Source: Thalia democratica (lineage: Eukaryota). From it: a stretch of 64,000 bases of DNA. Positions within the stretch are counted from its first letter, which is position 1, and every line of letters begins with the position of its first letter. Shown piece by piece: positions 1 to 64,000 of the stretch. Both the position numbers and the translations under genes were made by a program. The DNA lies in NCBI GenBank assembly GCA_965202585.1, contig OZ241832.1, forward strand, positions 10,106,001 to 10,170,000, read 5' to 3'. The notes beneath the pieces are model-generated. The model did not search any database and had not been told where the DNA came from. It was given only the letters and a program-made list of their open reading frames with translations.

Positions 1-670
1 TAAAAGTTACATAATATACTATATTCTTTCAAGACTCTTTTATGCAAACTAAGTTTGGTCAAATACCATGTCTTAAATAAAATCTTTTTCAAATAGAGTT
101 CTCTATACACCCCTAGTAGTTAAGACTTGAGATCTCTTTCTTTGTTTTCCAAAAATCAAAACATTACATTGAATATATTTGATAACTTAACATTTTAAAC
201 GAAACTGGTTTTACTTAAAATTTATAGTTTAATAATTATCAAGTTTGCGTGGTATTGACGTATTAGTAAAAGTTAAATAAAGGGTTCTAGAAACAATTGT
301 GGTTTGCTTGCCTTTTTAAAAATCCATAAATTAGTAAAAATTGAAGACAAAAATAAAAGAAAAAATAATCAAATTAAAAGTTTGAGTCTTCAGTTTTATT
401 GTGAAATGGAAATAAGTTCTATTAAAAGATATTAAAAAAAGACTATAGTTTTTGTTGTTATCGTTGAATTTAATATCATAGAGTTATATTGTTAAAATCA
501 AAAGTTTTTAAAAACATAATTTACCTTAACTAAGTTAACTGTGAGGGACTTTTTAACAAACAGTATAATGAATAAAAATGTTTTAATAAATACTGGTTTT
601 TCTAGAAACCTCGCTATCAGAGAGCCAACAACTTTCTTTTATTGCTTGTTAAGAGTTTGAGTGAAGATTT

Positions 671-788
671 ACAGCTACTAGAAAGCCGTTTTAAAATGTC
701 TCTCTGAGGTATGATCGTTTGACTCTTAACATATTCGCTTCATATACAAAACCTTGAAGCAAAATATTGTGAATTTTAGTGTGACGTA
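671..788 (-). repeat. Cassette copy
   Basis: Top strand ACAGCTACTAGAAAGCCGT ... GTGACGTA; spacing 99. Confidence 0.85.
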
Positions 789-2648
789 CGAAAATTAAGA
801 CATTCATTTTGAATAAACTGCTGTTGATAGTAATTAATTAACTCAAAATAATTTTATTAATTTAAGAAGTAAAGATAAAAAAAATTGTTTTATAATCAAA
901 TGTTACTTAATATCCTTTTTTTACGAAAAAAACTAAACTGAATTTAAAAACAGTTACTATCGGTTAAAATTAGTCTAATAAGATATAGTTTATAAATAGT
1001 TAAAAAATACTGTTTTGTATAGATCTAGTAGTTTATTTTTTTGGTTATTGATTTTAAGCAATATAGTTTTTTTTAGCTATTGTGATACTTCTTAAACAAG
1101 CATAAAAAATTATCAATTAAAGTATTTTAATTTAAACTTGTTAGAATAAATTTTATATATCTAATTAGTTTTTAATATCTAATTATAATGATTTTATTGC
1201 CATATTAGTTATTAAGTGTTTTATACTTATTTTTACATACAAGTGTCAAAACAATATATACTAACTAACAAAATTTATTTTATGATTTATCTACGGAACT
1301 TTATAAAAAATTTAAAAAAATCAAGTTCTTTGTCAGTTAAAAACTTATTAGATCGGTAGGGTAGGTAAACAATTTAAATATGTTTGTCTGGCTTATTTGT
1401 TGTGTAGTGGTCATTTTATTTCAATATTAGTTTGAATTGATGAAAACTCTATCTAACTAATTACAATAACGTAAACAAACTGTTTTAACTAAATACAAAA
1501 ATATCACAATATTTTCTACAACTCTTTGTCTATCTATAACAAGCAACACCCATTGTGGTTAAACATATTTATAAACTAAAGTTTTGAAACCAACTAGTTT
1601 TTTCGTAGTTTTAAATTTATTTTTTGTCATATTATGAAATCTTTTTCAACAATGAACTGACAAAACCGATCTTCTCAGCAGTAGTTGCAGATCGGTTTAA
1701 ATCTTACTATCAGTTGCTTATGTTATACAAAAGAATCATAAAATGATAAACAAAATAATAGTTTAATATTTGAGTTTATAAATTACAATTCTAGTTTCAC
1801 ACAATCAAGTATAGATTCCGAAGTGGTAATTGTTCGTCTACGAGTTTTGAGTTGAAATAAATGTATTATAAAAATAAAAGCTTGGTAGGTTAGGAAACTT
1901 GTTGCTGCTTGTTTGGTTTATTTTGTAATTAAAAGATCGTAAGTTAATAAAATTATAAAATTGGTTCGGAAGGTTAGATGTTTATAAAATTTTAAGGTTT
2001 TTAGAAAATAAATATACAAAACTTACGTTTAAACTGCTAAGGTTTGTATTTAAAGTTGTAAACTTAGTTTGCTAAATAATAAAAACATAGTATAATTTCA
2101 GTACAGATTTAAAATAATAAGTTTTATCTAAAATTTAATTGAAAATCTAATTTGGTTTCGATATTTATAATTTGTTTTGTAAATAAAACTTGTTGGTACT
2201 GATAATCGGGTAATATAAATTTAGTAGATGTTAATTAAAGTACATTACATCAAACAAACTATACTACAAGTTATAAAAATAAGTATCGTTACTTTAATTT
2301 GCAGTTAGAGCACTTTTAAGAATTGGTTTATAGAAAGACTAAGTGTTGTAAATTAATTTACATCATTTTTATAGACTTATGGATAGAAATCTATCATTAA
2401 GTGCATGTTCAAACTAAATAGAACTATTTGTGTTCCTTTTAATGAGTCGAGCTTCTAAACTATCTAAACCTGATAAAATTTAAGATAAGTATACATTTTA
2501 AATTAGTATGATTTTTTGTCGAAAATGGTTTTATCTAACAACTAAAAATAATTGGAACTTGATCTATTTATTTTTGATTTTGAGTTAATGTTTAGTAAGT
2601 AATTAATAAAGTGTGAATAAAGAAGTTGTAAATTTGAAGAAGTTAATT

Positions 2649-2767
2649 GCAGCTATCAAAAAGCTGTTTAAAATTTTGATTTCGGAAACTTTTATTCAAA
2701 TTTAGTATATTATCAGTTTATAATTAACACAGTGAAGTTACATGTTGTGGCTTTAAAAACTGACGTA
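2649..2767 (-). repeat. Cassette copy
   Basis: GCAGCT-N7-AGCTGT ... ACATGTTGTGG ... TGACGTAAG; spacing 100. Confidence 0.88.
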
Positions 2768-3938
2768 AGTCATTAAGAATTTAAAAAGTTATGTCCATTA
2801 AAAGTTCTAAGAAACTTCGTTTTAATTTTCTTCAAAGGCCTCGTTTAAAAAAAAAAGTTTGGGAAATCCTGTTTTACACTATGAATTGCTTACAATTTAA
2901 ATATCTCTTGAAGCTACATCTTTTGGTTTTGTATGTTGAATTAAGCATTTTAGAGACTTAAATTTAAAATCAGTAACTGCTGGTGAAAAAAATTATAACT
3001 GGAAGAAAAGTATCAGCATGTAGTTTTAAATAAAACAAATCATTGTAAAGAACAAAAAATGTTTTTTTGGAATTTCGGAAAACTGTTTTGAGATAGCTTA
3101 GAAGATTTTTTTTTACAATAATATCCCATAACTATTCACACGCTTTTTAATTTTAATATGAAATGTTTATTTAATTACAATTTAATTATTCAAAACGTTT
3201 AGGCCATAAATAAACATTTGTGTGAAACTCAGTAAAATATCTTTAATATAGGTTTATATAAAATTATTCTGTGTAGTATTTCATGTATACTTTTATGATC
3301 CTTGCATTTTAGATCATTTAATAAAAACCTATATATACAGTTTGAAACATTATATGTTAATGAATATAACTTACAAATTTCGCTCATTAAAATAATACAT
3401 AAAAACTTATAAACAAAATTACTATTTAAATTTATTATTTTCGCGTAGTAGTGATATTTAGTAATATGTCTTTTTTTTGTAAAATAACTTTAAATGATAT
3501 AATAAAAATTTTTGTTATAAAAGTTGTTAATTATAAATACAAGTAACTATATAGAATATAGTTATAATAATTTCCAATTTTATATTTTTTTTAACAAATA
3601 CTAACAATATAAGAATACAAAAACATTAAAATAAATATAACCGGTAGGTGTCAAGTTTGGCGTACAAAACTGCGAGAAAGGACAAAATTGCACGAGAGGG
3701 GACAAAATACCCAAGAATGCAAACATAAATACCAGCAGATTGATCAGTTTCAGATAAAACAGCAACTACAAGCTTTAAGTAGAAAGCCTCGAGTGTTTTA
3801 ACATAAGATAAAACTAAAATTTTAAATTAGATATTTATTTTTTCTTTCAGTTAATAAAACAATTAAATTAATAATATATCAATTTTTGTCACTAGCAGTT
3901 GCTGATTTTAAACTTTAGTCTAATACCTTCCAATTGCA

Positions 3939-4059
3939 TACGTCACTTTATAAAACCAATTCATGTAGCTTCAGCATTTTTATATATACGAAATGCACTT
4001 AAAACTATTTAGTTTTTACCTTGTTATTAAATTGTTTAAAACCGCACTCGAGTAGTTGT
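3939..4059 (+). repeat. Cassette copy (degenerate palindrome)
   Basis: TACGTCACTTTATAAAACC..CATGTAGCTTC ... ACCGCA-N7-AGTTGT; spacing 102. Confidence 0.65.
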
Positions 4060-5581
4060 AATTAATTATAACATTTTTTGCTTGAAATAGGTTTTAGTAC
4101 GATTGCTCAAAAATTGATATATGTAGTTTAGCAAAAGTATATTTCATTATCAACTTTTTATCTCTGTACTTGATCATGGAACTTAACTTATTTATCTATA
4201 AAGCTAAAGCTTGATATTACTATTTAAATAATTAAAAAAAAATAATTGTTAATTTTCTTGACTTAACTATGTATATATATTTTTAAATGTTTTAAAAGGT
4301 TTAAATATTAATTACCCGAGCAAAATTTAAAAATAAATTTAGTTTTACACTAGATTAATTTTTAAATATTTCAATTTGTTTTTAAAATAAAGTTTATCAG
4401 CACTATTGTAGGTTGATAAAATTATCAAAATAGAATTTGTTTGTAGTTAAGTATTATAAGTAATTTTTATTGTTACGATTAAAAGAATAAAAATGGTAAT
4501 ATTTTACAAAAAATAAAAAGTTTTTTAGTTAAGTTATGTAGAAATACTTCGATGATTAATATATTATATTTCATAAAAATATAATTATATATGACTTTTG
4601 AAACTTTGTACAAAGTGCTTGGTAAACAGAACTTACACGTTCTTTTGATTTAACGAACTCTTTAACTCAAAAATTAGGTTATTAGGACAATCTTATAATG
4701 TTTTTGTAAAAAACAAAGATGTAAACCTTCATATACATTAAATAACTTCGCTTAACAGTGCTAGACAGAAAACAAAAAGTTTGTAATATATAAAACTAAA
4801 TGCTTTAAAATATCATTATACAACTAGTATAATTAATTTATAATCCTTCTTTCACACAACTAAACATGGTTTTAAAAAGGGTATTTTATGTTATGAGTTT
4901 AAACTTAAGTATATGTATTTTAAAACAAAAAGCTTATCAGATAAAAAAAATATTGTTAGTTAAGTTGTTTTATTTTAGTAATTAATATTAAGCTTATTAT
5001 CAACAAAATTTGTTGCAAATAATTAGACATGTGAAAAGTATTAAGAGAATGAAAATAAAAATAAAACTTTATTTACGCTGAAACTAGTAATGTTTGTAAT
5101 TAATGTTCTACACTTTGTTTGTTTAATAACAAAAGCATTTGGTAATACTTGAAAATAACAATTTTTATTTGATATTAAATTGCAAATAATGAACTTGTTT
5201 TTAATATTCATGTTGTTTTTTGTAAATAGAGCTGTTATTAAAAATTAGGTAGATGTTACGTTTTTTATATGAATATTTTTTATATTTAGTTTTAGAAATA
5301 TGAATGTAATTCTTTTGCTATCTATTATACAAATATAAAACTATCTAAATTTTAAATTCAAATATTATTCAGAATTAAAACTCAGGTAATATGTCTGTTG
5401 AAGTTTTAAAAACTACTTAGTTATTAACAAAAATGTCAAAATAACATTTGGCGTATAAGTATATGTCTTGTTATGTACCCTATTTAAGTTTAAAAATCTT
5501 ATATAAGAGAAAAACAAAAAACTATACATTTTATTATCCATATTTTACTGATCATTTTAAACTTGGAATTTATCAATTGCC

Positions 5582-5697
5582 TACATCACATCAAAATATC
5601 ACATCAAGTTCCTTCAACGTGATGTATAAAATCCGACTAATGCTAAGTTATGATGCTAAATTATATTTATCTTGTGGTTGTTTCCATAAATAGCTAT
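5582..5697 (+). repeat. Cassette copy (degenerate)
   Basis: TACATCACATCAAAATATCAC; flanks homologous to the 17841 copy; palindrome mostly decayed. Confidence 0.55.
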
Positions 5698-6075
5698 ATG
5701 TTTGCCTTAGTTTATTCAAATAAATATTTTTTTCTGTTGTACAAGCGCAGTTATAATACGGTTCAGAATTAAGCATACTTACATTTATTAATACATTTAA
5801 CAAGAGTCATGCCATTAATTTTTTTGTGCAAGTTTGTTTAGAAATTTTAGCTGCTTGTTATGAGAATTTTTTCAATTTTAAAAACAAAAAATATTGAATA
5901 AACTTGTTAACTAGCCAAAAAATCTAGTTTCAATTATCTTTTAGCAATTAGGTATCAACCAGTGTCGCATGCACGTGATAATCATAGTTTTTAAAATTAT
6001 GAAATTTTTTTTTAGTAGTTAAGTAACAAAAGAGTTATCTTAGCAGCATTCTATCTAAGTTTTCTTTAATGTTCT

Positions 6076-6176
6076 TATGTCACGTTATAAAATCACATGA
6101 TGTATCTTTGACGTGAAAATTCAAAATTGATTTAACATAAGTAGTTCATAATATCAAACAGCCTATTATTAGTTGT
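6076..6176 (+). repeat. Cassette copy (shortened spacer)
   Basis: TATGTCACGTTATAAAATCAC ... ACAGCC-N7-AGTTGT; spacing 82. Confidence 0.6.
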
Positions 6177-7864
6177 AATAAACTCTAATAAAATGCTGTT
6201 TTAAAGCAGACTTTTTACAAAATCAGAAAGCTTACAATAATCTCAGAATGCTTAAAATAACTAGAAAATTAAACAACTCTCTTCTCAATTCTAATAACTT
6301 TTTAAACTAATGCTAGGTTAAAATTTCATTTTAAAACATGTTTACAGCTAATTAGGTCATACTTGAAATATTTCGGATAAGTTACTTAATATACTTATTA
6401 ACTGCAAAAAATAATTTAAATCAAATTCGAGTTGTATTATTAACTTTATTGTTTGAATTTACAATGTCAAAACCGTTTTCTTATTAAATAAAAACGTTTT
6501 AGTTGTAGTTTTATTAATTTATTTAAAATTCACTTCCGAACAACCAGATTTAAATCAGCATCCAATGCAAGGTTTGATAATTTTATATTTTCAAAGATCT
6601 AGTTGAATGATAAACTAAAAAGATATATTTTCTTACCAGCAGCTACTGATTTATTTAATTTTTCTGACATGTTTTATTCACTTGATGATTCTATATGTAG
6701 AATATAAAGTTTTTTAGTTAATACGTTTGTTAGATTTTTTTTAACTCTATTTATTTACCCATAATTTTAAATAGCTTGCCGGTATTTGGATTATTAAAAT
6801 AAAACTAATTTTAACTGCTATTTTAAAACAAGCTAAATAGTTCGATTTTAGAAAACCTACAATGTGTTGTAAAGTATTAAACTAAATAAAAATTTTCTTT
6901 TTATTTTTTAAAGTTCGTCCTTCAAAAAAATGTAAATTTCTATGAACTTACTGTTTACCTTCTAGCAACAACTTTAAGTTATCGAAATGTTGAACAAATT
7001 GCTCCTCAATTATTTTAATATTAAAAGTGTGAGTATCAGTTTGACTATATAAGTAAAAATTTACAATTACTGCCTGTTTGTTCATACTTAAAATAAATTA
7101 ATCAAAACCAATTAAAAAATTAAAAAAGTTTACAAAAAGGTAAAAGTAAGAATAAGTTTCCTACAATCTATCGTTAAATCAAACATACAGTTTAATAACA
7201 AAAACAATTTTAATGAATTAATTAAACTAGTTTCTAGTTTTACACCCTTTTTAATCAAAATAAACTTTAAGAGTTATATAACTATTGAGTTTTATTGTAA
7301 TGCATCAAAACAAATAGTTTAGGAAATTATTTCTTACTTGTTTGTTTGTTATATAAGTTTCTGTGTATAATATACCATAGTAATATGTACAATATATGAT
7401 TTTTATTGTAAATAAACTCAATTTAGACAGACTGATATTTAGATAATCTTTAAATAAACAAAAAATTTAAAAACATACTAGGTAAAATGAGCTTTATTAT
7501 TAAATAAACTAGAGTAAAACTTAAAGAAACTAATTAACATAAAACTAACAACAAAAACACTAAAATACAAAAGTTGTAATACACTTTGATTGTGTAGTGG
7601 ATGTGAATATTACTACAAGTAACAAATAAATGATAGTAATCTCTATTTGTTGTTAAACTAAAACGAGTTTAGTAGGGTTTAATAACTTTCACATGTTAAA
7701 GATTTTGTATGCAGCATCCTATTCTAATCGAGCTAATTTGGCAGGCTTTCTAATTCAACTAAGAAATTATATAGTTTTTATCAACTATGATACCCTTGTT
7801 TTGCTACAAATTTTAGGATCAAAGAGCAAAGTGCTTTATAGCTTTAATGGGATTTCATTAAATT

Positions 7865-7981
7865 ACAACTACTAAACAGTTAGATAAAATTGTTTTGGCA
7901 TAACTGACATCGACAACAAATCTTACCTGGTTTCTTCACAAAATGTTGAAGCTTTATGTTGTAATTTTAAGATGTGACGAT
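7865..7981 (-). repeat. Cassette copy
   Basis: ACAACT-N7-AGTTAG ... TGTTGAAGCTTTATGTTGTAATTTTAAGATGTGACG; spacing 98. Confidence 0.7.
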
Positions 7982-8754
7982 ATCATTTTAGGTATATTTG
8001 TGTCAGTGACTGATAGTGAGAAAAACAAGTTAGTTTTACTATGAAATAACTTTATTTGTTCATTATAAGAAATATCGGTTGTATTCAAAAAAAATATTTT
8101 GATAAGTTTTCTAAATAAACACAAAAACCGACTACTGGTGAGTTAAATTAATTTTTTCTTACTCTAACTTTTAAAAGTAATTTAAATCATAACTTTTATG
8201 TTTTTGTGGGAAAAAAAATACTATATGTCGAATGGTAAAGTAAAGTAAAGTTTGCTTAATATTTAATGTAGTTATTATTTTTTTGTATTAGACTAAAATA
8301 TCTAAGTAAGTGATGAAAATAATTTTTAAACCAAATTATAGAAATGTGGATTATCAAGAATATAAACAGTTAGTGCAAAATTAAAAGAATATCTGGCTTA
8401 ATTTAAAAATAATTAAAAATCACATAATTGAGTATGTACACATTGTAAATTAATAATACTAACAATTACTACGTGTAGATAACAAACACATCAAAATTTT
8501 GTTATATGACGAAATGACTAACATTAAATAAAAATTTTCTTAAAAATTAACGGTTTTGATGTGTTTATTTTAAAAAGATTTTTTGTTTATTTCGCGGTCT
8601 ATTTTTGGTAGTTGAAAAATTTAAATAAAATTTATGTTAGAAAATATTTAGAGTGATTAAACTGGTATGGATTAAAGTAGGGTTGCTACATTTCTACTTC
8701 TTTGTATAAAACTGCTTTAAAACGAAAATTAGCATTATATAACTTTAGAAGATT

Positions 8755-8863
8755 GTAGCTAATAAAAAGGTGTTTGAAAATTCCAACATTGCGACAGCAC
8801 AATCAACTTTGTACAAACACAATTGAGGATCGAAACTACATCTTACACATACAAACAAACGTA
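8755..8863 (-). repeat. Cassette copy (degenerate)
   Basis: GTAGCT-N7-AGGTGT ... GAAACTACATC ... ACGTAAGCAA; spacing 90. Confidence 0.55.
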
Positions 8864-9626
8864 AGCAACTAAGAGTAAGATTTAAATAGATCCACAACTG
8901 CTGCCGAGTAACCTTTTTACTCAGTTTATTATTAAAGAAGATTTCATAATTTAGAAAATATATATAAAACAACTGTTCATGAAATTAATTTTTAAAACTT
9001 AAAATTGAAAGTATGTAAGCAATGTAATATATTTTTGTAAGAGATGTGCAAACAGTTGTAGAAAATATTGTTATCTGCGTTTACTTAGTTAAAGCATATT
9101 ATTATTATCATAGTTGGTTGCGATAAACCAAACTGAATCATAGAAACCTATACAAACAATAAACAAGAAATAGTAAAAAAGTGGCTAACATAAAGTTATT
9201 TTTGTAAAATACTTTATACAATATAATTGGCTAGGTCCACATTGGATACAACTATTTTTGAAAAAAAACATCATTTAAGTTTAGTTGAATGACAAAATAG
9301 CAAACAATAATAATCTAAGACTTTCAAAAAAGTTATTGCAGTTAATAAACGAATTTTAGCAGGCTTGTTTGATTAAATTTCGCAGACTTTTTGGTAGTTC
9401 TGAGGTTTAAATATAATTTATGAATTTAACTCTATAAGTATGTCAAACTAAGAATTAAGATAAATTTTGAAAAAAAATTACTCTATTGATTCAATTTTAT
9501 TAAGTTAGTTTAAAAGAATAATATTATTTATTGTATTAATTATACACAAGTTTTCGGAATCGTACTTCAAGTTAATATTAAAATTATTCTGAATGGCAAG
9601 TTAACATCGTTTTAATTTAGTGAGTT

Positions 9627-9743
9627 ACAGCTACAAAATAGCTGTTAGAAACTAACATCGGCATACAACTAGCACACTAATAAACAAAGTAAGTTTATAG
9701 ACAATATGTTTGGAATATATATCGTGATTTTGAAAAGTACGGA
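9627..9743 (-). repeat. Cassette copy
   Basis: ACAGCT-N7-AGCTGT ... GTGATTTTGAAAAGTACGGAAGCAATT; spacing 98. Confidence 0.75.
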
Positions 9744-9946
9744 AGCAATTAAGAGAGATATCATAATAATATAAACAATTGAGATATATATATTTTTGTA
9801 AAACTTTTCAATAGTTAGAACAGTTTACAGACGTATACTTCTATATACAAAAATAAATCTAAACTTTAACTCAACAAAAACAAGTTGCATATTTTCCTTA
9901 TTATATAAAGATATTTAACAATTTTGAGAAACATTTTCATCTAGTG

Positions 9947-12400
9947 TAGGGGTGGGCAACGTAAATAGTTGACGGGTCGGATCCAAAAAAAAATAGTCCC
10001 AAGCGGGCCGGAGCATTTCGAAATAGTGATCTACCGGTTTCAGCTGGATTCTTTTTTAGATCCGGATCCTAATTTAAAAATATTATTCTGACCCGGTTAA
10101 ATACTAATTTTAAACAAAGATGCGGATCCGAATGGAAGCTAATTTGAAAAAGATTTTAATCCAGCTGGATGCTATTTGATCGGGTATTTCAGAACTTTGA
10201 ATCAGTATTTTAATTACCAGGGTTCTCAAGTATGAAATTTTGTACCAATTTTTATTAAGTATTCATAACTCTGTATTTGTTATAACTCTGGACCGAATTA
10301 ATTCTAGATAGTCTTATAAAAACAATAACTTACTTAGTAAAAAATACTCGAGCCTAATTTTTCAAGCTAAAACAATAAAGAATTGTTAACTATCCGAAAT
10401 TGTCTAATTTTGAAAATCTTTGGCTGAAGTTTTCATTAATAATAATATTCAGAAGTTAACTAACATTACAAACTTAAACTACATACTAACTTTTAATTTG
10501 AACAAATTAATAAAGATTTATTAAATATTTTTGCACGTATAAAAGAAACCAAACTACAAATAGTTCTGATTTAATAAACAGTTTTACCATAAAAAGCGAA
10601 AAAATAAAATAAAAAGATCTCGATGAAACACTTAAGGTTAATCATATATTACAGTTGTTTAAATCTAGTTGCAAGACGGTTTGGGAAAATCTGCAAGTGT
10701 ACTAAAATACCGATTAGGTTTGAAAGTAGCTTATCCTTGCTAATAATTATGGTCAGAAATGATTGTTTTCAAATGTATGAAGTCCAAAACAAAACAACTA
10801 GTTTTATGGTCATATTTTGAAGTTTACAAACTTTGGCTCGTTTAATAATAGATAAAAACCTATCTTAAAATCTACTAAAAGCAACAAAATTATATGTTTT
10901 ATTTAAATTGTCATATCAAAATATTTAAAAAACAGTTAAACCTAAATAAAAATATACTTTGCCTTAAAGTTCCAGTACTTATATTTTCAAAATATCAAAC
11001 AGTAATGATCAACTTATGAAACTTAACTAAGTTCTGTACTCTAAAAGTAATATTATCAAACAAGTTATCTAAAACACTTTTATAAAAGTATAACATAAAA
11101 TAACGAAATACTAAAATTTAAAAAGAGATTAATTTATAATTAAACATGATAACCATATTAATTTAGTAGACTTTTGGACTAAGATCAGTTTCACTAATGA
11201 AAAAAGTACTAAACAGAAAACTAACATATAAAACTGTCATATAATATTTTAAATGTAAGGTTAATGAGTTTAGCAAGAATAATTACACTAAAAAGAAGTC
11301 AAAGAAACAATTTCGGATCATCAAAGGTTTTAACAAGCTGTTTAAAATCTTAAAAGTATATTCGAAGTAGATACTCTCAGTAATGACTGCTGATTGGTAT
11401 TAGTAAGACTTGAACGCAGCTAACTTTTGTTTATATACATGGTTGAGATTGTTTGTTCGCAAGTATATGTAGACCAAAACAGAACAAGTAAATTCATTGC
11501 CATCTTTTTTAAATTAACATATTTTGACTTGTTAAGTAGGGCGTAAAATCTGTCAAACTTTTAAGGTTCTTTTTAGTGTACTGTCACATTGAAGTTTAGC
11601 AGTTCTAACTGTATATTACTAGGTGCATTTTCGGTGTCAAACGTCAACTATGGTGACACAATATTAAACTCTTCTATTAGTTGTTGAAAGTCTGCAAAAC
11701 GACGACCAAATTCATTATCAAGTGAAACTATTGTCATCAGTTGGTCATCACTAAACTTAACCATATAATTAATCAAAAAGTCATAAATAAAAAAAAATCA
11801 ATAGCAGAAAAAAGTGTAAATTGTAGTCTCAACTTAAAATATTCTATTAAAATTTAATGTTGATCAGTTTGACTTAAAATAATTGTCAGAGCTTAAAATA
11901 TTTTTTTTTACTTTTCTAAACAACTCAATACACATCTGAGAAAGACAGGTCCATTTTTTAACACGTTCATTTTTTATGAAAGTCATCATGGTAGGTAAGA
12001 TCATCAAAGCTAGTTAAGCAAACAACTGTTTTTGGATAATTTGAGAAATGATTACTTCAACTGACACTAAACAGAAAAAGATACTTTAACTAAAGAGTGT
12101 TTTTATCACTACAAAAATAAAAAGCCAGTTTTACAAACGTTGTCAAGGTCAAAGTCTTACATTTTTGTTTTATTGAAATAAATATAAAAAGTTTTTTTAC
12201 AAATTTTGTAATATTTACATTGGTTAGCCGGATTTCATATAAACTTTGAAAATGCTTAGCGGGCCGGATCATCTACTCGCGGGCCGGATCAATTTTGTCC
12301 GCGGTCCGGATGCCATTTAAATTTAAAAAAGGTTTGGGGGCCGGTCATTTTTACTTCGCGGGCCGGATCCGGCCCGCCGGCCGTACGTTGCCCACCCCTA
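9947..12400 (-). mobile_element. Defective hAT DNA transposon (Buster/SPIN, GTF2IRD2-like transposase remnant)
   Basis: 17-bp perfect TIR TAGGGGTGGGCAACGTA/TACGTTGCCCACCCCTA; perfect 8-bp TSD ATCTAGTG (9939-9946, 12401-12408); subterminal GCGGGCCGG repeats. Minus strand ~11330-11750 translates, with stops and frameshifts, to EFGRRFADFQ...ENAPSNIQLELL...LFWSTYTCEQTISTM..NKS*LRSSLT, the hAT C-terminal dimerisation region. Confidence 0.93.
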
Positions 12401-12507
12401 ATCTAGTGGAAAAATAAACTAAGAACTCTGCAAAGGCCTTGTTTGGCTAAGTACAAATTTCATTTACAGAAGATTCTTACAGCTATGAGAAAATCTAAGT
12501 TAATTTT

Positions 12508-12622
12508 ACAGCTAAAATAAATCTCTTTAAAACAGCCAGACTGATAATGACCTAAATTTATTAACACACTCGGTTTGAGTACAAAGCATCGAAGTCACAT
12601 CTTTTTTTTATAAAGTCAGGTA
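12508..12622 (-). repeat. Cassette copy (degenerate)
   Basis: TTACAGCT ... ACACTCGGTTTGAGTACAAAGCATCGAAGTCACAT ... GTCAGGTA; spacing 96. Confidence 0.6.
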
Positions 12623-13083
12623 AAAAATTGAAAGATTATATTTACTTCAGTGACTGCTAGTAAGAAAAACTAATTGATTTTTTATAGTTTTGTTATTTCA
12701 TTGTGGTGCAAAATACATTATTACAAATTATTTAATGTTTGTTATTACAAACAAAAACAATAAGTACTTTTAGTTTAGACTTGCTTAAAAACTAGTTTTT
12801 GATGAAATAAAATTAATAAAGGTATAAATTTTTTTACCAACTCACATTAAACACGTGAATACAATTTTCAATAAAATTATTAAATCAAATTTCTTTTTTT
12901 TTTTTATTAATTGCTTGAAAATTGAATCCAAGTTTTAGGTTGTGAAATCTAACAACCAACATTTAAGAACTAGCAAGCAAAATTCACATGGTGATTACAA
13001 TAGATTAATGATAGATCATGGTGTTTATTATTTCAATCTTCCAAACTGTGCTCTTAAGCAGACAACTTACTTTTTTAAAAACC

Positions 13084-13202
13084 GCAGCTAAATCAAAGCT
13101 GTTAAAAATTATCCTTTAAAAACAATGAACTGGCTTTATATAGTACTCGGTTTTTATGTAAAAAGGTTAAAGCTACAGGTAATGAATTTTTAATGTGACG
13201 TT
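13084..13202 (-). repeat. Cassette copy
   Basis: GCAGCT-N7-AGCTGT ... ACTCGGTTTTTATGTAAAAAGGTTAAAGCTACA ... AATGTGACGT; spacing 100. Confidence 0.85.
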
Positions 13203-14125
13203 GGTTAACAAGAATTATAAAGTTTATAAATCTACAGATGGAATGTGAGAAGTTGTAATCTTTTAAGTATTTTATTTCTTAAAATGACTTTTTGCTACAA
13301 CTTTTTGGTATTTCGTTTTGTAGGGTACTACCTAATTTTTTATTTATTGTTTAATCTTATACTTTGGTTTCAATTTGTTTACTTAAACATAAATTAAAAA
13401 AAAAGAGAGAAACGAAGATATTTTCACCTAATTTAGTCCTGGAAAAGACCTTAAAAGGTATAAAGTTGATTCAATAACTAAATACTATCTCGTTGACCAT
13501 GTCCCAGGTCCAAATATTTGTATTCTTTAAATTATTAAATCATGTTATTTACAAACTTATGGTTTTATGAAATTGGTGCGATGAACCTTTTTTTAAACTT
13601 GATCTTGTACTTGAGCATACGTAAGTCCGAGCTTCTGCTATGCAGACTTTCGCTGATGTTTTCGCTGGTTCTAACAAATTTAACGGACAATTTTAAGCAC
13701 TAATAATACCAACAGTTCTATTGTAATTTACACACTCGGATTAAAAAAACCAAAAACATAATTTCTACACAATCAGGTCAGTTGCTTATTAATAAGCTAC
13801 TTAATATCCATACCTGAGCTATTAGTAAAGCTTTGAAACTCTGTTTGTGTTCTAGATGGATATGGCATAGAGAACACAGTATATTTATACAATAAATTTT
13901 GTTATAAAACTTGGGATCTGAATTAAACTAACATCTATTAAAGCTAAGAAACTTATATATCAAAATTGTTTTTGTATGAATCAAGCTTTAACTTAATTGA
14001 GCAATTAAGGCAAGATTTTTAGTTTTGTTGAAGATACATTTAAAATGTTTTAAATAGATGTTGCTTAGTTCGCATTTCTTGTCCGCATTAAAAAGCAAGA
14101 TCAAATGGAAGATTTTTAGTATTTT

Positions 14126-14246
14126 AGAGCTACTAGAAAGCTGTTTAAAAATGTGAGCTAGGTAAAGGCTGTTTTTGAAGGTCACATGAGAATTGTATAC
14201 TATTCGTTAAAGCCGCATATTATTGAATTAAGAGAAGAATTACATA
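14126..14246 (-). repeat. Cassette copy (proximal block decayed)
   Basis: AGAGCTACTAGAAAGCTGTTTAAAA intact; upstream block weak. Confidence 0.6.
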
Positions 14247-16017
14247 AATCAGTAATCGCTAAAAAATTAATCTGCTTTGGACTCACTATCAACATACGTT
14301 TTTACCTTGTGAAGGTAGAAAAAAAAGTTTAATGAAAAAATTCTATAATGTTATTGCATAATAAAATGATAAAATAGTAGTAAAATAGCTTTTATTTTTT
14401 AAAAGATACTAGTAACTGGTGCAGTTTTATTTAGAACTTATTTTAATTGATACTTTTTATTTTTACAATATATATACTTTTGAGATTTAGAGCCTTTACG
14501 TTAGTTAATTGATTTATTTAAACAACTCTAATATTTCTCGTATAAGTAACTTAAAATTTAGAGTATAATATTCTTATATACTATAGCTTCTTACGGGCAG
14601 AATAGGAGATAAGTAAAAGGATAAAATGTATATTACCTATTAGTAATTGGTTAAAGTTGTTAGTTTGTCTTAGTAATATAAAATGAGATGAATAATAGTA
14701 AAACATACTAGAAAATTGGTAAAAGCTTAATGAGCACTACGAAATAAACAAACGAAAGTCAAACATAAAGCAATTGATAATTTAATTTTAAAACCAAAAT
14801 ACAAGATAAATAAGATATAATTATTACTTTCTAATTGTTTAGTAGAAGTAATTTAAATCAAAAATCAATTAAAAAACAGAAAGTGTTTTTTTTTGTTATC
14901 AAGGTTAAAATAAAGAAGATAATGAATTAATATTTTACATTTTCATAAGTTACAATTGATGGGTGAACAAACAATTTTATCTTCATCGTAAAACGATTAT
15001 TACATAAATATTACAAAACTAATTTAAAATATCAAAAATCATATAAATAATAGTAAGTTATAAAACAATCAAACAAATATTAATAAATTTCTTATTTTGA
15101 TAAGATTGTTTCTCATAAAAATTTTTCATAATATAAATACTTAGATTAAAACTATTAAAACTTCTATTTGTTTGTATTGTATAAGATTTTATTATTTAAA
15201 ATAAGTTATAGAACAGTTTCGTTTTTCAGTTTTAAAGTTAATTAAAACTTTAAAAGACTTACTAATTCTCTTTTAGCCTAACCCTTAAAAATAAAACTAC
15301 TTTGATCATTTAATATTTTTAATATAGTTTAAAACGAACGACTTTTTTTTGTTGGTTTCTTTAGAATATAGAACTCAATTGGTTAAAATTCCCAAAAAGT
15401 CTTAACAATATTACAACTCATAGAAAACTGTTTGGAATTAAAGTTATTTTACACATTACTAAATTTATAAATTTACATTGTGTTTTTACACAGATTATTG
15501 AAGCTTGTTATTATGTTTTTTAAAAGTAACGTGGCTTTTGAGTGATAATTTATATTGATCACAAAATATTTATGATTCTTGACTTTTTTTTATCTAACGT
15601 CGGTTTAAAATGGATTTTTATAATTTGGTAAGCATGCAAATATTAAACCTTTTAATAACAATATTTTGTTAAGCCTTGAGGTTTGAACTAGATCACGAAG
15701 AAACGATTATAGAGTAAACTGTTAAATATATAATTAGTTTGTTTTGTCAGGCAATGACAGTATTAAATGATTTCCTTATTGTTGTTGGCAATATTTGTAT
15801 TCGTGAATAAAAAAAAATTAAATTTGTTTTCTAGTTTTTACTTGATAAAAATTTATCAAAACAGTTTTTACAAATAACATTTTTTTACAACTAAAAAATA
15901 AGTATAATTTTATATACAGTACACAAATAATGTGTACTTGTAACATACAAGTGTGTATAAATAATTTAAAACGTGGTCTTAAAGGCAGATAGATCTCTTT
16001 ACTGAATTTAATCAATT

Positions 16018-16136
16018 AGAGCTGCAACAAAGTTGCTAGAAATTACAATTTAAAGATTAAGCATACATCCTGAACGTCATAATCAATTTTATTTTACATT
16101 TTAAAGAAACATGTTGTAGTATAACGATTTGTCGTA
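16018..16136 (-). repeat. Cassette copy
   Basis: AGAGCT-N7-AGTTGC ... ACATGTTGTAG ... GTCGTAAGC; spacing 100. Confidence 0.7.
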
Positions 16137-17840
16137 AGCGACTAAGCAGTATAAAGTTTATATCAATTAGTAACTGTTGGTTAAAGAAACTTTTTTTTCT
16201 TAGTTTTCCATTTAAAAAGATTACAGTTTTATTAAAGTACAACTGAAACTTATATAAACAAATAATAATTTATTTTTTTTTAACTAAAATTACAATAACA
16301 TTTTTTTAATTTGGTAGCTACTAATAAATTATTGGTAAATAGTTTATACATTCGTCCGAAGGAATCTTTACTGAGTTTAATGATGTTAAATTTCAATTTA
16401 TTGGTATATTTAAAAAATTCTACACGGTACGAGATTCAAAAACATAATTACTGTTTTTATATTTGTTAGATACACATTGATTCAACTTTATATAAATACG
16501 TTATATTTACATAAATCATTTCAACATCTATTTCAATACCTTAAAGTCTTATTTATAAATGAATCAAAAAACAAGTTTTACGACAAATCCTTAAGTTAAG
16601 GTAAGGTTGCTTTAAATAAAGTGTTTATTTGAAGCAAGTTAAGCTCAAAGTTAAAGATGATAAAATTGTCAGTATAAGAATATTGTTAATATAAGCATAT
16701 ATAATGTTTATTTATAATTCTGATACTCTAGTAATTATATATGCTTAATAATACTCACAGCAGTTTTTTGTTGCTAACGAACTTTAAACTACTAAGTAAA
16801 CAAAATTAACCAAACAAACAATATTTTTTTTTAATTTATTAAGTTTTTTATTTTATAATACAATAGTTGAATTCAAAGCTTAAAGATAAAAGAAACTTTT
16901 TTTAAATCATATTTATTTAAAACAGCTTTGCTACAGCTGGTAATAAGTGATAAAAATAAAAAGGATACTAGATTATAATTATTCACTGAAAGTATGTTTT
17001 TGATAGAAGTCTATGACTAACAAAATATTATACCTCTTCACTTAAATTGTAAATAGTCGAGCCATAGAGTAAGTTAAGCTGTTTGTTTTTTTTTAATTAA
17101 TAATTTTTTTGATTTAAGAAATACTTTATTAAAAAAAAAAGATAAGGTAGCATAAAATTAAAATACTTTTCATATAAACTTGGTATATAAACCTTATATA
17201 AACATATAAGGATACAACTCCGTATAAATATGCAAAAAGAAACACAAAAATTTGTTGGGAAAAATTAGACGTGTATTAAGTTTTAATGTTTTAATAGTTA
17301 TATATTACGAGCACTTAAAATAAAGCTCTTAATCTTTGTAATAAAAGATGTGTATTTAGTTTACTGCATAACAATAACATGTGGTAATCTTACTACTGCT
17401 TGAAAATATAAGATTTATTTAAAATTTAATAAAACAAATAATTTGATTTTAATATTTAAAATTTGTTTTGTAAATAAAACTTGTTAGTACTGGTTAATTG
17501 CTAAATAAATTAGGTAAATGTTAAGTAATTTATATAAAGTTGTACCAATATTTAATTTAAGAAACTAAAAATATAATGTTGAACTATCAATTATACATTT
17601 AACTATATTATCTAAATATAACAATCTAAAATTTTTGTCAATAATAAAAATAATTTAGTATTCTATTTTAAGTGTAGATAACTCTTTAGTTGATTAGCGA
17701 ACTCTTAAAATAACATTAGTGTGTACAAGTATCCCTCGATACCCTATTTAAGTTATAAAATAATAGTTTGATCGAAAAATTAAAACACATTTTAAACTAC
17801 ATATTATTGATCATTTTAAACTTGAAGTTTGTCAATTTCC

Positions 17841-17956
17841 TACGTCACATTATAAAATCACAACTCGTTGATTCAACGTGCTGGATATAAACCGACTGTG
17901 AAGTCTCTTCATACTTACACTTGATTGGTAGTTTAAAACAGCTGTAACTCAGCTGT
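17841..17956 (+). repeat. Cassette copy
   Basis: TACGTCACATTATAAAATCACAAC ... ATATAAACCGAC ... ACAGCT-GTAACTC-AGCTGT; spacing 97. Confidence 0.9.
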
Positions 17957-18894
17957 AGTTTAATCAAATAAATATTTTCTGTTGTGCAAGGGCCATTATA
18001 ATACAGTTCTGAATATAGCAAATTTGGAGTGATTAATACATCAAACAACTATCTTGAACTCAAACATTTATTTCTATGCCGAGGTGTTTAAATTTTACTG
18101 CTGGTTTTGAAATTAATTTAAATGTTAACAAAAAAATGTTCAGTAAACTTGACATTTAGTAAAATAGTTTGCTAAATGTAAAAGAACAAGCTCTGCTAAC
18201 AGACATTTATTTTAAGCGTTAAGTTATATGAACATCTAAGTTGAAAGATATTCATTCTGTCAAACATCTAGAATTTAATGAAAATTTTTTATGTATATAA
18301 CTTTTAATAAAGTTTAAAAGTTTTCAGTACGGACGGATTTTTTCAATTATGTAATATTTAATATACTAAAAAAATGTTCTGATGTCAATTACTTTTGGTC
18401 TTACTGTTAATATTTTTCGCTTACATACACTGTATGACCCCCTTTGGTTTCTTTATCAATAAGTTTTAGCTTAAAATAATAATAAAATAAAACTTAAGAC
18501 AAAAAGGATTTAAACAGTGTTAATAAACTTAATTTTATAGACTGGTTATCTTAAATCATAATGCAATAAAAAATAACTACATGTAATAGTTTTAGAAATT
18601 TTTTTGTCATACCATTTTGAAAACACCATAAAAAGTTTTTTATTATCAACTAAGTTTTTGTGAACGTAGCTTTTTTTTTTTTTCAGCAAGAGACTCGTTT
18701 TTTTGTTAGCTTTTAATATTAATTATAATAAAATAAAAATGTAATTATTTATCAACACGAAAAATACAGTGTTCAATTTTTTCTACGAAGATTACAGTAT
18801 AATACGTAAATTTTATTTATTAACTTATACTGTATTTACATAACAAGTAGATTAACTCTTTATTATTATTATATTAACTCTTCCAGCTATTAAA

Positions 18895-19020
18895 ATATTC
18901 GGAATCGGATTAGGTCGGATTCAAATTTCAAAATTGAGATTTGGATGCGGCAGAATAGTAATTTGAAAATATGATATGGATTCGGTTGAAACCAAAAATT
19001 TTAGATTCGATAGGTTGCTA
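18895..19020. mobile_element. MITE-like fragment with CGGAT/TCGG subrepeats
   Basis: GC-enriched ATTCGGAATCGGATTAGGTCGGATTC...GGATTCGG; a similar repeat sits inside the hAT at ~10030-10190. Confidence 0.4.
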
Positions 19021-19663
19021 CTTTAAAGTTAACAAACATTTATTTATTAAAAGTTAAAAAGTATCAGTAGACATAAGTCTTTTACATTTATGTTTCAATC
19101 ATTGGTATGTAAATTCAATTGTAAATTTGTTTTAAAATGTCAATTTAGATTTTTAATAGAGTTTTTTCTATTTATGTTGCAGTTGTTTGTAATGTTTATA
19201 TTTGCATTGTTCATTGTTTTCAGTTATCCAAATTTTAAATGACTTTTAAATCACTTTTTATTCCTATGTTATAATTATAAAGTATGCATATTCAAATTGC
19301 GCTGTACTGTAGTTTCTTGAAATAAACTAATCTTTACACGTTTATTTTAAAATTTGGGTTGGATATACAGTTCGTAAGCTCATAACTTATTTTCAAATCA
19401 CTTTAGTTTTTATTTTCAAATATACAAATTATTGTAAAAAACACTTTTATGTTACTAATTTAAGGTTGTTTTTGTTCGAATTTAAGGAAAATAAAAGCTT
19501 TATTTTAACACAGCATTTTTCGGCTAATACGCGCGTACCATACTGGCTATTGGTACCTAGCAGGACGTACCTAGGTGGCAGAATACTGTAAATAATATAT
19601 AAATATAGGTTTTTTAAATAAAATAAACATTTATAACTAAGACAAATCGATTTTTCACATGAT

Positions 19664-19775
19664 TACGTCAAAACTTTATCTCACAACTAGTAGCTGCGTA
19701 ATAAATAAAGATAATTTAACAATAACTATTGTCCAGACAGTGAATTGTAAATTGAAGCAGCTTTGTTAGAGCTGA
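19664..19775 (+). repeat. Cassette copy
   Basis: TTACGTCA...TCACAACTAGTAGCT ... GCAGCT-N7-AGCTGA; spacing 93. Confidence 0.7.
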
Positions 19776-20922
19776 AATACTTTATGAATACTTTAAAACT
19801 ATATCTAGTTAGATAGTGAACTACTGAAAGTATGTATATAGTAGAGGTCTTAGACAAACAAAATCTTTCATCTTACAATTAAACTGTTAAAGTCAATCAA
19901 TATAATAAATTAGTTTATTTTAAGTATTAAAGTTAACACTTTCTTTAGGCTTAAAAAAAGATATATCCGAAAAATTAGCTTTTTAGCACAAAATTAATAT
20001 ATTTTTTTAAAGTAATAAGCAATAAACTTTTATAACTATACTAATTTACATTTTCGTATAGTTTTTGAAGTAGAAAATTATAAAACTTTGTAATTTACAA
20101 AACTGAACATTTAAAATCAGAACTTATTATTTGTATTAATAAATTACATTCCTTGTATAAAACAACTAATTGTGGTTTAAAAACATTTATTTTACATTCA
20201 AGCTTTAAACTTAACTAGTTGTACTATAAAATACAAAGCTTTATAAAATGAAATTATTTAGTTGTTTGTTTAGTTATTCTGATTTACTTGGTGGTTTAAA
20301 GTTCGTTAGCAACAAAAAATTGTTGTGAATACTTAAATGCATATTCAATTACAATAGTATACAAACTATAAACCATCAGTTAGTATGCTTACATTACCAG
20401 TACTCTTATACTTACAATACTATTACTTAAAATTTCAAGCTTAATTTGCTACAAAATAACCATAGCTGTTAACTTTAAGATTTAAGCTTTTGATTTATAT
20501 CTTAAGTTTAAAATAAAATAGGTATTGATAGACTAGTTAAATAAGGTTGATTTTACGTATTTATGTAAAGTTGAAACAAAGATTATAAAAACCACTAAAT
20601 ACCCAAGAAAAGAAAAGACATTAAATATATATTTTATCTAAAAACAATTCCGATTTTTCAAATATACTATCAAGTTAACATTCAACACAATAAAACTCAG
20701 TGAAGATTCCCGAAGTATATAGAATTTATTTATTAAAGATTTGTAGGCACTATTAGCTTCTAAAATTTACTTTTGTTTTGTTTAGCAATAACTTGTCTTT
20801 ACAAGTTGACGTCTGTACCTTATTAAAATTGTATAAATTTTTCAAATGAAAACTTACAAAACAGAATAGTTTCTATCACAAGAAATTACTATTTTATGAA
20901 AACTTTAGATCTCTCAGTTGCC

Positions 20923-21042
20923 TACACCACATTATAATACTACAACATGTTACTTCAAAAAGTTATATTAAAATCGAGTTTGATTCAAAGAATGTATTCC
21001 TTTTCTGTTAATTCTAGTTTTCAGTAGCTTTCTTGTAGCTGT
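20923..21042 (+). repeat. Cassette copy
   Basis: TACACCACATTATAATACTACAACATGTTACTTC ... GTAGCT-N7-AGCTGT; spacing 101. Confidence 0.82.
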
Positions 21043-21315
21043 AATAAACTATTTAAAAACAAATTGAAATTCATTTAAAAACTTTTTTAAAGTTATCTAT
21101 ATAACTTTCTTAGAAAAAGTATTTTGATCTTTACTAGTATTTCAAAATTCTACGGGTATATGTTAAAGCAAAAGTTTTAGAACATTATTTGTGTCCTCAA
21201 GTATACGTCTGTGCCCACTTCTAATTATAAAACATTTTTACAGAAACTCTAACAAACAATATGTTTTGTCTCTTCACAGTTACGAGTAAATATAACATTT
21301 ACACCTCTCACTTGT

Positions 21316-21432
21316 TAACATAACAACACACAACTATAATATGAAGTTTGAATATTTTTATCAAATCAAGTTTTATTACTCAAAATATTCTTCAAGCTAG
21401 TTCAGCAATACTAAACAATTTTTAGCAGCTAT
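21316..21432 (+). repeat. Cassette copy (degenerate)
   Basis: Inverted paralogue of the 62472 copy; ACAATT..AGCTAT. Confidence 0.55.
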
Positions 21433-21730
21433 AATTTTATAAAACAAAATGTTTGTTTTCTTTTTTGATTGACGCTTAATATTGTTCTAGAAGTACGAAT
21501 TCAGCAAACAGTAATATACAAACTGAAAACAACAATCTCCTCGATTCAGATAACTATTTAAATTTGTGCCAGTTTTTTTTGAACTTAATCTGAAGCTGTT
21601 TTTTTTTTAATTTAAATTTTATTAAGCTCATTGAAATGATGTATCTTATATGCAGTTACGTTTGTACTAAAATTATCTTTCATTTGTTGATGTAACACAA
21701 CATGTAGGTACAACGAATAACATATAAACT

Positions 21731-21849
21731 TAGGTGACAATACACAACTGTAATATGTTGTTTTAATATTTTATATATAAATCGAGTTTTATTATAAAAC
21801 ACTTATCTAGGCTAGTTTAGTAATTAAAAACAAGCTTTCAGCAGCCGTT
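21731..21849 (+). repeat. Cassette copy (degenerate)
   Basis: Inverted paralogue of the 62059 copy; ATATATAAATCGAG ... CAAGCT..AGCCGT. Confidence 0.5.
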
Positions 21850-22111
21850 ATTTACTAAACAATGTCCAATTTATTTGCCATTTCATTGACGCTTAATGCT
21901 ATACTAGAAATATTAATTTAGCAAACAATTTTATACAAATCGAAAACAACAACCTCCTCGAATCTATTAACTTTTTTTATTGAACCAGCTTTTTTTATAA
22001 TTTAGTATAAATTTATAGTTGTTTATAAAATTTAAACTATAGGAAGTTTACTAAAATGATAAATTTTATGAGCAGTTAGTTACATTTGTATAAAATTTAT
22101 CTCTCATTTGT

Positions 22112-22228
22112 TATCTAATATTATAAAACCACAACATGTAGCTACAACAAATAGTATAAAAATTGAAGAGTTGTGAAAATTGTTAACTATTTACATTTTT
22201 AAAAGTTAAACAGCTTTCTAGTAGCTGT
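22112..22228 (+). repeat. Cassette copy
   Basis: ATTATAAAACCACAACATGTAGCT ... perfect ACAGCTTTCTAGTAGCTGT; spacing 98. Confidence 0.85.
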
Positions 22229-23118
22229 AATTTAATCATTTAAAATTTATGCTATCTTTGCATTAAAGCAGGCTTACAAGCAGTCAAATACGAATTCTAC
22301 TTACGAATGAAAATATTTTAGTCGCTATATATTTAAACAAACTCATAGGCAGAGGATCAAACTTAAAAATTTGTGTAATAAATGTTTTACATTGTAAAAA
22401 AAATATTTTAACATAGAATAATTAGTTTATAAAAATCATAAGTATAAAATAATTAACGGCTTATATATTTAAAATTTGTGCTTAAAACATCGATTTCTGA
22501 AATTATTAGTATATTTATATTTGATGTGGTATGATGTGATAAAAAAACAAATACGTATAAAAGTTTCATCAATACTTTTTATTTAGAAGTTACCAAAAGT
22601 TTCATCGTTTTTTGCTTATTTTCTACATAAAACTTATTTTCATTATGGTTTATATAATTACTGAAAATGAATCAGTTTAATTTACAAAAGAAAGTTTAAT
22701 TGATGCGCTTACGAAAATATTAAAAAACAATGGTATACCTATGTATATATAAAAAAATAAACATCTTTAACAAGTTTATAATGTAGATACTTAACAAATA
22801 AGTTACTATAATTAACAAGAAAATAACAACATTATTAAAAAAATTGTATTGTTCAAATTGAATAAAGGCATAAATCAATGGAATTTAAAATTAAAATTTT
22901 AAATAAGGTTTGTTTTGAAGTATTAACACAATAAACATATTAATAAAGTTATCCTGGTTGTCAAAACTCAGTTTTTTGCATAAAAAACAAAGTTTTCTAA
23001 TATTAAAAAATTTACAAATATTAATACATACATACTCATCAAGAAATTATTTTAAAAGTAAAATAAAATAGTCTCTCTCAATAGAAGTCACTATCGAAAA
23101 TGACGTTTCTTTATTAAC

Positions 23119-23235
23119 TACTTTACATCATAAAACCGCAACATGCAACTTTAACTTTTAGTTTATATTCGAGTATATTAAAAGTATAGTAATTTTTAAG
23201 TTTCAAACAGTTTTAAACAGCTTTCTAGTGCAGAA
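23119..23235 (+). repeat. Cassette copy (second half-site lost)
   Basis: CATCATAAAACCGCAACATGCAACTT ... ACAGCTTTCTAGT followed by TE-like GC sequence; spacing 98. Confidence 0.7.
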
Positions 23236-23558
23236 GTCGACAGGCAGTTAGTGGTCGCGGGCAAAATTTTAAGTTTACAAAGTCTTCCCGGGCCGCAGTT
23301 TTAGTTTTAGTGGCATTTGATAACTTTTTGGTTTTAATTTAAGTCACACTAGAGAAAAGTTTTATTTTAATTCACCTTATTATTTTAAATGAATTTTAGC
23401 TATACATAGATTGCCAACTTGAATTAATAGTTATTAGAATACAATTTACATTGAAAAACATACTTAAGTGTTAATAAACTATGTACTTTCATAAGCACTT
23501 AGTAAGTTAAACTTAATACTTTCATAATTTTACTTACAACCTAACTCTCTATAAAATC

Positions 23559-23737
23559 TGGTGATGTACCGGACCCGGATCTGGACTTTTTTTTCTAATT
23601 AGAATCCGGCCGGAACGAAATACGGACTTTTTTTTTTCAAATTACAATCCGGCCGGAATGTCAAAATCCTGATCCGGATATTAGACAAAAATGGCAATAT
23701 CCGGCCGGACCCGGATAGTGAGTCCGGTACATCACAA
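23559..23737. mobile_element. hAT-type MITE
   Basis: TIR GTGATGTACCGGA/TCCGGTACATCAC; internal ATCCGGCCGGA repeats; 7/8 TSD ATAAAATC/ATAAAAAC. Confidence 0.85.
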
Positions 23738-24140
23738 ATAAAAACTAGCCTGAGTCAGAATGAGGTTTTAAAAAACTGAAAAAAAAAGAACTTTAATCTA
23801 ATAATAAGTTAAACAGCTAGCCACAAGGTTTACAAATATAGGTGTTATTTACAATTAAAAATCTAAAATCAAGTTCTTGAGCAAAATACACTAGAAAATT
23901 ACAGAATATTGAAAACTGGATCAGTTCAAACTCATTCAAAATCTAAAAGAAAACTAGCCTGAGTTTTTATAAAAAAACTATACTAGGCTGAGGCAGTCCA
24001 AGATTTTTTTAAATTCGAAAAAATTTTCAAACTAGCAGGGTTGCCACTGTTTTAGTCAATAAAACTAGCTAGAGTGAGTATAAACAAGCCTAAGTCAGAA
24101 TGTGGTTTTTAAAAACTGAAAAAGTTACTTTAATCTAATA
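23738..24140. mobile_element. Fragments of a second hAT-like family (CAGGGTTGCCA end; AAAACTAGCCTGAG repeats)
   Basis: Duplicated ~80-bp block (23741 and ~24080); terminus CAGGGTTGCCA at 24036; related ends at 8678, ~36765 and 52179. Confidence 0.5.
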
Positions 24141-25026
24141 ATCAGTAGAACAGCTAGCAAAGGTTGAAAATTTAGTAGTAAAGTTGTGGACTGATTGTGG
24201 TACACTTAACTTATTAGTACTACCCATCGTAATTAAATCCTACCTTGTTAAATTAATATCTAACAAATACTAAATTCTAACTGAGACTACTTTCTATAAT
24301 CAGACACGACAGTTTTGAGTGATAAATCTTTAATATAAAACACAAAAAAAAATACTAACATATACAAAATTATTAATTACTTTGGTAACACTTTAAAAAC
24401 TCGAAGCTATTAAATCTATATCAAAAGACTTAAAACAATAAACTAAAAATTAAATAAAACTTTTAGTAAAAAAGAAACTGTAAAATTTTTAATAAACTAT
24501 CAAACTATAAACCTGGCTTAAACATTTAAACAATTAAACACCAGTTGAAATATTCACTTTTAAAACAAAACACTACTTACAATAAGCACTCACAAAAAAG
24601 TTCAAGATATTTTGTTGCTTCAAGCTGCACACCAAACTAACTAACTGCTTAAATACATATAAACTGTCTGTCATTTTCTGATGTTTTGTTGCATCAGTAT
24701 TTAGTTTGAAACATTTCGTCATATGATTCTCATTGGCTCGTACATTCAACCGTATTAATTCTAAATATTCTCTGAGCTCAACTTTAAACAATAAATAATG
24801 CAAGTATGCATTCCAAAGTTTTTAATTTTACAACATATGTAAAGAGTTGCATTTCTGAAATGTTTATTTTATAGTTTAAATGTAAACAAAGGTGAATTAG
24901 TCGCGTGTACAAAATGAGCCAATCATGGTAGGTGTTTAATTTTAACGGACGAAAATGATTCTTATTAATTTACAGAGGGTTTGTTTTTGAAAAAATACTT
25001 TTTAGCATTCTCTTCTTTAATAACTA

Positions 25027-25133
25027 GATCCGGGTCCGATTTTTTTTTCAAATTAGAATCTGGCCGGATCCGGATATCAGACAAAAATGGCAATATCCGG
25101 CCGGACCCGGATAGTAAGTCCGGTAAATCACTA
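25027..25133. mobile_element. Truncated copy of the 23559 MITE
   Basis: Near-identical right half ending CCGGTAAATCACTA. Confidence 0.85.
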
Positions 25134-25220
25134 CTTGTTAACAACCTGGGTAAAATTAATTACTTGTTCTTTTGTTAACAGCAGTTATCAATATATACTA
25201 ACTTGACATCTCTCTACTGC

Positions 25221-25339
25221 TAAATTCATTTTATAAAATACAAGATAAGGCTTCAGTGTGTTTTTTATAAACAAAAGTGTTATGAGCATTCAGTAACTAC
25301 AAATTATTTACAAAACTAAAACAGCTTTCTAGTAGCTTT
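25221..25339 (+). repeat. Cassette copy
   Basis: TCATTTTATAAAATACAAGATAAGGCTTC ... ACAGCTTTCTAGTAGCTTT; spacing ~100. Confidence 0.72.
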
Positions 25340-26071
25340 TATTTTCCTTAAACTTATATATAACAAAAAACAACAATACACAACATAAAAAAAAACTTAA
25401 TAGAACAGGAAAATATTTGTTTTTTATTGTTTTTTTTACTAGGTAATGTTAAACTTGTTAGCAATCGATGTTTAAAAACTAAACTTATGTACATAAATAA
25501 GTTATCTAAATTATAATCGAGAATAAAAAAAAATATACATTTGCTTTAAAAATCTGTTTTTTTAACCTGTTATTATTTTTAATTAAATTTGTACGCTTAA
25601 TTTGCTTCATAACAAAATGTTTGATAACTCCATTACTGCATCAAAAAAAAGAGTTCCATATGAAAATTTATCTAAAAAACTTTATTTCGAGGTTTTTCAG
25701 TTTTTTATTTGTAAATAAAACAAATTAGTTTTGATAGAGTTCTTAAAATTAATTATAAGACATTACGTAATTATTTCAAGTTTTGTTAATTATTGAATAG
25801 GAAATAAAATAATTAACCACCAATTTTTAATATTAAAAGGATATTAAACTATTTAAAGATGTTATTAAAGTAATGTAAAACATAATAAAACACAATAAAA
25901 ACTTTTTTAAAGTATAAATTAATCACTTTTTTTGAGTTTTTATGTCATTAATATCCATTTAAACGTTGACTATTTTGAGAATCAAAAATTATAATGTTTT
26001 GTTCAATACTAGTTTAACAAAAGAATTTCCTGAACATCAGTTACTGATCTATTCAATTTTTTAAAACTGTT

Positions 26072-26189
26072 TACGTCATATTATAAATTTACAACATCTA
26101 GCTTCAAAGCTTTGTATATAAATCGAGTGTAAATCTATTTAATATGTTAATTTGTATTTTCTTATTTTTAACAGCTTTCTGGTAGCTGT
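26072..26189 (+). repeat. Cassette copy (near consensus)
   Basis: TTACGTCATATTATAAATTTACAACATCTAGCTTC..TTTGTATATAAATCGAGTGT ... ACAGCTTTCTGGTAGCTGT; spacing 99. Confidence 0.92.
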
Positions 26190-28052
26190 AAACTCATTAC
26201 AATTGATTGCCAAGTAAGAGTTTGAACTTTTGTTGCAGTCCTAAAGTTTAAACTCAGTGAGTGTGTATCATAATAACAATATGAATTATAAATGATTCAC
26301 CTTGTCTATAAAGTAAAGAACAATGAACGCTTAAATTAAAATACACTAATACTATCTAAAGTGTTGTAGTATGTAATAACATTTAGAACTAACTGTACTT
26401 ATCTTTAAAATATAAGTATAGTTTTGTTATTTATATTTAAATTACTATGTTTAATTTAATGCAAAATGTGCATATATAAAATAGACCTCAATTCACCTGA
26501 GTTCTGACAAAGTTTATTTTAATTTAAGGTAAATATTTTATTTATTTAGAGCTGTTTATATATGTTTCAAAAACTTTTGGCAACTGTAATGTTAATAAAG
26601 TAGTTTAAAAGAAGTCATTTTCATGAAAATTTTCAAAGCAGCGAAACCTGGGTCTTTTAAGTTAATAAATCATTGTTTATTTTCGGATAAAATAAAAACC
26701 TTGACCGATTATTTCACTTAAGGTAGAAAGTTTTATTCAAAAACTTTGCAATATATAAACTATTAGTTTTCTACATTATTTTTAATCTGGACAACATAAT
26801 TATTATATTAATTATGACTGTGTTATAAAATTATGTTAAAAAATATGATTAACAATGTTTGTCAATCAATCTGAAGTATTACTTAAATTCAACTAAACAA
26901 TAGCAGTGTTGTTTAAGAGTTTAATATATTTTGTCATTTGTTTTCATGTTTAAACTTTCATATTTATTAGTTTTTAACTTTATTTTAGCTTAGGGATGGA
27001 CATCGTTTTATTTTTGCGGCCAAATGTAAAAAATTTTAGTTGTAATTTAACTTATTTTACAAGAGTTATACAAATTTCTACCCATTTCGAATAATTTTTA
27101 TATGACGTATCTGTACTTAGATCAAGTGTAAGTATACTTTTTTTAATAGTGAATAAATCAAGTCGTAATATAAAATCACATAAAGTAGTTGTAACATTTA
27201 ATATATATATATAGTATTGTGATCGTGATTTTCAGAGGTTTTTCTGAATATAGGAACATTTAACTTGATTTTTTAAAATTAAACTGAAAATTAATTCGAC
27301 AATTTCATTTTGATTTTTTTTTCTACACACTATTTAAACACGATGATCACGATTAAAAAACTCTGTAAAGTAAAACAGACAAAGCCATATATACTACTAA
27401 TAGATATTATTGATACTAAAACAGCCAAGTATTAAGTGTAAATTTACTAAAAATCTTTAAAGCTCATATTGTTTGCTCGCTGCCCAATTTTGTAGCTAAA
27501 CCCAGTTCGTTTATTTTTTATATGATATAAAATACTAGATTGCTTAGCTAAGTTAAAGTAAAATTATTTATTCAAAATTCTTAAGATATAAAAATTCTAA
27601 TTCCCTTTGATACTTGCTTTAACCTTAATAAAAAAGAATTTTGACTAGGTATATGTATTGAACTCTGTTAAAACCGCTACTGAATCGAAGTATAGTTTTA
27701 AAAATGTATTTTAGTTATCTTATACTTAAATTTTACTGTTAAATGTTAATCATATACTATTTATAGTTTTAGTCCAGCTTATTTGTTGTGTAGTGCTCAT
27801 TTCAGTTAATATAGTTATTTTATCGTGTTAAAAGATTAATATCAATTAGATGAAAAATACAAATAACTATAAAAGAGAGAACGCTGATTACAATACTTTT
27901 AATACTTTTTATCTATCTCTGTAGTGCTTATAAATAGTTACACTTAAATTTGGGACTAACAAGTTTCGCTTTGATTTTGAGGCGATGAAATTTATTATAA
28001 TTGTAAACTAAGAAAAAAAAATTTCTCTTCAGAAACTTTTCTCTTACAGGCT

Positions 28053-28170
28053 TACGTCACAATATAAAATCACAACACATAGCTTTTATGTAAAGGTTTT
28101 AATATGTGAATCACTCAAAAGTTGTAGTTATTACATAAATTTTGATTTTGAACAGCTTTCTAGAAGCTGT
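28053..28170 (+). repeat. Cassette copy (near consensus)
   Basis: TTACGTCACAATATAAAATCACAACACATAGCTT ... ACAGCT-N7-AGCTGT; spacing 99. Confidence 0.92.
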
Positions 28171-28810
28171 ATACTACTTGAGTAAAATTAATGATAACTG
28201 CTGCTTTGAAGCAAGCTTATTAAAAAAATATAAATTCAGCTCATAACATTTAACACATTGAAAAATACTTTCATCGATTCTAACAAATTTTGAAAATGCT
28301 GCTATTTTGGTTAGTAAAATTAAATAAAATTTTTAATTACTGCTTGTTTGATTATATTTGAAACATTAAAAAAAAAGAATTGAATAAACTTGTTTTCTAC
28401 CATAAAAAATTACGATGTCTTAGCGAACAAGCTCTACTAAGGGTGGTTGTTAAAAGTAGTAATTTTTAAATACATATCTAGTTAACTTTTAGTTACTTAT
28501 TGTATTTTACTGTAAATTTTCAATCATGTGTCATTTAAATATAATGGAAAATGAACTTAACGTTATTATAACCATAAAAAAACTCAGTTTTCTTTTATTT
28601 TTTAATAAGTTAGAAATGCTTTAGTCTTAAGTAGCTTTTGGAATCAATTTTTATTTTACTTTATCGAAAAATTCAAAAATTAAAAACTATTGTTTAGAAA
28701 CACAAGTATACATCTGTTTAATATTTAAACTTGAAAAAAATAAGGAAAACTAATCAAAGTGATAGGACATCTCACTATAATTAACCGATACACTAAAGTT
28801 GTCAATTGCT

Positions 28811-28939
28811 TACGTCATGTTTTATAACAAAAATATTCAGCTGTGATGTGTAGTATATATATATATATATATACAATTACATAGGCGTCTGGTAGTTGCT
28901 AAAAATTTCACAAAATTTAAGTAGCTTTTTAGAAGCTGT
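28811..28939 (+). repeat. Cassette copy with (TA)n expansion
   Basis: TTACGTCATG...; (TA)n at ~28855-28872; GTAGCT-N7-AGCTGT; spacing 110. Confidence 0.8.
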
Positions 28940-29177
28940 AATATGTTTAAATAAAACTAGTGGTAAAGCATTAAGTGATTAAAATAGATAATCTTAATTG
29001 TTTACATCTATAATAGATCACCAGCTTCTATTTGTAATGTAAAGCTCGTAAACCAATTGAAATTCTTAAAACCGTTTATATTACTTTGTAACTTTGTATA
29101 TTAAATAGATTTGAAGCAGCTGTAACTTATATCTTTAATTTCGCAAAAAGGTGTTATTTTTTTATATCTATAAACTT

Positions 29178-29287
29178 AACGTCACAATAAAAATATGTAT
29201 TATAAACGTTTTGTATACAAAATAAGTCTAACTACTCAAACCAGGCTCTTCTACAGTCGCTTTTTTTAACTGCTTTGTTATAACTGA
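29178..29287 (+). repeat. Cassette copy
   Basis: AACGTCACAATAAAAA..TTTTGTATACAAA ... ACTGCT-N7-AACTGA; spacing 91. Confidence 0.65.
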
Positions 29288-29465
29288 AATTTATTTATAT
29301 CTACAGCTATTTGATGCTTATATTCTAAAATTGAATGTAGCTGATGAATGCAAATTCAACCGGCTGTTGTTTATATATTTTACAGTTAACAGCAATTACA
29401 CACAATAGGTTAATATTTAGTTTTAAGTATTGTATAAACTTGATATCTCTCAATAACCTCAATAA

Positions 29466-29582
29466 CCTCTCACTTTATAACCTTGCACGCTATAGTTTCA
29501 CATTGTTGTTTTTATACTGAATGTAATTTTTAAGCGTAGCTACTAAATTTTGACTAATTTTAAACAGCTTTCTAGTAGCTGC
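29466..29582 (+). repeat. Cassette copy
   Basis: TCACTTTATAA ... ACAGCTTTCTAGTAGCTGC; spacing 98. Confidence 0.8.
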
Positions 29583-30256
29583 AATTTTATCTAAGTTATC
29601 ATTTAGCTAACTGCTTTAGAAAGCAGCCTTAAAATGCAAAGCTATAAAAGCCTTGATTTATACAAATACTATACTTTCGATTACGTATAAAAATAAAAAC
29701 AAAAATTACAATTATGATAAAAACAATAATAGTAAAAACATGTGGTTTTGCCGTTAATTTTTTTAGTTTATTTATAAAATTAGAATCAGGTTTGATAAAG
29801 TTATTAAAAGTTAAAACTTAATTTTTAATCCTCTATATAAGGTTATTTAATGTTTATTAGAAAAACAAACTAATCATTTATTATACATAACAATAAATTT
29901 AGAAAAAATAAAATTTTAGTAAATTTTTTGAATATATTTTACAAAACAATTATTATGCTTTACAGAAAAGTACGTTTTTATTTCGAGTTGTGTAAATATA
30001 TCAGTGAGCTAATATTATAAATATTAAAAAGTTTACTAGAAGATTCGCTTGAAGTATTGATAAAATAAACATGTTTGAAAAGTTAATTGTTTGATTTGTC
30101 TATTTTTAAGCCACTTTTTATTCTTTTTTAGAATAATATCTTTGTTTATAAGTATCTTAATTTATATAATTTTCATATATATAAATTTACTTTGTTGGTT
30201 ACTTAAGAAAATAACCTGTTACCTGTCACTGATGCCAGTATAATTTTTCAAATTCG

Positions 30257-30375
30257 TACGTCACGTTATAAAATTCAAAGCATGTAGGCTTACATTTTGT
30301 ATTCAAATAGAGTAAAATTAACAGCAATACTAACCTACTTTTTGACAAAGTTATATACAGTTTTCTAGTAGCTGT
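30257..30375 (+). repeat. Cassette copy
   Basis: TACGTCACGTTATAAAATTC..CATGTAGGCTT ... ACAGTTTTCTAGTAGCTGT; spacing 100. Confidence 0.87.
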
Positions 30376-30863
30376 TACTTTTATTAACGTTTAATTGACC
30401 TCCGCGCAGTTAAGAAATGCATGTTAAGCGAAGTTTCAATTGAAATAAAAAAAAAGTCTAAATAAATTTTAATTTAGAAGATTAAGTAGATAAAGAGGGT
30501 ATGGTTTAATTTAAGCGAGTATTTTTAAAAAAGTAACTTATTAAAACAGGCAAGTAGAAAAAACTGCGTAACCAAAAATATTAAAATAATGCTATAAAGT
30601 AAATTTTTTATAAAATGAAAACTATAAGTTCTCTAAAAAAAAAATAATTGCATTTAAAATTTGGTATCCTTTAAAGTTTACGTCACATGTAATCAACGAC
30701 AAATAGCTGCAATCAGCATTATAAATAGATAACGATTTATGAACTTATTTTAAATAAACTGATTTAATATTTGAAAAAAGATTTAAAGAGTTGATACTTT
30801 TTAACATTTTAACTTAAAAATAATTAACAATAACAATTTTAATTAAATAGCAACTAGAAAACT

Positions 30864-30990
30864 CAGTGGTCGTCAAAGTGTACACTGGTATACAGTAGTG
30901 TACAAAAAAATTTTTTTGGGTTTGCCCGAAATCTTTAAGGTACACGAAACTCATTAAGGGTTGCACGAAATTTTTAGATAGCACAGAAAA
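30864..30990. mobile_element. hAT-like terminal fragment (CAGTGGTCG end)
   Basis: Reverse-complement homologue at ~37450-37578 ending ACACTGTGCCGACCACAG; ACACGAAA subrepeats. Confidence 0.6.
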
Positions 30991-31266
30991 ATACAAAGAG
31001 TTAAATTAAGTATGTAGTTAATATTTAATAAAGTATTTAAAGAATACTGAACTTGGGATTTTGTAGTAATTGCGGAGAAGTGTTTAATTAATAAGGATGT
31101 AAGACAAAGCCATATAACTAAAATATCAATGTTGAAATATGATAAAACAAATAAAGAGGTCAATAAAAAAGAGAATCATACAAAAAGCTTTCAAAAGTAT
31201 GCTTGATTAAAATTTGTAAGTGTAATTTTGCCATTATTTGTTTAGAATATTATTAAACAAATAGCT

Positions 31267-31382
31267 GTTCTCACCAGCAGTAACCACAACATGTATATGC
31301 AATATAGTGTATATAAACAGAGTTAATATATTTGTAAGTTGATAATTTTGTTCATAATTTCAAACAGCTTTCTAGTAGCTGT
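31267..31382 (+). repeat. Cassette copy
   Basis: AACCACAACATGT..GTGTATATAAACAGAG ... perfect palindrome; spacing 97. Confidence 0.82.
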
Positions 31383-32200
31383 AATTTTAATCAAACAAGC
31401 AACAACTAATCGCAGTATTTCATACATATTTTGTTAGTTTTTACTACTCATTTTTTGAGGAGTAAAACCGTATTTGCCTGAAAAAAAAACGAGCTTGTTG
31501 TAGTTTAACAACTTGCTTTAAGTTTATTTTTTCACAATCTTAGTTTAAATAAAAAGTGTTCGACAATTTGTTTTTACCATGGTTTGATACTTCTATGCCT
31601 TTAAATTTGTTAAATTTCACTTGGTGTTAAATTAATAAAACAGATAGTTTTTTTTAGCTGTATTTACGTTTATATGACTTGATATATCTCAATTGCCTAC
31701 ATCACATTCTAAAAACACAACTTGTAACGTTTTGTTTATAAATTGTATTTATAAATGATTAGTTCAATTTATAAGAAAGTGATAGACATTACGAAAATGT
31801 TATGATCAGTTTTAGTTAATCAAAGTATTTTTGTAACATTATTTTCACTAAAACTTTGAACCATCACCTTAAAATTACTAAAAAATCTATAAATATGTCA
31901 GAACTATATAAGTTAAATTAAGTAAAAACAATATGGAACCAACTCGTTATCATAAAAAGTTATTTTTCATTTTTATTAAACATTGAAAATTATATACTCC
32001 TCCAGTTAGTACAAGTATTTTGATAGTGACTATAAAAATGTTTAACTTTTACAGTATTTTTTTAGCTAACAGAGTTTTGCTAAAACAGAGTGTGTTTCAA
32101 AAAAAAATAACCTTAGTAAAAAAAAAAAATTAAAACTTTAGATTTACAATTTTTTACATAAGCATATATAGATTTCTAAAATTGATAATTCTTGTTAACC

Positions 32201-32317
32201 TACGTCAAATTAAAACTTTATTCCATGTAGCTTTTACTTTTTGTATATAAACCAAATATTTTTAATTGGTGCATCAATATTTTTAATGAAAAATTTAAAC
32301 AGTTTTCCAGTGTCTGC
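32201..32317 (+). repeat. Cassette copy
   Basis: TACGTCAAATTAAAA..CATGTAGCTTT..TTTTGTATATAAACC ... ACAGTT..; spacing 98. Confidence 0.78.
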
Positions 32318-32828
32318 GAATTTGATAAAATTAATAAAAGTAAGTTGTCCGCCTGAAAGAGCAGTTTTGAAAATTGAGATTAGAAACACCATCATCTACC
32401 ATTAATCTGATATATTTACGATGTGAATTTTAAATGCCAGTTCTTAAATGTTGGCTGTTAGGTATCAAAACCTAAGCTAGGATTTAATTTTCAAGTAATT
32501 AGTTTAAAACGGAAATTCTTAATAGTTTTGATTATTTATTATATCAAAATTTTTTTTAATGTTTTCGATGTGAGTTTGTAAAACGTTATACTTATATTAA
32601 AAATATTATATAACAAATAAATTCTTAAGCAAATTTAAATTAAACATCCTTTTTTTCCTGCTTTTGTAATAAACTAAGAAAAAAGCCAAAAATTTAGAAT
32701 CTTCGAAGTATGTCAACTAGATTAAACGCTATAACTTTTAGCATATCAATTTTTAAATTCTAGTCAAAAATAATCATACTAGTTATACAAAAATAAATAT
32801 AAATTATAAAATCTGCTATACTACAGAT

Positions 32829-34299
32829 CAGAGGCGTGTCTAGACTTTTTTCAAAGGGGGTTCACAATTTTTTTATTCTTAATTTCTCGCTTAAGTACGC
32901 ATTTCTTAGGTATGCACTGCCAATTAAATAGGCAATATTTAGCCGAAAAACTCTGTGTATGAAATGCTTTTTTCTGCTTAGAAAAAAAAAAAATAAGTTT
33001 TAATGGGAAAAAACTATATAATATTTTTTATTATACTGTATCTAATTTACATAAATTAAAACTAGAAGAGCCGAAAATAAAAACATTTATAATAATATAA
33101 TTTTTCAAGTAATTTAATCTATGAAAATTTAAATTTCACTAAAAAAAAATGGGTAATTGCTTAAGATGATGTCGCATTAATATCAAGCTAAAATTATTTT
33201 AAATTCAATGTTGTCATTTTTTTAAGTAATCTCTTTTACCATAGTTATAGGTTAAGAAATTATATTTTATAAATATATAAATAGATCTTATTTATCATAA
33301 ACCAATAAAAATAAAATATTTGATTGCTTTTAATTTTTTTAATAATGCATATGATACAATACTTATTTACATTACTGTACTGTAAAATAAAATAAATTAA
33401 GTATTTTAGTTTATAAAAAAAGAATTTAATTCTAACTATGTATTTATATAGCTTGTTTAAAACGAAGTACAATTTTAGATCAATCATACAAGGCTTAAAA
33501 TATTGATTTTAAGCCTAAAATTGAGGTTCAAAAAGCCATTTAACACGATATAACTTCAGCCTGATATTGGTGCAACATCATCCTAGGTATTTACCAAAAA
33601 TGTTTAGACTTTTACAACTAAATTAAAATATCTTTAGACTGTAGTTAAATGTTTGCCTAATGGTGGAGGAATTCTAATAATAATTTTGAAAACTCTCTGA
33701 GTTAAAAAACTCAAAAAATCAGGAATTAACTTATAAATAAATATTCAAAAACCATTAAATGATACAAGAATAAAAAGAACTTTTCAAGGTTTAAAGCCAG
33801 TTGGTTGACATATAAACAAAAAATATAAATTTCAAAGTACAAAAGCTTAACACAACATTATTATATACAACCAAATAAGTATAATAAAATTTAAGTGATT
33901 GTATTGGACATTTTTCAAATAAAATTGTACTTACTAGTTCAAAAACAATTCTGTATAAAATTTTTTTACGATAAGTAACTATTTATAGTTGGAACTAAAA
34001 GCACCTTAGTAAAACGTTTCCTAGAAGAAAATGCTACTTTAAAACTTTTACCTATTATGACATCACAATTGAAATTTCATTTGAAATTTATTTCAGCTGG
34101 GCAAAAAAGAGCATTTTTTTTTAAGGAAACTTTGTAATCTTTCAGTGCTATAAATTCAACGTTCATTATTCAAAGTTTATTTAATAACTAAAACAAAGTC
34201 TATAAACAACGTTTTTAGTGATATTCTAAAAACCTTTTTTTTTCTTTTTTTTTTCAGGGGGTTCCTAGGAAACAGGAAACCAATCAAAACACGCCCCTG
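32829..34299. mobile_element. Defective hAT DNA transposon
   Basis: TIR CAGAGGCGTGT / ACACGCCCCTG; 6/8 TSD CTACAGAT/TTACAGAC; weak decayed transposase-like text on the minus strand ~33540-33820. Confidence 0.8.
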
Positions 34300-34468
34300 T
34301 TACAGACTCAGTTTCGTTGCTTGTTTAGAAAAAGCAATTGTACAACACTTGTACTTACATGTATTACTACTTCTAGACTCCTCAACATAACAACGCGTAG
34401 TTTCAAATAAATATATTATTAGCTTTTTTAGCAAGCTATCATTTATGTATATTGATACTCTCAACTAA

Positions 34469-34586
34469 TTAGTAACATTATGAAAACAATACATGTAACT
34501 TCAATATATTGTTAATAAAAACGAGTATTATTTGAAGAGTAAGTGTTTAATTTAGTAAAAATTTAAAACAGCTAAATACTAGCTAT
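34469..34586 (+). repeat. Cassette copy
   Basis: CATTATGAAAACAATACATGTAACTTCAA..AAACGAGT ... ACAGCT-N7-AGCTAT; spacing 99. Confidence 0.78.
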
Positions 34587-35182
34587 AACATTTATTAAAA
34601 TCATAAAAGCGACATATAACTTTTGTTGGCTTGCTGTCCTTAAAGTTCGTAGAAAAAACCAAATATTTCTGGTCAATAATGTCCTCTGTTTTTAGATATG
34701 CATTTAAATATTCAATTTATTAGCTAAATTAAAGAAAAGTTATTTCTACAACAATCTTAAGGTATAAAAGTTTTCAATTTCCTTTGATTTCTGCTTTAAT
34801 CTTGACGATAAAGAGTAGTCACCGGTTTGTTTATTACTATTCAATAAAACCACTAGACAATCAAATTTAATTTTTGAAATTTTTTATTAAATTAAGTCCT
34901 GCATAATTGTTGTGATGTGCTCACTTCACTTAAACTTTTTTGTCGTTAAAAAACTCATTTATATTACATGAAATATAAAAAAAGCTTTAATCAAGAACAC
35001 ACATAATATAATACTTTAACTAACTTTTATTTATCTCTATAGTGCTTATAAATAGTTACACATTAACTTTCAGTTTAACAAGTTTACTATTTTATTTTCT
35101 TAAACATGAATTGTGTTATGATAAACTAACTAAAGTGATTTTATCATCGGATATTTCTCTATCAGAGGCTTACGTAGAGGCT

Positions 35183-35302
35183 TACGTACCATTATAAAAT
35201 CACATTATATAGCTTCGATGTATAGAATATAAATAGTTAGGAATTTCCGACTATTGTGATGGTTATTTCAAGTATAATTTTAAACAGCTTTCTAGTAGCT
35301 TT
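35183..35302 (+). repeat. Cassette copy (duplicated AGAGGCTTACGT)
   Basis: TTACGTACCATTATAAAATCACATTATATAGCTTCG ... ACAGCTTTCTAGTAGCT; spacing 101. Confidence 0.9.
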
Positions 35303-37449
35303 AAAGTGTAAAGTGATAATAATGCTGACTGATGAATTTATGCCACCTTCTAGACGAAAGTATGAGTTCAGCTAACAATATTCAACTCATTGAACAACAA
35401 TCCCATCGATTTTGATAAATTTTAAATTCGCTCTTATTTTAATTAATGATTAGTCAATTTTTATAGAATTGTAGTGTATTCTAATAGTTGTTAAAGGGTT
35501 TTATAGTTTTAACTTTCATGGAGTCAGAAACACCAACTAATTGTAAATGGTTAGACACAAAAAATAATTTTTTAATTATTTAAATAAAAAATAGTGCCTT
35601 TGCTTAAGATAAAATTTTTATTCAAACTGATATATCTAATATTCAAAGTTTTTAGCTTAATTACCTTTGAGACTAAAATAGGATTTTATTTATTATTATT
35701 ACTATTTTTACTAAAATCTTTTTTTTTAGCTTTATTATCATTACATTGTATTTTTTGTTATGTTGAATCATGCATCAAAATCTGAGTCACTTGAACAGGG
35801 CACAAAAGAATGAAAAGAAGAAGGAAAAAAAAACATTTTTATGCAATAAAAATTAACATAAACAAAATATTAAGCAGAGTATTTATTATAAAACACTCAT
35901 TATTAAATTAATACTTATTTTCTTGAAATAAAAGGCATTTTATTAATACATATAAACACATTTGTAAAATAAAATTGTACGTATAAAAGTAAATAAATAG
36001 TCTGTTACGGGGAGGCGTAGTGAAACAAAAATAATCAATATTACAAATAGTAAAATCAACAACTCAGTAGTAAATTTGATGACATAAATACTATATAAAT
36101 TTTATTTATTTGCTTTTTTTCTGTTTTTTAATGAAAAGTTACTGAACTTACTGATATATATGGTATTCAATTTAAAGGTTTTTAATTTAAAGCGAAAATG
36201 TTTAACCTTCTCAAACGATATCACACCCTGTGGTAACTTTTTGTACCTAGTATCTGATCTACTTTAAATTAACCTTACAACTGACCGTTGTTAAAATTAT
36301 GTAAACACTGTATTTTCCTAATATTTCTTTTATGGATAAAACTAAAAGTTGACTCCAAAAAAATTTATGTTTGCTTTAATATTTTATTAGGAGTAGTCGA
36401 GTTAACTAATCAACTAATAAAAGAGTTGCAACTTTTTATAGCAAAAATCTTTGTTGAGTGTTAAAAAAATTTATCCTGAGTTACATAAACTAGTCAAGTC
36501 ATCCTTATTTATGAGAAAAAAAATAAAAGTTAAATTGATAACTTCAAAGATTAACAGTTTATTTTTTGTTAAAACAACAGATCAAAAAAGCTAGTAAAAA
36601 AAATGTAAAAAAAAATCAACTTTTATAGTTAATAAAATTAAGTAACAAGTATTTATATAAAAAGCATACCTAGCTAGCCTGATATTTACAAAAAAGAAAA
36701 CCAGAAAAACATTAGCCAGCCTGAGACTTTCGAAAGACCTTTATAAAATTCAAATTAGCCTCTGTGTGTGGCAACTCAATGTTAATATAAGCCTATAATT
36801 TCTTTAAACTTTATATGTACTATTCATCTATGGATAAAGGTATAATATTTACTTATTTAAAAACTGAAGTTATTCAAAACTTAAATTTGTTTTTTTTATT
36901 ACTACTGATATGCATCTATATAAAGAGAATTGTTAATATAATCAACTATTTTTATCTTAATAAAAGTATTTTTTATTGAACGTAAATTATTTAGCTTTCC
37001 TGTAAATATAACAATTAGAATTAAATTTTCATTATTATTGAAATAATAATATAACTATCATGTGAATATCTTTATAGAAATTATTGTTCAGTGTAAAAAG
37101 TATGTAATATTAATTAATTAAAAAGGGAATTTTCTTCATTAAGCAAATTATTGTAACTTACTAGTATAACCTAAGAATACTAACTTTTTTTAACTTAATC
37201 ATGATCGTCGCTAAATGACATCTTCCTCCACATCAGTCAACTGAATTCACAAGAGCATCAAGCATTCTGTTTGTTCTTTTAGATGCAAGCTGTTTCCTTA
37301 ATGTTTAAAGAATGATAAGTGATTTTTACCATAAAAATAGATCATGAGAGTAAAATGGCCAATAAACCAAAAGCTAAATTAACACCAGGGCTTTATTTAA
37401 CTTAAGTATTTCATATGTCCTTAAACTAAGTAAATATAACAATAAGACA

Positions 37450-37578
37450 AAAAAAACTGTGTAATCTCAAAATTTCGTGCACCCCTAAATAAATTTCGTG
37501 TACCCTAAAAGTTTCATGCACCTCAAAAAAAATTTAGTGTACACTATGGTGCACCAATTTACACTGTGCCGACCACAG
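37450..37578. mobile_element. hAT-like terminal fragment (inverse of 30864)
   Basis: TTTCGTG subrepeats and terminal ACACTGTGCCGACCACAG. Confidence 0.6.
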
Positions 37579-37632
37579 GTCTATTAAATAATACCGCAGT
37601 CCAAGAACTAGATTTAGCAGTATAAACTTAAA

Positions 37633-38130
37633 AAATTGCACAAAGGCACAAAATTGCAATAATAACTTTTGCACAAGCAGACAATTTTGCACAGAGACAT
37701 TTATGCACGTGTAGAGTTTTAATTATTTATGTTTTTTTATTGATTATTTTTTTCTTAATTTATATATATTTTCTTTTTATTTTACAATCACTCTTACCCC
37801 TAACCTTTACCCTCAGTCGGTTGCTTTTTTGTTGTTTTTTAATTAACTTAGTTTTATTTATTTAATTTTCTTGTTATTTTTAATAATTAGTTTTTTATTT
37901 TTGTTTTTACTATCACTGTTACCCCTGAGCCTTACTCTCGGTCAATAACTTTTTTTTTCTTTTGTTATTTTTCTATTTTTTACGTATATATTTTTTCTGT
38001 TTATTTTTATTCTTAGCAAAAATAACCCTTGGTACTTAATTATAACCTGTTTAAAAGTACCTTTGTGCAATACTGAATTTTCAAGCAATCTTTTATTCGT
38101 GCAATTTAATCCCCTTGTGCAATTTTGACC
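37633..38130. mobile_element. Non-autonomous inverted-repeat element (TTGCAC/GTGCAA subrepeats, CCCTAACC-like internal repeats)
   Basis: Left arm AAATTGCACAAAG repeats mirror right arm GTGCAATTTT; internal ACCCTCA/CTCGGTC units; paralogue at 42384. Confidence 0.75.
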
Positions 38131-38639
38131 TTCACTTATTTTTCTTAAACTGTTAATGTTTGTATTTAAAAAATTAAAACAAACTTATATTTAATTTTTG
38201 CAAACTTAAACTTTAAATCAAAATTAAGTTTTAACTTTAATAATATAAACTATGTGAAACTTATTACTTTCAACTTTTATATTAATTAAGTTTCGAACAA
38301 ATTTGGTAGATGTAATTTAACTATATCAATTGTACTAATGTCAAAGAAAAAGTAAAACAATAAATTAAATCGTAGAAGATTCAATTGTTAAAGTTAATTA
38401 AACAAATAATTTACAGCATTAACTCAGTAAACATTTAAAAAAAATAGATACACAAGTCCTATTAAAAAATACTTTAGTCGTTATCGATCTTTCCAAATTT
38501 GGCTGATTTTTTGTCAAGAAAAAATTTCAAAGTTATGTTTGAAAAGTATACGTCTATATCGAACTATAAGATCGTTAAGAATAAAAACAAATATTTTGTT
38601 ACTTTTTTGACTTCAATAAAGTTTTAGAATACTCAAATC

Positions 38640-39700
38640 AAAATGATGACATGGCTGGTAGAACTTGAAAAAAAAGTACAAGTATTAAACTACAACCCTC
38701 CACTTAGCTTAACATTAAAGACAAAAATAAGAAAATAATTTCTAAAACTAGTAGATAAGCACTTCCCTAAAAACGGACCACTCAACAAAATTTTCAGTTG
38801 AAATTTAATCAAAATATGTTGTTCATGTATGCATAACGTACAATCCGAATTCACGAAATTAAATCTTAAAATCATAGAGGAAAATAATAACCATAATAAA
38901 AGTGAAAAAACTTGCAATCAAATCTACGGTCACATATAATAACAAAGAACAGTATATTGGATCCACCGCAAGAAACATTAAAAAAAAACAATGAGCTTAT
39001 GCAAAGCTTCAGAAATAAAAATCTGAGAGAATCGACAAAATTAAGTTTATTTATTCAGGCAGCTAATTTCAACTAAGATATGATCAAGAACAATGTTAAG
39101 TGGAAGATAATGCATAAAATCAATAAACGAAAAACAAGCAGAATATGCTCTCTTTGTAAATTAGAAAGTTTGGAAATAGTGTTCGATGACAAAAAATCAT
39201 CCTTTAACTCCAGAACTGAGTTAATTAGCAAATGCAGGCACTTGGCTAAATTTATTTAAAATCATTAAATTGTTATGTCCGTCTTTGTAGATTACACCAT
39301 TTTATAAGTTTGTTGCGTTTGTGCTTGTATCTTTATTGTAGTTGTACTTTATTTTTTTATTTTTATTTTATTGTACACCAGATATTTACAGTTTTTATAT
39401 ATAATTTTCATCTAACTCCAATGATTAATTGACTGATAGCTTTATAATAATTATTTATTTAGTCATTAAGAACTTTAGAATTTTATGATAATTTAACAGA
39501 CTCATTTAATTTGATCATTTTTTAATAGAAAGTAATTAGCACTAAATGTTAGCATTTAATAATAGTATATAAATAGCTTTGTCAGTTATACTTTATAGAG
39601 TTTTTATTTTGTGATCATTGCATTACTCATGAAACACCGTGTAGAACAAAAACTCTCAATTTGAAATTGTCTATTTAATGTTATATTTTTGACTCATATT
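38640..39700 (+). mobile_element. Decayed Penelope-like retroelement (3' part of ORF with GIY-YIG endonuclease + 3' region)
   Basis: Plus-strand translation with stops and frameshifts: YNPPLSLTLKTKIRK*FLKLVDKHFPKNGPLNKIFS*NLIKICCSCMHN...KTCN / QYIGSTARN...QSFRNKNLRESTKLS...KWKIM...ICSLCKLESLEI...FNSRTELISKCRHLAKF. This matches the typical PLE GIY-YIG region (recalled from family knowledge, not searched). Confidence 0.85.
39597..39657 (+). ncRNA. Degenerate minimal type-I hammerhead ribozyme motif in the PLE 3' region
   Basis: 9-bp stem AGAGTTTTT/AAAAACTCT; core GTGATCA (vs CUGAUGA); GAAAC; ACAC-C-GTGT stem III; GUA site. Confidence 0.5.
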
Positions 39701-40795
39701 TTACATTAAAAATATAAAATTTCCACGATCGAAAACTGAAGTAAAGTTCTTAACATACTTCAATTAATTTTTTAGCAATGAATTACATGTTTTTAAATAA
39801 TTTATCATTAAGTCATTAGTATTTGTAATTACTGTGCATATGTTAGTAAACATAAAATTGTCTATTTTAATTAACCAATAATCTTTGTTGTAATGTACTC
39901 TTTCTAAAAAAATCTGTTTTGCTCAACTTTTAATCTGTATTGAAATTAATGGTTAATTTTTTCACGTAATTAGCTGCTAACTAGGTATAGTAAATAATTT
40001 TTTATCACTTTATGTAGTATTTTTTTTTAATTGATTTGCAACATTTTATTTACAGTGTTATGGTTAATAATCACTTTTTCAAGTATTTATAAGTTAACAA
40101 GTTAGTTAATATACATAAGTCATTAGTATCTCCCTTGAAAAAACATTTGTTTAAGCTACATTATACAAAACTATTTCAATTTGAAAGTCTAAGTTTTTAT
40201 AAGAAAAACAAAAATGTAATGTTTTCTTGTACCGGCATTGACACATACAGAAACTTAACAAAGTTAACGCATACTAGATCTCAAATGTCATTATTAATTT
40301 TCTAAATGAAACGTTTTAAATACACTAAAGCTAATGCCAAAACAAAACTATTCAAAAGGGCATTTGTTGTGCTTAGTAAACTATTCTAAAATGCAAACTT
40401 GACAGAAGGTTTGCTGAACATCACATTCGAAACGCAAGATGTACCTACCAATTTCTATGCCTTTCATGCATATCACAAACAAAAAAATTCTTTAAAAAAC
40501 TGAAAAATTTTAAATGATATTATATTGTTTTTATAAACAAATTACAACCCTTGTTTCACACGATCAAATATAGTTTCAAAGTTCTTCTTTTGCTTTTTTG
40601 TTCAACTGAATGTATAAAAAACAAATGTTTTTATTTTTATACTTAACGATTTGTTTATTTGAATGTGGTATAAACTAAAATTAGACCAAAAAACTTGTAC
40701 ATTCAAAATCCTGGAAGAAGTTAAGAAAAGCTCGATGTTTTTAAACCTTTTGCAAATCTGAATTACTGACGTATTTAAATTTTATCTCAACTGCT

Positions 40796-40912
40796 GACGT
40801 CATTTTTAAAATCACAACTTGTAGCGTCGATTGGCTGAATATATTTTTATGTATGGTATTTACCATATAGTGCTCGATGCAGTCTAATTTCAAACAGCTT
40901 TCTAGTAGCTGT
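40796..40912 (+). repeat. Cassette copy (near consensus)
   Basis: TGACGTCATTTTTAAAATCACAACTTGTAGCGTC ... perfect palindrome; spacing 98. Confidence 0.92.
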
Positions 40913-41098
40913 AATCTATCAAAACAAACTTAATGCTAACTGCTAAAATACAGCAGATTAAAACACATAAGTATGATTTCACCATGCCAAAAAAGTTTTG
41001 TAATGTATATCACACAACAGTCCTTTCAATTTAATTTGTATAAATCGGCGATTTCATAAAGTTATAACTATGTGTTATTTTAATTGTGTACTTTAATT

Positions 41099-41141
41099 CT
41101 GGTGTACGACTCGATAACCGAAAGGTTCCTTTGTACACCAG
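41099..41141. mobile_element. Nested inverted repeat resembling a Helentron/DINE-1-type terminus
   Basis: CTGGTGTAC...GTACACCAG 9-bp stem enclosing AACC-GAAA-GGTT; T-rich left flank. Confidence 0.4.
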
Positions 41142-42383
41142 GTATTTTGACCGAACTTTTGAAATATATATAATTGTTACCTTCTACCAAAAACCTACAA
41201 AAATTAACACATTGAACAAAACTGTCCTCAATTCTAACAACTTTTTAGTGGTGCCAGTTTAGTTAAATTTATTTTAAAAATATAACTACTGCAGATAGTT
41301 ATAACTAACTCAACAACTAACTTTATGGTTTCAAATAAGAAAAATCGATACAGTAACCTCTTACATCTTTACGCACTTCTGACAATACGCACTCTCGTTT
41401 TGTTACGTACTTAAGAGTTCTAAAATATTTAAAAAATAACTTAACTTTTATATAATGCACATATTAGGTTTATTTTATATATATTATTTAAACTATGTTT
41501 TTAAATGCTAAGTCACCTCTATATATTTAGACTTTGTAAACTGATGTTCCTTGACTAATTGATAAACATATATCACAAATTTTATTAACAATAAGAAATT
41601 AGACTAGAGTTTTGAAAGAAACATGACTGTGGTAAATAATAAAAGTATAACAAAAAAATGATATTGTAAAACACAAATAAATAATACATCATTCTTGCCC
41701 TATATATGAAAACACATCTAAAAAGATCTTCTACTTCAGTCAACTGGTTCGTTTTTAAATCAACTTTTAAAAAAGAATTTCTCAGTAAGAAGTAAGAAGA
41801 AATCTTTTAAAGCACATAATGCATATTTATGTAAAAGGCTATAGATAAAAATTTCAATATAGACACCACACTATTTCTTTATTGTAAACGAATGCTTAAT
41901 AATAAACTGAATTTGCCAGGTAGAATAGAATATAAATGTTAAATATCAAAAATGTCACAAAAAATTAAGGTTATAAATAAAATCTACTTACTATCAAATT
42001 TAGTAAACATCTTTTACAAGTATAATTATTTTTAAAGTTTTAAATATTTTTTATTAGTATATGTATAGTTTTATCTTTTGATTCCACATTTGTAAAAATA
42101 TAAAACAAATTGTTAAATATTGGAAAGTGCCCAGTCTGCTTCTAACTAGAAGCAATATCAAAAACAGTCATTATGGTAAGTATATTTGGTAACTCTCGTA
42201 TTTTTACGATCTTTCGTATCTTTACGCATTTTTTCTGTGGACACAATGTGTGTTAATAAGTAAGAGGTTGCTGTACTTCTCAAATGACTACGTCACATCG
42301 TAGACTTACAAAAAATAGTTGTAACCAGCAATATATATTCTAAGTGATTTTTAATTTTTTCTATATTGTGGGTAGCTGTTTGA

Positions 42384-42948
42384 TTTGCACGAGAGGACAA
42401 AGTTGCACGAGTAAGCGAAATTGCACGAAGATACTTCTGCACGAAGATAGTTTGCATGAGGGGACAAAACTCGATAAAGAGAATTTTGAACGAAGATACT
42501 TTTGAATGAAGACTCTTTGCACAAGCAGACAGTTTTGCACGGAGACAGTTTTTTACGGTTTTATTTATTTATTTTTCTTACTAATATTATAAATTTTTTT
42601 TTGATACCACTTTTACCATTAACCCTCACCCTCGGTCAATATTTTTTTTTACATTCATTTTTACCCCTTACCCTTAACCTCGGTCGTTAGCTTTTTTTTA
42701 ATTATTTTTTTTAATTTTTAATAATTTCTTTTCTTCTATCACTGTTACTCTTAACCCTTACCCTCGGTCAGTAACTTTTTTTATTGTTTTTACTAAATAA
42801 GTTTTTAGTTTTTTTTTTTGTTTCTGTAATTTATAATTTTCGTCCAAGAAAGTAACTCGTGCAAAATTGACCCTTGGTGCAAAATCGTCTTCATGCAATT
42901 TTGTTCCCTCGTGCAATTATGTCTTTGTGCAATTTTGACTCGTTGTCA
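42384..42948. mobile_element. Non-autonomous inverted-repeat element (TGCACGA/TCGTGCA family)
   Basis: Left arm TTGCACGAG repeats, right arm TCGTGCAA repeats, internal ACCCTCACCCTCGGTC units; fragment also at ~3650-3720. Confidence 0.8.
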
Positions 42949-45189
42949 TGTATAGTAGTTTGTAGTTTAAACAACTTTGTATAAGCTAAAACTTTTAAAA
43001 AGGATATTATTTGAAAACAAGTATTCTCTGAAAGGGTAGTTATGATAGAAATCTATTACAAACAAAATGTGTACTTAACACTTAAACTGTTAAATTCAAA
43101 TCGTATAGTAAATTTCTATAGCTTAATTATTTAAATTTTACAAGTTCTTTTAAATTAACGAATGCTATATTTCAAAATTTATATTTAAGTAGCGTAAAAC
43201 TTATAAAACTTTTGCTTAAAACCTGACATATACACTTTCATAAGCATAATAGTTCACATTTCCATATAACTATACAAGAAAAGAAACACAAAAACTTGTA
43301 ATTCGTGAAATTATATTTCAAAATAGTTTATATATTATTAGTATAAGTTATTTAAAACGTTTATTTTATACAACCAAATATGGTACTAAAGTGGTTCTTT
43401 ATGTTTTGAGTTTGAGCTTAACTAAAAGTTGAAAATAAAACTCAGTAGACTTAAAATAAATTTTGTTAGTTAGGTTGTTTTGTTTAAGTTATTAAAATAC
43501 AAATTATTATGAACAAAGCTTGTTGCGAGTAAATAGACGTGTATAAGTTTTAGATTATGGTAATTAAAATAAAATAAAACTTATCCTTAATTTTTAATGT
43601 TTGTAATTAAAGTTGAATACTTAGCTTGTTTCATAATAAAGCATTTGATAATGCTTGGAAGTAACGAGTTTTTTTTTAAATTTAATTATTATTATTTTTT
43701 TTTTAATTTAAAATTTGTTTTGTAAATAGAACTTGTTAGTTACCATAAAACTGTAAATGAAAATTAGGTAGATGTTACGTTTATTGTATAAAGTAGTATA
43801 ATTATTTAATTTTAGAAGTATGAAAGTAATACTTTTGCTTTTTTTAATATAAAAGATGAAACTGTCTAAAGATAAAAAACAAATTTTATTCACAATACTT
43901 AAACTAGTTAATGTTTCTTATGAAATGATGAAATAACTTAATTGTTACAAAAAATGTTAAAATAACTTTTGTTGATACAAATACATGTGTAAGGCTGTAC
44001 CCTAATCAAGTTATGAAATGTTAATTTGATAGTAAATTGAAAGTTTATGTTTTTTTATCTACATAATAAACCAATTGATCCTTTTAAACTAAACATTTCT
44101 CAATTGTCTACGTCATATTATAAAACCAAAACAGGTTTCTTCAACGTGATATGAAGAAACCGACTGTGATATTATTGAAAGTTCACACAAGCGTTATAAA
44201 TGTTAACGATTAATGTTAACGAAACGTTAACGATTAATCTCTGCTGACAAAATTTATTATAAGAGTTAAATTCTTTTGATAGCTAAGTTTGTTTTTAGTA
44301 ATTTGGCCTAATGAATAGATTTGATGATTATTCTTTACACATAAAACTTTTATTAAGCTTATCAAGTTTTTAATATGGACAAGTTCAATCATGTAATATT
44401 AATCATATGGAAAAAATTATTTTGATGTTCACTATTTTTGTAAAAATTGTTTTTGTTTCTAGCTTATATACATTTTTACGATTTAATTTGATTCCTTAAT
44501 CACTTATTGTCTACTTAAAAAAAATATTTCCCTGAGAAGAGTATACGATTAAACTTTGTGAATGAAATCAATTGGTAGATTACTTACCTTAAATTATAAT
44601 AAAGTAAACAGTAATTTTAGAAAATTAAAGTTTGTATATAAGTATATATATATATATATAAATATGTGTTCAAAATAATTTAAATGTTTTCCACTGAGCC
44701 CACTTGAAGGTCTTCTAAATAGTTTATTAAGAATTTTCGATCAATCATAATCTATATTAATTTCAAACCATACTAGCTGAAAGCATTTTATTTCATGAAA
44801 CATATTCTCTTTTTTTTCATGTCGACTTTTCTTAATAAAAAATAATAGAGTATGTTTAAAAATATTGATATATTGCATAATTTACTTAATATATTATTAT
44901 ATTTAATTAAAAAGTATGTATAGTACTACGAGATTTTAAATTGTTAAAATTTATCAACCAACCAACGCTTAGTATTTAAAAACCTAATGAAAATATGATT
45001 TTGAAAAAGAAATAAAATAAACATGTTGGTAAAATTATTTTAGTCGTTTCTATTAACTTAATAAGATAATAAGTTTGTTTCTAAGTATTAAACCCTTTTT
45101 GTAATAAAACTATTTTGAACAAAAATTTTTCAAAAAAAGATAAATTTCCCAACAGCATTAAATAATTCTAATAGAGTTTTTTAAGTGCC

Positions 45190-45314
45190 TATGTCACATT
45201 ATAAATAAGTATGTACATGTAGTTTTAAAATTTTTTAATATATATACCAAATGTAATTGCAGTAAAATATTCTGGAAATAGCATAATATTTTTAAAGAGC
45301 TTTCTAGTAGCTGT
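45190..45314 (+). repeat. Cassette copy
   Basis: TATGTCACATTATAAA..ACATGTAGTT ... AGAGCTTTCTAGTAGCTGT; spacing 106. Confidence 0.82.
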
Positions 45315-45367
45315 GGTTAATTTGTTTAACTTTCAATAATTGTGAAATTACTCTTTTTTTTATTGCT

Positions 45368-45485
45368 TACGTCACAACAAAATATTAAAAATAAAATTTA
45401 GCTTCAACGTATTGAATGTTAATCAATTCTTAGTGACAATTTTCAGTTTAATATATATAAATTAAAACAGCTTTTTATTAGCTAA
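45368..45485 (+). repeat. Cassette copy
   Basis: TTACGTCAC..TAGCTTCAACG ... ACAGCT-N7-AGCTAA; spacing 99. Confidence 0.8.
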
Positions 45486-46076
45486 AGTTCACAACGGTTT
45501 GATGAGTATTTTTGCTCATTGAATGCAGCTAATAAGTGCAAACCTATTGAAACAGCAAAAATTTATTTATATAAATAAACAACAACTTTCACGACAATAC
45601 GGTAAAAATTACAAAATTGGTTGAAAATTTTAAAAATTTGATATTCTTGTCTTAAAAAACTAGTTGGTACTGTTCAACACAACTTATGTGAATTGTTAGA
45701 ACAAGACGTAATTTTTGTATTATAAGCATTAAAAATAACTATTGTTATTGTTTGAGATATATAATTTATATTTTGACAAGCAAATAGTTTTAAAACAATT
45801 ACTTTTTATCACAGTTATCATTTTCATGATAGCAATTTATGTCATACAACAATTTTAAATATACTATCAATACATTATTAAACAAAATCTTAATATTTAA
45901 TATTATGTAATGATATATATTTGATAGTTTGTGAAGATCAGAAGTATCAAACCTTGCATCAAATGCTATCTGAAACCTAGTTGTGAATAAGTAAACGTCT
46001 AATAAAGATTAAAAACTTATACATTTTGTTATGTTATTGTATAAAGAGTGTAAAATCTATGAGTTTTAAGAAACTT

Positions 46077-46188
46077 ACAGCTACTGGAAAGCTGTTTAAA
46101 AGTGTAGATTTACCATAAATAAATGAATCGGAAATCGTTTAATATACAACAATTAAAGCTACATACTAAGGTTTTATAACTTGACATA
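46077..46188 (-). repeat. Cassette copy
   Basis: ACAGCTACTGGAAAGCTGT ... AAAGCTACAT..TTTTATAACTTGACATAG; spacing 93. Confidence 0.85.
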
Positions 46189-46423
46189 GGTGAACGAAAG
46201 ATAAGTTTATAAATATAACAACTAACTGAAGATAAAGAAAACTCTTTTTGATAATTTACCAATAAAGGTTTTTTAATGATTTGAGGTGCATAGAAGTATC
46301 AAAATTTTTATGTTACTTATTTTTTATGAGGAATATAAGTATAAGTTATTTTCTATTTGATTTTGAACTGGTTTTAATGTGCGAACACAAGCATCAAATT
46401 GTTGCAAACTTAATTTTTTTATT

Positions 46424-46542
46424 ACAGCTACTAAGAAGCTGTTTAAAACTGTTCTGTTATAAACCACTGCAAGTTATGAGAATACACTCGGTCTATATAC
46501 AAAACGTTAAAGCTACATCGTGTGTTTTTATATTCTAACGTA
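46424..46542 (-). repeat. Cassette copy (near consensus)
   Basis: ACAGCT-N7-AGCTGT ... ACACTCGGTCTATATACAAAACGTTAAAGCTACA ... AACGTAAGCAATT; spacing 100. Confidence 0.92.
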
Positions 46543-47974
46543 AGCAATTATGAAATTTTATTAAGTATTAAGTAAGCTTTATTCTAGTAAATACTGGTGA
46601 AAACATATATCTTGTATTTATTAATTTCAAATAATTTGATTACTAGAAGGGTAGAAAATTATCAACACTTTTAACATTTCCAGTACAACATTTCCTCGCT
46701 AATCTGGCTGTGTTAGGCAAGCTTTTTTGTAAACATATCTAGATTAACCTTTAGCCGTATAAAAGCAAAACTTCGTTTAGTCTTTATATGATATATCTAC
46801 TTGATTTTATGCAGTTAATACAAAAAAATGTACACTAAGTTTTCTATTTATGTAGTTTATAGTATTTTTTCACAAACAATACGATTAAAACAAATTGAAA
46901 TAAACAAAAATATCTTGGAAATTTAAAACTCAGTTGATCGAAAACAAATCACACCGTAAACAATTCATTTTACTTACAATAATTGGTTTCAGTTTTAGCT
47001 GAAATAATTTCTCAACTGGAACCGACCGGATTTGAGAAAACAGGATAGACAAGGATGCATTGTACTAACTAAAAAAGATAATAACTACTGAAGTAATTTA
47101 TTAACATATTTGTTTTAATTACAATTCAAAATCGGTTTTTTATCTAGTTTTTTAGTGTCGAACATTGGTTAATTGATAAACCTAAACTATATGATTCTTT
47201 GCGGTTATATACGTATTTTAGTTCTTAGCATACCAGTTTATTACGTAAAGTTACTTAGAAATGAATTTGATAAAATTTTATTGAGATTTAATTAGTATTT
47301 AAACTCTATATATTGTTTTATACCGATTATAGGGTTTAAAATTTGAAATATATTTCGAGTTTAAGTCCTTTTCAGTTTTTGGATCCAAACAATTTTTTAA
47401 AATAAAAGTTTTGCCAGATTAGGAGTCAGATATTTGATTAAGTAGATCAAAACGAATTAGTTTTTATTACTCATAAAACTTTATTTACACATTTTATCAT
47501 TTACTTAATTGTAAAAAATTGTTACAATTCTAGTCCGAATAGTAACTACAAAAAAAATAAATAATATCTATAAATTTTCTTCTCAAAAAAGTTTATGAAC
47601 AAAACTAGTTTAACTTAACATTAAGGTTTACATATAATTTTAATACAATATAAATTACTATAAAGGGTGTAAAAATCAAAACCAACTTAAAAACAAAAAG
47701 TATTTTTTCTTGCCAAGCTTAAAGATTAATAGCAAAATGTTGTATTTGACATATTTGTTAATAAAAATATTTATAATAGCCATGTAAATCGTCAAACTTT
47801 TCAATTAAGTTCAAAAACTATTTTACTATCATAATCTTTTCAACAAGATGTACAATCGCTTTTTTAGTACATGTTACTATATTTTAACAGTTTTAAACAT
47901 ATTTTAACAATGTTGAGTTGTTGTAAAACCCATCGGAAAATATAATACATCTCTAAGTCCAAATGAAAAAATAT

Positions 47975-48093
47975 ACATTTATTAATAGGCTGTTTAAAAA
48001 TATGACACTTATTCCAAAACTTTTTAGTTAAGTCATACTCGGTCTATATAAAAAACACAAAAGCTATATGTTGTAGTACTCTATTGTGACTTA
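47975..48093 (-). repeat. Cassette copy
   Basis: GGCTGTTTAAAA ... ACTCGGTCTATATA..AAGCTATATGTTGTAG..TGTGACTTA; spacing 100. Confidence 0.75.
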
Positions 48094-48333
48094 GGTTCTT
48101 AAGAGATAGCAAGTTTATATCCATACGACTAAAGTTGATAAAAAAAAGGTAGAATGTAACACATAAAATCTCACAGAATTATAACGTTTAAAAAGTTCTG
48201 TTTTATAAAAAATTAAAACAGGAAATAATTTAGTTAAACACATCACAAAACTTAGCCAGCATGCTGATCTCATACTTTTGTTTTTAAGCCTGCTGTATAT
48301 TAGCAGTTAGCATTGAATTTGTTTAAATAGATT

Positions 48334-48458
48334 AGATCTACTTGAAATCTGTCTGAAATTAGAATGCATCAAGTGCTAGATGATAAGATGATCATATATC
48401 AGAATAAAATATATTCTACCCATTGATGCTACACGTAGTGATTTTAACAAATGACGTG
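48334..48458 (-). repeat. Cassette copy
   Basis: Inverted paralogue of the 40796 copy including flanks; spacing 106. Confidence 0.75.
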
Positions 48459-48759
48459 AGTAATTGATATTAGTTTTGAATACAAGTAACTCAGGTTTCC
48501 TAAAGGTTCAAAAAATTGAGTTTTTTTCTGAACTTCTTCAATGATTTTGTATCTACAAGTTTTTGATCAACTTTTAGTATAAACGACACTCAACGAAAAA
48601 AAAGATTAGTATAAAACTATGAGGGCGTATATAATGTTGATTGAAGCTACTTGTTGTCAGAATACGATGTTACGTGAAATATAGGCTAGTTTGATTTAAA
48701 CTATCAAATTAATAGGTATTAAAATATTTATTTCATATACTTACTTGAAAACAAAAATA

Positions 48760-49070
48760 TTTTATTTTTAATGTAACTGTGTTTTAAAAAATGCTATTAA
48801 AGTATTATTTAATTTAATACTTTTATTTGTAAATATTTAATGTTAAAATAATAATTATTAGATTTTTTTTTATTTTTACTGTTATTTATTCTATATGATT
48901 ACTATTAATATTATTATTGTTTATTTTGCTATTATTATCAATTTTATTTGTTTTGATTTATTTCATTTATTGTTGTTTAAATTTTTATAAATATTATTAC
49001 TATTATTGTTCTTATTACTACATTAATAACCATTATACATATTATTATTGATTTAATTGTTTTTACGTAA
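48760..49070. repeat. Degenerate (ATT/TTA)n low-complexity tract
   Basis: Runs of ATTATTATTG-like units; similar tract at ~57100-57310. Confidence 0.7.
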
Positions 49071-49168
49071 TTGAAAGTATGATAATTGATCATATCTCGC
49101 TTAGTTTGCATTTTTGAACTTAATCCGAAGTTCGAAGTCATTTTTAAGTTTGATACCTAAAAAATTTT

Positions 49169-49286
49169 ACACCTACTAGAAAAATTTAACAAACTGAAGG
49201 TAAAAAATACAACAATACTAATGTTATCGAACATAATATATATATAACATGTTGAACTACATGTTGTGGTTTCATAATTTGGCATA
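49169..49286 (-). repeat. Cassette copy
   Basis: ACACCTACTAGAAAAATTT ... TGTTGAACTACATGTTGTGGTTTCATAATTTGGCATAGGC; spacing 99. Confidence 0.72.
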
Positions 49287-50065
49287 GGCAACCAAGAGAT
49301 AATTTATATTTAAAACTTATGATAAAAAACGATAAATTTTAAAAGCTAATGGATATTATAAGGTAAAAACTAGAAAAAACCTTAATACTAGTATATGCAT
49401 AGAAATATTACAGTTAAATATAAACAATTAAACGTTAAATGCTTTCAACATAAACATGTATACAGTTTCAAACAACAGTAATTAGACAAATGCTTATTCT
49501 TGACATCATAAATAAAGCAAACAAATGCTTTAAACATTGATCCGATATAAAAATGTAGCTACGTTGTTTATCTAACACACATCGGTTCAGCCGAATTTTA
49601 AGTCGTGTAAACGGCTATTTGTAAAATCTTATAATTATTTTATTTAGTATCATTTAATCAAACGCTAACTATTTTCTAGATTTTATGTACAGTTATTTGT
49701 CTTAATTTAAAAGATTTCTCGATTTACTGAAATGTAAAGCGCTTAATTAAATAAAGATGGGAAAATTAAAAATCTTATTTACAAACAGGTTTCGATGAAA
49801 GTTTACAACTTTATTTTATCTGATAAGGTTGCAAGTTTTTTGTCACCGAAACTTAGTAGTGATTGTAATGTTTAATGTGCATATCTTTATTTAAATATCT
49901 TTTATGTATAAACAATATATTAATTTACAAATTTATAGAAGTTTACAACTATTTTGCCTTTTAAAGAAATTTTACAGCTCTTCTTATTTAAGTAAACTGA
50001 AAGTTTTAGTAGCAAACAAAGGTTATGGGTTATCAGCAAACGCTTGCTTTATGTAAATGCAAATC

Positions 50066-50160
50066 AAGCCGTTTGTAGATTGATGACTGCAGGATTTTCG
50101 GTCGTGACTGACTGGCGAGTTCTTAAAAGAACGAAACCAATCTCAGTCTACCAAAGGCTT
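50066..50160 (+). ncRNA. Minimal type-I hammerhead ribozyme motif (near intact)
   Basis: GACTGA | CTGGCGA | GTTCT-TAAA-AGAAC | GAAAC CAA TC | TCAGTC: stem I 6 bp, stem II 5 bp with the G-C closing pair, minimal stem III, NUH=AUC at 50140-50142. Deviation: G in place of conserved A6. Confidence 0.65.
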
Positions 50161-50656
50161 GTGGTCTAATGTTTTTGAATTCCAAACTTAATCTAAAGTA
50201 GAAATTGACAGTAAATTAAAACTAATTCTTTAAATTTATTTTGAGTTAAACTTAAACACCTATAACAATGTAAAAGAAGTTTAAAAGCAAATACATTACT
50301 ATATTTAGAAAATATTGATTTTTTTAATGACCGTGAAAATTAACAATTTTTTTAAGATTCAAGTTAAAACCTATATGAAGACAAATAATACAATCGTCAT
50401 AATAAAAATATTGACAAGTATTTTAAAATAACTTTTTGGTTTTAATATTAGTACACTGCGCAGTATACAAATTAGTATTTATGCAATTATAGTTTCATAA
50501 AACTTATATTTACAAAGATTTTCTCAACTGTTTTTAAATTAACTAAAATGCTTGATACTTCTTAACTTTTCAAAATATCTTGTATACATAAATAGTTAAC
50601 TAAATATAGAGAGTGAAATGGTAGCAGTTAACGATAAATTTAATTTTTTTCTCATT

Positions 50657-50775
50657 TACGTCACTTTATGAAACCACAACTTGTAGTTTCAATATGTAAA
50701 TTATATAGTGTTACATAATTACTTATGTTAGTTCATATTGTTGTCGATATTTTTCAATAGCAATCTCGTAACTGT
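50657..50775 (+). repeat. Cassette copy
   Basis: TTACGTCACTTTATGAAACCACAACTTGTAGTTTC ... ATAGCA-N7-AACTGT; spacing 100. Confidence 0.78.
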
Positions 50776-51356
50776 AATCCACTTAAACAAACTTATTACT
50801 GACTTTGTTTTAATGTGGCCTAATATCTAGTATAAGTTTTGTAAATACTTAAATAAAAAATCATTAAAAATGTCTGTAAGAAAAACTTGTTATGTCGGCT
50901 TTGCAGACACTTTTTGTAATAAACAAGTCTTAAAAATTTATATAATGTTGTTTGTGAAGCATTCAGTTTTATAAACGAGCAAGTCAAATATTAAACGCAT
51001 TAAACAAAGTTTAATAAAAGTAAGTGATCTTTAAAACTCCGCATTAAGAGTCCAAAAATTATAGTTTAAAGAACTAATCAGTAAATTTTTCCATGTTTAT
51101 TTCTCATACCTAAAATTTAACGGTTTTTTATAAGTGCAACGCAGTGTTTAAATTACAAATCAAATTGAGTTAAATACTATTTTTATTAGATATTACGTTT
51201 GTATTACCCAGCACTTGTATGATAATAGAAATATCTTAATATAGCAGATCGGTAGAATATAAATATAGTAGAAATAAAAAAGTGATTTGCCTACCTCGAG
51301 TCCAAAAAAAAAAAAAATGAAAGTTAACGCAAATGATTGTAAGTTTGAAAAAAATT

Positions 51357-51483
51357 ACAGCTACCAGAAATCTTGTTGAAATCACAAGAAATATTTTACT
51401 TTCTAAAGTATCAAAATTGCTTAAACTCGGTTAATATATATAAATTGATGAAGCTACGTGTTTTAATTTTAATATGTGACGTA
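51357..51483 (-). repeat. Cassette copy
   Basis: TTACAGCTACCAGAAA ... ACTCGGTTAATATATA..GAAGCTACG..ATGTGACGTAAGCAATT; spacing 108. Confidence 0.85.
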
Positions 51484-52279
51484 AGCAATTAACATGTATT
51501 TAACTTGTTTAAGTTAGTAATTGCTAATTTCCTGGACAAGAAGTTGAAAGGTATTTATGTGGTGGACGAATTAGTAACTAAAACGTATTTCCGTCAAAAA
51601 TATTCTAGGACCAAATTAATAAGAGCGCTTTTTTATTCGTTCAAAATAAAAATCTTCTGAAATTATGACATTTATTGTATAAAAAAAGCTTGTTATAATC
51701 AAATTCTATTTATATGTAAAGTGTTGTGTTTTTTAATTTTTGCGTTAACAATTGAGACATGTCAAGATTTTGTAAAAGGAATTCTACTAGGAACAATAAC
51801 TGTCTTTTAAATAGTTTTTTACAAAAAATTGTTAAATTTAGGGAGCATCGAACTTTTAATACCAATGTTTAAAACAAATGAATTGTTGAACCTACGACTA
51901 GTTTTGTTTTTTTTTGTCAGGTAAAATCAGTTTCATCTTTATAATAGAGTTATAAGTTAAGGAATTTTTTCTTTTTTTACTATAACTAGTTGTTTTTTAT
52001 ACAAAAATTAAAAATACGTATTAGTCAATCATATATGACAGTTTTTTGTTTAGCTAGTTTAAACATTAATACGTTTTATGTAAAAATGTTTAAAATTCAA
52101 CGAATTTTTTTGGCTTTTTTTCAAAAACACAGTTTTTTTTGTCTTAACTGTCAAAGTCAAGGTTGTTTAAGGTTTCTAGGCAACCCTGAAATACGATGTG
52201 CAATATAAAAACAAAATCACAACGCAAAATGTGCTACTGTCAACAATTTTTCACAACAAATAATTATTTCAAGTGTTTT

Positions 52280-52398
52280 ACAGTTGATAGTAAACTGTAT
52301 AAACTTCTGTTTCTAAATTTAGTTAATAAAACTAATATAAGCGATAAATTTATTCAAAAATTTTTAAGCAACATGTTCCGGTTTTATAAAACGACGTG
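52280..52398 (-). repeat. Cassette copy with compensatory palindrome
   Basis: ACAGTT-GATAGTA-AACTGT ... ACATGTTCCGGTTTTATAAAACGACGTG; spacing 100. Confidence 0.78.
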
Positions 52399-53676
52399 AA
52401 CGACTGAGAGATTTTGTTTGTGTCAGTGACAGCTCTTGAGAAAAGCTAACTTTTCCTTTCAATCAAACTTTTAACAACCAGTTATATTACACAAAGATAG
52501 ACACAATTATTAATGACCATTCAGATTCAGAGCATAAAACTGAACAAGAGCTACACAACTTGTTGCAAAAAAAAGAAAATACAAGCAGCCCTCAAGAAAA
52601 AAGTACAGCAGACTGAGTTAGAAATGTTAAGTAACTCAAGTTATTAAATTCCAATTCAGCAAAATTTTCCAGGATATGTTGGAGAAACATCTAATTATAA
52701 AATAGATTGAAAAATAAATAAAATACCCAGGTGTACATCAGATATTTTAAACAATAAAAACTCCACATACCCAGAGATGGTAATAGAGGTTTCATTACAT
52801 GTTCTGTTTTATAATGTGACATAAGCAGTTGAGAATCTTTATTTAAATCATAAAATGCTGGTTGAAATTTTTATTTATGTTATAAATTACATTCAAAATA
52901 ATTTTATTTATGTAAGAGTATAATACTTGTAAATAGATTTATATTGCTATAACCTTTAAACAAACGACTAAGTAATTTTACTATAGTAATTATTTTACAA
53001 ACTTTTAAAAAACTATTTTTAATGAGTTTATAAATATTAAACGTTGGTTGTTAAACTTTATCGATTTAAAATCTCGTTGTACTGTACATATTATTCTATC
53101 AAGCATAATGACAAGTTTAGTATGTTATCTTAAGTATAAATTTTTATAAACAATATTAAATATAGTTTTCAAACATATTTTATTGATTGTTTGTTCATTT
53201 GTATAAAATATAACACAATTTTGTATAAAATGCTTTATATCAAACATGTTTATTTTTAACAATTTTGTCAACATTAATGCAAATAAGTTCTATCTCTAGT
53301 ATTTCCTGTGTTAAAAAAAATTCTATTTCATTCTTTAGTAATCTAACGCTTTATAAACTAATATATCTTTTTCAGTCAATAAAATAGATTATTTGCAATT
53401 TTCCAAGTAAGAAGAGTGTTTTAAACATTTTAACCTCATTAAGATCTGAAATAACTTATTAAGTTTACAATTACAATTTACAATTAGTTTTTTTTAGGAA
53501 ATAAATCTTGTGGTACAATAAACTGGAATTAACAACTTATTGTGTGTTTTCATTGCAAGCTTGGTATATTATTTGTAAATAGTTTGTAAATGTAACAGTC
53601 GTTCAACGCTTGAGTTGGAACTATTGAAATACAGAAATAAATTTATCAGACTATTGTATATTTATATGAACAAATT

Positions 53677-53792
53677 ACAGCTACTAAAAAGCTGTTTAAA
53701 ACTTTTTTAAAATGAAACAAGGCTATTTGTCTAGCTAAGTCGATATGTTTTAATTATGTTGAAGCTATGTTGTGGTTTTAAAATGTGAAGAT
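53677..53792 (-). repeat. Cassette copy
   Basis: ACAGCTACTAAAAAGCTGT ... TGTTGAAGCTATGTTGTGGTTTTAAAATGTGA; spacing 97. Confidence 0.87.
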
Positions 53793-54668
53793 AGTAATTT
53801 AGAGAAATATAAACTATACAATTACTTGCTGCCGAGAAAGTTTATTTTTTAGTTTATCATTTATTATAATTATAAATAATAAAGTTTTCAAATTTTCTTA
53901 TAGGATGCTGATTAAACAAAAGGATTTAAAGTAATTAGTCAAAATTTCAACTTAGATATCGTAGTTAAAAAGACGGTTTTATCTATTTAAATTATAGTTG
54001 CAATCAAACACTTATTTTCTAAAACCATTGCATGTAGTTATTGTTTATTTGAGTATAAATTTAGGTAAGTATTCTACTAATTCATTCACAGAGTTTAAAT
54101 CGTTTACTTTACTAATTTAAATATTTTATTTTTTAAAGCAGACATTATATATTAAATCAACCAAATTAAATAATAAAATGGTATATAAGCAACTAATATT
54201 AATAATTAGTACAATAGTAACGAAGATCAAAATAATTTTTTAATAATTAAGTATTACATGATTGGAAATGTCCGTATTGAAAAATCGATATACTTAATAA
54301 AAGTTTTATGTAAGTAGAATATACATCAAATATATTTAAATAAAAAAGAACTAATAATAAAGTTAGATATCCAAAGAAGCTAATGTTTGTAATAAGTTTT
54401 TGTTAGCAAAGCTTGATTGTTAACATTTCACAGACTTTTAGGCTGGTTAACATGTTTAATCAATATTTTTGTTTTTAAAATTTATTATCTTTATAAAACC
54501 AGCAATTAAAATTTCGGAACAAATTTGCATAAACTATAATAGTGTATTAGAATGCGAAGACTCTTGTTAAATGTATTAATCATTGCAAAATTTGTAACTG
54601 TTATAAGTTCTGGGATATTTTATAAATGCACATGTATAACAGACAACAATATATTATTTGATTAAACT

Positions 54669-54781
54669 ACAGCTTAAATTGAGCTATTTTAAATTACCAA
54701 CCATATTGTAAGTATTTACATCAAAATCGGTTAATATATATCACGTCGAATCAACTTGTTGTGATTTTATGATATGACGTA
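54669..54781 (-). repeat. Cassette copy
   Basis: ACAGCT-N7-AGCTAT ... TTGTTGTGATTTTATGATATGACGTAGGC; spacing 94. Confidence 0.85.
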
Positions 54782-56809
54782 GGCAACTGAAATATTTCAA
54801 AGTTAAAATGATCAATAATATGTAGATAAAAAACTTGTAATCTTTTTAGTTTTACTAACAATTAGTTATTATAAATAAACTTTAATAGGCTACAGACTCT
54901 CACATGTACTTGTACCTACAAATACTTTTTTAATAAATTTAAAAATGATTTTTTTATATTCCAAACAATATATATACTAAGCTTTGTTATTGTAAACAAT
55001 ATTTTATTGATATATTTAGATTGTTTTATATTTTGTAAAATACATAGCAAAAGTGTTATTTTAAATGTTAAAAATCTAACATTGATACTACTTTATATAA
55101 AATGCTTACCATCCAACTAGTTCTTATCAGCAATTCTTATCAACAAATCTAATAATTTCTAATCTAACAAGCTCATTTTACTAAACAAATTATAAACAAT
55201 ATAAGCATTTTTTTTTAAATTAGATTTTTATCAAAACTTGTCACTTTCTGGCATTATCACATGTTCTTGTTATTAAACAAACTGAGTATACAACTTTCTA
55301 AATTTTAAAAAACCTAAGTTCAATTTTCTAAACATTAACAGTTTAAGTATAAGTGTTAATTAATTTTAATTTTCGTGTTCTTATAACTATATACACGACT
55401 AATTATTTGCAACAGATTTCGTTGATAATAAACTTTAATTTACTTACTAAAATAGAACAACTTAACCAACAACATTTTTTTAAAAATACATTAAGCTTGT
55501 TTTTCAAAACATCTAGCTTAGCTCAAACTTAAAACAAAACAGAAATATTTTAAACCATAATTTGTTGTGTGAAACAAGAGCTGTAAAAAATTTATACAAA
55601 TAGTAAATTATTGTTTTAAAAAATTCAGTTTTATAAATTACATATTATTTTTTTCTATCTTGCACAGTTATACGAAGTTGTAAACTAATATGTTTATGGA
55701 GATTTATTTATTAAGTTTTTAACAAAAACATTTTAATTTTGAGCAACAAAACTTAATTTGGAAATAAAGCACTCCTTAAATCAAAAGAATCTGTTAAATT
55801 TAAATAATTAACTTTCAGCTAAATTACTATGACTTCTATCACAAAAATACTTTCTATAAATCTTTGTTTCCAAAATGTATCCTTTTTTTATATTGTCAGC
55901 TTTAACAAGACTATTTTAAATTATCCACTATTAAAATTACATTTTTTACAGGCATATTTTAAAAAGCTACCTTAAAATTTTTAAAATTGCTGGTTGCAAC
56001 TAATTTTTGTAATTTTACGACGTGACGTAGTCATATAAGAAATATTGATTTTATTAGTTAAAATAATTACGTTTATTATTTAACTAGTTATAATCAGCTG
56101 CAGTAAATATATTTCTAAATTAAAAATTAACCGAATCGGCACCGTTTTAAAATTTATTAGAATTGTTTATGTTGTTGTTCAATGTCTTAATTATTGTAGG
56201 TTAAACTACACGTTTTGATTTTTACAAATGACGTAAGCATTTGAGATAAAATTTAATTACGTCAGTAATTCAGGTTTGCAAAAAGTTTAAAAAAGTTGTG
56301 TTTTTCTGAACTTCTTCCAGGATTATGAACGTACAATTTTTCAGATTATTTTTATTATATATCACATTCAAAGACAAAAATTGATATAAGGTTTCGTTTT
56401 TTTTATAAATTTAGTTGATCACAAAACGTAAAAAACACATGGACAACTTTGAAACTATATTTAATCCTATAAAACAAGGTTGTTATTTTTATATTAAAAT
56501 AATACATTACCATTTGGAAGTTTTCACTTTTATAAAAACCTTTTTTTTTTGTTTTTTCTATTAAGCACGATTATACTAAAAAAGGTTTGTAAATAAGTAC
56601 ATATTATTTAAAGTACATCAAATTTTTTTGAGTATTTTAGCTTTGTGCTACTAAACCTAGTTTTTAGAATATGGCATACATTTAAATCAAATTGTTAACT
56701 TACAACTCGATTTCAATATGGTTTGACTTTATTTATTAAAGTGTATATATTTAACATGAATATACTATGAGCAACATGTATCCAACTGGTAATATTTTAA
56801 AAAAGAAGT

Positions 56810-56925
56810 AAAGCTTTATTTAAGCTGTTTAAACTAATAAATATTGATCTTATGTTATGATCTAATAAAATAATTCGATATTTAAATTGCTGATTGAAGC
56901 TGTTGTGAGGTCACGATGTTACTTA
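56810..56925 (-). repeat. Cassette copy (degenerate)
   Basis: AAAGCT-N7-AGCTGT ... TTGAAGCTGTTGTG..GATGTTACTTA; spacing 97. Confidence 0.62.
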
Positions 56926-57409
56926 ATTAATTAAGAAATACCGATTAGTTTTTATTAAAGTTAACAAATTAATCGTCACTATTAAAATTTATTGTTATAC
57001 TCACTTAAAAACAACAAATCTATTTACTACAATGTTTTTAAGTATATACTACAAAAATAATTTTAAACTATTACTTAAGATAATACTTTGGTTTGTAAGT
57101 TTTTAATGTTTTTATTTTTATTATTAATTTAGCTGTTATCAATTTTATTACTTTTGTTATGTATACTATGTAGTTATTATTTGATTATTATTCCTAATAT
57201 GAGTATCATTATTTTTAATTATTTGACTTATTGTTAACTTCATTATATTTTTCGTCTTTTTCCTTTTTTATTTTTATTAGTACTGTTGTTATTGATTTTA
57301 ATTTTTTACTAATGAAAGTAAAAGCACATGTATAAACAAAGGTTTTAATGGCTTTGCACTTCAAGGCTGCTTTCTGAGGCATTCAGCTAACATTAATTTT
57401 AATTAAATT

Positions 57410-57527
57410 ACAGCCACTAGAAAGCTGTTTGAAATTAGAGAAATAAACAGCACTTCTATTTAAATATTACACTCGGTTTATAAACAAAAATTCAAAACTA
57501 TATTTTTTGAGTTTTTAAATTGACGTA
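57410..57527 (-). repeat. Cassette copy
   Basis: ACAGCCACTAGAAAGCTGT ... ACACTCGGTTTATAAAC ... TGACGTAGG; spacing 99. Confidence 0.9.
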
Positions 57528-57676
57528 GGTTATTGAGAGATATCAAGTTAATATATAACTTTAAACTTAAAATATTAACTTATTGTGTGTTATTTCTGTT
57601 TATTTAAAATCATATAATCAACTACCAGTTGAATCTGCATACATCAGCAGAATTGACGTAGATATAAATAAATATT

Positions 57677-57786
57677 ACAGTTACTAGACAGCAATTTGAA
57701 ATGTCGTCCATATAGAAGAATTGGTTTGAGTAAATTTGACTTGCTTTGTATGCAAAACGTTTATGATATATTTTTATTTTCAGTTA
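57677..57786 (-). repeat. Cassette copy (degenerate)
   Basis: Inverted paralogue of the 29178 copy, same 91-bp spacing. Confidence 0.62.
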
Positions 57787-58023
57787 ATCTTTATAGACGT
57801 AGAAAAATCACACCTATTGTAAAACTGAAGAAATAAGTTACACTTACTGCAAAGCTGTTCTATATACAAATAAACAAAGTTATATAAACGTTTTAATAAT
57901 TACACTTGGTTTATGAGCTATACATTAAAAGTGGAAGCTGGGATTCTACTATGAGATGTAAAAACATTAAGACATTCTATTTCAATCAGTTAATATTTTA
58001 ACATAACATCTATTATATATACA

Positions 58024-58141
58024 ACAGCTTATAAAAAGCCGCTTGGACCCTTTAAAATTTCCTAGAAACCTAGATATAAATCACACTCGATTTCAATACT
58101 ACACATTATAGCTGTATACTTTGTTTTTAGAATGTGACGTA
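58024..58141 (-). repeat. Cassette copy
   Basis: ACAGCT-N7-AGCCGC ... ACACTCGA ... AATGTGACGTAAGCAATTGAG; spacing 99. Confidence 0.85.
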
Positions 58142-58836
58142 AGCAATTGAGAACTTTAATATACCTGCTATTTATAGTGCGATATTCTATCTCTAGGCTT
58201 AGTTTTCCTTTTAAAATATTTTATCATTTGAATTTTATTCAGATGTATACTTGTTTTCAAAAATATTTTTTTTAAAGTTTTTGATTAAGATCAAAGTATA
58301 GATTGAATGTAAAAGCTACTAAAAACTTATTTCTAGTTTATTACTAGTTTCTAATTTATTAATTTATTTAGATATTTTCAGGTTTGAATAAATATCCGTA
58401 TAAGTACATTACGTATAAGAATGTTTTCTAATATATCAAATGACACATAACTAAACATTTACAACTAAAATATATAAAGATTTATAAAACTAATAAAAAT
58501 TTAGCTATGTCACTTAGTTACTAAAAATTAACTAGATACGTTTTTATAAGTTATAACTTTTAACAAATACCCTTCGTAGAGCTTGGTCGCTCAGAAATCG
58601 TAATTTTTTATGGTAGATGACAAGTATATTCAAAAATTATATTTAAAGTGTTTCATATATTGTTAAACGAGCAGTAGTTATAATTTTCAATAAAGTTCAT
58701 TAACCAAATTAGCAGAAATTTAAATATCTTAAAAATCAATGGAATTGTTAATCATTGTGTTGGCTATCGTGGGCTGAATTCATACTTCTTTATAGAACGC
58801 TGCATCAATAATCGGTTAGCATTACTTAAGCAGACT

Positions 58837-58955
58837 GGAGCTACTAAAAAGCTGATAAAAATAACAACTTAAACAAAATCAAAATGTTATTACATTTCAC
58901 ACTTATCTATATTCGTTACATCGAAGCTATATGCGGTGTTTTATAATGTGACGTA
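58837..58955 (-). repeat. Cassette copy
   Basis: GGAGCTACTAAAAAGCTGA ... GAAGCTATATG..TTTTATAATGTGACGTAAGC; spacing 100. Confidence 0.9.
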
Positions 58956-59710
58956 AGCCCCGAGAGAAAACTTTTAGATAAGAAAGTTTCTTTTGTCATT
59001 TTACCATTATAAAGTATATAAAAAATATTTTTAAGCAATTGACAACTTTAGTGTAGCTGTTATTTATAAATATCATGTATCTTTTGTTGGTTTTCCTTTA
59101 AACTTTCTATACAATTTCAATAGGCTACAGACGTATACTTGTGTTTATAAAGTTTTTTTTTTGATAATTCTGAGTAACAAAATTAAAAATTCAATTTGAA
59201 AGTTGCTTTATAATTTTTTTATTCTAATATATTTATACATCAAGGAAATTTTAATGGTTTTTTTTTGGGTTTACTATAACGTTAAAGTACACTATTCAAT
59301 ATATTAATTGGCACATAATTGAGTATGTACACGTTTAAAACCTATGAAAAAATATTCTGTCAGTATAGTTGACAACTACTTTTTGAGAAGTGATATATTC
59401 ATCAGAAATTTAGCTGTTTGGCAAAGTAACTAAAAATATACTAAAAATTTTTAGAAGCTGTTGTTCTTAGCACATGTCTGTAAGTTCAGTTTGTTTACTC
59501 AGAGAGCTTATATAAGATTTTTGTTAATAAATTATATATACAAACTAACAAGAATATAATATTTAAAGTTATTGATCAAATTGCAACAATTTCTAAATTT
59601 GTTATAAATGATGAGAATGTTGTTCAATGTGTTAAATCTTATGAGCTGAATTCGTACTTCTGAAAAAAGGTTGCAACAATTCATCATTTAACATACTACT
59701 TCAGCAGGTT

Positions 59711-59828
59711 ACAGCTACTAGAAAGTTTTTAAAAATTTGAACTGAAACGCACACTGTAATCTGCAAGTAAATCACACAATATTTTATATACATAGAAGCT
59801 ATATGTTATGATTTTATAATTTGACGTA
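59711..59828 (-). repeat. Cassette copy
   Basis: ACAGCTACTAGAAAGTT ... GAAGCTATATGTTATGATTTTATAATTTGACGTA; spacing 99. Confidence 0.9.
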
Positions 59829-60063
59829 TGCCTCTAAGAGAAGCTTTTCCGACGATTGAATCCCTTTTGTTAGTTTATTGTTATAACATATTCATTGCTT
59901 GGAAAGAAATAAAACTTGTGAAATCAATGTTAAAGTGTAGTTATTTATAAGTATTTTGTAATGTTAATACAAGTTATAGTTCGTACTGAATATTTTTCTA
60001 TCAACTTCTGTATATAATTTTGCTTCAAAACAGCAGTTAGAATTAGTCTTACATGAATAATTG

Positions 60064-60178
60064 ACAACTACTAATAAACTGTTTAAAAAATAAAGTAAAA
60101 CCCAAGTTTAAGTAAGATTCACGCATATTAAATATATAACATACTAAACTATATGTTGTGGTTTTATAAAGTCACGTA
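60064..60178 (-). repeat. Cassette copy
   Basis: ACAACT-N7-AACTGT ... ATATGTTGTGGTTTTATAAAGTCACGTAGGC; spacing 96. Confidence 0.82.
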
Positions 60179-61225
60179 GGCATTTAAAAGAAAATATAAA
60201 CACATCAGCAGCTGCTGAATTAAAATAAATTTTGAAATTTTAAGATTAAAATGTATTTATAATTTTGGTATTGATATTGTATTCAAGCCTGTATGGGACG
60301 GTGGTGGTTAGCAAGTTAATTTAAACTAAATTAAACTAGCATATTTTTGTTAGGAAAAGACAGTTTTATGTTTTTTAATACAAATAATTCAATAAAAGGG
60401 AATTTCATTAATGATTGCGGTTATTTAAAATCAAATAAATAAAGTAATAATTATAATTAATAAAACCAATTCCTTTAATTTTCAAAAATATTTTCTTAAA
60501 AGCAATGATGAAAACCATTTTCAAAACCGAATTTGAGTTAAAGAAATGCAAAAACAAGAAATATTAATAACTGCTATATAAGTTAAGAATATCAATTATA
60601 AATAAATTATTTACCACGTGATTAAATATACCTATAGTAAACACCAAAGATTTTAATAAAAGTCATGAAAAATAAACATATATCAAAACTTAGTTTTTAG
60701 AAAAAATAACTAACATTAACTGTTTAAGAATTTACAAGAAGTAATTTCTCTTGATAACTGTAAAAAAAATCATTTTAGATTTTACTAACTGTTTTCGAAA
60801 ATAGACAGTTTTAATCAACTCTTGTATTTGTGACCTTCGAGTTATGACCAAAATAGTAGTAGTTTCATTTTTGAATCATATTATTGAATTTTTAAGAAGA
60901 ATTGGTGCCAAAGTTAAACTTTTATAAACTGAAAATGTTTTTGCGTGTATTAATTAATACTAATCACTTTATTGCATTTTTCGAGAAGAACATTTTCACG
61001 ATAAGTCACTGTTGCACGGCGTCAGCCTACGACAAATTTTAATTTTGTTAGCAATTTTGAGGGAAATTTTAAAGAAAATAAGTAGAACTGCGTAAATTTA
61101 CAGTAAGCTATTTTAAACTATTGAAAACTTTCGTCCCAAGAAATGATTAAATACTCAGTTCAAGAGTATTACAAGTAACTACATTTATCTCTATGTGAGT
61201 TACAGGTTAGTAAGTTAGTAATTTT

Positions 61226-61344
61226 GCAGCTACTAGTAAGCTGTTTCAAACCATGTAAGAAATACTACACCAAACTAAAAATTTAATACTTTGTTTATAA
61301 ACAATTGACCGAACTTACATGTGGTGATTTTGTAGTATAACGTA
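61226..61344 (-). repeat. Cassette copy
   Basis: GCAGCTACTAGTAAGCTGTTTCA ... TACATGTGGTGATTTTGTAGTATAACGTAAG; spacing 100. Confidence 0.87.
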
Positions 61345-62058
61345 AGTTTTTGAGAGATTCGTTGGAAATATTGATTATTTTCAAGTTTAAGCCAAAACAA
61401 TTATCATCTAATTAAAATGTTGTTATATCTTAAGTAGTTATTAAGCATTGAAAGCTATGTTGTATATTTTTATAGTTGTAAACTAAAATAAAACTTAATA
61501 ATTTTTTTAATCTAGTAAAAATTTTATGACAAATCAATTTCAATATCATTTGAATATAAAAATTAGAAATGTTATTTTAAATATTGAACAATTTAAAAAA
61601 ACGTTCTAGTCTAATATTTAAATATATGAATCATTAACGTATAACATGAAAATTAACACAAATATACTAAATTACAAAGTAAAAACAAATTTTGATTTTG
61701 TAGTTGAATAAAGTAATATTTAAAAATAAGCATAACACTTCAATTTATATACTATTTGTTGTAGCTACATGTTGTGGTTTTCTAATATTAGATCAACAAA
61801 TGAGAGATAATTTTACACAAATGTAACTAATTGCAAATTAAATGTATCATTTAGTAAAATTCTTATAATTTAACTTTTACAAAAAACTATACAATTATAT
61901 AAAGTCATAACAAAACTGGCAATTAAAAAAGTTATTAGAATCAAGGAGGTTATTGTTTTTGATTAATTTATAATTAATTGCCGAATTAATACTACTAGTA
62001 TAGTAGTACTAAGCGTCAATGAAAATGGAAAATAAATTCGATATTGTTTTAGTTAATA

Positions 62059-62177
62059 ACAGCTGTTAAAAGCTTGTTTAAAATTACTAAACCAGCTTAG
62101 AGAAAATGTTTTATAATAAGACTTAATTTTTATACAAAATATTAAAACTACATATTACAGTCATGTATTGTCACCTC
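62059..62177 (-). repeat. Cassette copy (degenerate)
   Basis: ACAGCTGTTAAAAGCTTGT; inverted paralogue of the 21731 copy. Confidence 0.55.
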
Positions 62178-62471
62178 AGCTTATATATTATTCGTTGTAC
62201 CTACATGTTGTGTTACATCAACAAATGAAAGATAATTTTAGTACAAACGTAACTGCATATAAGATACATCATTTCAATGAGCTTACTAAAATTAAAAAAA
62301 AAAATAGCTTCAGATTAAGTTCAAACAAAACTGGCACAAATTAAAAAAATTGTTTGAATCGAGGAGATTGTTGTTTTCAGTTTGTATATTATTGTTTGCT
62401 GAATTCGTACTTCTAGAACAATATTAAGCGTCAATCAAAATGGAAAACAAACCGATTTGTTTTAGAAAATA

Positions 62472-62589
62472 ATAGCTGCTAAAAAGTTGTTTAGAATTGC
62501 TGAACTAGCTTGGAGAACAGATTTAAGTAATAAAACTTAATTTAATAAAAATATTCAAACTTCATATTATAGTTGTGTGTTGTTACGTT
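62472..62589 (-). repeat. Cassette copy
   Basis: ATAGCT-N7-AGTTGT ... TGTGTTGTTACGTT; spacing 99. Confidence 0.65.
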
Positions 62590-62862
62590 AGCAAGTGAGA
62601 GGTGTATATGTTATATTCACTAGTAACTGTGGTAAGATAAAACATATTTTTTGTTAGAGTTTCTGTAAAAAGGTTTTACAATTAGAAGTGGGCACAGAAG
62701 TATACTTGTGGATACAAATAATGTTTTAAAACATTTGCTTTAAAATAAATCGGCCGAATTTTGAAATACTAATAAAGACAAAATACTTTTTTTAAGAAAA
62801 TTTTATAAATAACTTTAAAATAAATAAAAAATGAATTTTAAAATAAAATAAACTAGTTTATT

Positions 62863-62994
62863 ACAGCTACTAGAAAGCTACAGAAAACTAGAATTAACAG
62901 AAAAGGAGTACATTCTTTGAATCAAACTCGATCAAAACTTTGAAATTTAATATAACTTTTTGAAGTAACATGTTGTAATATTATATATGGTGTA
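62863..62994 (-). repeat. Cassette copy (12-nt insertion)
   Basis: ACAGCTACTAGAAAGCTAC ... GAAGTAACATGTTGTAA..TGGTGTAGGC; inverted paralogue of the 20923 copy; spacing 113. Confidence 0.82.
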
Positions 62995-64000
62995 GGCATC
63001 TGAGAAATCTAAAGTCTTTATAAACTAGTAACTTCTTGTGAGAGAAACTATTCTCTTTTGTAATTTTTAATTTGAAATAAGTTTAATAAACAATTTTAAT
63101 AAAGTACAGACTTCAACTTGTATAGACAAGTTTTTACTAAATAAAATAAAAATAAAATTTAAAAGCTTATAGTGCCTTATGTATCTTAAATAAATAAATT
63201 ATATATAATTCGGGAATCATCACTGAGTTTTATTGTGTTGAATATTAACTTGTTAGTATATTTAAAAATCGGAAATGTTTTAAGAAGAAAATATATTTAA
63301 TGTTTTTATCTTTTTTTAGGTATTTCGTGGTTTTTATAATCTTTGTTTTTACTTTACATAAGTACGTAAAATCTACCTTATTTTACAAATCTATCAATAC
63401 CTATTTATTTAAGTTAAGGTATAAAAAAAGTTTAAATCTTATAGTTAACAGCTATGTTTATTTTGTTACAAATTAAGCTTAAAATATTAACTAATAGCTT
63501 TGTTGATATAAAATACTGTTAATTTAAGCATAATAACTGATGGTTTATAGTAGGTATACTATTGTAATTGTATATGCTTTTAATTATTCACAACAATTTT
63601 TTGTTGCTAACGAACTTTAAACAACCTAGTAAATCAGAATAACCAAACAAACAAATAAATAATTTTATTTTATAAAGCTTTGTATTTTATAGTACAACTA
63701 GTTAAGTTTAAAACTTAAAAGTAAAATAAGTGTTTTTGAACCATAATTAGTTGTTTTATACAAGGAATGTAATTTATAAATACTAATAATAAGTTCTGAT
63801 TTTAAATGTTCAGTTTTGTAAATTAGAGAATTTTATGTTTTCCTACTTCTAAAGTTATACGAAAATTTAAATTAGTATATTTTTGAAAGTTTATTGCTTA
63901 TTACTTAAAAAAAAATATATTAAGTTTCTGCTAAAAAGCTAACTTTTCGGATATATCTTATTTTAAACCTAAAGAAAATGTTAACTTTAATACTTAAATT

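Follow-up and report, generated by a model that had tools for sequence, protein, structure and literature searches.

According to the abstracts of PMC6436959, PMC7884074 and PMC7917550, SNAPc serves the piRNA promoters of nematodes and Integrator ends the transcripts; tunicates use trans-splicing, and SL RNA genes are highly repeated, Ciona having at least 670 copies (PMC7986045). The window (the whole 64-kb stretch of DNA analysed) belongs to a genome in which nematode SL1 was not found and the Ciona-type spliced leader ATTCTATTTGAATAAGGT occurs 1,048 times (22 in control), which points to a tunicate, in agreement with a first-pass annotation that had assigned the DNA to a non-nematode animal. 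The window carries a dense array of one short cassette whose sequence features suggest that short non-coding RNA genes form an undescribed family of very large size here; that the array is part of such a family, a few thousand independently promoted genes of a tunicate, is the reading favoured here with moderate confidence.

Cassette copies in the window and in the genome

Iterated nhmmer search of the window gave 66–70 cassette copies from 657 to 63007 (Table 1; median spacing 935 bp), 52–53 of them complete, i.e., with TATA box and hairpin both present; many copies are fragmentary or have damaged blocks. The first-pass annotation had claimed about 54 or more cassettes, roughly one per kb, with a fixed order of motifs, on both strands of a gene-free region. 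The array proved real and larger, the same motif order was found, and each strand carries copies; the strand order, however, is not random, and three orientation blocks were observed: mostly minus, 657 to 16146; plus, 17829 to 45492; mostly minus, 46059 to 63007. The cassettes are far above chance: two long motifs gave 10 and 22 window matches at up to 3 mismatches (ca. 0.2 expected), TTACGTCA 13 exact matches (2.0 expected), and the 22-mer AACAGCTTTCTAGTAGCTGTAA 16 matches with two or fewer mismatches (0 expected). No ORF of 90 aa or longer was found in the window, open-frame lengths resembled those of shuffled sequence with no excess over chance, and neither the tRNA search nor the Rfam search of the window gave a match; as far as can be told, the window is without protein-coding genes.

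In the 802-Mb genome the 22-base core gave at least 815 matches (0 in control), and about nine-tenths of the matches listed fall in four Mb-scale clusters (Table 1), confinement to one or a few loci having been proposed beforehand as a test of a gene cluster. Since only 16 of the ca. 53 complete window copies pass the 22-mer filter, the genome total was estimated at ca. 2,000–3,500 units. The C6 subfamily has other distal promoters and the dispersed copies have longer leaders; TATA box and block are kept in both, which points to the block as the family core.

Table 1. Cassettes of the 64-kb window, parts of the exemplar cassette, and cassette clusters of the genome (last four lines)
Feature	Position	Strand	Basis or remark
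Cassette, complete	657..795	-	profile search
Cassette, complete	2630..2778	-	profile search
Fragment (promoter half)	2895..2956	-	profile search
Fragment (promoter half)	3928..3971	+	profile search
Fragment (promoter to TATA)	5569..5658	+	profile search
Cassette, variable zone short	6064..6186	+	profile search
Cassette, complete	7840..7988	-	profile search
Cassette, TATA degenerate	8728..8875	-	profile search
Cassette, complete	9599..9756	-	profile search
Cassette, complete	12480..12636	-	profile search
Cassette, complete; paralog of 32192	13071..13210	-	profile search
Cassette without distal element	14112..14227	-	profile search
Cassette, complete	16004..16146	-	profile search
Cassette, complete; paralog of 54792	17829..17974	+	profile search
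Cassette; paralog of 56042	19651..19783	+	profile search
4–5 cassettes (20909, 21304, 21676 fragment, 21729, 22100)	20909..22257	+	
Cassette ending inside the 29-nt block	23108..23229	+	profile search
Cassette, complete	25209..25355	+	profile search
Exemplar complete cassette	26065..26212	+	best-scoring + strand copy
Exemplar TTACGTCA core of distal element (consensus TCTCTCAATTGCTTACGTCACA)	26071..26078	+	common to U1/U6 genes
Exemplar middle box (consensus CACAACATGTAGCTTCAA)	26089..26107	+	PSE position, ca. -56 from predicted start
Exemplar TGTATATAAA box and post-TATA motif (C/T)CGAGTG	26113..26129	+	U6 genes have TGTATATATA at -33..-24
Exemplar variable zone	26130..26162	+	predicted start near 26146, 24 nt past TATA motif by U6 geometry
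Exemplar family-wide 29-nt block, ends in GTAA	26163..26191	+	6-bp palindromic arms, 26171-26189
Fragment, weak	27160..27216	+	profile search
Cassette, complete	28040..28201	+	profile search
Four close-packed cassettes (28800, 28992, 29178, 29470); paralogs of 58152-57384	28800..29599	+	
Cassette, complete	30244..30382	+	profile search
Cassette without distal element	31282..31399	+	profile search
Fragment (promoter half)	31687..31752	+	profile search
Cassette, complete; paralog of 13071..13210	32192..32335	+	profile search
Cassette, complete	34458..34600	+	profile search
Cassette, complete	35177..35305	+	profile search
Cassette, complete; paralog of 48467	40785..40943	+	homology ca. -200 to +190
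Fragment (promoter half)	42277..42354	+	profile search
Fragment (promoter half)	44096..44182	+	profile search
Two cassettes (45179, 45359)	45179..45492	+	profile search
Two cassettes (46201, 46554)	46059..46554	-	profile search
Two cassettes (48107, 48467); block of 48467 has lost palindrome and GT	47967..48467	-	profile search
Cassette, block degenerate	49159..49300	-	profile search
Cassette, lone + copy within minus block	50655..50797	+	profile search
Cassette, complete	51339..51494	-	profile search
Cassette, arms ACAGTT/AACTGT	52255..52412	-	among few compensated changes
Fragment	52796..52834	-	profile search
Cassette, complete	53665..53805	-	profile search
Cassette, complete; paralog of 17829	54654..54792	-	profile search
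Cassette (56042) and fragment (56246)	55897..56246	-	profile search
Four close-packed cassettes (57541, 57772, 57961, 58152)	57384..58152	-	profile search
Cassette	58813..58960	-	block end AGCTCC here, AGCTGT in a related organism
Cassette, complete	59685..59841	-	profile search
Cassette, complete	60033..60191	-	profile search
Cassette, complete	61217..61358	-	profile search
Cassettes 61807 (fragment), 62180, 62233 (fragment), 62602, 63007	61729..63007	-	inverted duplicate of 20909-22257, ca. 88% identity
Cassette cluster	C8 8.4-10.2 Mb		22-mer matches
Cassette cluster	C7 4.2-6.2 Mb		22-mer matches
Cassette cluster	C6 7.4-9.1 Mb		22-mer matches
Cassette cluster	C2 17.8-18.2 Mb		22-mer matches

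Promoter signals, conserved block and predicted RNA

The distal element of the cassette, TCTC-N6-TKACGTCAY, equals the element 83–93 nt upstream of the genome's own U1 and U6 genes, where it reads CTCTC-N6-TGACGTCAY (-92/-93 at U6, -83/-86 at U1). A distal-motif PWM trained on cassettes only was run over ca. 87 kb of strand at snRNA loci, and its 11 best sites were exactly the U1/U6 upstream elements; the link to SNAPc-class promoters drawn in the first-pass annotation thereby gains a direct basis. Genome-wide, the element occurs 1,626 times (21 in control), largely in tandem arrays. The TATA box of U6, which ends 23 nt before +1, has its match in the cassette TGTATATAAA box, and motif order and spacing mirror those of the U6/U1 promoters. 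With distal element and TATA box alike, each cassette looks like an snRNA-type external promoter, and the individually promoted mini-genes claimed earlier are upheld as an appearance. At snRNA loci the whole-cassette HMM gave no match; a consensus alignment gave a weak signal, and PWMs of the TATA box, post-TATA motif, middle box and block were none of them specific. The distal element is the only part robustly common to cassettes and snRNA genes.

In 82 of 101 units the distal element and the TATA motif are 41–42 nt apart; TATA and palindrome are 46–51 nt apart in 84 of 113. A run of T3–T5 directly precedes the 29-nt block (consensus AATTTnAAACAGCTTTCTAGTAGCTGTAA, also written as AAUUUnAAACAGCUUUCUAGUAGCUGUAA), a conserved 3' element that encloses the hairpin and spans -8 to +20. 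The loop, taken earlier for seven variable positions, is conserved (TTCTAGT; commonest variants TTCCAGT and TTTTAGT). The ACAGCT/AGCTGT palindrome is likewise conserved; its reading as an RNA hairpin drew no covariation support (86.7% paired, 86.3% in shuffles), and -25..+125 folds only a little better than a control region (z -0.77 vs -0.35).

Information content is ca. 0 from TATA+13 to palindrome-13 and 1–2.4 bits in the block. Identity in 14 paralog pairs was: promoter, 77%; block, 78%; +21..+120, 74%; +121..+300, 69%; variable zone, 63%, against 58–59% in the far flanks (p = 0.13). The motifs of promoter and block exceed spacers and far flanks in conservation; the 100–300 nt past the block are, however, also conserved in paralog pairs. 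The variable zone evolves neutrally, like a spacer or leader. GC is raised at -150 to +100 only; together with the constraint, this makes an RNA of ca. 100 nt a more likely product than a 21U-like tiny RNA. Beyond ca. +100, neither composition nor skew gave a sign that a longer transcription unit continues.

We infer transcription, start site and RNA length of the units as follows. By analogy with the U6 genes, the start would fall ca. 24 nt past the TATA motif and ca. 25 nt before the palindrome; counted from there, the distal element would lie at a distance of ca. 85 nt upstream, the CACAAC box at ca. -56 and the U6-like TGTATATAAA box at -33..-24. The first ca. 15 nt of the predicted RNA would be an unconstrained leader, followed by the family-wide block and then by a body of ca. 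100 nt conserved within subfamilies only. The block would be the place where all these RNAs are recognised or processed, either because a protein binds there, possibly as at an Sm/Lsm site, or because its end, GUAA, resembles a splice donor. The family would have grown by tandem and inverted segmental duplication, under purifying selection on promoter and block in most copies. A start at the block itself, via U1-like spacing from the AAACCGAG motif, is possible. The TATA box suggests Pol III as the polymerase. From a TATA-type (Pol III) promoter one would expect a transcript that is depleted of T4 and ends at a T-run terminator, and neither is clear in the cassettes: the predicted leader has a background level of TTTT (31 observed, 34 expected) and the first T-runs downstream are shifted only mildly.

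Alternative readings

A product of another size is a doubtful alternative: each unit would yield a capped or Pol III transcript of ca. 20–30 nt with the sequence of the variable zone, the block downstream being a pausing, termination or 3'-processing signal (3' box/Integrator-like), on the model of the C. elegans 21U-RNA clusters. This would suit the thousands of autonomous units, each with an upstream element of snRNA type, that occupy both strands of gene-free, Mb-scale clusters. It would also suit a predicted start 19 nt (IQR 18–21) before the conserved T-run and 25 nt before the block, and a variable zone that is different in each unit and, like 21U sequences, free to drift; in nematodes, piRNA units depend on SNAPc and Integrator as stated above (PMC6436959, PMC7884074 and PMC7917550). 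Against it, the 100 nt past the block are conserved at promoter level and GC-enriched, needlessly for a mere terminator, and the variable zones show neither a 5'-U nor another fixed-offset base signal, have no match elsewhere in ca. 380 kb of this genome and a GC content (28%) close to background. In the dispersed 'long' subtype, moreover, copies on different chromosomes have a conserved pre-block segment, which so behaves as part of a structural RNA, not as a free guide. The 21U-like tiny RNAs proposed in the first-pass annotation are accordingly disfavoured.

Equally tentatively, a short first exon may have its 3' end in the block, at the splice donor AGCU|GUAAUUU; the units would then be a second kind of spliced-leader-type donor RNA, or would supply the first exons of non-coding transcripts that are short and spliced. 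Conservation ends abruptly after GTAA (1.9 bits at +17, ca. 0.1 at +21); the candidate donor lies in the 3' arm of the stem, where SL RNAs have theirs; GUAAUUU is complementary to the U1 5' end AAACUUACCUG at 6 of 8 positions; and one subfamily has a CTAAC-like branch site and (Y)AG 30–55 nt past GT, followed by AAGTATGA. That pattern, however, is limited to the one subfamily, a canonical tunicate leader is already in use and the block is unrelated to it, downstream Sm sites (RAU3-6GR) occur at background rate (13 of 113 units), and the composition past ca. +100 gives no sign of a longer unit. The block 3' end letters, as candidate exon end, are CUAGUAGCU.

Slightly less probable still, the units may not be genes: amplified protein-binding DNA modules or mostly dead copies of one or a few working snRNA-type genes, alike through recent duplication or gene conversion, with the palindrome as the DNA site of a dimeric factor. 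The palindrome is conserved in sequence without covariation and has CAGCTG-like half sites, which are typical protein-binding sites; damaged copies are many, and the tandem repeat that makes up the C2 cluster (unit 4.4 kb) is young and homogenised. Old copies (ca. 60% flank identity) nevertheless keep promoter motifs and block while the zone between has drifted to neutral level, which argues for per-copy selection and not for uniform decay or whole-unit conversion; motif order and spacing also mirror real U6/U1 promoters.

It is very improbable that the cassettes are promoters and 5' ends in a rapidly evolving family of genes for small peptides whose exons are tiny: CRE-like site plus TATA box is also ordinary Pol II promoter grammar, and possible splice signals lie past the block, but coding capacity is absent as described above, ATG-led frames past the block end at differing places in aligned paralogs, and tblastx finds no pair beyond those of blastn and matches in all three frames. 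A transposon family (MITE, Helitron-like element or SINE), to which high copy number and pairs alike over only ca. 400 bp would be suited, is just as improbable: no shared termini were seen, though without a formal TIR/TSD search, conservation is motif-wise and not uniform, retroposition would not carry an external promoter along, and the clustering of copies, together with the duplication of whole multi-unit blocks, some inverted, argues against it.

Cassette copies in the window and in the genome

The window was searched with nhmmer, iterated from the single copy at 26040-26260; on convergence 66–70 copies had been collected (span 657-63007), TATA motif and palindrome were both present in 52–53 of them, and the median spacing was 935 bp. 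The motifs listed in the first-pass annotation proved to be real, all of them being well above chance expectation in the window: TGTATATAAACCGAGTG, 10 matches with up to 3 mismatches (0.23 expected); TCACAACATGTAGCTTC, 22 (0.22 expected); TTACGTCA, 13 exact matches (2.0 expected); the 22-mer core query AACAGCTTTCTAGTAGCTGTAA, 16 with up to 2 mismatches (0 expected). The consensus of the cassette consists of TCTCTCAATTGCTTACGTCACATTATAAAAtCACAACATGTAGCTTCAAcgTtTTGTATATAAAtcGAGTgTaA, about 25–30 nt without consensus, and TAATTTnAAACAGCTTTCTAGTAGCTGTAAT. Two details of that description were revised: the 7-nt loop, written there as N7, is not variable (TTCTAGT is the commonest form, followed by TTCCAGT and TTTTAGT), and the 3' conserved element is not the hairpin alone; it is a block of 29 nt, -8 to +20 from the first A of ACAGCT, to which the block coordinates below refer.

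Paralogous units stand in rearranged order across the plus and minus blocks of the array, which suggests an old inverted duplication; multi-unit groups are likewise duplicated in inverted form. G+C was 23–26% across the whole window; no ORF of 90 or more amino acids was found in it, and the lengths of stop-free stretches were about those of shuffled sequence. A tRNA scan of the window gave nothing, and Rfam (gathering and E-value thresholds; window and 20 other loci) gave no family at the cassettes. Three runs contain the locus, all of them DNA assemblies, from the source organism and from a close relative (organism B, ca. 3–5% diverged). In the unit at 58813-58960 the core ends in AGCTCC in the assembly (58837-58838) and in AGCTGT in the contigs of organism B; at one of the two differing positions the source organism is itself polymorphic.

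The window corresponds to C8:10,106,001-10,170,000. Genome-wide, the 22-mer (up to 2 mismatches) gave at least 815 occurrences in the 802-Mb assembly vs none for the reversed control; among the matches listed, these lay mainly in four clusters, with a few singletons on C5, C6, C7 and C9. Since the 22-mer filter passes only 16 of the ca. 53 complete copies of the window, the family is put at about 2,000–3,500 units. Twenty 10-kb samples taken from 22-mer sites yielded 69 further copies and several subfamilies. The cluster on C2 is a young tandem repeat of 4.38 kb with two cassettes per repeat and near-identical units; its variable zones are 95–100% identical between repeats, in contrast to the old, diverged array on C8. 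In the C6 subfamily the TATA box (AGTATATAAAC) and the 22-nt core are retained at the usual spacing; the distal promoter differs (GAAAACGATAACAAACTG...TTCGTAAACTAAC, without TTACGTCA), and AAGTTTGT precedes the core. A dispersed "long" subtype (C5, C6, C7) has 56–67 nt from TATA box to core, a GC-richer pre-core segment that is conserved across chromosomes (e.g., GTAGACTCCTAGTCCGAACAATCCG), and a conserved CAAG(C/A)C(T)4-5 about 70 nt downstream of the core, a candidate that could serve as terminator. A metagenome scan with the exact 22-mer gave no matches; a degenerate 18-mer matched 98 contigs, none of them with a cassette, and these are thus chance matches.

Locations of the features described in the text (window positions in nt; C, contigs of the assembly; L, individual stretches of it that were examined)
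Feature	Location	Strand	Remark
Cassettes in the window	until 16146	mostly minus	
Cassettes in the window	17829-45492	plus	
Cassettes in the window	from 46059	mostly minus	
Orientation switch, window	~16.1–17.8 kb (16146-17829)		divergent
Orientation switch, window	~45.5–46.1 kb (45492-46059)		convergent
Multi-unit groups, window	63007-61729 vs 20909-22257		inverted; ~88% identity (example)
22-mer cluster	C8 8.4–10.2 Mb		among the matches listed
22-mer cluster	C7 4.2–6.2 Mb		among the matches listed
22-mer cluster	C6 7.4–9.1 Mb		among the matches listed
22-mer cluster	C2 17.8–18.2 Mb		among the matches listed
Young tandem repeat	L002 (G000:C2:18,062,001-18,072,000)		
C6 subfamily unit	L005:4359		
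C6 subfamily unit	L006:5978	minus	
C6 subfamily unit	L007:8503		
C6 subfamily unit	L007:9527	minus	
Long subtype	L004:3044-4066		
Long subtype	L004:5513-5661		
Long subtype	L008:2325-2473		
Long subtype	L008:7546-7692		
Long subtype	L011:3857-4028		
Long subtype	L012:4790-4934		
Long subtype	L013:3713-3862		
AT-rich hairpin	L004:618-734	both	
AT-rich hairpin	L011:4296-4379		
AT-rich hairpin	L012:7856-7956		
Array of TCTC-N6-TGACGTCAY	C2:18,624,121-18,717,811		tandem; period ~1,191 bp
Arrays of TCTC-N6-TGACGTCAY	C1:101.3–102.2, 113.02 and 35.69–35.74 Mb		tandem
U6 gene pairs	L021/L022, L023/L024, L027/L028		inverted
Leader copy	L138:1501-1518		
Leader copy	L139:1501-1518		
Leader copy	L140	minus	
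Leader array	C26 (~15.1 kb)		periodic
Leader array	C4 80.16–80.42 Mb		periodic

Promoter half of the cassette and U1 and U6 genes

Host U6 (33 hits) and U1 (42 hits) were located with Rfam models and their flanks were compared. In 5 of 5 independent U6 genes TGACGTC[A/G] lies about 83 nt upstream (preceded by CTCTC-N6 in 3 of them), followed by CACAAG-like and AACCGACG motifs and then by a (T/C)GTATATATA box whose last base is 23 nt short of +1. The U1 genes share the distal element, placed there at -83 to -86, and differ from U6 in lacking a TATA box. A PWM derived from the cassettes only (TCTCAATTGCTTACGTCACA columns) was scanned over ca. 87 kb of strand at snRNA loci, and its top 11 hits were exactly the U6 (-92/-93) and U1 (-83/-86) elements; with a minimum score of 15 it gave 36 hits in the real window vs 2 in the shuffled one. 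Genome-wide, TCTC-N6-TGACGTCAY occurred 1,626 times (control, 21), and a large share of these sites stand in tandem arrays; the element is therefore a hallmark of the genome's multi-copy genes. The arrays on C1 and C2 would be other multi-copy genes with the promoter element common to U1, U6 and the cassettes. The U6 genes stand in inverted pairs separated by 0.8–6 kb, promoters and flanks being identical.

Spacing within the cassettes is narrow: distal core to TATA motif, 41–42 nt in 82 of 101 units; end of TATA to palindrome, 46–51 nt in 84 of 113. The TATA motif, TGTATATAAA, is the one found at -33..-24 of U6 and keeps a fixed spacing to both distal element and block, TATA-like words being common in AT-rich DNA. 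With the start set 24 nt past the TATA motif, as in U6, the distal element would be at about -85 (U1-like), the TATA box at -33..-24 and the CACAAC box near -56, where a PSE usually lies. By eye, CACAAC and AAACCGAG of the cassette look like CACAAG and AACCGACG of U6, PWM scans for them being unspecific; alignment of the cassette consensus with the snRNA promoters was weakly significant. The whole-cassette HMM gave no hit at the snRNA loci, PWMs of block, TATA box, post-TATA motif and middle box had no specificity there, and no counterpart of the block was found near U1 or U6 genes. The likeness of TAGTAGCTGT to TAGCAGCTGT at -23 of U1 was limited to one U1 paralog pair and was discarded. By the shared distal element and the spacing, the promoter half of the cassette looks like a snRNA-type promoter.

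With U6-type genes (type 3, external PSE + TATA) the cassettes share the distal element and the TGTATATA(A/T)A box, and in both the elements are spaced at similar distances. Unlike them, the cassettes have diverged copies that number in the thousands, not the tens, their predicted RNA belongs to no Rfam family, the TATA box is 8 nt nearer to the distal element, and a clear oligo-T terminator is absent. A TATA box combined with a snRNA-type upstream element points to Pol III in most animals. In the predicted leader TTTT is not depleted (31 units vs 34 expected), and a run of T3–T5 stands immediately before the block; the first downstream T4/T5/T6 runs are near background and mildly delayed, with a small excess 40–60 nt past the palindrome. 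The five U6 genes looked at end in T6–T8. The non-depletion of TTTT, the pre-block T run and the mildly delayed downstream runs are at odds with a Pol III gene. A possible alternative is a start at the block itself, at U1-like spacing from AAACCGAG; the position of the distal element fits this less well.

Constraint, the 29-nt block and the predicted product

Over 113 units, information content was about 0 between TATA+13 and the site 13 nt ahead of the palindrome; within the block each position carried 1–2.4 bits, and just past GTAA (+17..+20) the value fell abruptly to about 0.1. Identity by region, measured in 14 paralog pairs, was: promoter, 77%; TATA region, 77%; variable zone, 63%; block, 78%; +21..+120, 74%; +121..+300, 69%; flanks 400–700 nt away, 59%. 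The variable zone was indistinguishable from the far flanks (p = 0.13) and distinct from the neighbouring regions (p 2e-4 to 6e-7). Promoter and block have therefore been kept in old copies while the spacer drifted freely, which argues for selection on individual copies and indicates that the pattern would not be the product of uniform repeat decay. G+C is elevated only between -150 and +100, no strand skew was seen past +100, and downstream sequence is common within subfamilies only; together these suggest a predicted product of about 100–130 nt.

The 6-nt arms of the block are complementary in 86.7% of cells vs 86.3% with the 3' letters shuffled, compensated double changes being found in 5 cells; since pairing is at about the shuffled level, the block is conserved as primary sequence, and the hairpin is neither supported nor refuted by this count. 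The predicted RNA fold was slightly better than that of a control region, and folding the consensus of the long subtype gave the 6-bp stem alone. The block holds a pyrimidine run followed by YAG. Its AGCUUUCUAG has a likeness to the Sm motif of Ciona SL RNA, AGCUUUGG (PMC7986045), and to the U7-type Sm site, RUUUNUCYNG (PMC5054213), with an exact fit to neither; the terminal GUAAUUU could pair with the 5' end of host U1. A canonical Sm site (RAU3-6GR) at +19..+170 was present in 13 of 113 units, the background rate. A literature search for the block sequence returned no relevant paper.

The tunicate genome contains a real, very large and clustered family whose units combine a snRNA-type promoter with a 29-nt core under strict conservation. 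Most likely these units encode a short non-coding RNA that has not been described before, which, as a reading of DNA, is a strong prediction. If transcribed, they would be among the largest non-coding RNA gene families of chordates (a few thousand genes across several Mb), would yield a new RNA defined by its strictly conserved 29-nt core, and would represent co-option of a snRNA promoter on a scale so far known only for nematode piRNAs, the snRNA transcription machinery being then repeatedly recruitable for mass families of small genes. The grammar of the tunicate snRNA-type promoter (TCTC-N6-TGACGTCAY plus TATA) is useful for annotation and for the design of expression cassettes.

Comparison with other small-RNA systems and alternative readings

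According to three papers (PMC3597512, PMC6436959, PMC10197682), type-I 21U-RNAs of C. elegans come from thousands of mini-units in gene-poor clusters of Mb scale, each unit preceded by a motif of its own that either derives from snRNA promoters or occurs in them. The first-pass annotation had proposed an analogous cluster here. The architecture agrees: gene-poor Mb-scale clusters with thousands of autonomous units on both strands, an individual snRNA-related motif at each unit, and unit-specific sequence free to drift. The part of the proposal that concerned independently promoted small-RNA genes on snRNA-class machinery has sequence support; a 21U-like mechanism has none. Cluster architecture and a freely drifting unit-specific segment would fit units that make 21U-like short RNAs, but three observations speak against such a product: about 100 nt of constrained sequence follow the block, the leader before the block is conserved in the long subtype, and no base signal at fixed offset was seen (variable-zone positions at 0.12 bits or less, no U peak, no 1U signal). 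Nematode-type 21U mini-genes would be expected to have constraint on the promoter alone, a transcript of about 26–30 nt and a Ruby-type motif at a set distance before a 5' U. Further differences are the host, a tunicate; the motifs, TCTC-N6-TKACGTCA, CACAAC and TATA, with no Ruby motif; the 29-nt block that all cassettes have in common; and the spacing, ca. 1 kb for cassettes vs a few hundred bp in 21U clusters. Variable zones compared with ca. 380 kb of the same genome matched paralogs and chance 14–16-mers only, and literature searches returned mass snRNA-promoter mini-genes in nematodes only and nothing comparable for tunicate small-RNA clusters. An independent chordate counterpart of the 21U system, in which a snRNA promoter would have been co-opted, every one of the thousands of units would make its own short RNA, the unit-specific leader would act as guide and the 29-nt block as a handle for processing or loading, is unlikely.

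It is likewise unlikely that the units are leader exons of spliced-leader (SL) type, the end ...CUAGUAGCU being a donor joined to other exons. The sharp boundary of conservation at GTAA agrees with it, as do branch-site and AG signals 30–55 nt further on in one subfamily; against it, downstream Sm sites are not above background, and the lineage's own leader is present separately and is unrelated to the block. That leader, of 16 nt, is the one of Ciona, where the SL RNA has 46 nt and at least 670 gene copies (PMC7986045). The leader together with its GT, ATTCTATTTGAATAAGGT, occurred 1,048 times in the genome vs 22 for the control (up to 1 mismatch); nematode SL1 gave 0 matches in the genome, and a Hydra SL-B-like pattern also gave 0. 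By this leader and the missing SL1 the host is probably a tunicate. The cassettes share with SL RNA arrays a high copy number, a trans-splicing lineage and what would be a conserved short 5' stretch with GU at its end in a putative stem; they differ in being diverged, on both strands and without an enriched Sm site, vs a homogenised tandem repeat. Copies of ATTCTATTTGAATAAGGT are dispersed over all large contigs and form periodic arrays on two of them. Three of the copies have no common upstream sequence; they look like retro-inserted cDNAs that had already been trans-spliced rather than SL RNA genes.

There is a small probability that the units are an array of non-transcribed binding sites. 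A transposon family is unlikely, the copies being clustered, their multi-unit blocks segmentally duplicated and their conservation motif-wise; a protein-coding family is also unlikely, since post-block frames stop at differing places between paralogs and tblastx added nothing beyond blastn. U7 snRNA, with which the cassettes share a short variable 5' part, a U-rich ...CUUUCUAG like the U7-type Sm site and a snRNA-type promoter upstream, was rejected: GCUUUCUAG is off the RUUUNUCYNG consensus (the cassette motif is 2 nt shorter), UCUUU box and GC-closed 3' hairpin are lacking (no adjacent 3' hairpin in the consensus fold), copy number is off by three orders of magnitude, and the Rfam U7 model gave nothing in the window and three sub-threshold matches genome-wide, all of them away from the arrays (25.6 bits at best, with E 0.7, vs a gathering score of 34).

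In the sampled loci several AT-rich long hairpins gave matches to unrelated miRNA precursor models with E-values of 1e-3 to 6e-8, none of which reached its gathering score; the hairpins are probably simple inverted repeats. One of them, that in L011, is located some 300 nt downstream from a cassette.

Follow-up and report, generated by a model that had tools for sequence, protein, structure and literature searches.

A putative promoter module with snRNA-type geometry in a clustered non-coding family of Thalia democratica

INTRODUCTION

Vertebrate type-3 Pol III promoters (U6, 7SK, and H1) are built from a DSE, a PSE, and a TATA box, in that order. Insect snRNA promoters combine a PSEA with a second element, which is PSEB in Pol II genes and a TATA box, in place of PSEB, in the fly U6 genes (PMC1761439). 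In Drosophila, the start lies 50 to 55 bp downstream of the center of the PSE, and the PSEA has an invariant ATTC-CAA; PSEB occupies positions 30 to 37 counted from the PSEA start, and a few conserved positions come after it (PMC1761439). PSE sequences diverge rapidly, within the insects as well (PMC1761439).

A second system of reference is provided by the nematode piRNA (21U-RNA) loci, which cluster in great numbers on both strands of gene-poor domains, each tiny unit having its own promoter and a different sequence (PMC6436959, PMC6317315). Their upstream motif derives from the SNAPc-binding snRNA motif (PMC6436959, PMC6317315), and promoter-proximal pausing and Integrator lead to precursors of about 28 nt (PMC6436959, PMC6317315, 10.1101/2020.05.01.072298). 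U7 snRNA, a third point of comparison, has no homolog found in tunicate genomes, among which solitary ascidians are the most AT-rich (PMC8704543). A literature search returned no description of tunicate snRNA promoters or of the module family presented here. This family was analyzed in a 64,000-nt stretch of the Thalia democratica genome (the window), starting from one copy near position 17,840, for which the original prediction had proposed a SNAPc/TBP-type promoter.

RESULTS

The window has a G+C content of 24% along its entire length and lacks coding potential. No ORF reaches 90 aa (stop-free stretches extend to 91 codons at most), and alternative stop-codon sets or genetic codes gave neither an excess of ORF length over chance nor a coding signal. 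For three ORFs of the window that overlap modules, no exact match is on record. A tRNA search of the window returned no match, and Rfam returned no family at either gathering or permissive thresholds, and no snRNA gene.

By contrast with chance expectation, the block itself recurs throughout. An nhmmer profile of the block finds 54 matches in the window, on both strands, 47 of them below E=1e-3 and 41 below E=1e-5. Several "orphan" hairpins also have decayed promoters at the expected distance, so the window holds roughly 50 to 58 units in total, at a density of about 1 per 1.2 kb. From position 1 to 64000, the array is arranged in same-strand blocks: minus up to about 3.0 kb, plus at 3.9 to 6.1 kb, minus at 8.0 to 16.2 kb, plus at 17.8 to 45.4 kb, and minus at 46.5 to 63.0 kb, the last interrupted by a single plus copy at 50.66 kb. 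Among sequencing runs, the region is represented only in DNA contig runs, from two organisms and a marine metagenome, with fragmented multi-copy matches; it is present in no RNA run. Contigs that stem from other genomic copies also have this CRE/pyrimidine-box flank (at 61781), and the family therefore reaches beyond the window.

Orientation switches from block to block at about 3.4, 7, 17, and 46 kb. For several copies in the plus blocks, the closest paralog lies in a minus block (17809+/54813-, 40762+/48492-, and 28021+/58986-), with no one common center. Immediately upstream of the module at 25196 lies a G+C-rich islet (25030 to 25125) of CCGGATCCGG / CCGGGTCCG / CCGGCCGGACCCGG-type repeats, possibly of foreign or mobile origin. 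Short tandem arrays with periods of 39, 125, and 48 and with telomere-like CCCTAACCCT(T/C)A strings occur at 37469 to 38009 and 42594 to 42709; since the spurious ORFs overlapping these two related arrays share the peptide MQNCLLVQ, each region is a repeat of the other.

The copy from which the analysis started (nhmmer match at 17813 to 17904, E=2.7e-18) carries on the plus strand, in order at 17840 to 17901, a CRE-like site, a PSE-like 21-mer, a TATA-like box, and a post-TATA block. It is preceded by a conserved part at 17813 to 17839 (+), ending in TTTTAAACTTGAAGTTTGTCAATTTC, which holds a pyrimidine/CAAT-like box (family consensus TCTCTCAATTGC). The pyrimidine box reads TCTCTCA in the family unit, and information is also present in this upstream part at -54 to -50 relative to TATA. 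The CRE-like bZIP-type site occupies 17840 to 17848 (+) and reads CTACGTCAC, with the core CTACGTCA at 17840 to 17847; its family consensus is T-T/C-ACGTCA-C/T, TTACGTCA. After a gap of 6 nt follows the PSE-like 21-mer, AAAATCACAACTCGTTGATTC, at 17854 to 17874 (+), which starts with AAAATCACAAC and has the family consensus AAAATCACAACATGTAGCTTC. The conserved stretch starts about 5 nt before the 21-mer, at ATTAT, giving the family form ATTAT-AAAATCACAACATGTAGCTTC-AA. Relative to TATA, the strongest positions of the 21-mer are A-28, A-27, C-25, C-23, A-22, G-14, C-13, and C-10.

A 9-nt spacer, AACGTGCTG, separates the 21-mer from the TATA-like box GATATAAA at 17884 to 17891 (+), for which the family consensus is G-TATATAAA. 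TATA-like strings are cheap in 76%-AT DNA; measured against that background, each TATA position carries 0.4 to 0.75 bit, and this position-specific conservation argues that the box is genuine. The post-TATA block, CCGACTGTGA, directly follows at 17892 to 17901 (+), about -22 to -13 from the predicted start, with the family consensus yCGAGTGTGA. Beyond it lie a variable segment at 17902 to 17931 (+), which is constrained in length and has an identity at composition level, and a conserved block at 17932 to 17959 (+) that combines a U-rich stretch (TTTAAAAC) with a hairpin. The hairpin is formed by the stem ACAGCTG (17938 to 17944), the loop TAACT, and the stem CAGCTGT (17950 to 17956), the family consensus being RTTTNAAACAGCT-TTCTAGT-AGCTGTAAT. 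The 3' part of the family unit thus reads as about 30 to 35 unconstrained bases, RTTTNAAAC, and the palindrome ACAGCT-TTCTAGT-AGCTGT-AAT.

About 14 modules have an additional box, CAGCAGTTACTGA, about 85 to 100 nt upstream of TATA, for example at 2970 to 2982 (-) and 26035 to 26047 (+). This optional box is nearly palindromic (CAGT-T/A-ACTG) and has a Myb-like TAACTG on the opposite strand; in one subfamily, a loosely inverted copy, TGCTAACTGCTG, occurs about 45 nt past the hairpin. A reading of the box as a terminal inverted repeat was rejected, as only about 14 copies have it and the inverted partner is not systematic.

The elements occur far more often than chance predicts, and their spacing is rigid. 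The 21-mer with at most 3 mismatches occurs 14 times in the window versus 0.00 in 100 dinucleotide shuffles, and TACGTCAY occurs 19 times versus 1.8 expected. Spacing was measured over 41 copies, among which element order and orientation are invariant. The distance from the CRE start to the 21-mer start is 14 nt in 25/41 copies (13 to 14 nt in 29/41), and that from the 21-mer start to the TATA start is 30 nt in 20/41 (27 to 30 nt in 32/41). These start-to-start distances correspond to a 9-nt spacer before TATATAAA or to 7 nt before TGTATATAAA. Further downstream, AAACAGCT begins 53 to 56 nt from TATA in 21 of the 35 copies in which this distance was measured, and 52 nt from it in the copy at 17840. 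Directionality toward the hairpin is found in 34 of the 41 strong copies. The reverse-strand reading, with TATA facing backward and the box and CRE as RNA, would put the random segment at -55, and the conservation of the blocks looks more like that of protein sites than that of a structured RNA; this reading was tentatively set aside.

The original prediction had noted a PSE-like box followed 7 to 9 nt later by TATA, and this arrangement is confirmed at 17840, 26085, 46529(-), and in a decayed copy at 32199 to 32259. The module at 26042 to 26203 (+) is complete, with CRE, 21-mer at 26085, TATA at 26115, and hairpin at 26169, as is that at 46410 to 46560 (-), with its 21-mer at 46529, TATA at 46499, and hairpin at 46444; in both, TGTATATAAA follows the 21-mer after 7 nt. 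The decayed module (32199 to 32320, +; E=4.8e-5) has a degenerate 21-mer and hairpin and retains, within 32199 to 32259, CTACGTCA, a sequence ending in CATGTAGCTTT, and TGTATATAAA.

Set against insect snRNA promoters (PSEA plus PSEB for Pol II, PSEA plus TATA for U6; PMC1761439), the module likewise has a box of about 21 bp and an 8-bp second element at a fixed short distance. This second element starts at position 31 (TATA at 31 to 38), compared with positions 30 to 37 for the fly PSEB (PMC1761439). As in the fly, conserved positions lie directly past the second element, here as a block at 39 to 48. The spacer is 9 nt here versus 8 nt in the fly. A spacer of 12 nt also occurs in the fly. If the start is assumed to lie at TATA+30, the box would span -60 to -40 with its center at -50. 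The box-to-TATA spacing is rigid, as SNAPc-dependent snRNA-type promoters require.

The 21-mer and the fly PSEA have in common the core T5-C6-N-C8-A9-A10-C11. Outside it they diverge: about 11/21 positions agree in a hand alignment, and the invariant T at fly position 4 is an A here. The sequence likeness to the fly PSEA is thus limited to the T-C-N-C-A-A-C core, and the geometry fits. Given the rapid evolution of PSEs (PMC1761439), a short core match of this kind is a lead only. Further differences from the insect promoters are the phylum and the CRE-like site, which here abuts the box. The vertebrate type-3 Pol III promoters resemble the module in having an activator site, a PSE or PSE-like box, and TATA upstream of a short non-coding RNA, which is predicted here, and the compact activator-box layout recalls the H1 promoter. 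They differ in that the activator site is CRE-like here rather than octamer/SPH, TCAC is all that matches the human PSE consensus, and the module has no consistent T-run terminator, with a T run falling inside the predicted RNA.

Pattern searches of other collections returned no copy of the module. In metagenome contigs, the CACAAC-N75-104-U6 core gave 27 loci, all from unrelated organisms and with unrelated upstream sequence; in viral contigs, the promoter pattern gave 13 matches, all in phage coding sequence; and in prokaryotic genome contigs, the CRE-plus-box pattern gave 118 chance matches. The promoter profile matched none of the 158 loci retrieved.

Conservation alternates sharply along the module. 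Mean pairwise identity equals the composition expectation far upstream (0.33), in the variable segment (0.32), and downstream, past the hairpin (0.31); it rises to 0.49 over TATA and the post-TATA block and to 0.68 in the U-rich/hairpin block, the most conserved part. For the variable segment, values of 0.317 to 0.326 were obtained against an expectation of 0.310 to 0.318. Since flanks, spacers, and variable segment are at composition level, the blocks have been kept by selection and not by recent copying. Informative positions are, moreover, interleaved with uninformative ones inside the promoter. Judged from the aligned copies, this alternation is the footprint of protein-binding sites, selected in old paralogs.

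Younger relationships exist within the family. The copy at 17840 (17809+) groups with 54813(-), 5550(+), and 44077(+) in a subfamily of segmental duplicates that resemble one another over more than 500 bp. Their variable segments are still partly alignable, so this segment diverges like neutral sequence while its length is conserved. Within subfamilies, likeness runs more than 130 nt beyond the hairpin, with equal likeness upstream. Elsewhere in the window, 20891 to 22250 (+) and 61700 to 63026 (-) form a recent inverted segmental duplication that includes two modules; the variable segments of 20891+ and 63026- are 97% identical, and the promoters of 22079+ and 61827- are near-identical.

By position, a start 28 to 32 nt from the TATA start is predicted near 17912 to 17916. 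The geometry thus agrees with the original prediction of a start 25 to 30 nt past TATA, inside the variable segment; that segment has no per-position signal to match. From TATA+18 to +50 we found no position-specific initiator signal, the best being a T in 18/30 copies at +28, and no fixed-distance 5' U with a YR initiator of the nematode piRNA type. Comparison of the variable segments with the rest of the window revealed no targets, only paralog pairs.

The hairpin of the copy at 17840 has a minimum free energy of -11.0 kcal/mol (z -2.1). In this copy (17938 to 17956), substitutions at the two ends of the consensus loop, to G on the 5' side and to C on the 3' side, give a 7-bp stem and a 5-nt loop versus 6 bp and 7 nt in the consensus; the two changes form a seventh stem pair, G:C. 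The paralog at 54813- keeps a 7-nt loop of different sequence. In the predicted RNAs of roughly 50 nt, the conserved hairpin dominates the fold, and about 67% of the head is unpaired. Covariation in the hairpin is weak and non-significant (3 compensatory cells, a score reached in 49/500 shuffles), and the palindrome could consequently act as DNA. Departures from pairing read on the sense strand comprise 19 G.U versus 10 A.C, an excess that is only suggestive of an RNA hairpin.

Downstream signals of known snRNA-type genes were sought around the hairpin. A run of at least four T starting no more than 3 nt past the hairpin, as expected of a Pol III type-3 terminator, is present in 5/29 copies, which is the background level. 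Such runs occur immediately before the hairpin, inside the predicted RNA, in about half of the copies and are not depleted there. A Pol III unit of the classical kind, about 50 nt long, is not supported by this pattern. Past the hairpin, the copies compared share no family-wide element, and a vertebrate-style 3' box is therefore not evident. The RTTTNAAAC preceding the hairpin is similar to the first half only of the vertebrate 3' box.

DISCUSSION

Our analysis supports the view that the block at 17840 is a directional, selected cis-regulatory unit with the order and box-to-TATA spacing of snRNA-type promoters. Very probably, this unit serves as a directional promoter that is under selection and has the geometry of snRNA-type promoters. 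For the proposal of a SNAPc/TBP-type promoter, the order of the elements and the rigid box-to-TATA spacing speak in favor, and the lack of an initiator signal, a consistent T-run terminator, and a 3' box speaks against.

We consider it moderately probable that the modules form a clustered family of tiny non-coding genes and that the block serves one of them as its core promoter. Such a core promoter would comprise a bZIP-type CRE-like site, a PSE-like box of 21 to 27 bp located 14 nt downstream, TATA 9 nt further, and the 10-nt post-TATA block. By analogy with snRNA promoters, the start would be fixed about 30 nt past TATA, near 17912 to 17916, by a SNAPc-like complex bound to the box together with TBP bound to TATA, and transcription would then cross about 24 nt of unconstrained sequence into the U-rich stretch and the 6-bp hairpin. 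The use of SNAPc and TBP, the acting polymerase, the start site, and the RNA product are inferred.

The strongest competing explanation, which we nevertheless find unlikely, is an ordinary Pol II promoter made up of a CRE/ATF site, a further activator site, and TATA, in which the 21-mer binds a factor other than SNAPc and the product is an unstable or longer non-coding RNA. CRE and TATA are commonly paired in Pol II promoters, only a short core resembles known PSEs, and neither an snRNA-type 3' box nor a Pol III terminator was found, all of which suits this explanation. It fits less well with the rigid spacing of 21-mer, TATA, and hairpin in saturated paralogs, which is typical of cooperative PSE/TATA use and of short products of fixed length. 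The similarity that extends more than 130 nt past the hairpin within subfamilies would also suit it; however, family-wide conservation ends directly past the hairpin, and the equal likeness upstream means that the downstream similarity reflects recent duplication.

Less probable still would be that the modules are not promoters but arrays of protein-binding DNA sites, involved in chromatin organization, replication, or recombination, with the palindrome bound as DNA. The non-significant hairpin covariation and the gene-free, strand-blocked character of the region are in line with this possibility. Nonetheless, order, orientation, and distances follow promoter geometry in every copy (activator, box at about -50, TATA at about -30), the strict direction toward the hairpin (34/41 strong copies) is hard to explain by non-directional chromatin sites, and the sense-strand excess of G.U over A.C (19 versus 10) may point away from a DNA site. 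Finally, a mobile or recently amplified MITE/SINE-like repeat, with similarity due to recent descent, would account for the many copies on both strands and for the CAGCAGTTACTGA box with its loosely inverted downstream counterpart in one subfamily, but is very improbable, because the modules have neither sharp ends nor flanking duplications, identity between blocks and in flanks is at random level rather than uniform, subfamily members are segmental duplicates of more than 500 bp and not insertions, and no copy was found in the public collections scanned (metagenome, viral, and prokaryotic genome).

Returning to the core promoter of a tiny non-coding gene, the best reading of its product is an RNA of roughly 25 to 50 nt with a variable head. 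One option would be an RNA of roughly 50 nt whose 5' head varies and whose tail, formed by an Sm-like site and a hairpin, is constant, in a U7-like layout. The predicted RNA would recall U7 snRNA in its 5' arm, which is unique, its Sm-like U-rich stretch, the hairpin at its 3' end, and its size of about 50 nt. Unlike U7, its U-rich RUUUNAAAC lacks the U7 Sm consensus, and the family numbers dozens to hundreds of copies whose 5' arms are unrelated; the Rfam U7 model gave no match at E<=5 over the window nor at E<=10 over 17860 to 18060.

The other option would be a short RNA of roughly 25 to 28 nt that stops at the U-rich/hairpin signal, in the manner of nematode piRNA loci. The modules would share with the nematode 21U-RNA loci the clustering of many tiny units, each with a promoter and a sequence of its own, on both strands and in a gene-poor domain. 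A downstream signal caps the 21U transcript at about 28 nt, and the comparable U-rich/hairpin block lies here about 24 nt past the predicted start. The differences concern the host, Thalia democratica, a far more elaborate promoter that includes TATA, the lack of a fixed 5' U signal, and a conserved hairpin without counterpart at 21U loci. More speculatively, and in our opinion doubtful, the family may consist of hundreds of SNAPc-type mini-genes, each giving an RNA in which about 24 nt of free head precede a constant tail of Sm-like site and hairpin. They would represent either a programmable U7-like guide snRNP family or an independent, piRNA-like invention of the nematode arrangement of one snRNA-type promoter for each small RNA.

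If the modules are transcribed, they would be the first case outside nematodes of a large family whose small RNAs each have an snRNA-type promoter of their own. In the sister group of vertebrates, for which even a U7 homolog has not been found, they would be candidates for a guide-RNA system. The promoter grammar, rigid and rich in information, offers a compact, testable small-RNA expression cassette for Thalia democratica. Should the modules be silent, they would still be an unusual example of strong selection on non-coding units of about 150 bp in a gene desert.

What the first reader, a model, noticed from the sequence alone, without database searches (positions are those of the whole stretch)
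26072..26189. Fixed ~99-bp distance between the CRE-like TTACGTCA and the ACAGCT-N7-AGCTGT palindrome
Hand-measured spacing is 97-101 bp in 38 of 54 complete copies (e.g. 99 at 26072 and 28053, 100 at 46424, 58837, 61226 and 2649), while the sequence in between is often unalignable. Length conservation without sequence conservation points to a geometric constraint such as promoter architecture or cooperative binding, not neutral decay. Spacings do not cluster on multiples of 3. Caveat: degenerate copies were partly placed using the expected spacing.
Basis: seen in the sequence. Interest (0 to 1): 0.75.

Follow-up and report, generated by a model that had tools for sequence, protein, structure and literature searches.

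The report
Fixed spacing inside promoter-like repeat modules
The roughly 99-base distance is real: it is the internal geometry of about 58 copies of a small promoter-like unit in which about 31-33 bases are free in sequence but held in length, most likely tiny RNA genes, though no RNA data exist to prove it.

Summary
The spacing peak survives unbiased calling. With the two boxes called independently, 20 of 32 pairs lie at 97-101 bp. With a position-free search, 29 of 58 dyads (28 of 42 with a credible box A) have TACGTCA 97-101 bp upstream, against 2.8% by chance.

The interval is not mostly unalignable. About 60 of its 93 bases are conserved blocks in rigid register: box A, a proximal block, TATATAAA-yCGAGTGT, and a T-rich flank of the dyad. 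Only about 31-33 bases carry no information, and their length varies by about ±2.

Neutral indel decay, calibrated on duplications inside this window, is rejected if the whole interval is free. It is also rejected with only 41 bases free, provided copies lie ≥0.7 substitutions/site from their ancestor, which the fully randomised variable segment supports. A direct paralogue test is underpowered (7/17 vs 40/130, p=0.4), and a third or more of copies are off-mode, with weaker boxes.

The dyad shows no covariation, so an RNA hairpin is unproven. No RNA runs exist.

Best reading: an array of individually promoted small-RNA mini-genes. Earlier follow-ups of this scan reported the same kind of module on other pieces of this genome.

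The parts
659..63005 (.). Array of about 58 complete (70 nhmmer hits) copies of a ~135-nt module. Median spacing is 874 bp. Copies lie in strand blocks: mostly minus to 16.1 kb, plus from 17.8 to 45.5 kb, mostly minus from 46.0 to 63.0 kb.
   Evidence: Iterated nhmmer; de-duplicated dyad calls and strand string.
26060..26079 (+). Box A of the exemplar copy; the TACGTCA core is at 26072-26078. Family consensus is TCTCAATTGCtTACGTCAc.
   Evidence: The core is nTACGTCA in 18 of 40 good copies; only one is a perfect TGACGTCA.
26081..26107 (+). Proximal (PSE-like) block, TTATAAAAtCACAACATGTAGCTTCAA. It sits in rigid register with box A (offset 0 or -1 in 22 of 22 independent call pairs).
26115..26130 (+). 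TATA-like block with a conserved post-TATA motif (TATATAAA + yCGAGTGT). It is in rigid register with the proximal block (offset 0 in 8 of 10).
26131..26161 (+). Zero-information segment (about 31-33 nt). Sequence is random between copies; length varies by about +-2 in on-mode copies.
   Evidence: Information profile. Pairwise identity is 0.315 against 0.316 for random sequence and 0.324 for equal-length pairs. TATA-to-dyad SD is 2.3.
26162..26170 (+). Conserved T-rich left flank of the dyad (aTAATTTTAA). T at position -5 is found in 100% of on-mode copies.
26171..26189 (+). Dyad block B, ACAGCT-TTCTrGT-AGCTGT, followed by AAT. The 7-nt centre is itself conserved and oriented.
   Evidence: As RNA it folds into a 6-bp hairpin of -7.3 kcal/mol, but there is no covariation.
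28053..28170 (+). Second exemplar copy; distance 99.
46424..46548 (-). Best-scoring copy on the minus strand (nhmmer 88 bits); distance 100.
28811..28939 (+). Off-mode copy (distance 110). The excess length is a (TA)n run grown at the TATA block. Its paralogue at 58042-58141 keeps 99.
62881..62994 (-). Off-mode copy (distance 113). A 13-nt insertion lies between the TATA-like block and CGAG, relative to its 87%-identical paralogue at 20923-21024 (distance 101).

Best explanation
The 99-100-bp distance is the internal geometry of an oriented ~135-nt module repeated about once per kilobase across this non-coding, 24% GC window. Three DNA boxes sit in rigid register: a half-CRE box A, a proximal block 15 nt on, and a TATA block with a conserved post-TATA motif. 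These form a compact snRNA-type or TATA-type promoter. The next ~31-33 nt are free in sequence and are followed by a T-rich stretch and the ACAGCT-N7-AGCTGT block. I infer that each module is a separate small-RNA mini-gene. Transcription would start about 28-30 nt after the TATA box, which is 24-27 nt before the dyad. The sequence-free part is then partly the TATA-to-start gap, set by the initiation complex acting as a ruler, and partly a short, copy-specific 5' head of the RNA, followed by a constant tail holding the dyad. Selection keeps the length in working copies, about 55-65% of which sit within +-1-2 nt. Copies that took indels, such as TA-repeat growth or a 13-nt insertion, drift and lose their boxes. 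Shown here: the boxes, their register, the spacing peak, the randomness of the middle segment, and the excess over neutral indel decay. Inferred only: transcription, the start site, the polymerase, and the RNA product.
For: The peak survives unbiased calling. Box A to proximal block and proximal block to TATA block are nearly invariant, and the TATA block to dyad distance has SD 2.3. The middle segment is random between copies. Indel rates calibrated in this window are 0.084 and 0.104 events per site per substitution. With these, neutral simulation is rejected for a free 100-nt interval at every age tested, and for a free 41-nt interval at >=0.7 substitutions/site. Off-mode copies have weaker boxes on average; only the proximal block is significant (p=0.004). 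The conserved promoter part shows no consensus RNA structure on either strand, as expected of DNA signals. The window has no long ORF (maximum 91 aa), no tRNA and no Rfam family. Copies lie in same-strand blocks. In known SNAPc promoters the PSE-TATA-start geometry works as a molecular ruler with a tolerance of only a few nt (PMC11696126). Unchecked leads from this scan report the same module type on other pieces of this genome, with boxes said to match the animal's own U1/U4/U6 promoters.
Against: No RNA run of this organism is available, so no transcript, start site or 3' end was seen. No initiator signal stands out 20-50 nt after the TATA block. The dyad arms vary independently: 81.0% paired against 81.0% in shuffles, and G-T wobbles equal A-C mismatches at 27 each. 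So neither an RNA hairpin nor the transcribed strand is supported. In alignable paralogues, indels in the variable segment are as frequent per substitution as in flanks (0.127 vs 0.126), and net length change is not significantly smaller than in control windows. In the young 87% duplication, the boxes (8.7% differences) evolve about as fast as the flanks (~11%). The match to this genome's real snRNA promoters could not be tested here.
Confidence: 0.5

Rival explanations
1. The module is purely a DNA-level regulatory unit. [quoted passage not shown] The dyad is not part of a functional RNA hairpin. Whatever is transcribed is not a constant-tailed small RNA.
For: There is no covariation or strand-specific wobble in the dyad. 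Both arms and the asymmetric 7-nt centre are conserved as sequence. RNAalifold keeps only 4 weak pairs at -1.1 kcal/mol. Only 13 of 58 copies share any conserved sequence downstream of the dyad.
Against: Many copies may be dead, which erases covariation signals. Another cluster of this genome is said to carry a different dyad (CTGTCT-N5-AGACAG) at about the same distance, which would favour structure over sequence (untested). A dyad is not needed to explain a fixed promoter-to-start distance.
Confidence: 0.22
2. The modules are very short piRNA-like or other guide precursors. Transcription starts about 25 nt before the dyad and stops at the conserved T-run just upstream of it. This gives a ~20-nt copy-specific RNA, as in nematode 21U-RNA genes, and the dyad serves as a downstream termination or processing signal.
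For: TTT at -6 to -4 is the most conserved feature outside the dyad (83%, 100% and 90% T). There are many clustered, strand-blocked, individually promoted units with a sequence-free product, as in C. elegans piRNA loci, which use snRNA machinery (PMC6436959, PMC6317315, PMC7917550).
Against: Only about 60% of copies have four Ts. No position shows a 5' U or YR signal. The Ruby motif is absent (2 hits against 2.5 expected). Variable segments have no excess matches, sense or antisense, within the window. There are no RNA data.
Confidence: 0.13
3. The modules are neutral remains of an old dispersed or segmentally duplicated repeat. The spacing peak is inherited from the founder and has simply not yet decayed.
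For: A model with only 41 nt free and copies at about 0.35 substitutions/site from the founder reproduces the peak. The window is a mosaic of old segmental duplications (29 HSPs of >=300 bp). The paralogue test shows no significant length protection. The young duplicates show near-neutral box divergence.
Against: Neutral decay cannot keep four boxes at 60-90% per-site conservation while the 31-33 nt between them reach random identity. The variable segment evolves only about 1.3 times faster than the flanks in paralogues, so its saturation implies ages at which the neutral model is rejected (P<0.001 at >=0.9). There are no TIRs, coding remnants or uniform decay expected of a transposon.
Confidence: 0.1

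Closest known systems
SNAPc-dependent snRNA-type promoters (Pol II snRNA genes and type 3 Pol III genes such as U6)
   Same: An ordered activator site, proximal element and TATA box lie upstream of a short non-coding product. Element-to-element and element-to-start distances are held within a few nt because the bound complex acts as a molecular ruler (PMC11696126). A conserved motif sits directly after the TATA box.
   Different: The activator box sits 15 nt from the proximal block, not about 200 bp upstream. The identity of the proximal block as a PSE is untested here. There are dozens of copies per 64 kb, and no known snRNA lies downstream.
Caenorhabditis elegans type I piRNA (21U-RNA) loci
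   Same: Many clustered mini-genes, arranged in strand blocks. Each has its own small upstream motif at a fixed distance from a short product of unconstrained sequence. The transcription machinery derives from that of snRNA genes (PMC6436959, PMC6317315, PMC7917550).
   Different: There is no Ruby motif and no 5' U signal. A TATA block and a conserved downstream dyad are present here. The taxon is different, and expression is unknown.
U7 snRNA
   Same: The predicted layout is a specific 5' head, a U-rich stretch and a terminal hairpin, about 50 nt in all, behind an snRNA-like promoter. In U7 the arm length acts as a ruler.
   Different: None of 58 copies has the U7 Sm site RUUUNUCYNG. One of 58 has the UCUUU box (2.4 expected by chance). 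Heads differ between copies. There is no Rfam U7 hit (features from PMC5054213).
CRISPR-like repeat-spacer arrays (superficial resemblance only)
   Same: Constant elements flank a unique segment of fixed length.
   Different: The units are not in regular tandem (spacing 63-5610 bp). Each has its own promoter-like blocks. The genome is eukaryotic and AT-rich, with no associated genes in 64 kb.

Membership tests
snRNA-type (SNAPc) promoter | A proximal sequence element matching the species' own snRNA gene PSE, 40-70 bp before the start | not testable with these tools
Earlier scan notes assert the match, but I could not check it.
snRNA-type (SNAPc) promoter | A narrow, fixed PSE-to-TATA spacing | tested here: inconclusive
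   The proximal block to TATA block offset is invariant in 8 of 10 independent call pairs. However, the PSE boundaries are unknown, so the absolute spacing cannot be compared with the 15-18 nt of human genes.
snRNA-type (SNAPc) promoter | TATA box 20-30 bp before a mapped start site (Pol III type 3) | tested here: inconclusive
   A TATATAAA block is present in register. There is no start-site data and no initiator signal.
U7 snRNA | U7-specific Sm site RUUUNUCYNG before the 3' hairpin | tested here: not met
   0 of 58 copies.
U7 snRNA | Conserved UCUUU box in the 5' histone-binding region | tested here: not met
   1 of 58 copies, against 2.4 expected by chance.
U7 snRNA | Match to the Rfam covariance model | tested here: not met
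   There is no hit even at E<=5.
Nematode type I piRNA loci | Ruby motif CTGTTTCA about 40 nt upstream | tested here: not met
   2 hits against 2.5 expected, neither at a fixed distance from modules.
Nematode type I piRNA loci | 5' U of the product at a fixed distance from the motif | tested here: not met
   No position between the TATA block and the dyad flank exceeds 66% T in a 40% T background.
Structured RNA hairpin (dyad as RNA element) | Compensatory or wobble-tolerant variation of the stem | tested here: not met
   81.0% of cells are paired, against 81.0% in shuffles (263 of 500 shuffles as high). There are 5 double changes against 4.2 expected. G-T/T-G counts equal A-C/C-A counts, 27 each.
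Transposon-derived repeat (MITE, SINE, Helitron end) | Terminal inverted repeats or target duplications, internal Pol III boxes, and roughly uniform decay along the unit | tested here: not met
   Conservation is block-wise, with a zero-information core. There are no tRNA-like parts and no coding remnants.
Canonical CRE (ATF/CREB site TGACGTCA) | Palindromic octamer | tested here: inconclusive
   The consensus is T/C-TACGTCA. Only 1 of 40 good copies is TGACGTCA, though the CGTCA half-site is kept.

The most novel reading that the evidence does not exclude
A chordate relative carries large arrays of individually promoted mini-genes. Each would encode a short RNA with a unique, fast-turning-over 5' head of fixed length and a constant tail. 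This would be a guide-RNA-like repertoire analogous to, but independent of, nematode 21U piRNA genes, with the fixed A-to-dyad distance as its genomic signature.
Probability: 0.3. Interest if true: 0.85.

Novelty: new variant of a known kind. Interest (0 to 1): 0.6.

Why it matters
If these modules are transcribed, they would be a second animal example, after nematode piRNA genes, of many autonomous mini-genes whose product sequence is free while its length and position are fixed. They would be a possible new class of guide RNAs in the sister group of vertebrates. The spacing statistic is the main sequence-only evidence that the units are under selection and are not decaying repeat DNA. This report shows how strong that evidence is: real, composite, and only moderately above a carefully calibrated neutral expectation. 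It also shows where the evidence is missing: there is no RNA and no hairpin covariation.

Tried and rejected
RNA evidence:
- The look-up of sequencing runs listed only three DNA-type contig runs and none on record as RNA.
- Read laying therefore showed only genomic contigs. It also showed a depth spike over the dyad block, meaning the block is a high-copy word genome-wide.

Relatives elsewhere:
- Two metagenome scans with the dyad gave nothing, or 14 unrelated microbial chance hits.

Known RNA families and genes:
- Rfam gave nothing at gathering thresholds. At E<=5 it gave only a chance SNORD104-like hit. There are no tRNAs.

Coding potential:
- No ORF exceeds 91 aa under the standard code. 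Long ORFs under the ciliate code are what chance gives at 24% GC.

RNA structure:
- There is no conserved structure in the promoter part on either strand.
- There is no covariation in the dyad.
- Folding z-scores are modest, -0.6 to -1.5.

Candidate family tests:
- U7 features fail.
- The Ruby motif is absent.

Targets of the variable segments:
- They have no excess matches within the window.

Alternative dyads:
- Promoter-only copies lack any consistent alternative dyad.

Helical phasing:
- Off-mode distances show no 10-11-bp periodicity.

Literature:
- Searches on tunicate snRNA promoters, salp small RNAs and tunicate SL RNA genes found nothing describing this module.

Full report
**The window.** It is 24% GC throughout and has no N runs. 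Its longest ORF under the standard code is 91 aa. It has no tRNA and no Rfam family at gathering thresholds or at E<=5, apart from one chance-level snoRNA-like hit. Iterated nhmmer, started from twelve copies, converges on 70 hits. About 58 of them are full length, to a 135-position model. After removing dyads called on both strands, 58 modules remain. Their median spacing is 874 bp and they lie in strand blocks: mostly minus to 16 kb, plus from 17.8 to 45.5 kb, mostly minus from 46 to 63 kb.

**Checking the observation.**
- The six example distances are correct.
- Both motifs are far above chance: 13 TTACGTCA against 2.0 expected, and 10 dyad sites against 0 expected.
- I called box A and the dyad independently with PWMs, each set at about one false hit per window and with no spacing prior. 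This gives 32 same-strand pairs at 80-120 bp, 20 of them at 97-101 and 18 at 98-100. The other 34 pairs within +-600 bp are scattered singly.
- I also took the best-scoring box A anywhere 20-200 bp upstream of each dyad. Of 58 dyads, 29 have it at 97-101, where chance gives 2.8%. Among the 42 with a credible box A, 28 do.
- The peak is therefore real.

**What lies in between.** The interval is not mostly unalignable. The per-column information profile and anchored logos show this order:
- box A: TCTCAATTGCtTACGTCAc;
- a proximal block: TTATAAAAtCACAACATGTAGCTTCAA;
- a short linker;
- TATATAAA followed by yCGAGTGTra;
- about 31-33 nt of zero information;
- a T-rich flank, aTAATTTTAA, with T at -5 in 100% of on-mode copies;
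- the dyad ACAGCT-TTCTAGT-AGCTGT followed by AAT.

Independent calls of each block give these registers:

| Interval | Offset from consensus |
|---|---|
| Box A to proximal block | 0 or -1 in 22 of 22 |
| Proximal block to TATA block | 0 in 8 of 10 |
| TATA block to dyad | -3 to +2 (one at +6), SD 2.3 |

So the 99 bp is a sum of a rigid, alignable promoter-like part and a sequence-free part of about 41 nt (counting the flank) with a tolerance of about +-2.

**Neutral expectation: inputs.**
- The variable segment is random between copies. Mean pairwise identity is 0.315, against 0.316 +- 0.005 for random 32-mers of the window.
- Among pairs of on-mode copies with exactly equal A-to-dyad length, identity is 0.324. 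Gapped alignment scores do not exceed shuffles.
- I calibrated indels inside the window. A 2.1-kb inverted duplication (19917-22004 against 61930-64000, 11% different) has 21 indel events per 228 substitutions, or 0.084 events per site per unit distance.
- Twenty-nine older segmental paralogues (66-87% identity, 15.9 kb aligned outside modules) give 477 events, or 0.104.

**Neutral expectation: simulations.** I simulated 42 copies on a star tree.
- If all 100 nt may change length, the observed 28 of 42 in a 5-nt window is never reached at any tested distance from 0.35 substitutions/site upward.
- If only 41 nt may change, the observed peak is typical at 0.35, marginal at 0.5 (P about 0.04-0.1), and rejected at 0.7 (P<0.01) and at 0.9 (P<0.001).
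- The lower indel rate gives the same picture, shifted to about 1.0.
- In the paralogues the variable segment evolves only about 1.3 times faster than the flanks (28.9% against 23.5% differences). Its complete randomisation among unrelated copies therefore implies roughly 0.9 substitutions/site or more per lineage. At that age neutrality is rejected.

**Limits of that conclusion.**
- For 17 paralogous module pairs, the net change of A-to-dyad length is within +-1 in 7. The same holds for 40 of 130 control 100-nt windows in the same alignments (Fisher p=0.41).
- Gap events per substitution are the same in the variable segment and outside modules (0.127 against 0.126).
- In the young duplication, box divergence (8.7%) is close to that of the flanks.
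- Indels clearly do hit modules. There is a 13-nt insertion in the copy at 62881-62994 and (TA)n growth at the TATA block of the copy at 28811.
- Off-mode copies have weaker boxes on average, though only the proximal block is significant (p=0.004).
- The most economical picture is a mixture. A constrained class, about 55-65% of copies, sits within +-1-2 nt of the mode. The rest is a decaying tail.

**The dyad.** As RNA it forms a 6-bp hairpin of -7.3 kcal/mol and leaves the upstream part single-stranded. Folding z-scores are only -0.6 to -1.5. Across 58 copies the arms vary independently:
- 81.0% of cells are paired, against 81.0% in shuffles;
- there are five double changes, against 4.2 expected;
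- G-T/T-G cells (27) equal A-C/C-A cells (27), so no strand is marked as RNA.

RNAalifold keeps only four weak pairs on the sense strand and none on the antisense strand, and finds nothing in the promoter part on either strand. The dyad is therefore conserved as sequence, including its asymmetric centre. An RNA hairpin is possible but is not supported in this window.

**What the modules probably are.**
- The order of an activator-like box, a proximal block and a TATA block, their rigid register, and the absence of RNA structure in them fit DNA signals of a compact promoter.
- In SNAPc-dependent promoters the PSE, the TATA box and the start site are held within a few nt by the bound complex (PMC11696126).
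- A start about 28-30 nt after the TATA box would lie 24-27 nt before the dyad. The sequence-free segment would then be the TATA-to-start gap plus a copy-specific 5' head of about 15-17 nt, followed by the U-rich stretch and the dyad.
- I could not observe this. No run on record as RNA holds this DNA. The laid contigs are genomic. They show only that the dyad block is a very high-copy word, and that two contigs of a second sample span modules without gaps.
- No initiator signal is visible.
- Only 13 of 58 copies share a further downstream block, AATGCTAACTGCT...AGCAG.
- The variable heads have no excess matches within the window.

**Earlier notes from this scan.** Follow-ups on other pieces of the same genome describe the same kind of module. 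They assert that its boxes and spacing equal those of the animal's own U1/U4/U6 genes. They also report another cluster with a different dyad at about 96 nt. I treat these as leads because none could be tested here.

**Comparison with known systems.** The module works most like an snRNA-type promoter in front of a very short product. At the level of genome organisation it resembles nematode 21U piRNA loci (PMC6436959, PMC6317315, PMC7917550). It is not a member of either on the tests available:
- the Ruby motif is absent;
- there is no 5' U signal;
- there is no known snRNA downstream.

The U7-like layout also fails the U7 features. None of 58 copies has RUUUNUCYNG, one of 58 has UCUUU against 2.4 expected, and there is no Rfam hit. 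Nothing related was found in metagenome contigs or in the literature searched.

**Verdict.** The length constraint on the sequence-free part rests on a moderate statistical margin and on an age argument, and transcription remains unproven.

Noticed in passing
window 19919-22191 vs 61715-63998: A 2.3-kb inverted duplication at 87% identity, carrying three module pairs. I used it to calibrate the indel rate.
   Followed up: yes
window, e.g. 27995-29738 vs 59012-57257; 4633-5638 vs 43138-44165; 17344-18598 vs 55297-54016: The whole window is a mosaic of old segmental duplications, direct and inverted (29 HSPs of >=300 bp at 66-77% identity). This largely explains the strand blocks of the modules.
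   Followed up: partly
window 21323-22162 and 61736-62592: A local tandem duplication of a unit of about 415-450 bp that contains a module (about 71-73% identity between repeats). It is present in both arms of the inverted duplication.
   Followed up: no
13 modules, e.g. 28177-28241, 40919-40983, 48263-48328 (minus), 35310-35373: A subfamily shares a further block 20-85 nt after the dyad (TTAATGCTAACTGCT, 6-9 nt, AGCAGgCTTAaA). It could form a second short hairpin. It is absent from the other 45 copies.
   Followed up: partly
window 57401-57600 and 61601-61800: Summed k-mer depth of genomic contigs is 4-9 times the local level in the two runs of sample S1 and about 1.5-3.5 times in the third run. 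Many contigs break at 57434-57437, just beside the dyad block. This shows that the dyad block is a high-copy word across the genome.
   Followed up: no
window 44160-44215: A promoter-only copy (box A at 44109) is followed by a short tandem of GTTAACGATTAAT units in place of the usual dyad.
   Followed up: no
window 11945-11992 (minus): A weak SNORD104-like C/D-box hit (20 bits, E=2.7, far below the gathering score). It is probably chance.
   Followed up: no
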